Virus record (IMG/VR): IMGVR_UViG_3300020171_000124
Location: 1-25,551 of that record
Source: a virus
Taxonomy: Duplodnaviria > Caudoviricetes
Reading direction: 5' to 3' (one strand)
Length of the DNA: 25,551 nucleotides
In this document: one piece after another, positions 1-25,551 of the stretch
Layout of the letters: every line of letters starts with the position of its first letter
Numbering within the stretch: position 1 is the stretch's first letter
The notes under the pieces: model-generated
Databases searched by the model: none
Seen by the model: only the letters and a program-made list of their open reading frames with translations
Told to the model about the DNA's origin: nothing
Translations under genes and position numbers: made by a program

Positions 1-2059
1 CCTGCTGCGCCAGCCAAGCGTCCTCTACGGCTAACGGGACATTCTCGAACAAGCTGAGAGGTGCCCTCCCCAGTCCCTCGCCCAGTCCTAGACCCACATC
101 CCTTGCGAAGTTGCCGCCGAATGTCAAGGGCGGCAGTTCAAGGCCAGTCTCCGGTTTCTTGAACCACCGAGGCTGCCCCAGCGGCGCCATAAATGTCCCT
201 GGAAGATACTTTCCTGGTGCCGTCGGCTGGATTTGCTCGAACTTTTCCTTCGTCACCCACCGTTCGCCTCGGTCGCCGCGGTATTCCCCAGGCAGTTCAT
301 ACTTGGCCTCGTAACCAGCCGCCTTCATAAACATCCCGCCGAGCAGGGTGTCCGGCCCGAGATTGACGGCGAACCACTGGGCTATAGCCCGCCCGACTGG
401 TGCAACGATACTTATAAGGGCCTTCGTCAGCCATTCGAGAAACTCGATAGCCCTGTCCTTTATGAATACGAACACCTTGGTCACGGTGCTCAGGAACGAA
501 CCTTCCTGATTACGTCCCTCCCATATCCCGAGTAGTTTGTCACGAATGTTGCTGATGGCCTCACTCGCGTACATCTTCATCAGCTCCCATCCGAGCTTCC
601 AGTTGTTCGATATGGTCGCAACGATTTCGAGGACCCGAGTGAAGGTGTCCAATAGTCCGGCACCGCCTTCCCTGATCGTGGCCGGGTCGAAGAGGTTCTT
701 CAGTACGTCTGGCAACAATCCTCCGATCCCACGTGCGATTCCGCTTATGGTCGTGGTCAACAAGAGTCCCCAGTATTCCGCCCTCGCCCTGACCTGTGCC
801 ATGAACGTCTCAATCACTGGCCGCAGCGCGTCCACCTTCTCCCGCATCCAGTCGAACATCGGGATCATCGCCTGCGCGATGGGGCCGCCTATCGACTCCG
901 CCAGCCCCCAGAACGTCTCCTGGAGCCGAACCAGAGCCCGCTGGAGCGTCCCCGACCGCTTCGTCGCCTGCTCTTCCATCGCCCCAGACACGTCGTCCAA
1001 ACTTCCGCGGGCCGCGTCTGCCGCCTTGCGAGTTTCAATTAATTTCCAGATGAACAGCGCCGTCTGCGCTCGGAGCCCCGCCTGCTTCATTTGATAGATT
1101 GCCGCCGCCTGCCCGAGCATCCCGTACCGCCGGGCGAAGATGTCGATCACCTCCGGCAGTTCCTTCATCTCACCCCAGGCGTCCGTCACGACGATGCCCT
1201 GCTCCGCCAGCCGCTTCGAGTCGGCCGACAGCATCCGGAACATCATGGCCAGCTTCGGGCCGGCTTCGGACCCCATCTCCTTGCCGGACTTGGTGAGGCC
1301 GATCACCGCCGCCATCACGTCGCGAGCGTCCTGACCGAACTCCTCCATGCTATCCACGGTGGACCCGAGGGCTTTCCCCATGATGTCCACGGTGGTTCCG
1401 CCGAGTTTGGCTGACTGCGCGACTAGGTTGCCGGCCCACTCCATGTTGCGCATGTTCGTGGTCGCGTCCTCCGACATCAGGCCGAGCACCCGCATCGAGT
1501 GCGCCAGCTCGTTGGTCGCCTCCGCGAGGTTGGAGTCCGTGATCTTGGCGTATTGAGCCGCGGTTGCCATCGCCATCATCGACTGCTCGGCGTTGAACCC
1601 GTTCTTTGCCATCGCCTCGTACGCGGCGGCCACGTCAAGGTGCGACACGCCAGCCTCCCGCGCGACCCGCTTGGCTGTGTCCCGCAGCGCCTCCTCGTTG
1701 CCCTGCACGCCCGCCATGCTGGCCGTCGCGCGCTTCATCGCCTTGTCGAACTCGGCGCTGGAGTCAATCATCGCCTTGAACGCGAACAGGCCCCAGAGCT
1801 TCTGCCCCTCGGCCAGCAGGTAGTTCATCGGCACGAACAGCCCGGCCATGAGCGACGAGAAGACGTTGTAGAACCCGCGGAAGACGGACCCCACCAACTC
1901 GAACGGCAGGCTGATCGCCTTAAAGAGCATCGACCCGAAGCCGGTTGCAAGTTTCAGCGCGCCGCTGAAGGCCGACGCGAGGCCGCTCAACATCCCGCCA
2001 GCGTCGACCCCGACCCTCACGAAAACGTCGCCAAGAGTGTCAGCCGCGTTTTCAGCCAT
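1..2059 (-). CDS. Tail tape measure protein (TP901-like core), 3' end runs off the window
   Basis: Absent from the ORF track because it has no stop in the window. Hand translation from ATG 2059 (GGAGG RBS): MAENAADTLGDVFVRVGVD...FDKAMKRATASMAGVQGNEEALRDTAKRVAREAGVSHLDVAAAYEAMAKNGFNAEQSM. It is Ala-rich and helical, and directly follows the chaperone genes. Confidence 0.92.
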   Translation of the reverse strand, partial: MAENAADTLGDVFVRVGVDAGGMLSGLASAFSGALKLATGFGSMLFKAISLPFELVGSVFRGFYNVFSSLMAGLFVPMNYLLAEGQKLWGLFAFKAMIDSSAEFDKAMKRATASMAGVQGNEEALRDTAKRVAREAGVSHLDVAAAYEAMAKNGFNAEQSMMAMATAAQYAKITDSNLAEATNELAHSMRVLGLMSEDATTNMRNMEWAGNLVAQSAKLGGTTVDIMGKALGSTVDSMEEFGQDARDVMAAVIGLTKSGKEMGSEAGPKLAMMFRMLSADSKRLAEQGIVVTDAWGEMKELPEVIDIFARRYGMLGQAAAIYQMKQAGLRAQTALFIWKLIETRKAADAARGSLDDVSGAMEEQATKRSGTLQRALVRLQETFWGLAESIGGPIAQAMIPMFDWMREKVDALRPVIETFMAQVRARAEYWGLLLTTTISGIARGIGGLLPDVLKNLFDPATIREGGAGLLDTFTRVLEIVATISNNWKLGWELMKMYASEAISNIRDKLLGIWEGRNQEGSFLSTVTKVFVFIKDRAIEFLEWLTKALISIVAPVGRAIAQWFAVNLGPDTLLGGMFMKAAGYEAKYELPGEYRGDRGERWVTKEKFEQIQPTAPGKYLPGTFMAPLGQPRWFKKPETGLELPPLTFGGNFARDVGLGLGEGLGRAPLSLFENVPLAVEDAWLAQQ

Positions 2060-2345
2060 GCTTCATCCTCCGCGAAAAGCCGACGAGACGCAGTTCCTTC
2101 TTCAGTTTGCGCTCCGCCAGGTACTTTTGGACCTGCTGCTTCGTCATCTTCACGTTCCCCGTCAGATCCTCCTCTCCCGCGACCACCATCCGCAACTGGT
2201 ATGGCGTCCAGTCCGCGACGACCTGCGGCGGTATCCCGAGCGCCGTCACGGCGTAGTGGAAGACCTGTCTCCAGGTGGGAGGTTTGCTTGTATCGCCGGA
2301 CTTCCCTCTGAACTCGTCGGGGAGGTCCGGCCAGTCGAGTTTCCC
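2052..2345 (-). CDS. Tail assembly chaperone GT extension (-1 frameshift product C-terminus)
   Basis: The -1 frame from the slippery site reads LDWPDLPDEFRGKSGDTSKPPTWRQVFHYAVTALGIPPQVVADWTPYQLRM... with no stop until 2052. It includes track ORF 2052..2249. Confidence 0.82.
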   Translation of the reverse strand, partial: GKLDWPDLPDEFRGKSGDTSKPPTWRQVFHYAVTALGIPPQVVADWTPYQLRMVVAGEEDLTGNVKMTKQQVQKYLAERKLKKELRLVGFSRRMKHG

Positions 2346-2776
2346 AGTTCGTCCGTGCCTGACGCCATCTCTGTGGCCCGCTTCAGGGCAGCCGCGTCCT
2401 CCGGCTGCATTTCGTCGAGGATCGTCTCGACCTGATCCAGGGTAAACCGGCCTGGATATTGCTTGTTTATCAGCATCCAGAGGATGAACGTCACGCCCGC
2501 GCGCGAGCCGGCAAACCGGCCGTACTCCTCTGCGGTGACCGTGGCCGCCGCCTTGGCATCCTTGTACGCTTCCGCGACGACCTTCTCCTGCATCGCCTCG
2601 CTCAGCGTCTTGTCCGCCAGCATCTCCCGCATGACATCCAGCGGATTGCGCCGCTTGGACAGGATGTAGTTCTCCACCGTCCCGATGTCTTTGTAGGTGA
2701 ACGGCGGAATCAGTATCATCTCGCCCCGGAACCGAACCGGTACCGGGGAGCCGGCCGCTCTGGCAAGCCCTTCCAT
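2246..2776 (-). CDS. Tail assembly chaperone (gpG-like)
   Basis: 176 aa, located between tail tube and tape measure, with AGGAGG RBS and an in-frame G-GGA-AAC slippery heptamer near the 3' end. Confidence 0.85.
   Translation of the reverse strand: MEGLARAAGSPVPVRFRGEMILIPPFTYKDIGTVENYILSKRRNPLDVMREMLADKTLSEAMQEKVVAEAYKDAKAAATVTAEEYGRFAGSRAGVTFILWMLINKQYPGRFTLDQVETILDEMQPEDAAALKRATEMASGTDELGNSTGRTSPTSSEGSPAIQANLPPGDRSSTTP
2339..2345 (-). promoter_or_regulatory. -1 ribosomal frameshift slippery site G GGA AAC
   Basis: X XXY YYZ heptamer in the gpG frame (compare lambda G/T GGGAAAG). The -1 frame is open into the downstream ORF. Confidence 0.82.
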
Positions 2777-2816
2777 ATCATCGCCCTCCTGTTAAAAGGC
2801 CGTGTCAAGTTGTCGC

Positions 2817-3194
2817 TCACGGCATGGTCCAGGCCGCCGTGATTCCGAAGTTGGCCTTCCCTGCGGGAGGCTCACCTTCGTTGATGTTGCAGTCGTACGT
2901 TACGTCGTCGATGATCGCCGGCACCGTGATGTAGTTGCTGCTGTCCAGGTACAGGGTGAGCGACACCAATGTCCCCACCTCAATCGAATCCCACTGTTGG
3001 GTCGTGTCGTCGATCTTGAAGCTGAACGAGCCTGTGCCATCCTTCACCCCTGCGGCGCGGGTCTTGTATCCGCCCGTAGAGCTGGAGGCCCACACCGCAT
3101 TGTTCGACTTCGCGTTGAACGACCAGTCGGTGATCTGGGCGAGCGTCGTCGCCCCGGCCACCACCTTGCCGTCTTTGCCCACATAAACTGCCAT
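2817..3194 (-). CDS. Major tail tube protein
   Basis: 125 aa, beta-rich (GKDGKV...ITDWSFN...GGYKTRAAGVKDGTGSF), GAGGAGG RBS, immediately upstream of the chaperone. Confidence 0.82.
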   Translation of the reverse strand: MAVYVGKDGKVVAGATTLAQITDWSFNAKSNNAVWASSSTGGYKTRAAGVKDGTGSFSFKIDDTTQQWDSIEVGTLVSLTLYLDSSNYITVPAIIDDVTYDCNINEGEPPAGKANFGITAAWTMP

Positions 3195-3249
3195 AGTTGG
3201 CTACCTCCTCGTGCCGCCGTCGCCGCCCTCGTATTCGTCCCGGTTTTGA

Positions 3250-3519
3250 CTACCCGCTTTGTCCGTCACGATCTTGCCGGCCAGCCGCAGGGGCCTGCTC
3301 CGTAGCACCCGCCAAAATCGCCGCCCGCTCTCCGGGCGAGAATCTGTCACAAGGCACCTCGCACGGCACCATTTCGCCGCAGCAAGGGCACTTCGGCCCT
3401 TTGTCGCAGCTCTCGCACGGCAACGCCCACTCGGGCGATGTCACGATCAGCGGTGACCGCTCTCGGTGCAAGTCCGCGAAGATCGGCGATCTGCCACTTT
3501 TCCGCGTATTCTTGAGCAT
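3250..3519 (-). CDS. Small Cys-rich hypothetical protein
   Basis: CESC..KCPCCG..PCEVPC cluster. It fills the gap between the Rep-like ORF and the tail tube; RBS is weak. Confidence 0.45.
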   Translation of the reverse strand: MLKNTRKSGRSPIFADLHRERSPLIVTSPEWALPCESCDKGPKCPCCGEMVPCEVPCDRFSPGERAAILAGATEQAPAAGRQDRDGQSG

Positions 3520-3531
3520 TCCCGCACCCGA

Positions 3532-3550
3532 TCTAATATCCGTTATTAGA
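3532..3550. promoter_or_regulatory. 19-bp palindromic motif, copy A (TCTAATATCCGTTATTAGA)
   Basis: Perfect 7-bp inverted arms around a 5-bp core, AT-rich and intergenic in GC-rich DNA. It recurs elsewhere in the window. Confidence 0.75.
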
Positions 3551-3559
3551 CGGCCGCCA

Positions 3560-4411
3560 TCACCCCTTGGCCCACATCGCCACCCGCCTCCTTTGCTCTT
3601 CCGTCAACGGTGGCGGGTTCGTCGCCAACCGGTAGAACTCCTCACGCAACTCCGTCGGCACGTCAAACTCTACCATGCATGTCGCCCCCCAAGCCTTGCA
3701 CTCGACTCGCAGCCCCAGCGATTCCGCGGCCGCCAAGATGTCCTCCCAGCTCGCGGACGCCAGCTCCTCGACCTCCCGCCACCGGGCACGCCCATCCGGC
3801 TTCCCTTTGCCCGTCTTCTGCTTGGGCTGCTTGGGCTCCTTTGGCATGGCCCACCCCTTGCTCAATAGGATCGGCTTCAGCACCGGCCGGGCGTTCTCCA
3901 CCATCCACGCGGCCATCTCCTGCGCCGCCTCCGTGCTGTACGGCTCCGTCACGCCCAGCACGGCCACGCTCGCCAGCACTGCCAGCCGGCCTTCCCCGAC
4001 TTCCACCGCGTCGTAGTCGCTCTTGGCTCGCAAGAGCCTCCGGTACAGCGTGGGCCAACTCTCCCGGTCGCATTCACCGTAAAAGGCCTTCTGGCACGTC
4101 GTCAGCCGCCACGCAATCAGCAACTTGTTCCGGGCCACCCAAATCGGCCCGCAGATCGGACACCCACGGGTACGGCATGCCACCGCCGTCAGTCGGACGG
4201 TTCGCCCCGTCTCCCGGTCCACCACTCGCCTCGTGGTATGCCTCGGACACCGGACACCGTTGTATTCTGGTAAGGTGGGTAGTTTTGTACGGGTTGCTCT
4301 ATTCTTCTCTTCTTGAATAGAGCAAGTCGTACAGCCGTGGCCTTCTCGCTTGTTTTCTGCTACAATGGGCATCGTTACGCCTTTCTGACGCCGGCATGGT
4401 TTGTCCGCCAC
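3560..4411 (-). CDS. Hypothetical protein with Cx4Cx2C motif, possibly a degenerate rolling-circle Rep-like protein (start uncertain, ATG 4372 possible)
   Basis: ACRTRGCPICG resembles the Zn-binding motif N-terminal to HUH Rep/IS91-type proteins. No HxH or YxxK motif is visible. Confidence 0.5.
   Translation of the reverse strand: MADKPCRRQKGVTMPIVAENKREGHGCTTCSIQEEKNRATRTKLPTLPEYNGVRCPRHTTRRVVDRETGRTVRLTAVACRTRGCPICGPIWVARNKLLIAWRLTTCQKAFYGECDRESWPTLYRRLLRAKSDYDAVEVGEGRLAVLASVAVLGVTEPYSTEAAQEMAAWMVENARPVLKPILLSKGWAMPKEPKQPKQKTGKGKPDGRARWREVEELASASWEDILAAAESLGLRVECKAWGATCMVEFDVPTELREEFYRLATNPPPLTEEQRRRVAMWAKG
4286..4333. repeat. Near-perfect inverted repeat/hairpin
   Basis: TGTACG-GG-TTGCTCTATTC / 10-nt loop TTCTCTTCTT / GAATAGAGCAA-GT-CGTACA, in a locally AT-rich patch. 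Confidence 0.7.
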
Positions 4412-4606
4412 TAGCCGGCGTCTTTTTTCGCCCTGCCTTCGTACCCAACGAAAAAGGCCGGCACCGCAGGCCCCAGGACCCGCAACACCGGCCAGCTTTC
4501 TCTACTCGGCCAGTCCGATTCCGCCCCGCATTATCCCGCGCCGGCCCGCCCGTGCCTATACCGCTGCCTTGTCTATGCCCCCAGACGGGGAATCGCGGCC
4601 GGCCGG

Positions 4607-4625
4607 TCTATTAACCGAAAATAGA
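4607..4625. promoter_or_regulatory. Variant of the 19-bp motif (TCTATTAACCGAAAATAGA)
   Basis: 15/19 match to TCTAATAACGGATATTAGA, still symmetric (TCTATT...AATAGA), in the opposite orientation to copy A. Confidence 0.55.
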
Positions 4626-4676
4626 CGGATTCTCCCCGCCCCCCGCGTTAAACCATCGGAATCCTTGGCCGGTTCG

Positions 4677-4703
4677 TGGTATAATAACGGTAATTAAAAG
4701 GAG
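4677..4703 (+). promoter_or_regulatory. Extended -10 promoter (TGGTATAAT) and RBS (AAGGAG)
   Basis: Perfect TGnTATAAT at 4677-4685, AAGGAG at 4698-4703, ATG at 4711. It is overlapped by a 15/19 variant of the 19-bp motif at 4680-4698. Confidence 0.7.
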
Positions 4704-4710
4704 CCCTGAA

Positions 4711-4953
4711 ATGACTCGATTCGCCCTGTGTTTCGCCGCCGTCTTGGCCCTCTGGGTGGGCCTGATCTTCTGGTTTGCCGGGCCTGCGGAAACGCCCGGG
4801 AGCGGCCATTGCCCGTCTTGCGGCTGGGCCTATGTCTTCCCGAAGGAGCAGTTATCACCTGGCGTGCAGGTCCTCCTCGCGGTCCCCTGCGACCAGTGCG
4901 GCAAGACCGCTCTTGTGCGTGATTGGCTTCAGCCATCTCGTCAGTCCGAATAG
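4711..4953 (+). CDS. Small membrane-anchored Zn-ribbon protein (moron-like)
   Basis: N-terminal hydrophobic helix followed by CPSC...CDQC. It has its own promoter and RBS and is the only credible plus-strand gene. Confidence 0.75.
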   Translation: MTRFALCFAAVLALWVGLIFWFAGPAETPGSGHCPSCGWAYVFPKEQLSPGVQVLLAVPCDQCGKTALVRDWLQPSRQSE

Positions 4954-6572
4954 TAAATAGTGATGGAAACGACGGAAACTGTCGCGGTGTCATAACCCGT
5001 GCAAGCTGCTTGCAACATGACTCCAAACGCCGCGCTGTTTGCTTCTGCTACCGTGGTGATCTGTCCCCACTTGTCGTACTTCGTGCCGTAGGTGTACTCT
5101 GTCGCGCCAATCGCCCACGAACCGGCCGCGGCTTGATCGGTTCCAGTCCCCGCTCCTCCGTTGTCCGTCAACCATACGTGGCTGTCGACGTATGTTCCGA
5201 GAGTACAACTCTTCGTGATCTTGACGACGATCCCGTGGATTTCTGCGCCACCCGGGATGACGAAGTCGAAGTCATAAGCGTAGAGGTACTGCGTGAGGTT
5301 CGCCCCGGGGTTCATCCCGTCCACTGTGCACGGAAACGGCGTCCCAACCGACCATGCCCACTCTCCTGAGAGCGGAGCATTGATTGTGGCCGTGGCACCC
5401 ATTAGCCACGACGATTCTCCTGACACCGAACTAGAAAACTCTATTGATTGGGACGTGTTAGTGATCATCGTTGACGAAGACGTGGTTGAGCTTGACGAGC
5501 TGGATGACGACCGCGACGACGTGCTTGACGAGCTGAACGCGATCACGGTACTACTGCTGCTGGATGACGTGCTGCTTGACGTGCTGCTGCTTGACGTGCT
5601 GCTGGACGACGTGTGCGTGAAGACCGTCGACGACGACGACGACCCGCTTGACGGGCTCAGCGGGCTCTGGCTCGACGGGCTGGACGAAGATGAAGAAGAG
5701 CAAGACGACGAGGATGTCGAACTCGACGACCGGCCGGTACTCGTGCATGCGCTCGACTGCTGGCCTGAACTCCACGATGAGCATGTCGAGCACTCCGTCG
5801 AACCGCGCGTGCTCATGGAACTAGTCGACGACGACTGCGAAAGCTCGTCGAACCCACTGGATGTCGAACTCGACTCATAAGACGACTTCGACGATTGCGA
5901 GGAACTCGTGCTGCTACTGTAGGTTATGATCGTTGACGAGGACGAACTGCTGGAGAATGTGATAACCGTCGAACTCGACGTGGAGCACGATGAAGACGAG
6001 GATGAGTAGCTTGAAGACGTTGACGCGCTGCTCGTGCTCGACTCCACGTCCCCCGCGTTGCCGATCACCGCCACCTGGAAGTGGATGTCGGTGCTGGTGC
6101 CGTCGTGCTGCACCCGGAAGTTCTGCGCCGTCGGGGACAGCGAGTAGCCGTCCACCGGCGCGTCCAGTATCAGACACCCGCCAGGCTTCACTGTGTTCTT
6201 GCCTGCCGCGCTGCTCCCCCAGGGCTCCGTCAGCGGGTCGCCGATCCCGCAAGGCCCCACCAGGATGTCGTCCGTCTCCACCGTCGCTAGGTTCCGCACC
6301 ATGACGGCCCGGATCGTCTCGAACGGCAGCAACTCCCCGAACTGGTCCTTCAGCCCGTTGAACAACTCGATGTCTTGCCGGTACGGCCCGGTCTTGATGA
6401 GCGTGTATTGCCGGCGGAACAGCAGGTTGGCCTGGTTGTCGCCCGTGCCGTTGGCGTAGGCGGTTGCCTGCGATACGGTGTTCGTCTCTTTGGTCGCGGC
6501 GATGGCGTCCGTCAGCGAGTGGATGTACTCGATGTCCGCCGCCAGGGTCCCGTCGAACTTGCGCTCGCCCAT
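4941..6572 (-). CDS. Putative virion protein: conserved N-domain + poly-Ser/Thr tract + C-terminal beta-rich domain
   Basis: The ~170-aa N-domain is paralogous to 6588..7574. A ~210-aa Ser tract is followed by a globular C-terminus (FDFVIPGGAEIHGIVVKI...ITIYY). AAGGAGG RBS. Confidence 0.85.
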   Translation of the reverse strand: MGERKFDGTLAADIEYIHSLTDAIAATKETNTVSQATAYANGTGDNQANLLFRRQYTLIKTGPYRQDIELFNGLKDQFGELLPFETIRAVMVRNLATVETDDILVGPCGIGDPLTEPWGSSAAGKNTVKPGGCLILDAPVDGYSLSPTAQNFRVQHDGTSTDIHFQVAVIGNAGDVESSTSSASTSSSYSSSSSSCSTSSSTVITFSSSSSSSTIITYSSSTSSSQSSKSSYESSSTSSGFDELSQSSSTSSMSTRGSTECSTCSSWSSGQQSSACTSTGRSSSSTSSSSCSSSSSSSPSSQSPLSPSSGSSSSSTVFTHTSSSSTSSSSTSSSTSSSSSSTVIAFSSSSTSSRSSSSSSSSTTSSSTMITNTSQSIEFSSSVSGESSWLMGATATINAPLSGEWAWSVGTPFPCTVDGMNPGANLTQYLYAYDFDFVIPGGAEIHGIVVKITKSCTLGTYVDSHVWLTDNGGAGTGTDQAAAGSWAIGATEYTYGTKYDKWGQITTVAEANSAAFGVMLQAACTGYDTATVSVVSITIYYSD

Positions 6573-6587
6573 CGGTCATCCCTCCCT

Positions 6588-7574
6588 TTACGCGCCGGTT
6601 GAGAGGGACGATGAGGACTTCGAGCACGACGAGCTTGACGCCGACGAGGACGAACTCAGGCGGAACGAGATCGACGAGCACGATGAGGACGACGAGACCG
6701 ACTTCGATGACGACGTGGACTTCGACGACGACGAAGACGAGGAGAACGTGACGATGGAGCTGGACGTGCTCCTGGTCGAACTGCTTCTTGACGACGAGGA
6801 CGACGAGCTGAACGTCACAATCGACGACGATGATGAGGATTTGGTAACAATTGTGGACGAAGACGACGAGGATGCCGTGCTCTTCGAGCTGGACGAGCGC
6901 GTCGACGAAGACGACGTTGACTTGCTGCTGCTGAACGACGAGGACTTCGACGAGGATGAGGACGAGGACTTCGACGATGCGGACGACGCCGTGGACGCCG
7001 AACTGAGACCCACGCTGGATGTGCTGCATGACGACGACACCAGATCGCCCGTCGTGCCCCAGATCACGATGTCGAACGTGATGGACCCGCTCGTTCCGGC
7101 GTAGGCAACGCGGAAGACCTTGGCAGTTGCGGTCACCGCGTAACCTGCCACGGGCGAGTCCAGGAAGAGGCAGCCGCTCGGCTTGACCGTGTTCTTGCCG
7201 GCAATCGCGTCGCCCCAGGGCTCGATGAACGGGTTGGCCACGCTCTGCGGCCCGACACTCAGGTTGTCGCCTGCCGTCGTGGATAGATTGCGGACCAGGA
7301 TGCCCTTGACGAACTCGAAATCCAGGTCGTCCCCGAAGATGTCCAACAGCGTGTCCCGCAGGGTGAGATCCTGGTTCGGGCTCCCGCTGGTGACGGTGTA
7401 CTGCTCGCGGTACACTGCATTGGCCTGACCGGACGCCTTGCCGGTGGTGTAGACTGTCGCGTTCTTCAGCGCGGACGAAGACTCCGTCGGCGTCCCCAAC
7501 GTGTCCACTCGGCGGTAGACGTAGGTGATTGAGGCCGTCGCGGTCCCCGTCCAGCTTTTCGTCCCGACTGCCAT
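6588..7574 (-). CDS. Putative virion protein: conserved N-domain + C-terminal poly-Ser tail
   Basis: Shares QAN, D.FG..L.FE, VRNL, VGP, EPWG and AGKNTVKP.GCL.LD.PV.GY motifs with 4941..6572. ~150-aa Ser tail. GAGGAGG RBS. Confidence 0.85.
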   Translation of the reverse strand: MAVGTKSWTGTATASITYVYRRVDTLGTPTESSSALKNATVYTTGKASGQANAVYREQYTVTSGSPNQDLTLRDTLLDIFGDDLDFEFVKGILVRNLSTTAGDNLSVGPQSVANPFIEPWGDAIAGKNTVKPSGCLFLDSPVAGYAVTATAKVFRVAYAGTSGSITFDIVIWGTTGDLVSSSCSTSSVGLSSASTASSASSKSSSSSSSKSSSFSSSKSTSSSSTRSSSSKSTASSSSSSTIVTKSSSSSSIVTFSSSSSSSRSSSTRSTSSSIVTFSSSSSSSKSTSSSKSVSSSSSCSSISFRLSSSSSASSSSCSKSSSSLSTGA

Positions 7575-7587
7575 CGCTGTACCCTCC

Positions 7588-8025
7588 TCATGCCGCGGTC
7601 GTCGCCGTCTCGACCACTGCCACCGCCGTGAATCTCTGCACCCACTCCAGCGCGTTCGGGTTCAGCGGATCGTGCAGGAGCGATTCGCCGAGCCATCGGC
7701 ACCGCACCAGCTTGGCCCCGCTGATCGACAGTGAGGCGTTCTCGAAGGCGTCGTGGATCGCCTTGGCCGCCGTCTTCGCCGCCGCGTTGAGCGTCGGCGC
7801 CGCCGCTATCAGGCTGATCTGGAAGTCCGTCGAGTCCTCGCGGCTGGTCGTGTCCCCGGAGCTGGCCCGCCACGGCACGTTGCTCCCTGTCTCCGCCATG
7901 ATCGCATAGGGCATGTCAGTCCCCTCAGGCGCATCGAACACGTGCAGCCCGCCCGTGACCGTCGTGTCCAGCCCGGCTGCCGTCCACCTCGCGCCAACCG
8001 CCACGAACAGCTCCGCAATGTTCAC
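7588..8025 (-). CDS. Tail completion/terminator protein (DUF3168/gp17-like)
   Basis: 145 aa with the 'DAPEGTDMPYAIM' motif, positioned after the neck gene with a GTGA overlap. Confidence 0.72.
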   Translation of the reverse strand: MNIAELFVAVGARWTAAGLDTTVTGGLHVFDAPEGTDMPYAIMAETGSNVPWRASSGDTTSREDSTDFQISLIAAAPTLNAAAKTAAKAIHDAFENASLSISGAKLVRCRWLGESLLHDPLNPNALEWVQRFTAVAVVETATTAA

Positions 8026-8933
8026 TTCTTGACGCTCCCCGTCGCCTTGCCCCTCAGTATCTTCACCACTTCAGGCGTCTCCTCCTTGAGCGTCCGCCTC
8101 AGGTACGGCCTGCGGTTCGATCGGCTCGTCAGCTCCAGTATCTTGCCGTAGAACTTCTTCGTGCCAACACGGATGAACGTAACGTTGCCAGCGTGCTCTA
8201 TGTCCCCGCGGTACACGGACCGCATCAGGTCCTTCGTTATGGCCCGCGGGAACTCGCCGAGTTTGCTGTGCTGGACTACCTTGAACGCCTTCTCCCGGCC
8301 CGGCTTGCCGCGCCACATCACGTACGTCGTGCGGCCCGCCACCTTGTGCATCGTCACCTTCGTGGCCCGGTACCGCGTCTCCATCGCCGTCTTGGCGTGC
8401 TCGTGCCACCACATAGGTGTGATGGCCGACACCGCGGACATCTTGCCCTGCCGAACGTCCTTGATGAACTTCCGTGTCTCACTGTCCCGCGGGCCCAGCG
8501 TGGCATTCTTCTTCTTGCTCGCTCGCAACGGCCGCGACTTCCGCGAGTAGTCGGCCCCGCGCCTCGACCTCCACCACGCTCCGCGCCGCTTCTTCGGCTT
8601 CTTCGTCCCCTTCTTGTACTGCTTGTACGCCTTCGCAGCCTTCTTCTTCACCCCGGTCAGCCACTTGCCTACCTTCTTCTTTTTCTTGCCGAATGCCTTA
8701 GCCACCTTCGCCGCAGACTTCTTCGCCTTGCCGAACTTCTTCTCCCACTTCGTCGCCTTGGTGCTGAAGATGCCCGTCTTGCCGATATTCTGGATCACCT
8801 TGTTCTTCAGGAACTGCCCGGCCCGCAGCACCCGCTGCTCAATCTTCTTCTTCAGCGCCTCCGCTGCCTTCTCCTCGTCGCTCCGGTACTCGATCGTCCC
8901 CGCCTCGGTTCGTATCGTCCCTTGGCTTGCCAT
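8022..8933 (-). CDS. HK97 gp10-like neck/tail completion protein with Lys-rich insertion
   Basis: The C-terminus 'IRVGT..FYG.ILE.....RRPYLRRTLKE' is typical of the family. It is about twice the usual length. Confidence 0.7.
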   Translation of the reverse strand: MASQGTIRTEAGTIEYRSDEEKAAEALKKKIEQRVLRAGQFLKNKVIQNIGKTGIFSTKATKWEKKFGKAKKSAAKVAKAFGKKKKKVGKWLTGVKKKAAKAYKQYKKGTKKPKKRRGAWWRSRRGADYSRKSRPLRASKKKNATLGPRDSETRKFIKDVRQGKMSAVSAITPMWWHEHAKTAMETRYRATKVTMHKVAGRTTYVMWRGKPGREKAFKVVQHSKLGEFPRAITKDLMRSVYRGDIEHAGNVTFIRVGTKKFYGKILELTSRSNRRPYLRRTLKEETPEVVKILRGKATGSVKK

Positions 8934-8934
8934 G

Positions 8935-9279
8935 TCACGGCGTCAGCTCCACCTGGGGGACGTGCTCCGCTATCACGGCCCACATCCGGTCCATGTTCCC
9001 CGCGTTGGTTATCTCCCTGCACCGCCACACCTTCGAGTCCCACACCAGTGCGTTTGCCAGCGTCAGCGACGGGTCCGCCGCGAATAGGAACTGGTACATC
9101 TGGTTGAGCCCCTCCTGCTCGAACTTCCACGCCTGCCGGCTCGTCAACTCCACCACGCGGCACTTCAGCGAGGCCGTCTCTGCGGACAACGCCTCCGACG
9201 TGTGCATCGCCGCGTCCTTCGTCGCGGTCAACGTCCGGACGCTCACGGTGTCCCGGTTGCACAGGGCAGCGAGGGTCAT
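8935..9279 (-). CDS. Head closure / head-tail joining protein (SPP1 gp16-like)
   Basis: 114 aa, beta-rich, translationally coupled to the adaptor gene, in the canonical position. Confidence 0.68.
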   Translation of the reverse strand: MTLAALCNRDTVSVRTLTATKDAAMHTSEALSAETASLKCRVVELTSRQAWKFEQEGLNQMYQFLFAADPSLTLANALVWDSKVWRCREITNAGNMDRMWAVIAEHVPQVELTP

Positions 9280-10052
9280 CAGTAGATCCTCCCGTACATG
9301 CGGTACGGCTGGAGCAGCAGCTTCGACTCGCGCGGCAGCGATACCGACACGGCCAACTGCTGCGCGGACGAGCCCTCCACCGAGTAGCTGTAGCCTGATA
9401 TCGACTCGCTCGTTATCACACCGACCGCCCCGCGGTTCGCGTCCACCCTCTGCGCGACGTTCTGGTTGTACTCCTTCTGGATCGCCAGCAAGGTCGCCAG
9501 CCGGATGTCAGCGGCATCCGCCGTCGTGGCCGTCCCCTTCAACTCTTCTTCCGTGAATCCGGCAAAGTAGCTCACTTTGACCGAACCCTCCAGGATCGGC
9601 CAGTTCGCGCCGATCCGCTTCAGGTGCCCCGCCTTACTCCACACGCCGTCCTCCGTCTCGAACGCGAAGTCCGTCCCGATGACGAGCAGGTCCGCCGCCG
9701 CGAAGGCCGCCGCGTCGCCGAAGTACGCCCCCTCGTGCTCCCACACCTGGAGCCCGGCCTTCAGCACGTATTTGTGGTCGAGCTGGAGTATCTGGCTCTG
9801 CCCGCCGGACAGCGCCACCATGTCGCCCCCACGCAGCACGCCGCGCGCCGGCGTCGGGTCTGTCTGATATGTGTATTGCCCGCCAGATCGCCCGCGCGGG
9901 TAGTATCGCGTGTGAGCCGTCGTCGGCTTCACGGGGTCCCACCGCAGGAACTTGACGACGGCACGCTCGGCGCCGGGCTTCAACAGCAGCAGGGCCGCGT
10001 CAGTCGAGTCGCACCCGCAGAAGCGGGCGGCGTCGGTGTCCGTCACGATCAC
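9279..10052 (-). CDS. Head-tail adaptor (HK97 gp6/SPP1 gp15-like, long form)
   Basis: 'VKVSYFAGF...DIRLATL...ITSESISGYSYS...LLQPYR' signature; GGAGG RBS. Confidence 0.8.
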   Translation of the reverse strand: MIVTDTDAARFCGCDSTDAALLLLKPGAERAVVKFLRWDPVKPTTAHTRYYPRGRSGGQYTYQTDPTPARGVLRGGDMVALSGGQSQILQLDHKYVLKAGLQVWEHEGAYFGDAAAFAAADLLVIGTDFAFETEDGVWSKAGHLKRIGANWPILEGSVKVSYFAGFTEEELKGTATTADAADIRLATLLAIQKEYNQNVAQRVDANRGAVGVITSESISGYSYSVEGSSAQQLAVSVSLPRESKLLLQPYRMYGRIY

Positions 10053-10055
10053 GTC

Positions 10056-10664
10056 TCAACCTCCAGGTCCTTTTGGTACGGACTTCGGCTCGGCTATCCT
10101 GTCGAGAATGCCGATCATTTTCTGGTGTTCCACAGATCGCGCCGCCGATTCCTTGTTGAGTCCCTCTAGGAATGCGATCGACTTCTGGTGTTCCGCTGTC
10201 TGCATCGCGTGCTGAGCCGACAACTCCTCCAGTCGCGTGACGTTTTTCTCGGCTTCAAGTTGTCGGCGATCATGCTGGGCGGTTATCTGTTTCTGCCATT
10301 CCTGCTGAGACCTCTGGATCTCGTTCGTGACCTTGAACTGCTGCTCTTGCAGAAGTTGCGTCTTGTCCATGAGTTTGGAGATGTACCCAATGACTTCCTG
10401 CTGCGCCGTGAGCGACTGGATGCGCGCCTGACTCTCCGGGATGCCGCAGAAGTACCCCCATGTACAGAAGGCGATTATGAGGATCGTCAGAACGCCCGTC
10501 GGTTTGGCCACCACCTCCGTGACCTTCGGCAGGCCGAAGATGACCCACCTGATCGGCGCGGGCAACTCCTTCAAAGTGCCGTTGTTGTTGGCTGGATTCT
10601 TTTCAGGCGGTGTCGGCTCAACTGTTGCCATAATCGCGTCCTTCCGGCTTTCCGTCGCGCCCAT
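10056..10664 (-). CDS. Hypothetical membrane protein with coiled-coil (start may be ATG 10631)
   Basis: One hydrophobic segment (VLTILIIAFCTWGYFC) followed by Q/E-rich heptads. A holin-like role is possible but unsupported. Confidence 0.7.
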   Translation of the reverse strand: MGATESRKDAIMATVEPTPPEKNPANNNGTLKELPAPIRWVIFGLPKVTEVVAKPTGVLTILIIAFCTWGYFCGIPESQARIQSLTAQQEVIGYISKLMDKTQLLQEQQFKVTNEIQRSQQEWQKQITAQHDRRQLEAEKNVTRLEELSAQHAMQTAEHQKSIAFLEGLNKESAARSVEHQKMIGILDRIAEPKSVPKGPGG

Positions 10665-10682
10665 CTAATATTCGTTATTAGC
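10664..10682. promoter_or_regulatory. 19-bp palindromic motif, copy B (TCTAATATTCGTTATTAGC)
   Basis: 17/19 match to copy A; it directly follows the stop codon of 10683..10844. Confidence 0.75.
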
Positions 10683-10844
10683 TCACTTCGTCAGGTAGCC
10701 CCGCCGCCCAGACCCCATACAGGCCGGGCACACCCGCAACGTCTCCCTCGTCCGGCCGTTCGCCTGCTTGATCCGCACCGGGGTCCGGCCCTCCCCCCTG
10801 CACTCCCGGCAGAGCGCCTTACTCAGTTCGGCCCTTGCTTGCAT
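10683..10844 (-). CDS. 53-aa DnaJ-type zinc finger protein (not in ORF track)
   Basis: MQARAELSKALCRECRGEGRTPVRIKQANGRTRETLRVCPACMGSGRRGYLTK contains two CxxCxGxG motifs; GGGGGA RBS. Confidence 0.78.
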   Translation of the reverse strand: MQARAELSKALCRECRGEGRTPVRIKQANGRTRETLRVCPACMGSGRRGYLTK

Positions 10845-10861
10845 CGCGCTGTCCCCCTAGC

Positions 10862-10910
10862 AAAAGGCCGGCCTGCCCGCTCCGCGACGAGCGGGGCGGG
10901 CACGACCGGC
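10862..10910 (-). terminator. Putative intrinsic terminator
   Basis: GCCGG-TC-GTGCCCGC...GCGGGCA-GG-CCGGC stem followed by CTTTT (short U-tract). Confidence 0.55.
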
Positions 10911-10925
10911 TACAGTCGAGGGCGA
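10904..10925. repeat. 22-bp dispersed inverted repeat, copy 1 (GACCGGCTACAGTCGAGGGCGA)
   Basis: Exact reverse complement of 25398..25419. Confidence 0.9.
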
Positions 10926-10951
10926 AAGCGACTGCGACTTGGATGCCCGCG

Positions 10952-11551
10952 TCACGACAACGCCGCGAACGACACGGGCTCTGTCTCGATTCGCGCCCCA
11001 GCTCCCTCACCGCGAAGTTTCGCCAGCTCCTCGGCGGTTGCGTAGGGGCTCTCTGTCTCCTTCGTCACCGGGTTGATGATCCGCAGCGACCCGTACCGTA
11101 TCTTCAGTTGGCCGGGCATCGCCAGCACCTCGTCCTTGGTCGGGAACTGCCCGTGCCGGACGATCGCCTTCCCGCCCTCGACGTATCCAAGCATCGCCCA
11201 CAGGGCGCTCTTGACCTCCGTCTCCGTCAGGTTCCGCATGACGGACGTGTCCCACGGGCGGCCCTGCGCGAGGGTCGCGCCCTTCAGGATCACGTTCGCC
11301 CTCCGTAGCGTCTCCTGGTTCTCCGGCCACGCCAGCGGGTCCATCGCCCGCAGGCACCGCGACTTCAGGTCCAAGGCCACGTGGATGCCGGGGATGTCCG
11401 GCATGTTCGTCATTTGGGTGTTCGAGCTGGTGTCAGTCACGCGGGCCCTGTCCCACCTGCCGCGCAGCACCGCCCCCAGCGGCTCGAACAGGAACCGCTG
11501 GTTCTTGTTGCCCGCCAGTTCGATCACCAACTCCTTCGGATTCCAATTCAT
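10952..11551 (-). CDS. Hypothetical protein downstream of major capsid gene
   Basis: 199-aa ORF with typical composition and GAGAGGG RBS; no family recognised. Confidence 0.78.
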   Translation of the reverse strand: MNWNPKELVIELAGNKNQRFLFEPLGAVLRGRWDRARVTDTSSNTQMTNMPDIPGIHVALDLKSRCLRAMDPLAWPENQETLRRANVILKGATLAQGRPWDTSVMRNLTETEVKSALWAMLGYVEGGKAIVRHGQFPTKDEVLAMPGQLKIRYGSLRIINPVTKETESPYATAEELAKLRGEGAGARIETEPVSFAALS

Positions 11552-11588
11552 CGTTTCGCCCTCTCGTGTGCGGCGCTGGATTAGAGAG

Positions 11589-11625
11589 GGCGGGGCCGGG
11601 CGCGCCGAAGACTCCCGGCCCCGCC
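11589..11625 (-). terminator. Strong hairpin after the capsid gene (stabiliser or weak terminator)
   Basis: 12-bp perfect stem GGCGGGGCCGGG/CCCGGCCCCGCC enclosing C-UUCG-G. The tail CTCTCT is not a U-tract. Confidence 0.55.
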
Positions 11626-11641
11626 GTACACGTCCCCAGGA

Positions 11642-13243
11642 TCAGGTCTGCCAGTTGTCGCTGTAGGCCGCAGCCGACCCGGAGGTCAACTTGCCGCCCC
11701 AGCGGGCCCTGGTGATGATCTCGGTCAGGTTCGCGCGGGCCAGCGTGTCGCCGGCGGTCTCCACGCGGACGTTCATGCCCAGCCGCCGATACATGCGGTA
11801 CCGGCTCAGGTTGCAGAAGAACGCCACGGTGTTCGCCATGTCGTTCTGGATGGCCACCGCCGAGCCGTCGGCCAGCTCGTACGAACTCCACCGCATGCCG
11901 AACGCCCGGGTCTGCCAGCCGGACGCCTCCGCGATGCTCACCGCCCGCTGGTAGCTGGTGTCGTTCATCACGAACCGGCACCGGTTGAGCGGCGTGCGGT
12001 ACGGCAGGGTGACGCCGAAGTAGAGCTTCTCGAAGTCGACCACCTGCGGGGCCGCGTTCGCGCCTCCCGCCGGGTTGCCGATGTCGGTCATGCCCGAGGT
12101 GGCGTTGACGAGGCCCTGCGGCTCCGTGGTCCCGTCGCCGTTGGCGATCTGGTTGTCCAGCCATTCCTGGTACTTCTCACCCAACTTCTGGGTGATGATC
12201 GCGGCGATGTTGACCGGCGAGTCCTCCTGGAAGTCGTTGCCGATCTGGATCGCGGCCACCGCGTTGTAGATCGTGGTGTCGAACGCCGCGATGAACGTGG
12301 TGGTGTCGAACAGGCTGATGGCCGTCCCCTCGGCCGTGCCCGACGTGACGGTCACGTTGCCGATGCTGAACCCCTCGACCCGGCGCCCGCGCGTCAAGGT
12401 CTGAGTCTCGACCAGCGGGAAGAGCTGGCCGTAGAGCACCGGAATGGTGATCACCGCGTTGTCGAACACGATGGGGGCCGCCTCGAGCCCGCCCGACGTG
12501 CTGTCGTCCAGCAGGGCCTTGCGCTCGAAGTCGAACAGTTTGCGGCCGTCGATCTCGTACTTCTCCCCGGCGGCCACGCCCGACCACTTCTCCTCGTGCA
12601 GGGCGTAGTCGAGCAACTGCTTGTCGTGCTCCGTCATCTGGAGCCAACGGGGCAGCCGTCCGTTGCACCCGGCCGCGCAGGCAAACTTGAAGTAGGCGCC
12701 GCTGATGGCCCGGTCCCTCTCGCTGGACGACTCCAACGGGATGCGCTCCTGGCCCGGCAGGAATGCCGGCTGGCCGCGCAGGTGGACGTGCTTCGTGTCC
12801 ATCGGATAGCACAGGTGCGTGCGGCTGCTGGAGTAACTCTCGACGGGGCTCTTGACCCGCGCCTGGGTCTTCTCCCCTTCGCTGGTTCCCGCCAACACCT
12901 GCGCCGGCGTGTGCTGGCTGTCCGGCTTGACCCGTTCCATGATCCCACTCATGGCCTTGGTCACCGCGCCGTCGATCTCGTCGGCCAGGGAGACCTTCTT
13001 CTCCGTCTTGGCCATCTTCTCGACCAGCGGGGCCATCGCCTTCTCGACCGCCTTGGCGACGGCGTCGCCCAGCTCGTCCTTCGGGTCCGGCTCGTCGGGC
13101 GCGGTCAGCTCCGCGATCTTCGCCGCGTCGAGCTTGCCCTCGGTGATGGCCTTGGTCATCGCTCCGAGGAACTCGGTGTCGCTGGCCGCCTCAGCAGCAT
13201 ACTTCTGCTCGATCAGCCAGCCCTTCATCTTCTTGGTAAGCAT
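11642..13243 (-). CDS. Major capsid protein, HK97 fold, with long N-terminal delta/scaffold region
   Basis: 'SGGLEAAPIVFDNAVI', 'LDNQIANGDGTTEPQGL', 'FVMND' and 'FFCNLSRY..YRR' motifs; follows the protease; GAGGAG RBS. Confidence 0.92.
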   Translation of the reverse strand: MLTKKMKGWLIEQKYAAEAASDTEFLGAMTKAITEGKLDAAKIAELTAPDEPDPKDELGDAVAKAVEKAMAPLVEKMAKTEKKVSLADEIDGAVTKAMSGIMERVKPDSQHTPAQVLAGTSEGEKTQARVKSPVESYSSSRTHLCYPMDTKHVHLRGQPAFLPGQERIPLESSSERDRAISGAYFKFACAAGCNGRLPRWLQMTEHDKQLLDYALHEEKWSGVAAGEKYEIDGRKLFDFERKALLDDSTSGGLEAAPIVFDNAVITIPVLYGQLFPLVETQTLTRGRRVEGFSIGNVTVTSGTAEGTAISLFDTTTFIAAFDTTIYNAVAAIQIGNDFQEDSPVNIAAIITQKLGEKYQEWLDNQIANGDGTTEPQGLVNATSGMTDIGNPAGGANAAPQVVDFEKLYFGVTLPYRTPLNRCRFVMNDTSYQRAVSIAEASGWQTRAFGMRWSSYELADGSAVAIQNDMANTVAFFCNLSRYRMYRRLGMNVRVETAGDTLARANLTEIITRARWGGKLTSGSAAAYSDNWQT

Positions 13244-13282
13244 TTGCTCACTCCTCTGAAAGGCTGCGCCGGCCGTAACGGC

Positions 13283-15013
13283 TCAGCGCTTGGAATTGGA
13301 ACGCAGAAACCTGTCGATCATTGCCTTCGCCTTCGCCCTCTTCAACCCGTCTATCTTGCTGTCGAGCAGCGCCTTCACCGCCCGCAGTTGCTTCTCGTCG
13401 CCGATCTCCGCGACCTTCTGGACAAGGACCTCCAGCGCGGATGCCTGCTGCGTGGTGGCCACCTCGGACACGCTGGACTCGACCGACTCCACCAGGTCCA
13501 GCACCTCGCGCATGCCCGAGTGCGCCTCGCCGATCTTCTCGTGGCACTCGCGCAGCCGCGCCTCGTTCTTGCGGCTCAGCACGCGGCCGTACTTGACGCC
13601 TTCCGGCTCGTGCTCCTTGCCGCCCGGCGCCTGCCCCGTCTCCCGCGCGATCTTGGCGCACAGCCCCTTGGCCTGCTCCTCCGACTTGCCGAGATCCACA
13701 AAGTGAGCGACGCAGCCATCGAACCCGCCCTTGAATGTTCCGTCCTCGTTCATGTGCGGGTCCTTCGGCTCCTCCTTGGCCTTCGACTCGGCCATCGTCT
13801 TCGCCACTAGGCCGAGGTCCTCGTCGTCGCCGCTGGACTCCTCCTCCTCATCGGCCGGCTCGTCCGCAGGCGTGTCGCCCTGTCCCTCGCGCTCGACCGG
13901 GGCTGACTTCTCCGGCTTCTCCGCTGGCCACTTGCCGACGCACTGCTTGTGCAGCCACGCGCAGAACCCCTCCTTGTTGTCCCCGACCTCCGCCTCGAAC
14001 TTGCCAAGGTCCTTCTCCATACAGCGGGTGAAGAAGTCGGCGTCGTCGCCGAGCGACTCGCACAGGCCCTTCATCATCTGCTCGGGCATCTCCTTTAGGT
14101 CGAGCTTGACGGCCTTGAAGCCCTTGGCCCTTGCCGCCTGCGCGCACGTCGGGCAGAACTTCTCCAGCACCTCGACCGGGATGCCCGTCTCACCGGACGA
14201 CTTGACCCAGGCATCCACCCGGGCCTGCCACGGGTCCACAGCCGCCGCCGCGAACACCTTCTGCCTCTGGTCGTACTCCCGCCCGGCCCACGCCTTCATC
14301 AGCGGATCGTGCAGCTTGCCGCGGGAGAACGCCGTGATCACCGCGTCCGTGTTGGACGGCACCGTAACCAGCGACTCCTCCATCACCTCGAACCGCTGCA
14401 CGTCGAACCCGGCAGTCGGGCACTTCTCCGGGTCTACCGCCTTCGCCATCGGCTGGAACTTCAGCGGCCGGAACCCGTGGGAGAACCGCAGCGCCCCGAA
14501 CTCGACCAGCGTGGCCGCGTCCCGGCCAGCCTCCGTGTCCACGATGGCCGTCGCCACCTTGACCTCCTTCGGCGAGCGGCTCAGCACGCGCAGCATCCGT
14601 CCCAAGGGCATCGGGAGCATGTGGTGCCAGAGCAGCGGCATGTTCGGGTCCAACTCCGCGCCATCGGAGCGCATGATGTCCCCGTCGCGGTCCACCTTGC
14701 TGCTCGTGAGCACGTTCTCCAGCACCATGAGCGTGTTCTTCGGGGCCTTCACGTCGAGTCGCTTGCAGAAGTCCTTGATGCCGGAGCCAGCCTCGAACAC
14801 GTCCGCGACTGTCTCCTCGTTCGAGTACGTCAGCTTCGTCGCCGCGTCCTTCAGGATCGCCGCCTTCTCCGTGTCCGTCTGGCCGGAGCACTCCAGCACG
14901 CCCGCCACGTACCGGTCGGCGGTGACGATGCCATACCCGAAGCGCGTCGCCGTCATGCCGCGATCCCGCACGGCCTTGACCAGTTCGGCGTTCTGCTGCT
15001 CCCAGTCTGCCAT
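13283..15013 (-). CDS. HK97-family prohead protease with long C-terminal extension
   Basis: DRDGD, PLLWHH (catalytic His), PLGR, FSHGF (catalytic Ser) and EESLVTVPSN motifs. Confidence 0.9.
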   Translation of the reverse strand: MADWEQQNAELVKAVRDRGMTATRFGYGIVTADRYVAGVLECSGQTDTEKAAILKDAATKLTYSNEETVADVFEAGSGIKDFCKRLDVKAPKNTLMVLENVLTSSKVDRDGDIMRSDGAELDPNMPLLWHHMLPMPLGRMLRVLSRSPKEVKVATAIVDTEAGRDAATLVEFGALRFSHGFRPLKFQPMAKAVDPEKCPTAGFDVQRFEVMEESLVTVPSNTDAVITAFSRGKLHDPLMKAWAGREYDQRQKVFAAAAVDPWQARVDAWVKSSGETGIPVEVLEKFCPTCAQAARAKGFKAVKLDLKEMPEQMMKGLCESLGDDADFFTRCMEKDLGKFEAEVGDNKEGFCAWLHKQCVGKWPAEKPEKSAPVEREGQGDTPADEPADEEEESSGDDEDLGLVAKTMAESKAKEEPKDPHMNEDGTFKGGFDGCVAHFVDLGKSEEQAKGLCAKIARETGQAPGGKEHEPEGVKYGRVLSRKNEARLRECHEKIGEAHSGMREVLDLVESVESSVSEVATTQQASALEVLVQKVAEIGDEKQLRAVKALLDSKIDGLKRAKAKAMIDRFLRSNSKR

Positions 15014-15025
15014 GAGGATTATTCC

Positions 15026-16324
15026 TTACAGTGCGGACGATGAGGACGTGCTGTGCGAGCAACTGGAGCACGACGAAGAGGACGAATTGCTGCTCGATGA
15101 CGATGAACTGCTGAACGTGATCACCGATGACGACGAGGATGACGATGAAGAGGAACTGAACGTGACCACCGATGATGATGATGAGTATATGATCACTGAT
15201 GAGCTTGATGTTGAACTCGACGAAGAACTTGACGAGGAGAACGTGATAATCGACGAACTCGACGATGAAGAAGACGAACTGAATGTGATCATGGACGATG
15301 AAGACGTACTTGACGACGACGAGAATGTGATCACCGACGACGACGATGAACTTGACGAAGAGAAGGTGATCACCGACGACGACGTTGACGATGAGGAGGA
15401 ACTCACACTTGATGCCGTTGAGGATGATGTTGACGATGAACTGTACTCTGCCACCGAACTCGTGGCCGGTGAAGATGTGCATGCGCTGCTGCTCCGACTC
15501 AGCACGCCAGTCGAAGTGGTACTCGAACTGCTGGTGCTTGAGGACGACCCTGACGATCCGCCGGTCGATGCCGTGGACGAAGTGCAGGACGACGAGGAAC
15601 CAGTGCTCGTGGAAACGGATGAACCGCTGGAGTAGCTGGCCGAGGTGCAACTCGACGACGATGTTGACGACGAGGACGTTGACGATGAGGAATTCGTGTG
15701 TGACGAACTGGATGTCGAGGAGGAAGACGTGCCCGACGACGAGGACGAGGACGTGTGGCTCGTACTGCTGCTGCTGTTCGTGCTGAAGGATGTCTTTGTC
15801 TGGGTCGACTGCGTGATGCTCGACTTGGACGAACTGCTCACGGACGACTTCGACAGTGATGAAGTGGACGTGGACGACGAGGAGCTGACGTACGGGCCGC
15901 TGGTCGTGGACACGGAACTGGCGGACTGCGTTGAATTCGACGAGGACGACGTGCTGGAGCTGCTGGAAGATGTGGCCGTCTCCGACGTGCTCGATGCCGA
16001 GCAGTACTCGATGGAATTGACTACGATCGGGTCCGGCGCCTTCACATACGGCGAGTGGGCGGCGACGACCAGTTGCACCCAGGCGGACTCGTTTCCATCG
16101 TTCGTCACGTCCTGGCACATGAATAGGAGCGTTGTCTCCTCCGCCACCTCGATCTCGTACTCCGTGGTGGCAGCGGTCAGCATCGTCTCGACGAGCTTCG
16201 CCGTGCTGCGGAACGTCGCTGGGTCCGCGTCGATCGTGTTCTGGTTGTAGACGCGGAAGTTCCTGTAGGCGATGATGGAGGCGTCGGCACTCGGCAACCG
16301 CACGGTCACTAGCACGTTGGCCAT
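15026..16324 (-). CDS. FN3/Ig-like N-domain + ~325-aa poly-Ser/Thr tail, putative virion protein
   Basis: Start placed at ATG 16324 (GGAG RBS; the upstream track extension is a terminator hairpin). The 'DGNESAW' motif is FN3-like. VITF repeats occur in the Ser tract. Confidence 0.82.
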   Translation of the reverse strand: MANVLVTVRLPSADASIIAYRNFRVYNQNTIDADPATFRSTAKLVETMLTAATTEYEIEVAEETTLLFMCQDVTNDGNESAWVQLVVAAHSPYVKAPDPIVVNSIEYCSASSTSETATSSSSSSTSSSSNSTQSASSVSTTSGPYVSSSSSTSTSSLSKSSVSSSSKSSITQSTQTKTSFSTNSSSSTSHTSSSSSSGTSSSSTSSSSHTNSSSSTSSSSTSSSSCTSASYSSGSSVSTSTGSSSSCTSSTASTGGSSGSSSSTSSSSTTSTGVLSRSSSACTSSPATSSVAEYSSSSTSSSTASSVSSSSSSTSSSVITFSSSSSSSSSVITFSSSSSTSSSSMITFSSSSSSSSSSIITFSSSSSSSSSTSSSSVIIYSSSSSVVTFSSSSSSSSSSSVITFSSSSSSSSNSSSSSCSSCSHSTSSSSAL

Positions 16325-16338
16325 CGCCTTCACTCCAC

Positions 16339-16392
16339 AAAAAAAGAGCCCGGCTGCCGCGACCCTCGTCAAGTCGCAGCCACCAGGCTCTT
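16339..16392 (-). terminator. Intrinsic terminator/attenuator
   Basis: AAGAGCC-TGG-TG-GCTGCGAC/loop/GTCGCGGC-AG-CCG-GGCTC followed by T7, ending just before the RBS of 15026..16324. Confidence 0.72.
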
Positions 16393-16414
16393 GTCTCAAG
16401 ACGCCCGAGACTTC

Positions 16415-16630
16415 CTACCCGTCGTTCCGCTTCAAATCGCTGGGCCGATGGGTGCCGAACTGGTCGAGGTGAACCTCCGTCAGCTCACCTCCCCGCACGC
16501 TGTACTTCAGCACCACGTCGCTGAACGCGCCGGCCTCTTGCAGCCGGTCGACGGCCTGCCTCGCGGCGACCGCCATCACGTCCAGCAGCCGGACCTCCTC
16601 GTCGGAGGGCACGTGCGACCTCAGCACCAT
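16415..16630 (-). CDS. Small hypothetical protein (71 aa)
   Basis: ATG 16630 with GGGGGAG RBS. Helix plus beta-hairpin pattern (FSDVVLKYSVRGGELTEV) reminiscent of YezD/DUF2292-like small proteins, unverified. Confidence 0.65.
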   Translation of the reverse strand: MVLRSHVPSDEEVRLLDVMAVAARQAVDRLQEAGAFSDVVLKYSVRGGELTEVHLDQFGTHRPSDLKRNDG

Positions 16631-16641
16631 CCCGCTCACTC

Positions 16642-16678
16642 CCCCAGTGTCCCCCGGCGACCCGGCCGGTGTCAATGC
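16642..16678 (-). promoter_or_regulatory. Putative promoter P2: GCATTGACA-N17-GGACACTGGGG
   Basis: Consensus -35 TTGACA, 18-bp spacer, -10-like GACACT. The boxes and spacing are identical to those at 25427..25463. Confidence 0.72.
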
Positions 16679-16770
16679 GCTTTCTGCCTCGCGGACCCGC
16701 TCCGATGGGTGGACGCCGAACTCGCGCCCATGTATAAATAATAATTAGATGGACCGTCGCGCGCCCACGC

Positions 16771-17301
16771 CTACACATTCCTTGGTTTTCGGATGCAAGC
16801 CAGCTTTCCGGAGCATGCGTACAACTCCACGGGCAACGCGATCTTCGCGGCGAACTCGTCAACGGCCCGTACAACGTTCTCTAACTTCCGACGCCGCGAA
16901 CGGTTATAGTCGTGCGTGCACATCAGACCGCCCGGCGCAACGATCGGCCACCACGCCGACAAATCTGCCGCGACACTCGTATAGTCATGGGCCGCGTCAA
17001 CCAGCACGACATGCTGGCTCTGCTTGGCAGATTGCGCAGCCACCTCGACAGACAACCCGACTCGAATGACAACCCGGTTTCCAAACGGCGCAAGAGCCGC
17101 GCGCGCGGTCGTCTCGTGCGCCGGATCTTCCATCCAACAGTCCACGGCAGTCGCGAGAAGAAAGTCGCATCGTGTAAGCACTTGCACGAGAGTCTGTCCC
17201 TCGTCAACGCCGACCTCGACGTATCGGAGCATGTCGATCCCCAGCGATTGCCGTACTTCCTCGCATAGCATCACGACGACATCGTGCATCGGTCTTGCCA
17301 C
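16771..17301 (-). CDS. Class I SAM-dependent methyltransferase (Methyltransf_24-like)
   Basis: VEVGVDEGQT, VDCW, VLVDAAHDY and PGGLMCTHDY motifs. Confidence 0.88.
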   Translation of the reverse strand: MARPMHDVVVMLCEEVRQSLGIDMLRYVEVGVDEGQTLVQVLTRCDFLLATAVDCWMEDPAHETTARAALAPFGNRVVIRVGLSVEVAAQSAKQSQHVVLVDAAHDYTSVAADLSAWWPIVAPGGLMCTHDYNRSRRRKLENVVRAVDEFAAKIALPVELYACSGKLACIRKPRNV

Positions 17302-17313
17302 CCGAAAACCTCC

Positions 17314-17904
17314 TTACGATTTCCTGCCGACGGCCACTGTGTCGAATACGTCCCCGCCGCCGATTTGCATGGTCTTGACCGCCGGGTCCGGGTCGAGGTG
17401 CTCGAAGGCGGCCATGAGCGTCTCCAGCCCGGCCGCCGCGTGCAACTCCCGCATCCCGTGCGGCAGTATCCTCCAGCCGTCTATCGGCTGCGGCCCGTAC
17501 CGCCATGTCACGGGTGTGATCGTCAGCAGGAGTCCGGCCGGTTTCAACACCCGGGCCATCTCTGGCACCAGCAGCCACGGGCGCCGCACGTGCGCGAGCA
17601 CCTGCCCGCTCAGCACGATGTCGTACACGCTGTCCGGAGAGTCGATCCGATAGTCCTCCGGTTGCTTAATGGTGGCGACTGACAGCTCGCCCGCGTGAGT
17701 CCCGCGCCTGCGCGCCCGATCCATCCGCCGCTCGATCCGCTCCCACTTGCGGTCGGTGACGTGGTAGTGGACCCTGGCCACCTCGCCTATCGCCAGGATG
17801 TATGGGCTCGGGTACCCGCCGGGTCCGACCTCAAGGATCGTCTGGCCGTCCCTGAAGTGGCCCAGCAGATGCTTGCGGAAGAGGAGGAGGCTGTTCGCGT
17901 GCAT
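17314..17904 (-). CDS. Class I SAM-dependent methyltransferase (Methyltransf_11-like)
   Basis: ILEVGPG, YDIVLSGQVLAHV and EMARVLKPAG motifs. Confidence 0.88.
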   Translation of the reverse strand: MHANSLLLFRKHLLGHFRDGQTILEVGPGGYPSPYILAIGEVARVHYHVTDRKWERIERRMDRARRRGTHAGELSVATIKQPEDYRIDSPDSVYDIVLSGQVLAHVRRPWLLVPEMARVLKPAGLLLTITPVTWRYGPQPIDGWRILPHGMRELHAAAGLETLMAAFEHLDPDPAVKTMQIGGGDVFDTVAVGRKS

Positions 17905-17909
17905 CGGCG

Positions 17910-18080
17910 TCAGTCCCCTTCCGTCGGATCGAATCCGAGCATCGCCGCCACGTCGTCCGGCGTCTCGATCTCGTCATCGTCGGGGTCTTCCTCTTCGGCA
18001 AGTTCGGCGCGCCAGTCCAGCGATCCCTCGTCAACCTCTCCGAACCGCACGTCGGTGTCCAGTTCCGGCACGTCCATCAT
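17910..18080 (-). CDS. 56-aa highly acidic protein, candidate DNA mimic/topoisomerase inhibitor
   Basis: ATG 18080 with GGAGG RBS and ATGA overlap with the upstream stop. 23/56 residues are D/E, with 2 Arg and no Lys. Confidence 0.75.
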   Translation of the reverse strand: MMDVPELDTDVRFGEVDEGSLDWRAELAEEEDPDDDEIETPDDVAAMLGFDPTEGD

Positions 18081-19591
18081 GGCTTCCTCCATTTGCTCCA
18101 CACGGTCGGGTCGATGTAACTTTGTAGCGCGACGGTCGGGGTGTTCCCCAACTTCGCCGCGACCACCTTTGCTATCGCCTTGACTTGTCGTTTGTACTCC
18201 CGGTCCGTTGCGGGCGCCTTGGCCTTCTTGATCTCGATTATGGCGACGGACGTTCCCTTGAGAGTACGGAAGTCCTTCGGCTTGAACTTACCCCCGTCAA
18301 GGCTGTGGACATACTGCCGAAGTTGCGAGTCCGTGACGGAGAACAGTTTTTCCCGCGGCGACCGTTGCTTCGCACGGTTTAGCAACATTTTCGCCAATCC
18401 CTTGTCGTCCACCGGTATCGAGAGGGCCACGCCTTTCTTCCCGACGAACTCCAGGATCGCGCCTTCCTTGGTTGGTTTCACGTGCCGCGCCTCCAGCGTC
18501 GTCGCGCCGTATGCCTGCTTTTCGGCCCCGGTGTCTGCCTCCGAGCCCGGCCGGATGCCGGTGGCCATTATCAGGGCTGTGACGACCGCTTCCTCCTGTC
18601 CCGACTTCACGTTGGCCTCGTTCTGCGCCGCGATTGCGCCTTGTTTCTGCATGAGTTCCCGAACGCGACTGAACTTCAGGGCGGCTGTCCGTGTCCAGTA
18701 TGCCTGGCTGTAGATCCGCTGCTCGCGCCCCTTGGAGTCTTTCCCCGCCACCAGCATTTCCGAGTTCGGATTCTTCGCCACCCGCACGCCGGTCCACGCG
18801 GGCGGGATGCGCACGGCAGATATATGCGCCGGCAACGCGCGACCATCGCTTTGTCGCCACTCCTCTTTGTCCTTGTCGTAGACCGCTTCCGAGGATTCGT
18901 CGCTCCATCGTCCCCGCTCGTCCCGCGGCTCGTTCGGGTCGAACGCCTTGCTGGTGTCCACCCCGCCAGACTCGTCGATGTCGATGTACGCCAGGCACCG
19001 GCAGGATATTCTCTCTTCGGGCGGAAGATTCATATGACCAGGGTATGGGACCTCTACCACCCCTTCCTTCGTGTCAAGCACGAAGTTCGCGTCGGCCCCT
19101 TCCACGGGCGAGTAAGGCGGGCCGGCGTACGCGATATGCGAGTCCCGCACAAACTCGTCGCCTGCATTCATCCAATACTTCAGTACCTTGATACCGGCCT
19201 CTTCCAGCTCAGCACCCTGGACCACGTGCCCGGCGTTGAGTGCACCGGTCATTTCCGTGCGCGCTATCCGTTCCGCCCGCACGTTCCCGTCCGCCCCCAG
19301 CGCTTCCTGCACCGCCTCCACCGTCTGGTCCAGCGATCGCCCTTCCGTGATCCCGTCCCGCACGTTGGCCTCGATCTTGTCCAGGATCGACTGCGGCATG
19401 GCGTCCCACCACTCGCCGTCCATGCTGGCCTCGACCTCGTTGACGATGGCCTGGCGCACGGTGTCGGGGATGGCCCAGTCCTCAAGCCAGGCGGCGGTAG
19501 CGAGTTGCTCCGCAGAGATGTCCTCGCCCTGCTCGGCGCGCTCCGCGAGCGTGTAGTAAGAGCCGTTCAGGGGTGGCTTCTTCTTGGCCAT
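18077..19591 (-). CDS. MuF (SPP1 gp7-like) head morphogenesis domain fused to a type IB DNA topoisomerase
   Basis: MuF motifs: RAERIARTE, KYW...DEFVRDSH, YPG...ISCRC. TopIB motifs: IPPAW, GKDSKGREQRIY, GIRPG (R), YGATTL, FVGKKG (K), KDFRT (R), LGNT (N), SYIDP (Y). Confidence 0.92.
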   Translation of the reverse strand: MAKKKPPLNGSYYTLAERAEQGEDISAEQLATAAWLEDWAIPDTVRQAIVNEVEASMDGEWWDAMPQSILDKIEANVRDGITEGRSLDQTVEAVQEALGADGNVRAERIARTEMTGALNAGHVVQGAELEEAGIKVLKYWMNAGDEFVRDSHIAYAGPPYSPVEGADANFVLDTKEGVVEVPYPGHMNLPPEERISCRCLAYIDIDESGGVDTSKAFDPNEPRDERGRWSDESSEAVYDKDKEEWRQSDGRALPAHISAVRIPPAWTGVRVAKNPNSEMLVAGKDSKGREQRIYSQAYWTRTAALKFSRVRELMQKQGAIAAQNEANVKSGQEEAVVTALIMATGIRPGSEADTGAEKQAYGATTLEARHVKPTKEGAILEFVGKKGVALSIPVDDKGLAKMLLNRAKQRSPREKLFSVTDSQLRQYVHSLDGGKFKPKDFRTLKGTSVAIIEIKKAKAPATDREYKRQVKAIAKVVAAKLGNTPTVALQSYIDPTVWSKWRKP

Positions 19592-19863
19592 CAGGACTCG
19601 TCCGCCTCCCCTTCAGTTTCATTGCCACCGGCCATCCCCGCCTCGTCCCTGGCCTCGCTGGGGTCGTAGCCCTTGGAAAGCAGTTCCGCGGCCTTGCCCT
19701 TCTCGACCGCGACCTCTTTCAGAAATTCATCATAGGCCGCGTAATCTGGCGATTCGGTTGTAATCTCGACAACCCCATCACCTATTACGCCGTTACCTTC
19801 AGCGCGAGCCTGCACCAGGATTGTACGGTCATCTACTCTCCTGGGAATTGCTGTGCGACTCAT
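19591..19863 (-). CDS. Small hypothetical protein, candidate immunity protein ending in a degenerate linker motif
   Basis: Coupled at both ends (ATGA and TGATG overlaps). It ends KAAELLSKGYDPSEARDEAG. Confidence 0.7.
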   Translation of the reverse strand: MSRTAIPRRVDDRTILVQARAEGNGVIGDGVVEITTESPDYAAYDEFLKEVAVEKGKAAELLSKGYDPSEARDEAGMAGGNETEGEADES

Positions 19864-20963
19864 ATCTTTAGCCCACCAAAATAATCATCTAGTATCTTCG
19901 CGTCCTCGCTTGTGTAAATCTTGCCGGACGGGACCATGCTTCCATCCTTGAGTCGCCCTAGTTTCCCTGCACCCCATACCGCATAGCCCTCAGCAAACGC
20001 CTCTTGATAGTGCCAAGTATATGGTCCAAACAAACGAACCATCGTCTGCCGAACCTTCTCAAACGCAACCGTGCCGGCATCCCGTTCGGAGAACTTCTGA
20101 CCGTGCAGTAGTTTTCCACCAGTGTCAAGGCCATGCGCAGCTTCATGCCATGCCACGCTGACGCTTCCGTGCAATCCCTTTCCTAACACTATCGTGTCGC
20201 CCACCTTCGATATTCCCATTCCCGCAGCGTCGTCCCATGTGTACCCGGACGGCCATCCACTCGGTTGCACGCCTTTCAAATGCTGCATGTGATCCTGTTC
20301 GGTAATAGGCCGATCTCCTACGCAAATGCCTCCTGCCGTTTTCGCCAACAATTCCTGATGGCTCTTTGGCATCGCCGACAGGTCCTCTAAGTAATGTGCA
20401 ACGGAGGGCGAATCCTGGTCGACGACATCTAGTTTCGCCTGCAATGCGTCCACTATCTCAAGCGACTTGTTCCACTCATTGGTTCTCGCGCCGCCAACTT
20501 CGCTTTCGTGCGGTTTAGTAGGTAGTGGTTGCGCCCCGCCGCCTGCTCCGAACCTCCCGCGGGCGTCCCTCGGGTGTTGGGCCTCCTCCCAGCCCTTAGA
20601 GAACAACTCGAACGCCTTCCTCATCCGCCTCTTGAACAGCTCCCGCCCCGACAGGTAGCCCGTCACGATCCCCTGCGCTATCTGCCGCGCCGCCGCCACC
20701 TTGATCACCCCTAGCCACTCCTTGGGGTCGAACACGCGCTCCGCGACGTGCCGCGCCTTCACAGGGTCGTCGAACAGGTCAGGATGCTCCCTGGCCAGCG
20801 TGCGCAGCCGCCGGCCCGTCTCCTTGGCGATGTCCGCGAACACCCGGCGCATAGCGTCGCGCATGGCCGCCTCGTGCCTGTCCGCCTGCTTGACCCACAG
20901 GTCGGCTGCCACCTTGCAGAGCGGGTGGGGACGGCGCATCTTATATCCGTTATTAGATGGCAC
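19860..20963 (-). CDS. Helical (probable MuF N-terminal) region fused to a zincin metallopeptidase domain
   Basis: Helical N-terminus, then linker WEEAQHPRDARGRF, then WHEAAHGLD (HExxH) and EAFAE (third-ligand motif as in anthrax lethal factor-like peptidases). The 3' part is visibly lower in GC. Confidence 0.78.
   Translation of the reverse strand: MPSNNGYKMRRPHPLCKVAADLWVKQADRHEAAMRDAMRRVFADIAKETGRRLRTLAREHPDLFDDPVKARHVAERVFDPKEWLGVIKVAAARQIAQGIVTGYLSGRELFKRRMRKAFELFSKGWEEAQHPRDARGRFGAGGGAQPLPTKPHESEVGGARTNEWNKSLEIVDALQAKLDVVDQDSPSVAHYLEDLSAMPKSHQELLAKTAGGICVGDRPITEQDHMQHLKGVQPSGWPSGYTWDDAAGMGISKVGDTIVLGKGLHGSVSVAWHEAAHGLDTGGKLLHGQKFSERDAGTVAFEKVRQTMVRLFGPYTWHYQEAFAEGYAVWGAGKLGRLKDGSMVPSGKIYTSEDAKILDDYFGGLKI
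20939..20957. promoter_or_regulatory. 19-bp palindromic motif, copy C (TCTTATATCCGTTATTAGA)
   Basis: 18/19 match to copy A; located at the extreme 5' end of 19860..20963. Confidence 0.75.
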
Positions 20964-20966
20964 GGC

Positions 20967-21296
20967 TCAGCTCCCGGCGTAGTTGGCGACGCAGTCGTGC
21001 CGCTCGTAGAGCACCGTCCGCCCCGCCTTCACCCCCTCGATGAACAGCCAGTACGACGCCCCCTTCGTCAGGTTCGCCGTCACCGTGTACGGCAGCGTCC
21101 CCTGGTACTTGCCGTTGCTGGCCGCCACGTAGGCCATCGCCACGTCCGTGGCATCGGTGATCTCGACGTGGTCCTCGTCCGTCAGCGTGAATGTCACAGT
21201 GGCGTCATTCACGTAGGTTGTGCCGTCGGTGGCCAGGACCAGCCCGCTCACCTCGACCAGGTTGTCGACGCCTATCGCCAGCGTGTGCGTGCTCAT
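20967..21296 (-). CDS. Small beta-rich (Ig-like) putative virion protein
   Basis: Start placed at ATG 21296 (ATGA overlap): MSTHTLAIGVDNLVEV...ATVTFTLTD...GKYQGTL. Confidence 0.72.
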   Translation of the reverse strand: MSTHTLAIGVDNLVEVSGLVLATDGTTYVNDATVTFTLTDEDHVEITDATDVAMAYVAASNGKYQGTLPYTVTANLTKGASYWLFIEGVKAGRTVLYERHDCVANYAGS

Positions 21297-22543
21297 GCTC
21301 CCACCACCCTGAATGTTCCAGAGGACCATGCCCTGAGAGACGGACTGCCAGCAGACCACGCGGCCGCGCGAACGACAGCGCCGCACCACGACTTGACCGC
21401 GATAGTGCCAGTGCAGCGGCGAGGTACGGTCGGCAGCAGGCCGCTCGTGCTCGACGAGTATGAAGACAGCGACGAGGAGGAGAACGCCTCGCTCGATGAC
21501 GTTGTCGACGAGGATGAACTGAACGCCTCGCTACTGGACGACGTACTAGATGACGATGAGAACGCTTCACTTGAACTGCTGGTGGAGGACGAACTGGAAA
21601 ACGCTTCACTGGAAGAGGACGTTGACGACGACGACGAAAACGCTTCACTCGTTGACGTGCTGGTGCTGCTGGAAGAACTAGAGAACGCGCGACTACTGGA
21701 ACTTGACGAACTGAATTCCTCACCCGCCACTGCCGCCGCGTACACCCGCTGCCACACGGGCTCGATCAGGCCGCCAAGGGATGCGTCGGAGGGATTGGCG
21801 AGGGTCTGGATTTCGGGGAGGGAGAGGGCACGATTCCAAAGTCCGGCATCGCTCAGTCCACCTTTCCAATACAACCCGTCATATGCTCCGTAACGGCCAA
21901 GCGAAAAGCCGTAGGGCGTTCCCCCCATCGCAACGGTCTGTGCCACCGGGGAACCAATCAGCGTGCCGTTGCGGTAATAGCGAATGAATGAACCGTCCAC
22001 TGTAGCGGCGATGTGAGTCTGCGAGCCAATTGGCCAATTGGCTGCGATATACTCCCCAGCAAATTGAGCGACCTGAAACGCTGCGCCGGAACTCACGTAA
22101 ATACTCAGATTAATAGTGGAGGCTCCACCGAAGATTCCCCACACGGAATTGTCTGTGCCTGCCGCGTCGCCCGAAAATATAATCCCCGCGGGTTGCATTG
22201 TAATCGGGTTTACAAATGCGGCGATTGTCCAGTTCAACGGCTTTCCCAATCTGGTGCCACAATCAACAAAGTTCTTCGTACCACCATGTACTGTCCCAAA
22301 CCGTCCCAACCGCGGAATCCACGTCCAGCCGCTCGTCGCCGTGTTCGGCCAGGAGAAGTTGGTGAGCGTGCCGTGGTTACCGTTCAAGTTTCCGGGTCGT
22401 GCCGAGTCGCAGTACCACGGACCACCTGGGGCGTTTCCGCCGCCGAAGAAGATAAGTGAGCCGTCCCGCACCCGCGGGTGGCGCGCACTCACCTGCCAGA
22501 GTTCCGGCCGTTGCGTCATTCGTGGGTGCGAGCGTCCGAACAT
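21293..22543 (-). CDS. LamG/concanavalin A-like domain protein with Ser-rich repeat tail
   Basis: NGNHGTLTN, WTIAAFV, THIAATVDG..IRYYRNG and WKGGLSDAGLWNRALSLPEI motifs, followed by (S5TS4EAF)n. Confidence 0.88.
   Translation of the reverse strand: MFGRSHPRMTQRPELWQVSARHPRVRDGSLIFFGGGNAPGGPWYCDSARPGNLNGNHGTLTNFSWPNTATSGWTWIPRLGRFGTVHGGTKNFVDCGTRLGKPLNWTIAAFVNPITMQPAGIIFSGDAAGTDNSVWGIFGGASTINLSIYVSSGAAFQVAQFAGEYIAANWPIGSQTHIAATVDGSFIRYYRNGTLIGSPVAQTVAMGGTPYGFSLGRYGAYDGLYWKGGLSDAGLWNRALSLPEIQTLANPSDASLGGLIEPVWQRVYAAAVAGEEFSSSSSSSRAFSSSSSSTSTSTSEAFSSSSSTSSSSEAFSSSSSTSSSSEAFSSSSSTSSSSEAFSSSSSTTSSSEAFSSSSLSSYSSSTSGLLPTVPRRCTGTIAVKSWCGAVVRAAAWSAGSPSLRAWSSGTFRVVGA
21483..21691 (-). repeat. 39-bp-period coding tandem repeat (SSSSSTSSSSEAF)
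   Basis: The AACGC anchor lies at 21483, 21522, 21561, 21600, 21639 (39-bp steps) and 21684. Ser codons differ between units. Confidence 0.85.
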
Positions 22544-22544
22544 C

Positions 22545-23141
22545 TTAGATCGCCGTTACGTCGCTGATTCGGGATCGAATTGCCACCGTCGCGCCGTCCG
22601 AGTCATACGTGTTGTCGTATACGATCCGGCACCGCAGCGCCGTCTCGGGAAGGGCCACAGCATAGCGGTTGGCCACCGAGTTCATAATCGAGTTGACCGC
22701 GTGCTGGCGGGTCACGCCATCCAGGACCGTGACACTCGTGTTGGTCGTCACCAGCGCGACGAAGCACCATTCAGAGTTGGCGAACGTGCTCACGTCTTCC
22801 AGGAAGATCCAGGTTCCCGCCGTATACCCAGTCGTGCTGGCACAGGTGATAGACGTTCCGGCGGCTGCCAGCGGATTGTTGGTAATGACCTCTAGGTTTG
22901 TCGTGCCCGTGGTGCTGACGAACGAGTAGTAATCCACCCAGTCCTCGTCGCCGGTCGTGTTGCTGGAGACCTGGACCGTGATTTTGGTCCCGGTGTGCGC
23001 CGTAGCGTTGGACAGAGCGAAGTCGATGTAGAGCATCGCCCCGTACATTCCCGCCAGCGACACAGTAGCGCCCTCCAGGATCGTGTTCTGCGCGATCTCC
23101 TGGCAGGCGTCCAGGGCGGCAGAGGCTTCAGTCTTGGCCAT
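22545..23141 (-). CDS. Hypothetical Thr/Ala-rich beta protein, probably virion-associated
   Basis: 198-aa ORF with GAGGTG RBS, tightly packed in the operon. Confidence 0.75.
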   Translation of the reverse strand: MAKTEASAALDACQEIAQNTILEGATVSLAGMYGAMLYIDFALSNATAHTGTKITVQVSSNTTGDEDWVDYYSFVSTTGTTNLEVITNNPLAAAGTSITCASTTGYTAGTWIFLEDVSTFANSEWCFVALVTTNTSVTVLDGVTRQHAVNSIMNSVANRYAVALPETALRCRIVYDNTYDSDGATVAIRSRISDVTAI

Positions 23142-23151
23142 AAGTCACCTC

Positions 23152-23442
23152 TCACTGATAGAGCTTGTCAATGGCAGCATCGACGTTGCTTTGAACGGCC
23201 GGCTCCATCGCCCCGAGAATGGCGGCCAGCGTCGCTGCCTTGTTGGCCACCAGCACGTATTTCACAAGCTTCGCGGCCTCGGCTTGGCTGTTAGCGAAAG
23301 CACCGGCGGCCCACGCGAGCCGAGCGGCAGAGGGCGTTGCCTCGGCGATGATCGCCCGCGCCTTGTCGCAAATGGCGACCTCGATTTTGTCGATCAAGGG
23401 TCCGTAGCCGAAAACTGATTTCAGTTCCGCGTAAGTTGCCAC
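23152..23442 (-). CDS. Hypothetical Ala-rich protein
   Basis: 96 aa, GTG start with AGGAGG RBS. Confidence 0.75.
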   Translation of the reverse strand: MATYAELKSVFGYGPLIDKIEVAICDKARAIIAEATPSAARLAWAAGAFANSQAEAAKLVKYVLVANKAATLAAILGAMEPAVQSNVDAAIDKLYQ

Positions 23443-23496
23443 GTCAACCTCCTGCCTTTCGGCGTTTGAGTTCTGCTCTCCGCCCGGCCCCTTGGG

Positions 23497-24981
23497 CTAG
23501 ACTTGCTCCTCATCCTGGTTCGCCTCGTCCGTCGGTGGCTTCTCCTGACCGAACGGCTGCGGCTGGCCGAACGGCCCGCCCTGCGGCGGCTCCGGCTTGG
23601 CGGGACCGGGGAATTCGTCCCCGCCCTCGTCCAGCGGTGGCATCAGCATGAACTTCTCGCGGTACTCATCCTTCGTCACCACCTGCAAGGTGCCAGCGGC
23701 CTGCCACTTCTTCAACTCATAGTCCGGGTCCTTCGTCTCCGCCTCCTCCAGCCAGATCACGATGTCCTCGTCCTCGCGCGCGTAGTGCTCCGTCATCACC
23801 TGCCCGAAGAGCGTGGCCAACGGGTTGACGACGTTACTGACGAAAATCTGATCGGCCACTGCCGCCTGCGCGCGGTTGACGCCAGTGATCTCGCCGGCAA
23901 TCACTGGATTGCAGCCGAGTGCCTGGAAGATGCGGCTCTTGACGGCCGTGCCCGAGTTGAGGTAGTCCATCTCCTGCGGCCCGAGCGAGAGCCGGTCGAC
24001 GCCCTCGATCATGCCGTCAACGATCAGCGGCTCGTTGTAGTTGACGACGCCCTCCCAGATCGCGCGGGCCGCCTCGATCAGCTCGCGCCGCTGATCCGCC
24101 TCCAGGACAGGCCGCTCGCCCTCCGTGCCGGGTAGCATGCCAGGAAGCCGGCCGACGCGCAGGGCCACGTTGGGGAAGAATGAGTTCTTGAACTGCCGCC
24201 ACTGCGCCGCCTGGATGGCCTCGTCAGCCGCCACCGCCGCGCTCTGGCTCTGCACCGGCGAGCAGTACCCCAGCGGGTCCGCCGGGTCCGGCAGGCAGAA
24301 CACGGCGACTTCCTCCGGCGGCACGTCGTACCAGCCCGTCGAGAGGCCGCTCATCGGCTGTATGCGGAAGTGGTCGAACAGCTTCTTGCGCGTGTGGACC
24401 GGCGTCACCCATGACGACGGCAGCGGCCAGACCTGCATGGCGCCCTTCACGCGCGGCATCCACCAGCAGCCCTTGCCGGTGATCTCCATCGAGGCCGCCG
24501 TCGAGTAGAACAGCCCCCACGTCACCATCGCCTCGTTGGGCGCGCGGATGGCGGTGAGCAGCTCATGGTCCTCGATCAGTTCCACCTCCTGGTCCATCTC
24601 CTTGACGTAGGCGGGGCCGCGCATCTTCTGCCAAGGGGTGAGCAGTTTCGTCCTTCGCCGCCAACCGAGCTTCTCCGCGAGGGCGGGCATCCCCTTCAGT
24701 TTGCGCCCGATCCGCAGCGGGAGCGCCGCCATGCGGGTGGCGATCCGGTTGATGGCGACGTAGGCCCAGCCGCGGAACCGCCTGTACTGGTCGTCGTGGC
24801 GCGCCGCCTCGTCGGAGAACCCGAGCATGGAGGAGAGGCCCAGTGAGGCCGCGATCATCGCGCCTGGGCCGCCTATGCCAGGCCCGAGGGCGTTGGCCGC
24901 CTGCGCCTTGTACGTGTCCAGCTCGCGGGAGCGCGACTCGAACTGCCTGCTAAGGAACGTGTCCCTGAGTGCCACCGGCAT
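23497..24981 (-). CDS. Portal protein (HK97 family)
   Basis: 'AYVAINRIATRMAALPL', 'PNEAM', 'ITGKGCWW', 'VWPLPSSWV', 'GYCSPV', 'QFKN', 'EMDYL..I..ALG.NP' and 'TKDEYRE' motifs; GGGAGG RBS. Confidence 0.92.
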   Translation of the reverse strand: MPVALRDTFLSRQFESRSRELDTYKAQAANALGPGIGGPGAMIAASLGLSSMLGFSDEAARHDDQYRRFRGWAYVAINRIATRMAALPLRIGRKLKGMPALAEKLGWRRRTKLLTPWQKMRGPAYVKEMDQEVELIEDHELLTAIRAPNEAMVTWGLFYSTAASMEITGKGCWWMPRVKGAMQVWPLPSSWVTPVHTRKKLFDHFRIQPMSGLSTGWYDVPPEEVAVFCLPDPADPLGYCSPVQSQSAAVAADEAIQAAQWRQFKNSFFPNVALRVGRLPGMLPGTEGERPVLEADQRRELIEAARAIWEGVVNYNEPLIVDGMIEGVDRLSLGPQEMDYLNSGTAVKSRIFQALGCNPVIAGEITGVNRAQAAVADQIFVSNVVNPLATLFGQVMTEHYAREDEDIVIWLEEAETKDPDYELKKWQAAGTLQVVTKDEYREKFMLMPPLDEGGDEFPGPAKPEPPQGGPFGQPQPFGQEKPPTDEANQDEEQV

Positions 24982-25393
24982 TACGTCGTCCTCCCGTCAG
25001 CGAAGCGAACTGCCCTTGCATGACCGCGATCTTCGTGTCCCGCTCGCAGATGGCCGCGAACTTCTCGTTGAGCCTGGTCAATTCCTCGGCCTCCTTCTCC
25101 CGGAGCGTGACCAGCGACTGGAGCTGCCGCACCTCATCGTTCGCCTCGGTCAGGAGCGACTCCAGCCGCGCGGTCTCCCGTAGGTGGTCGTGCCGCTCCG
25201 TCTCCAGGATGTCCTCGGCCGCCTTCGCCCGCTTGTCTGCCGCGATCGCGTCGCGGAGGCACGCCCGCCACTGCCGAGAGGCCCGCCGCGCCCTCTCTGC
25301 ATAGCCTTCCAGCCGCCTTCGCACGGCCGCGCCCCGACCTACCCACCACTCGACGCGCACCCACAACGCCAGCAGTCCCCGCAACCATCGCAT
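24950..25393 (-). CDS. Hypothetical coiled-coil protein upstream of portal
   Basis: 147 aa with a Trp-rich N-terminus and E/R heptads. GAGGG RBS; first gene after putative promoter P1. Confidence 0.7.
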   Translation of the reverse strand: MRWLRGLLALWVRVEWWVGRGAAVRRRLEGYAERARRASRQWRACLRDAIAADKRAKAAEDILETERHDHLRETARLESLLTEANDEVRQLQSLVTLREKEAEELTRLNEKFAAICERDTKIAVMQGQFASLTGGRRNAGGTQGHVP

Positions 25394-25397
25394 CCGC

Positions 25398-25419
25398 TCG
25401 CCCTCGACTGTAGCCGGTC
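25398..25419. repeat. 22-bp dispersed inverted repeat, copy 2 (leader/RBS of 24950..25393)
   Basis: TCGCCCTCGACTGTAGCCGGTC, the exact reverse complement of 10904..10925. Confidence 0.9.
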
Positions 25420-25426
25420 CCTCACG

Positions 25427-25463
25427 CCCCAGTGTCCACGCCGCCCGCCTCGCCTGTCAATGC
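25427..25463 (-). promoter_or_regulatory. Putative promoter P1: GCATTGACA-N17-GGACACTGGGG
   Basis: Same two boxes and same spacing as P2, with an unrelated spacer sequence; intergenic. Confidence 0.72.
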
Positions 25464-25465
25464 CG

Positions 25466-25505
25466 AAAGGGGTGGTCCCCCTGCCACACGAGGGAGACGG
25501 CCACC
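25466..25505 (-). terminator. Hairpin, weak terminator candidate upstream of P1
   Basis: GGTGG..TCTCCCT/AGGGGGA-CCACC followed by CCTTT. Confidence 0.4.
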
Positions 25506-25522
25506 TATTACCCGTTATTAGA
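25504..25522. promoter_or_regulatory. 19-bp palindromic motif, copy D (CCTATTACCCGTTATTAGA)
   Basis: 16/19 match to copy A, same orientation, about 40 bp upstream of P1. Confidence 0.7.
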
Positions 25523-25551
25523 TCAGCGTCCCCCGGTAGTCGAAGAACGCC

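Follow-up and report, generated by a model that had tools for sequence, protein, structure and literature searches.

Behind the capsid genes of this uncultured phage lies a short intergenic segment that is exactly complementary to the leader and ribosome binding site (RBS) of a gene 14.5 kb upstream. Its presence raises the question of whether the end of the capsid transcript could act as an antisense RNA on other assembly genes and, if so, on which ones. The DNA analysed (hereafter, the window) is a stretch of 25,551 nt, and the genes concerned are on its minus strand (Table 1).

The inverted repeat and the predicted 3′-end element

The preliminary description of this DNA reported a 22-bp sequence at 10904-10925 (+) with an exact reverse complement at 25398-25419 (-), and we confirmed this. 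Even with three mismatches allowed, the 22-mer matched the window at only these two places (shuffle expectation 0, n = 100) and is therefore not a dispersed repeat. The runner-up among exact long-range inverted repeats in the window measures 14 bp, the longest inverted repeat in order-3 Markov simulations of the window (n = 300) was at most 18 bp, and the analytic expectation for a 22-mer is 4.5e-5; the inverted repeat is thus far above chance. As had also been noted, the flanks lengthen the match, to 33 nt at 88% identity (10893-10925/25398-25430). The CGCCCC flank does extend the match as claimed, but if the putative promoter P1 is a promoter, transcription would begin at or downstream of this block (25425-25430), which would then be left out of the RNA. 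P1 scores under the threshold of a strict sigma-70/terminator pattern scan, which called neither P1 nor the terminator at 10862-10910. In several relatives, -10-like boxes (TGnTAACCT, TATAAT, TATAAC) can be seen by eye just upstream of the RBS of the gene preceding the portal gene (hereafter, the pre-portal gene).

The leader that contains copy 2 is predicted to be unstructured (z +2.16), and cofolding of the two copies gave a ddG of -32 to -35 kcal/mol. Copy 2 is crossed by a frame of 71 codons that is still open where the window ends and that looks non-coding. The hairpin that had been described beside a terminator is present, together with the adjacent terminator-like stem, in both the MFE and the centroid folds of 10862-10940 (z -4.44, 0/200 shuffles). 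This element is positioned 3′ of the 199-aa gene, itself 3′ of the major capsid gene. The best 40-nt stretch after the capsid stop has a mean of -28.4 kcal/mol across the 24 element-bearing loci, and that after portal and protease -11.2 kcal/mol. The tube gene is followed by a terminator-like hairpin in two of 13 relatives, most relatives having no strong hairpin there. Judging from their sequence, the five CTAATA-N5-TATTAG-like palindromes are a putative late promoter or operator, which would divide the block into several transcripts.

Table 1. Coordinates of genes, candidate target sites and predicted RNA features in the window
Feature	Position	Strand	Basis or remark
Predicted 3′-end RNA element	10862..10940	-	hairpin 1, terminator-like stem and U run; structure prediction, conservation
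Hairpin 1	10912..10935	-	7-bp stem, C-rich anti-RBS loop 10919-10928 (CUUUCGCCCU); fold prediction
Terminator-like hairpin	10862..10910	-	stem 10867-10910, 4-U tail; z -4.55
Copy 1, antisense segment	10904..10925	-	spans 7 nt of the loop, the 3′ arm, one linker nucleotide and 7 nt of the terminator's 5′ arm
Copy 2, candidate target 1	25398..25419	-	leader and RBS of pre-portal gene; sequence repeat
Candidate target 2	11554..11563	-	RBS of 199-aa gene (GAGGGCGAAA), 10 nt complementary to loop
Candidate target 3	2781..2788	-	RBS of tail assembly chaperone gene (GAGGGCGA), 8 nt complementary to loop
147-aa coiled-coil gene	24950..25393	-	pre-portal class; directly 5′ of portal, overlapping it
Portal gene	23497..24981	-	canonical GGGAGG RBS inside end of 147-aa gene; not a direct target
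HK97-type major capsid gene	11642..13243	-	canonical GAGGAG RBS; not a target
199-aa gene	10952..11551	-	3′ of major capsid gene; core gene of phage group
Tail assembly chaperone pair	2052..2776	-	2246-2776; GGGAAAC at 2345-2339; -1 frame open to 2052
Strong hairpin, capsid/199-aa gap	11589..11625	-	folding
Putative promoter P1	25431..25460	-	TTGACA 25460-25455, 18 nt, GACACT 25436-25431; read from sequence
Palindrome, CTAATA-N5-TATTAG-like (1 of 5)	16732..16748	-	sequence
Other four such palindromes	25505-25521, 20940-20956, 10665-10681, 3533-3549		

Conservation of the element and covariation with ribosome binding sites

Of 106 distinct related phage loci, 24 have the same layout of hairpin 1 and terminator-like hairpin, with the element starting 0-37 nt 3′ of the stop of the last gene; it is missing from the other 82, which still keep the genes. 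All 24 elements have a strong hairpin in the 70 nt behind hairpin 1 (-24.7 to -43.7 kcal/mol), and the five loop-proximal pairs are paired in 117/120 cells, with 4-5 standard pair types per position, in hairpins that had been preselected for pairing. The element is spread across several clades of the capsid tree, with four changes on a quick tree. The YUNR U-turn pointed out earlier is present in the window and in 8 of the 24 loops overall, which gives it no support as a general feature. These 24 elements were curated by eye from 30 automatic hairpin calls, with four loops reassigned by hand and six calls discarded before counting (L016, L033, L048, L098, L102, L105). All relatives were drawn from the capsid alignment, since the 199-aa alignment is too variable to seed a locus scan; the hairpins were out of register in MAFFT, and pairs were therefore counted from the loop outward rather than with a covariance model. 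Locus searches that used the 199-aa protein or the capsid protein singly returned no matches, nor did a search of INPHARED phages. A homolog of the 199-aa gene is present at 151/172 capsid loci; in a Planctomycetota sample, the gene was found in 1/401 genomes, that one being the sample's centre.

Neither of the first two candidate target genes matched a recognised family. The 147-aa protein had no PHROG or Pfam family and no named Atlas family, and nine of ten pre-portal proteins beat all 200 shuffles against an HMM built from the other nine. For the 199-aa protein, with an AF2 model of pLDDT 92 and pTM 0.84, we found no family, solved relative or fold match (Foldseek none at E<=1e-3; best VIA Z, 4.2), which is not proof of a new fold. 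The preliminary description mentioned in passing that 10 nt also match the RBS of 10952..11551; this match (11554-11563) is present and, from sequence comparison, is the most widely shared component of the pairing. The third site, the chaperone RBS at 2781-2788, was absent from that description. The chaperone pair sits between the presumed tube gene and the tape measure gene, the latter assigned by PHROG/Pfam, and its frameshift arrangement presumably corresponds to the lambda gpG/gpGT layout.

Covariation was tested by comparing the loop-anchored Watson-Crick length at a phage's own RBS with that at the RBSs of other phages, with p values obtained by permutation. The own and other lengths were 8.3 and 5.5 for the pre-portal class (n = 12), 6.9 and 5.2 for the 199-aa gene (n = 21), and 6.3 and 4.6 for the chaperone (n = 12), with p = 5e-5 in each case, whereas seven control gene classes gave p values of 0.13-0.99. 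When one start was picked blind to the loop, p was 9e-4, 5e-5 and 5.5e-4, respectively (controls 0.055-0.995), and with the window excluded it was 0.01, 5e-5 and 0.001 (seven control classes 0.08-0.99); in a reduced set of seven, the chaperone class gave p = 0.065. The 199-aa class was analysed without L010, L129 and L160, which have no start region under the rule (L129 matches 10 nt, L160 9 nt, L010 none), and the doubtful L074 was omitted from the pre-portal class in the blind-start, window-excluded and compensatory-change analyses. When the test was run unanchored, low p values were also obtained for capsid (0.03) and for gene classes of element-less phages (0.002, 0.014); the own-versus-other comparison can therefore be inflated by relatedness and composition. 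Element-less loci with an intergenic gap showed no clear class effect (199-aa, p = 0.07).

The sequences themselves follow the same pattern. GGG[CG] occurs in the 199-aa start region of 18/21 loci with the element versus 13/80 without it, in the chaperone start region of 9/12 versus 4/38, and in 0/20 capsid start regions; relatives without the element mostly use GGAG at these same genes. Compensatory changes flank the CCC/GGG core, with U-A versus C-G at +3 (six and six loci) and C-G, U-A, A-U or G-C at -2. The complementarity is thus kept in relatives, and neither of two outcomes that the preliminary description had named as refuting, a dispersed 22-mer and a loss of complementarity in relatives, was seen. 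Its full 22-nt extent is unique to the window: an exact search of viral contigs gave no match to the 22-mer, and pre-portal starts in relatives pair over 3-11 nt (only 3-4 nt in L117, L164 and L168 when chosen blind).

Among plus-strand loop-anchored sites of at least 9 nt, 15/49 fall in start regions versus 3.9 expected. In G001 (an 87.6-kb record), whose element has a 3′ arm differing from that of the window, two sites lead both strands in complementarity: the pre-portal RBS and one of 16 nt, which we rejected as an RBS from its position inside the pre-portal gene. A 12-nt site in G003 (1582) was dropped as a target, only a 13-codon frame following it. At the chaperone RBS, the pairing is predicted to be weak, with a net binding energy of -2 to -7 kcal/mol (in the window, -5.2 versus -4.2 for the capsid control), and a genome-wide RNAduplex ranking placed the proposed targets at the top in few relatives. 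This ranking, which allows G-U pairs, is too noisy for target picking.

A likely antisense RNA and competing explanations

We conclude that the conserved 3′-end hairpin-plus-terminator is likely a trans-acting antisense RNA that would repress the translation of three genes, and we put the probability of this reading at about 0.65; it is the joint change of loop and RBSs across relatives that makes such a brake likely. Late transcription of the protease-capsid-199-aa block would stop at the terminator, leaving a stable 3′ fragment or an intact mRNA end, and the level of this RNA, being the end of the capsid transcript, would track that of capsid mRNA. The loop would nucleate on the GGG core, 5-10 nt upstream of the start codon; hairpin 1 would then open and pairing would zip along its 3′ arm, over 22 nt at copy 2 and 8-10 nt at the other two sites, blocking 30S binding at the paired RBSs. 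The three genes would be lead cistrons (the first behind P1, the first behind the post-capsid hairpin and the first behind the tube gene), and coupling or polarity would thus damp portal and tape measure too. Direct action on the portal RBS, as suggested earlier, found no support (portal class p = 0.2-0.3), L117 being the exception. The Shine-Dalgarno (SD) sequences of the candidate targets are variants of the GGGC/GGGG type, with which a CCC loop could pair, unlike with canonical GGAG sites, so that high-copy proteins would escape; the RBSs of capsid, protease, portal and tube are those spared by loop complementarity. Low-copy assembly factors would in this way come under negative feedback while capsid mRNA accumulates. 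More tentatively, the SDs of the genes leading low-copy modules (pre-portal, post-capsid and tail chaperone) may be an address read by the 3′ end of the capsid transcript, which would then work as an RNA counter with no protein regulator.

It is unlikely, though best placed among the alternatives, that the 3′ end acts only in cis, folding onto the 199-aa RBS 630 nt upstream in the same mRNA, with the other matches as by-products. No other class is as widespread or as significant as the own-gene match, and there is a precedent in icaR of Staphylococcus aureus where, in the part of the report available, a C-rich motif behind the gene pairs with that gene's SD (PMC3868564). However, icaR is one mRNA with one target, whereas the pre-portal and chaperone RBSs covary with the loop as well. 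The former is 14.5 kb upstream of the element, the latter 8 kb downstream of it and beyond the terminator, and the pre-portal site has the longest pairings (22 nt in the window, 11 nt in G001, 10 nt in G004). The downstream chaperone site also argues against the 5′-3′ fold-back of one 14.5-kb mRNA, another earlier proposal, as a general feature.

Antitermination, in which the leader RNA would be the trigger, invading hairpin 1 and the 5′ arm of the terminator so that neck and tail genes are read through, is improbable. The window duplex does open the lower 7 bp of the terminator, and that of G001 runs 4 nt past hairpin 1, a partial disruption. In most relatives, however, pairing extends no further than hairpin 1 or the linker, leaving the terminator formed in cofolds, so read-through, as originally envisaged, is not a general feature. 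Moreover, a separate promoter- or operator-like palindrome (10665-10681) follows the terminator, and pairing in trans would have to outrun termination kinetically.

We consider just as improbable an immunity RNA, made from its own transcript in lysogens or early infection and silencing the assembly genes of the phage itself or of a superinfecting one, like C4 or STnc6030. The divergence of loops and targets between phages resembles immunity specificities, relatives occur in Planctomycetota genome bins, and the element-bearing contig G007:C9 has a tyrosine recombinase. As in C4 of P1/P7, whose loops bind remote targets, mask RBSs and change in step with those targets from phage to phage, the loop here covaries with distant sites and covers RBSs (PMC5320573, available part). 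C4, however, is a 77-nt three-stem RNase P product directed at immunity and antirepressor genes, whereas the present element has one loop and a terminator, sits behind the capsid genes and points to assembly-region targets. No gathering-level match to the Rfam C4 fold was found in the window, and none up to E 10 in 10700-11100. A promoter signal is absent from the 110 nt upstream of the hairpin (1/24 versus 3/82), and no tyrosine or serine recombinase was found in G001 (79% complete) or on G006:C155.

That any C-rich loop would fit G-rich SDs by chance, as the 4-7 nt matched in many relatives might suggest, is very hard to reconcile with the absence of an effect in the control classes, the GGAG sites of most element-less relatives and the expectation for the 22-mer. 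Least credible is a DNA-level repeat (recombination sites flanking an invertible head module, the termini of an element, or an artefact of assembly): the copies bracket exactly the head module and invertase sites are typically 22-33 bp, but in run X1, a possible source, both copies are spanned in a single orientation and no joint switches strand, copy 1 is unchanged in X3, no flipped joint occurs in contigs of four runs (contigs drop rare variants), and relatives have, instead of a long repeat here, several short, RBS-placed and always antisense matches.

Relation to known RNAs

RsaE and RNAIII are sRNAs with C-rich loops that bind G-rich mRNA sites; unlike the phage element, they are host-encoded, have their own promoters and, as far as the material available goes, show no sequence likeness to it. 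The same differences apply to mycobacterial 6C (PMC6486639, available part), whose C-rich loops bind several G-rich mRNA sites without a chaperone, which would fit a phage of 63% GC; the phage RNA and its targets share one genome and would co-evolve. The closest parallel may be OppZ/CarZ of Vibrio cholerae: these RNAs derive from the 3′ end of an operon, target a translation start within that same operon and have been suggested to adjust subunit ratios, OppZ repressing oppB and sparing the high-copy oppA (PMC7398697, available part). At the 24 loci, the sequence likewise places the element at the operon 3′ end, right after the last stop and with a terminator-like hairpin next, and complementarity to a start in its own operon is conserved (199-aa class, p = 5e-5). 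The high-copy gene is spared here too, repression itself being predicted. Unlike OppZ/CarZ, the phage element would present a C-rich seed in a loop to three targets spread over 23 kb, probably on several transcripts, with covarying RBSs.

Among phage sRNAs, OOP, sar, aQ, STnc6030 and PAK_P4as15 exert antisense control, STnc6030 on a structural (tailspike) mRNA, but in the part of the account used for this comparison they are opposite-strand, single-target RNAs or serve the lysis-lysogeny decision (PMC12197685). A term search of the whole text of this 2025 review found neither "capsid" nor "portal". Two short element motifs were absent from six supplements of Fremin et al. 2023 (PMC10690425; 10,006 viral models), whose table gives Planctomycetes-host candidates without sequences. 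Our literature search found no published phage case of a 3′-end anti-RBS hairpin acting on assembly genes.

If the antisense reading is correct, a layer of active feedback would come from a single phage RNA that selects three assembly genes through the sequence of their RBSs; as a counter, this RNA would tie head number to the supply of portals and tails, setting virion stoichiometry or assembly timing. In tailed phages, the excess of capsid and tube subunits, made in the hundreds, over the few portal, chaperone and tape-measure molecules is usually credited to RBS strength, terminators and frameshifting. Natural loop/RBS alleles are ready orthogonal pairs, and the proposal is therefore testable with reporters without phage culture. 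The list of candidate targets also ties two proteins of unassigned function, the 147-aa and 199-aa products, to the tail chaperone.

The inverted repeat and the hairpin element

The window comprises a tailed phage's head-neck-tail block, in which every translated gene lies on the minus strand; among them are the genes for the portal, MuF, protease, HK97-type capsid, adaptor, tail completion protein, and tape measure. The preliminary description reported two segments that are exact 22-bp reverse complements, which was confirmed: the pair exceeds the window's next long-range inverted repeat by 8 bp, and no repeat in 300 Markov simulations was longer than 18 bp. Self-comparison likewise bore out the uniqueness of the 22-mer, with only these two sites in the window at up to 3 mismatches. 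In contigs of sequencing run X1, a possible source of the window, both copies are intact and no flipped joint was found; in those of run X3, copy 1 is intact. Three bases of the P1 spacer, adjoining the -35 box, are different in the X1 contig, reflecting either a strain variant or an assembly difference.

The stop codon of the 199-aa gene, which comes after the capsid gene, is followed 27 nt later by copy 1. In minus-strand RNA, copy 1 is predicted to fold into a hairpin with a 7-bp stem and the loop CUUUCGCCCU; a second, long hairpin and a run of four U come immediately after it (z -4.44 for the whole fold). An Rfam search of the window gave no match. Capsid alignment provided 172 loci from overlapping collections (80 viral, the best 80 of 163; 79 metagenome, the best 80 of 159; and 13 genome), one of which, L081, is the window itself. 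Named bins or similar records account for 11 of the 13 genome loci, and since 10 are Planctomycetota, the host is probably a planctomycete. Complete downstream DNA was present in 106 distinct loci; automatic calling gave 30 with a C-loop hairpin plus strong hairpin, of which 24 were kept by eye, with four loops reassigned. These stems vary freely in sequence, and pairing is kept in 117/120 cells (in hairpins selected for pairing), while the loops keep a CCC core. On a quickly built tree of capsids, the elements are distributed among several clades, with 4 changes compared with 21.9 when labels were shuffled.

Homologs of the 199-aa gene, a core gene of this phage group, occur in 151 of the 172 loci. 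The AlphaFold model of its product is confident (pLDDT 92) and gave no match to known folds; the gene's position suggests a head-associated protein. The hairpin between the capsid and 199-aa genes averages -28.4 kcal/mol in 24 loci. Its 3′ side (CGCCCUCUC) shows complementarity to the RBS of the 199-aa gene as well, located 25 nt further downstream, and might provide a second control that acts locally. Behind the terminator, relatives (L001, L010, L011, L087, and others) often carry a small CxxCxGxG-repeat gene, where the window has a 202-aa orphan.

Positions of features in the window and in related loci
Feature	Position	Strand	Remark
Copy 1	10904-10925	minus	
Copy 2	25398-25419	minus	
X1 difference	25450-25454		three bases
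199-aa gene	10952-11551	minus	
Post-capsid hairpin, 3′ side	11583-11592	minus	
202-aa orphan	10056-10664	minus	
AT-rich palindrome, CTAATA-N5-TATTAG-like	25505-25521, 20940-20956, 16732-16748, 10665-10681, 3533-3549	minus	five copies, before gene groups
MuF head-morphogenesis protein	18077-19591	minus	fused to topoisomerase IB domain (Pfam PF04233 + PF01028/PF21338)
MuF-neighbouring protein	19860-20963	minus	matches Pfam ATLF (PF07737)/PHROG peptidase; homologous stretch fused to portal-MuF in L011
Serine/threonine-rich proteins	4941-6572, 6588-7574, 15026-16399, 21293-22543	minus	long tracts
Two methyltransferase genes	16771-17904	minus	near serine/threonine-rich proteins
L117, best loop-complementary sites	6185-6198, 6356-6368		14 and 13 nt
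Cytidylyltransferase genes (PF02348)	L175:17442-18215 (G001), L183:1428-2147 (G004)		RBSs match loop over 9 nt
TROVE/Ro60 protein (PF05731, PF25045)	L176:8663-10342 (G001)		phage-encoded; RBS 8 nt loop-complementary

Target sites and their covariation with the loop

Comparison of start regions in 14 longer records gave three recurring matches to the loop. The first is at the pre-portal gene (22 nt in the window; 11, 10, and 8 in the longer genome records G001, G004, and G003; 7 in locus L130), whose proteins belong to one family in 9 of 10 cases. Copy 2 makes up most of the predicted, unstructured leader of the window's version, a 147-aa coiled-coil gene overlapping the portal start. The second is at the 199-aa gene start (for example, 11 nt in L003 and L092, 10 in L082, and 8 in L117). 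The third is at the gene behind the tube (8 nt in the window, 9 in L003, and 7 in G004, L010, and L112). Based on its position, GGGAAAC site, and open -1 frame, this is the predicted tail assembly chaperone, in a layout like that of lambda. In most cases, the GGG core occupies the Shine-Dalgarno position, 5-10 nt ahead of the start codon; the start sites of capsid, protease, portal, and tube are spared. Across both strands of the 87.6-kb record G001, the best two sites both belong to the pre-portal gene: its RBS, where predicted pairing extends across the AUG, and a 16-nt stretch that lies 194 nt into the gene. In L117, the two best sites flank the portal start rather than lying at the pre-portal RBS; one pairs with the loop and 5′ arm, the other with the loop and 3′ arm.

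Each loop was then compared with the start regions of its own phage and of other element-bearing phages. Own matches were better in all three classes (each with p 5e-5, the lowest value that 20,000 permutations can give; these treat kin-related, non-independent loci as separate) and in 0/7 control classes. With a single start picked blind to the loop, p was 9e-4 (pre-portal), 5e-5 (199-aa), and 5.5e-4 (chaperone); without the window, it was 0.01 (n=10), 5e-5 (n=20), and 0.001 (n=11), respectively, with controls at 0.08-0.99. When the set was reduced to seven, the chaperone class lost significance (p 0.065). Kinship and base composition inflate tests of this sort, since low p values also appeared for some control classes in an unanchored version.

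Loop and RBS changes are coupled in all three classes. GGG[CG] occurs with versus without the element in 18/21 versus 13/80 loci at the 199-aa gene, 9/12 versus 4/38 at the chaperone, and 11/12 versus 8/17 at the pre-portal gene; in phages lacking the element, these genes are mostly preceded by GGAG-type sites. Double-sided changes (loop/site) include UCGCCCU/AGGGCGA, UAGCCC/GGGCUA, AUGCCCCA/UGGGGCAU, and GUCCCCCU/AGGGGGA. The comparisons between phages are strong evidence of functional pairing. The interpretation of the preliminary description, a single pairing of copy 1 with copy 2, stands in part, widened to a covarying three-gene set. The 22-nt match itself is confined to the window; at pre-portal starts picked blind, the pairing in relatives spans 3-11 nt, and some show none. 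Cofolding, by programs that cannot model loop-loop contacts, gave -32 to -35 kcal/mol for copy 2, -23 for G001, and a weak -2 to -7 for chaperone sites, the window's being no better than the capsid control.

Proposed action and alternatives

The element would be the 3′ end of the protease-capsid transcript, as a promoter signal precedes it in only 1/24 loci. Pairing over the RBS is predicted to repress translation initiation. Each target would lead a segment, behind P1 (the putative pre-portal promoter), behind the post-capsid hairpin, or behind the tube, where hairpins are not consistently present (2/13); coupling or polarity would carry the effect on to portal and tape measure. GGGC and GGGG sites can still pair with the 16S anti-Shine-Dalgarno via G-U, and pairing of a CCC loop with GGAG is not possible, which would explain target selectivity. 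The AT-rich palindrome is likely a late promoter or operator, and its five sites may split the block into several transcripts; relatives L009, L013, L016, L019, and L094 have other palindromes (GTCAAA-N-TTTGAC type) before portal, before protease, and behind the capsid block. Given these palindromes and the downstream chaperone target, action in trans is the simpler reading.

Antitermination, in which leader pairing leads to read-through of the terminator, agrees with the window's long duplex but disagrees with most relatives, and this part of the preliminary description does not hold for them. The element might act in immunity, but it lacks a promoter signal of its own; 1/3 long element-bearing records has a recombinase.

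Relation to known RNAs and further observations

The principle of repression by a 3′-end RNA is already known from bacteria. The proposed mode of action is that of OppZ, an RNA derived from an operon 3′ end that represses oppB but not oppA and has been proposed to adjust subunit ratios (PMC7398697). The 3′-5′ pairing of icaR (PMC3868564), C4 of P1/P7 (PMC5320573), and C-rich-loop sRNAs such as 6C (PMC6486639) resemble the element, which is not a member of any of the three by the features tested. The accessible text of a 2025 phage sRNA review (PMC12197685) contains no RNA of this kind, and titles and abstract openings of mostly open papers gave no phage 3′-end RNA targeting several assembly genes. 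The motif may already be catalogued, without targets, in a viral structured-RNA screen (PMC10690425, available in part).

Five loci (L020, L014, L095, L093, and L025) have 6-12 nt of complementarity between the region behind the 199-aa homolog and their own start regions, without a CCC loop; in L020, 10 nt are complementary to a GGAG site. The element family may include other seeds. The cytidylyltransferase RBSs are a possible fourth target, and the serine/threonine-rich proteins may be modified virion fibres.

What the first reader, a model, noticed from the sequence alone, without database searches (positions are those of the whole stretch)
17910..19591. MuF head protein fused to an intact type IB topoisomerase, with a coupled acidic DNA-mimic-like partner
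Seen: one ORF joins a MuF domain to a bacterial/poxvirus-type TopIB retaining all five catalytic residues (R, K, R, N, Y). A 56-aa peptide with 23 D/E residues follows through an ATGA overlap. Established: MuF proteins such as SPP1 gp7 are low-copy, portal-associated head proteins, and many carry variable C-terminal toxin domains followed by small immunity genes. Acidic DNA mimics (Ocr, Ugi) inhibit DNA-acting enzymes. Inference: the topoisomerase is packaged in the capsid and either relieves torsion during packaging/ejection or acts as an injected effector, and the acidic peptide keeps it off in the producing cell.
Basis: partly seen in the sequence, partly recalled or inferred. Interest (0 to 1): 0.88.

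Follow-up and report, generated by a model that had tools for sequence, protein, structure and literature searches.

The report
Phage-head topoisomerase with dedicated acidic partner
This uncultured phage fuses a DNA-relaxing enzyme (a type IB topoisomerase) to a head protein, and a tiny acidic protein encoded right behind it accompanies the enzyme in every related phage checked and is predicted to plug its active site, so the enzyme is likely carried in the virion and likely injected with the genome, with the peptide as its likely off-switch.

Summary
Confirmed. ORF 18077-19591(-) is MuF (71-200) plus a type IB topoisomerase with R347/K385/R442/N483/Y492; a 56-aa, 23-D/E peptide follows through an ATGA overlap. 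The conserved unit is TopIB plus peptide, not MuF-TopIB. All 122 of 122 testable loci of this phage TopIB clade carry the peptide fused or within 1.1 kb. A TopIB-blind scan found TopIB upstream of 67 of 71 peptides; the rest are edge cases. Anchors vary: 36 portals of four families and 9 MuF among 101 extensions. Binding is supported: co-fold 0.66 against best control 0.09 (mark reached by 116/157 solved, 2/215 mismatched pairs), with an interface over the catalytic residues. At one predicted contact, TopIB Q490K pairs with peptide T53D in 12 of 142 pairs with no mismatch. The linker motif before TopIB also leads ADP-ribosyltransferases, NUDIX and GNAT enzymes, favouring an injected effector over an in-capsid swivel. 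Inhibition, packaging, cleavage and injection are inferred. No paper found in 10 searches; this scan noted the same system in another genome (e1-5929734).

The parts
18077..19591 (-). MuF-tag-TopIB fusion ORF, 504 aa
18992..19381 (-). MuF (Phage_Mu_F) domain, residues 71-200
   Evidence: E 6.5e-12; head-morphogenesis PHROGs; coordinates
18905..18949 (-). Linker tag, residues 215-229: Lys-Ala followed by the aromatic-...PRD..GRW motif; candidate head-protease site and cargo tag (inferred)
18080..18904 (-). Type IB topoisomerase (N-terminal and catalytic domains); R347, K385, R442, N483, Y492; ends 12 aa after the Tyr
17910..18080 (-). 56-aa acidic partner peptide (no Pfam family), ATGA-coupled to the TopIB stop; predicted binder and likely inhibitor
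19860..20963 (-). Upstream gene with the same Lys-Gly + PRD tag (20550-20597) followed by a zincin metallopeptidase (HEAAH, Pfam ATLF family); a second tagged cargo
19591..19863 (-). 90-aa acidic ORF coupled to both neighbours, carrying a decayed copy of the tag; possible partner of the zincin (untested)
23497..24981 (-). HK97-type portal (context)
   Evidence: PF04860 E 9.4e-27
13283..15013 (-). S78 prohead protease with long C-terminal extension; candidate releasing enzyme (inferred)
11642..13243 (-). HK97-type major capsid protein with a leader of about 240 residues ending near a Lys-Ala pair (context)

Best explanation
This gene joins a MuF head-protein domain to a type IB topoisomerase with all five catalytic residues, and the acidic 56-residue gene behind it is a fixed partner predicted to bind across the active site and likely to inhibit it; the enzyme is likely packed into the head, likely cut free at the Lys before its linker tag, and likely injected with the genome, where it would relax supercoils. 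Steps: (1) Shown: the fusion, the catalytic residues, the two-way linkage. (2) Predicted: the peptide's TP.DV..MLGFDP hairpin docks in the groove beside the catalytic-Tyr helix, which the short C-terminus of these enzymes leaves open. Its acid run (residues 31-39) lies over the phosphate-binding Arg/Lys/Asn. (3) Inferred: this keeps the ATP-independent relaxase off while late genes are expressed, so it does not undo gyrase-made supercoiling in the producing cell. (4) Inferred from SPP1 gp7: MuF binds the portal and brings 1-2 copies inside the prohead. (5) Inferred: the S78 protease cuts at Lys-Ala and frees tag-TopIB; DNA displaces the peptide or it is left behind. (6) Inferred, least certain: with so few copies the enzyme most likely acts locally, as a swivel on the entering phage DNA during first transcription, much as poxviruses package TopIB with their early transcription machinery. 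My separate odds: direct binding about 0.9; inhibitory if binding about 0.75; packaged about 0.85; released and injected if packaged about 0.7.
For: Linkage: 122 of 122 eligible loci have the peptide fused or within 1.1 kb; 0 of 3 cellular-like TopIB clusters have it. 67 of 71 peptides found by a TopIB-blind DNA pattern have TopIB upstream. ATGA overlap in 53 of 106 pairs. Binding: score 0.66, best of 3 controls 0.09; mark reached by 116 of 157 solved and 2 of 215 mismatched pairs (counts hold only roughly, own alignments); runs agree in at least 50% of contacts; partner pLDDT at least 54. The interface includes R347, K385, K386, K439, N483, L489, Q490. Lys at 490 goes with Asp at peptide 53 in 10 of 10, neither in 96 of 96, with 7 changes on the tree and at least 6 forced by well-supported branches. 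Held-out pairs: 2 K/D, 34 neither, 0 mismatches. Q490-T53 is a predicted contact. Net charges of enzyme and peptide core anticorrelate (rho -0.48; 30 opposite vs 15 same among 53 sister pairs, p 0.036). Toxin-antitoxin-like asymmetry: the peptide persists beside broken TopIB (L102, L198) and is convergently oriented in L064 and L068. Packaging: 46 of 101 N-terminal extensions are portal, MuF or DUF2213; SPP1 gp7 binds the portal at 1-2 copies per capsid (PMC5576092, PMC6316719, passages). Injection: the same PRD tag precedes 8 ART, 3 NUDIX, 3 zincin and 2 GNAT domains among 44 other tagged segments; T4 Alt ART is packaged and injected (PMC5512222, passages). Release: Lys lies 1-2 residues before the tag in 4 of 4 HK97-portal loci against 3 of 34 PF06381-portal loci (p 0.0005). 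Vaccinia packages its topoisomerase together with the transcription enzymes (PMC6336343, passages).
Against: No activity, virion or expression data, and no cultured phage carries this clade (1 distant match among 50,697 records). The co-fold lists interface residues but its best-ranked pairs do not include an acid-to-catalytic-residue pair, so which peptide residue touches R347/K385 is my inference. In the model of a natural fusion the peptide helix aligns up to human Top1 residue 757, the site of a normal C-terminal helix, which also fits a split subunit. The protease-site test rests on 4 HK97-type loci including the window, used a pattern designed after seeing the data, and the Asp counterpart is not significant (26 of 34 vs 1 of 4, p 0.065). 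48 of 122 TopIBs match none of my tag patterns, and 28 of 44 tagged segments have no Pfam hit. The window's peptide has no Lys, so a Lys-specific protease would not destroy it; how inhibition is lifted is unexplained. 23 of 83 large loci show no portal or MuF with my limited profiles.
Confidence: 0.42

Rival explanations
1. Injected, peptide-inhibited effector aimed at the host or its defences: it relaxes host DNA or leaves covalent nicks, like a MuF polymorphic toxin with its immunity protein.
For: [quoted passage not shown] The tag is shared with ARTs and other host-modifying enzymes. Peptide is kept beside broken TopIB.
Against: 1-2 copies per virion (MuF) or about 12 (portal; recalled) seem too few to outrun host gyrase (inference). 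The enzyme is highly conserved (45-58% identity across anchors) and enzyme and peptide keep one shared motif, unlike fast-diversifying toxin-immunity pairs.
Confidence: 0.2
2. In-capsid swivel: the enzyme stays tethered at the portal vertex and relieves twist during packaging or ejection; the peptide only silences it before assembly.
For: Portals are the commonest anchor (36 of 101, four families), anchors were exchanged many times (31 label changes), and TopIB needs no ATP (established knowledge).
Against: A candidate cleavage site and tag separate enzyme from anchor; 27 short tag-led forms have no anchor; the tag also leads enzymes that need NAD+, acetyl-CoA or nucleotides; cultured phages package DNA without this enzyme.
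Confidence: 0.17
3. Split topoisomerase: the peptide is the severed C-terminal element that completes or activates the enzyme rather than inhibiting it.
For: 108 of 114 clade members end 11-22 residues after the Tyr, short of other TopIBs. Six natural in-frame fusions exist (L079, L144, L153, L156, L169, L222). In the fusion model the peptide helix aligns up to human Top1 residue 757. Linkage is near 1:1.
Against: No profile similarity to the C-terminus of one cellular TopIB tested (probability 0.1%). The alignment to Deinococcus TopIB does not reach the peptide helix. The predicted interface covers the phosphate-binding residues and the peptide is strongly acidic. A distant TopIB of Bacteroides phage BS162P1 is also short after its Tyr and has no such peptide in the 7.5 kb examined.
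Confidence: 0.13

Closest known systems
MuF polymorphic toxins (Jamet et al. 2017, PMC5576092; passages read)
   Same: MuF1 (PF04233) near the portal, C-terminal enzyme, small downstream ORF.
   Different: Cargo is a topoisomerase (the word does not occur in the main text; supplements not checked). The cassette moves among four portal families, MuF and anchor-less forms, and the partner is one conserved family.
Phage polyvalent proteins and MuF/portal-fused effectors (Iyer et al. 2017, PMC5512222; passages read)
   Same: Fusion to MuF or portal; co-occurring ART-PolyVal, InPase, NUDIX, GNAT and zincin domains; proposed packaging and injection.
   Different: 'Topoisomerase' appears only in the reference list (supplements not seen). 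In the passages seen there is no acidic TopIB partner and no site-plus-tag linker.
Bacterial and poxvirus type IB topoisomerase (Deinococcus 2f4q/3m4a; variola 2h7f/3igc)
   Same: Two-domain fold (Z 20.9 and 20.6), catalytic pentad with Asn as in Deinococcus; poxviruses package theirs in the virion (PMC6336343, passages).
   Different: Separate phage clade (about 30% identity to cellular and plasmid TopIB), about 27-45 residues shorter at the C-terminus, fused to head proteins, with a dedicated partner.
Acidic DNA-mimic inhibitors (T7 Ocr, PBS Ugi; recalled, Ocr also named in PMC5512222)
   Same: Small, acidic, predicted to occupy a DNA-phosphate-binding site.
   Different: No sequence family match. 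It targets the phage's own enzyme, not a host enzyme, and is predicted to be a largely unstructured peptide anchored by a hydrophobic hairpin.
Heterodimeric Leishmania TopIB (PMC3759442, search listing and abstract start; PDB 2b9s)
   Same: Precedent for a TopIB completed by a small second chain.
   Different: There the small subunit carries the catalytic Tyr (recalled); here all five catalytic residues are on the large chain.

Membership tests
Type IB topoisomerase | TopIB catalytic-core and N-terminal domain fold | tested here: met
Type IB topoisomerase | Catalytic pentad R, K, R, H/N, Y | tested here: met
   R347, K385, R442, N483, Y492; kept in 130, 129, 129, 127 and 127 of 130 relatives
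Type IB topoisomerase | C-terminal helical segment after the catalytic Tyr, as in the solved members | tested here: not met
   Ends 12 aa after Tyr; model ends at Deinococcus 300-301 of 346 and variola 287 of 314. Whether this segment is needed for activity was not tested.
Type IB topoisomerase | ATP-independent relaxation through a 3'-phosphotyrosine | not testable with these tools
   needs an assay
MuF polymorphic toxin system | N-terminal MuF domain in a portal/head module | tested here: met
   portal 3.9 kb upstream on the same strand
MuF polymorphic toxin system | Small cognate ORF directly downstream | tested here: met
MuF polymorphic toxin system | C-terminal domain is toxic and neutralised by the small ORF | not testable with these tools
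   binding predicted; toxicity and neutralisation unknown
MuF polymorphic toxin system | Encoded by a temperate phage | tested here: inconclusive
   The 25.5-kb record holds only late genes; 11 clade members lie in genome-bin contigs, integration not checked
Phage polyvalent / head-delivered effectors | Effector domain fused to MuF or portal and shuffled with ART, NUDIX, InPase, GNAT, zincin domains | tested here: met
Phage polyvalent / head-delivered effectors | Present in virion and delivered to the host | not testable with these tools
   no cultured representative
Acidic DNA mimics (Ocr/Ugi type) | Acidic surface occupying the target's DNA-phosphate site | tested here: inconclusive
   interface list includes catalytic Arg/Lys/Asn and peptide 31-44, but pairwise acid-base contacts are not listed
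Acidic DNA mimics (Ocr/Ugi type) | Homology to a known mimic family | tested here: inconclusive
   no Pfam family for the window peptide; only single weak unrelated hits among 73 members; Atlas hits under 0.8
Split (heterodimeric) TopIB | Catalytic Tyr on the small subunit | tested here: not met
   Y492 is on the large chain; the peptide has no Tyr. The defining feature is recalled.

The most novel reading that the evidence does not exclude
A widespread, mobile phage cassette (protease site, cargo tag, C-terminally shortened TopIB, inhibitor) supplies the first dedicated protein inhibitor of a type IB topoisomerase. It docks where the enzyme's own terminal helix would sit and lays carboxylates on the scissile-phosphate residues. 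The enzyme is injected as a swivel for the entering genome, and the linker is a general 'cut here, eject this' signal whose cut residue tracks each phage's head protease.
Probability: 0.3. Interest if true: 0.9.

Novelty: new variant of a known kind. Interest (0 to 1): 0.76.

Why it matters
It would add DNA topology to the activities that tailed phages deliver from the head. It would give the first natural protein inhibitor of the TopIB fold that I could find in 10 library searches; human Top1, a drug target, shares the fold. It also offers a testable rule for how MuF- and portal-linked cargo is released. The K490/D53 pair gives a ready specificity-swap experiment, and both proteins are small enough for a direct relaxation assay.

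Tried and rejected
Assembly chimera: rejected, one contig of run X1 spans the region unchanged (may be the same sample) and the fusion type recurs. Peptide as a generic acidic ORF behind any effector: rejected. MuF-TopIB as an ancient fixed fusion: rejected, 9 MuF rows need 8 changes on a quick tree of 76 rows (at least 3 forced by well-supported branches; the careful tree did not finish). Alignment A3 placed the peptide's LGFDP on the enzyme's LGNTP motif; I treated this as an artefact, rebuilt the alignment (A4), and did not test the resemblance further. Column covariation overall is weak: top z 7.7 against 4.9-6.2 in 5 shuffles; only the Q490 pairs were followed up. My first distances for opposite-strand peptide hits were miscomputed and are corrected. 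The idea that the upstream zincin ORF holds the N-terminal half of a split MuF found no homologues. The 90-aa ORF has no sequence relatives; Atlas structure look-alikes are unnamed small proteins. No RNA holder listed. Peptide not found in cultured phages. The profile search of the peptide against 1.84 billion proteins was still queued, so its full range is unknown. Paper searches listed nothing on phage TopIB fused to head proteins or on a TopIB inhibitor peptide; subscription papers and the supplements of PMC5512222 and PMC5576092 were not seen and could list such a fusion. I found no paper on C-terminal deletions of TopIB or on Lys specificity of HK97-type proteases; that specificity is recalled.

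Full report
Observation. The window is a phage late operon on the minus strand: portal, head genes, S78 prohead protease, HK97-type capsid, connectors, and a probable tape-measure gene judged by eye. ORF 18077-19591 (504 aa) has Phage_Mu_F at 71-200 and Topoisom_I at 305-488 and aligns with Deinococcus and poxvirus TopIB over 246-501. R347, K385, R442, N483 and Y492 occupy the catalytic columns (roles recalled). An AlphaFold2 model (pLDDT 93.3) matches variola TopIB-DNA at Z 20.9, rmsd 3.8, 265 aligned. The model ends at variola 287 of 314, Deinococcus 300-301 of 346 and human 735: the protein stops 12 residues after the Tyr. The 56-aa peptide (23 D/E) starts in an ATGA overlap behind a GGAGG site. 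A contig of run X1 spans the region unchanged (may be the same sample).

A phage TopIB clade. The domain has 805 relatives at E 0.001 or better among 3378 candidates; the best 119 besides itself are 49-58% identical. Collection scans returned 3 + 80 (of 204) viral, 20 genome and 80 (of 237) metagenome loci, giving 133 clusters at 90% identity, the window's own record among them. Three clusters are cellular-type TopIB at about 30% identity. In the other 130 the pentad is kept in 130, 129, 129, 127 and 127 rows, and 108 of 114 measurable members end 11-22 residues after the Tyr. Among 50,697 cultured-phage records only Bacteroides phage BS162P1 matches (34%); it lacks the peptide in the 7.5 kb examined.

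Anchors are exchangeable. Of 101 N-terminal extensions scanned (at most 900 aa each), 36 hold a portal (25 PF06381, 4 lambda-type, 4 Mu-type, 3 HK97-type), 9 MuF (window included, two below the curated cut-off) and 1 DUF2213; others hold NUDIX, InPase or ART domains, and many have no Pfam hit. On a quick tree of 76 rows the seven labels need 31 changes (shuffled mean 40.3); MuF needs 8 for 9 rows. 13 of 19 anchor-less forms on loci of 8 kb or more have a portal or MuF on the same strand, and 60 of 83 large loci overall, with profiles built from my own hits.

The peptide is a fixed partner. I dropped 8 clusters whose contig ends too soon and the 3 cellular ones, leaving 122. A profile built from 106 of these peptides hits within 400 bases of the TopIB stop in 109 (the 106 match by construction). 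Of the other 13, three are in-frame fusions, one is a broken TopIB running into the peptide, eight lie 428-1105 bases downstream, and one (L068) lies convergently just after the stop. Hits at 15 bits or more elsewhere in these loci were limited to a second, convergent copy in L064. None of the 3 cellular clusters has it. In reverse, a DNA pattern for the commonest form of the peptide alone gave 87 viral matches, 71 distinct; 67 have TopIB sequence upstream (one only its first 50 positions, one only its last 19 at a contig edge). Two others lie at contig edges, one had only 300 bases fetched, and one sits in a circular record that carries TopIB at its other end. Many of these contigs are the same as. 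Two complete genomes (282 and 75 kb) hold one copy each. The family has no Pfam model; its conserved parts are F-G, D-W-R, an invariant-like DD pair (95-96%) and TP.DV..LGFDP.

Evidence for direct binding. Co-folding scored 0.66 against a best control of 0.09; the mark was reached by 116 of 157 solved and 2 of 215 mismatched pairs (roughly applicable, own alignments); runs agree in at least 50% of contacts and partner pLDDT is at least 54. This supports binding; it does not show it. The interface takes in peptide 31-53 and enzyme R347, K385, K386, K439, L481-V487, L489-S491, P495 and W498; the best pairs are Q490 and L489 against T40, P41, V44, L48, P52 and T53. Separately, the top covarying columns between 106 matched pairs were Q490 with T53, T40 and P41 (top z 7.7; shuffles 4.9-6.2). 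Lys at 490 goes with Asp at 53 in 10 of 10 and neither occurs in the other 96; the label needs 7 changes on a tree built without that column. In 36 further pairs, removed from the first set by exact peptide match only and biased to the common form, 2 are K/D and 34 neither. Net charges anticorrelate. In a model of the natural fusion L153 the last part of the peptide reaches pLDDT 82-85 while residues 286-325 are mostly under 50; it aligns up to human Top1 residue 757 but not to the Deinococcus C-terminus. I read this as an anchor helix filling the groove left by the short C-terminus, with the acid run over the active site. The same result keeps the split-subunit rival alive; against it are the acid run over the catalytic residues, no profile similarity to one cellular C-terminus, and convergent and orphan peptides.

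The linker. Between MuF and TopIB lies Lys-Ala followed by an aromatic-...PRD..GRW motif. The same motif follows Lys-Gly before the zincin peptidase two genes upstream, and a decayed copy lies in the 90-aa ORF between them. Of 122 relatives, 55 have this motif before TopIB, 19 another recurrent motif and 48 none by my patterns. The motif occurs 102 times on the coding strand and once on the opposite strand; Lys lies 1-2 residues before it in 4 of 4 HK97-portal loci and 3 of 34 PF06381-portal loci (p 0.0005), Asp within 3 residues in 1 of 4 and 26 of 34 (p 0.065). The sample of HK97-type loci is small and includes the window, and the pattern was written after seeing the data. Of 44 tagged segments not leading to TopIB, 16 have Pfam hits: 8 ADP-ribosyltransferases, 3 NUDIX, 3 zincin and 2 GNAT. 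These need cytoplasmic substrates, so I infer that the tag marks cargo meant for the host cell and that the residue before it is a head-protease site. Lys specificity of HK97-type proteases is recalled, not found in my searches; cleavage of internal head proteins by a prohead protease is documented for SPN3US (PMC10052503, passages).

Mechanism. Most likely the peptide silences the enzyme during late expression, MuF brings 1-2 copies to the portal inside the prohead as SPP1 gp7 does (PMC5576092, PMC6316719, passages), the protease frees tag-TopIB, and it enters with the genome and acts as a local swivel (0.42). Vaccinia packages its topoisomerase with the transcription enzymes (PMC6336343, passages). 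Rivals: host-directed toxin (0.20), tethered in-capsid swivel (0.17), split subunit (0.13). How inhibition is lifted is unexplained.

Known systems and novelty. It works like a MuF toxin-immunity pair or a polyvalent head-delivered effector. 'Topoisomerase' is absent from the main text of PMC5576092 and occurs only in the references of PMC5512222 (supplements not seen). Ten searches of the open library listed no report of this clade or partner; subscription papers are not covered. This scan noted the same MuF-TopIB and partner in another genome (e1-5929734), seen after my linkage tests; it is not independent support. Verdict: real, widespread, a new variant of a known kind, with a well-supported and easily tested enzyme-peptide pair; interest 0.76.

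Noticed in passing
window 19860-20963 and 19591-19863 (-): A second tagged cargo, a zincin peptidase (Pfam ATLF family, HEAAH), is followed by a coupled 90-aa acidic ORF: possibly a second effector-partner pair. No sequence relatives of the 90-aa ORF or of the first 120 residues of the zincin ORF were found.
   Followed up: partly
many loci, e.g. L006, L056, L121, L005, L033; proteins: Several short motifs other than PRD recur directly before TopIB (GH.F.GNQ, GG.GSG..GH.GRPG, CG.G.GG, WF..L...Q types); they may be alternative cargo tags.
   Followed up: partly
L064 (just after 10780) and L068 (6112-6273): Peptide gene in convergent orientation right after the TopIB stop; L064 has a second same-strand copy 1.1 kb on.
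   Followed up: partly
L198 and L102: TopIB is deleted or broken while the peptide is intact.
   Followed up: no
L079, L144, L153, L156, L169, L222: Natural in-frame TopIB-peptide fusions; in L079 and L153 the chain continues into another PRD tag and further cargo.
   Followed up: partly
window 18077-19591 residues 476-486 and peptide residues 44-53: The peptide's end resembles the enzyme's own helix-turn carrying N483 closely enough to mislead the aligner.
   Followed up: no
window 17314-17904 and 16771-17301 (-): Two class I SAM methyltransferase genes directly behind the peptide, inside the head module.
   Followed up: no
window 21293-22543, 15026-16399, 6588-7574, 4941-6572 (-): Four late genes with very long Ser/Thr tracts, one behind a LamG-like domain.
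   Followed up: no
window 13283-15013 (-): Prohead protease with a charged C-terminal extension of about 340 residues that includes a match to phrog_6439 (328-369).
   Followed up: no
L270 1827-2591 (Bacteroides phage BS162P1): Cultured phage with a distant 254-aa TopIB that lacks the N-terminal domain match and has no acidic partner nearby.
   Followed up: partly
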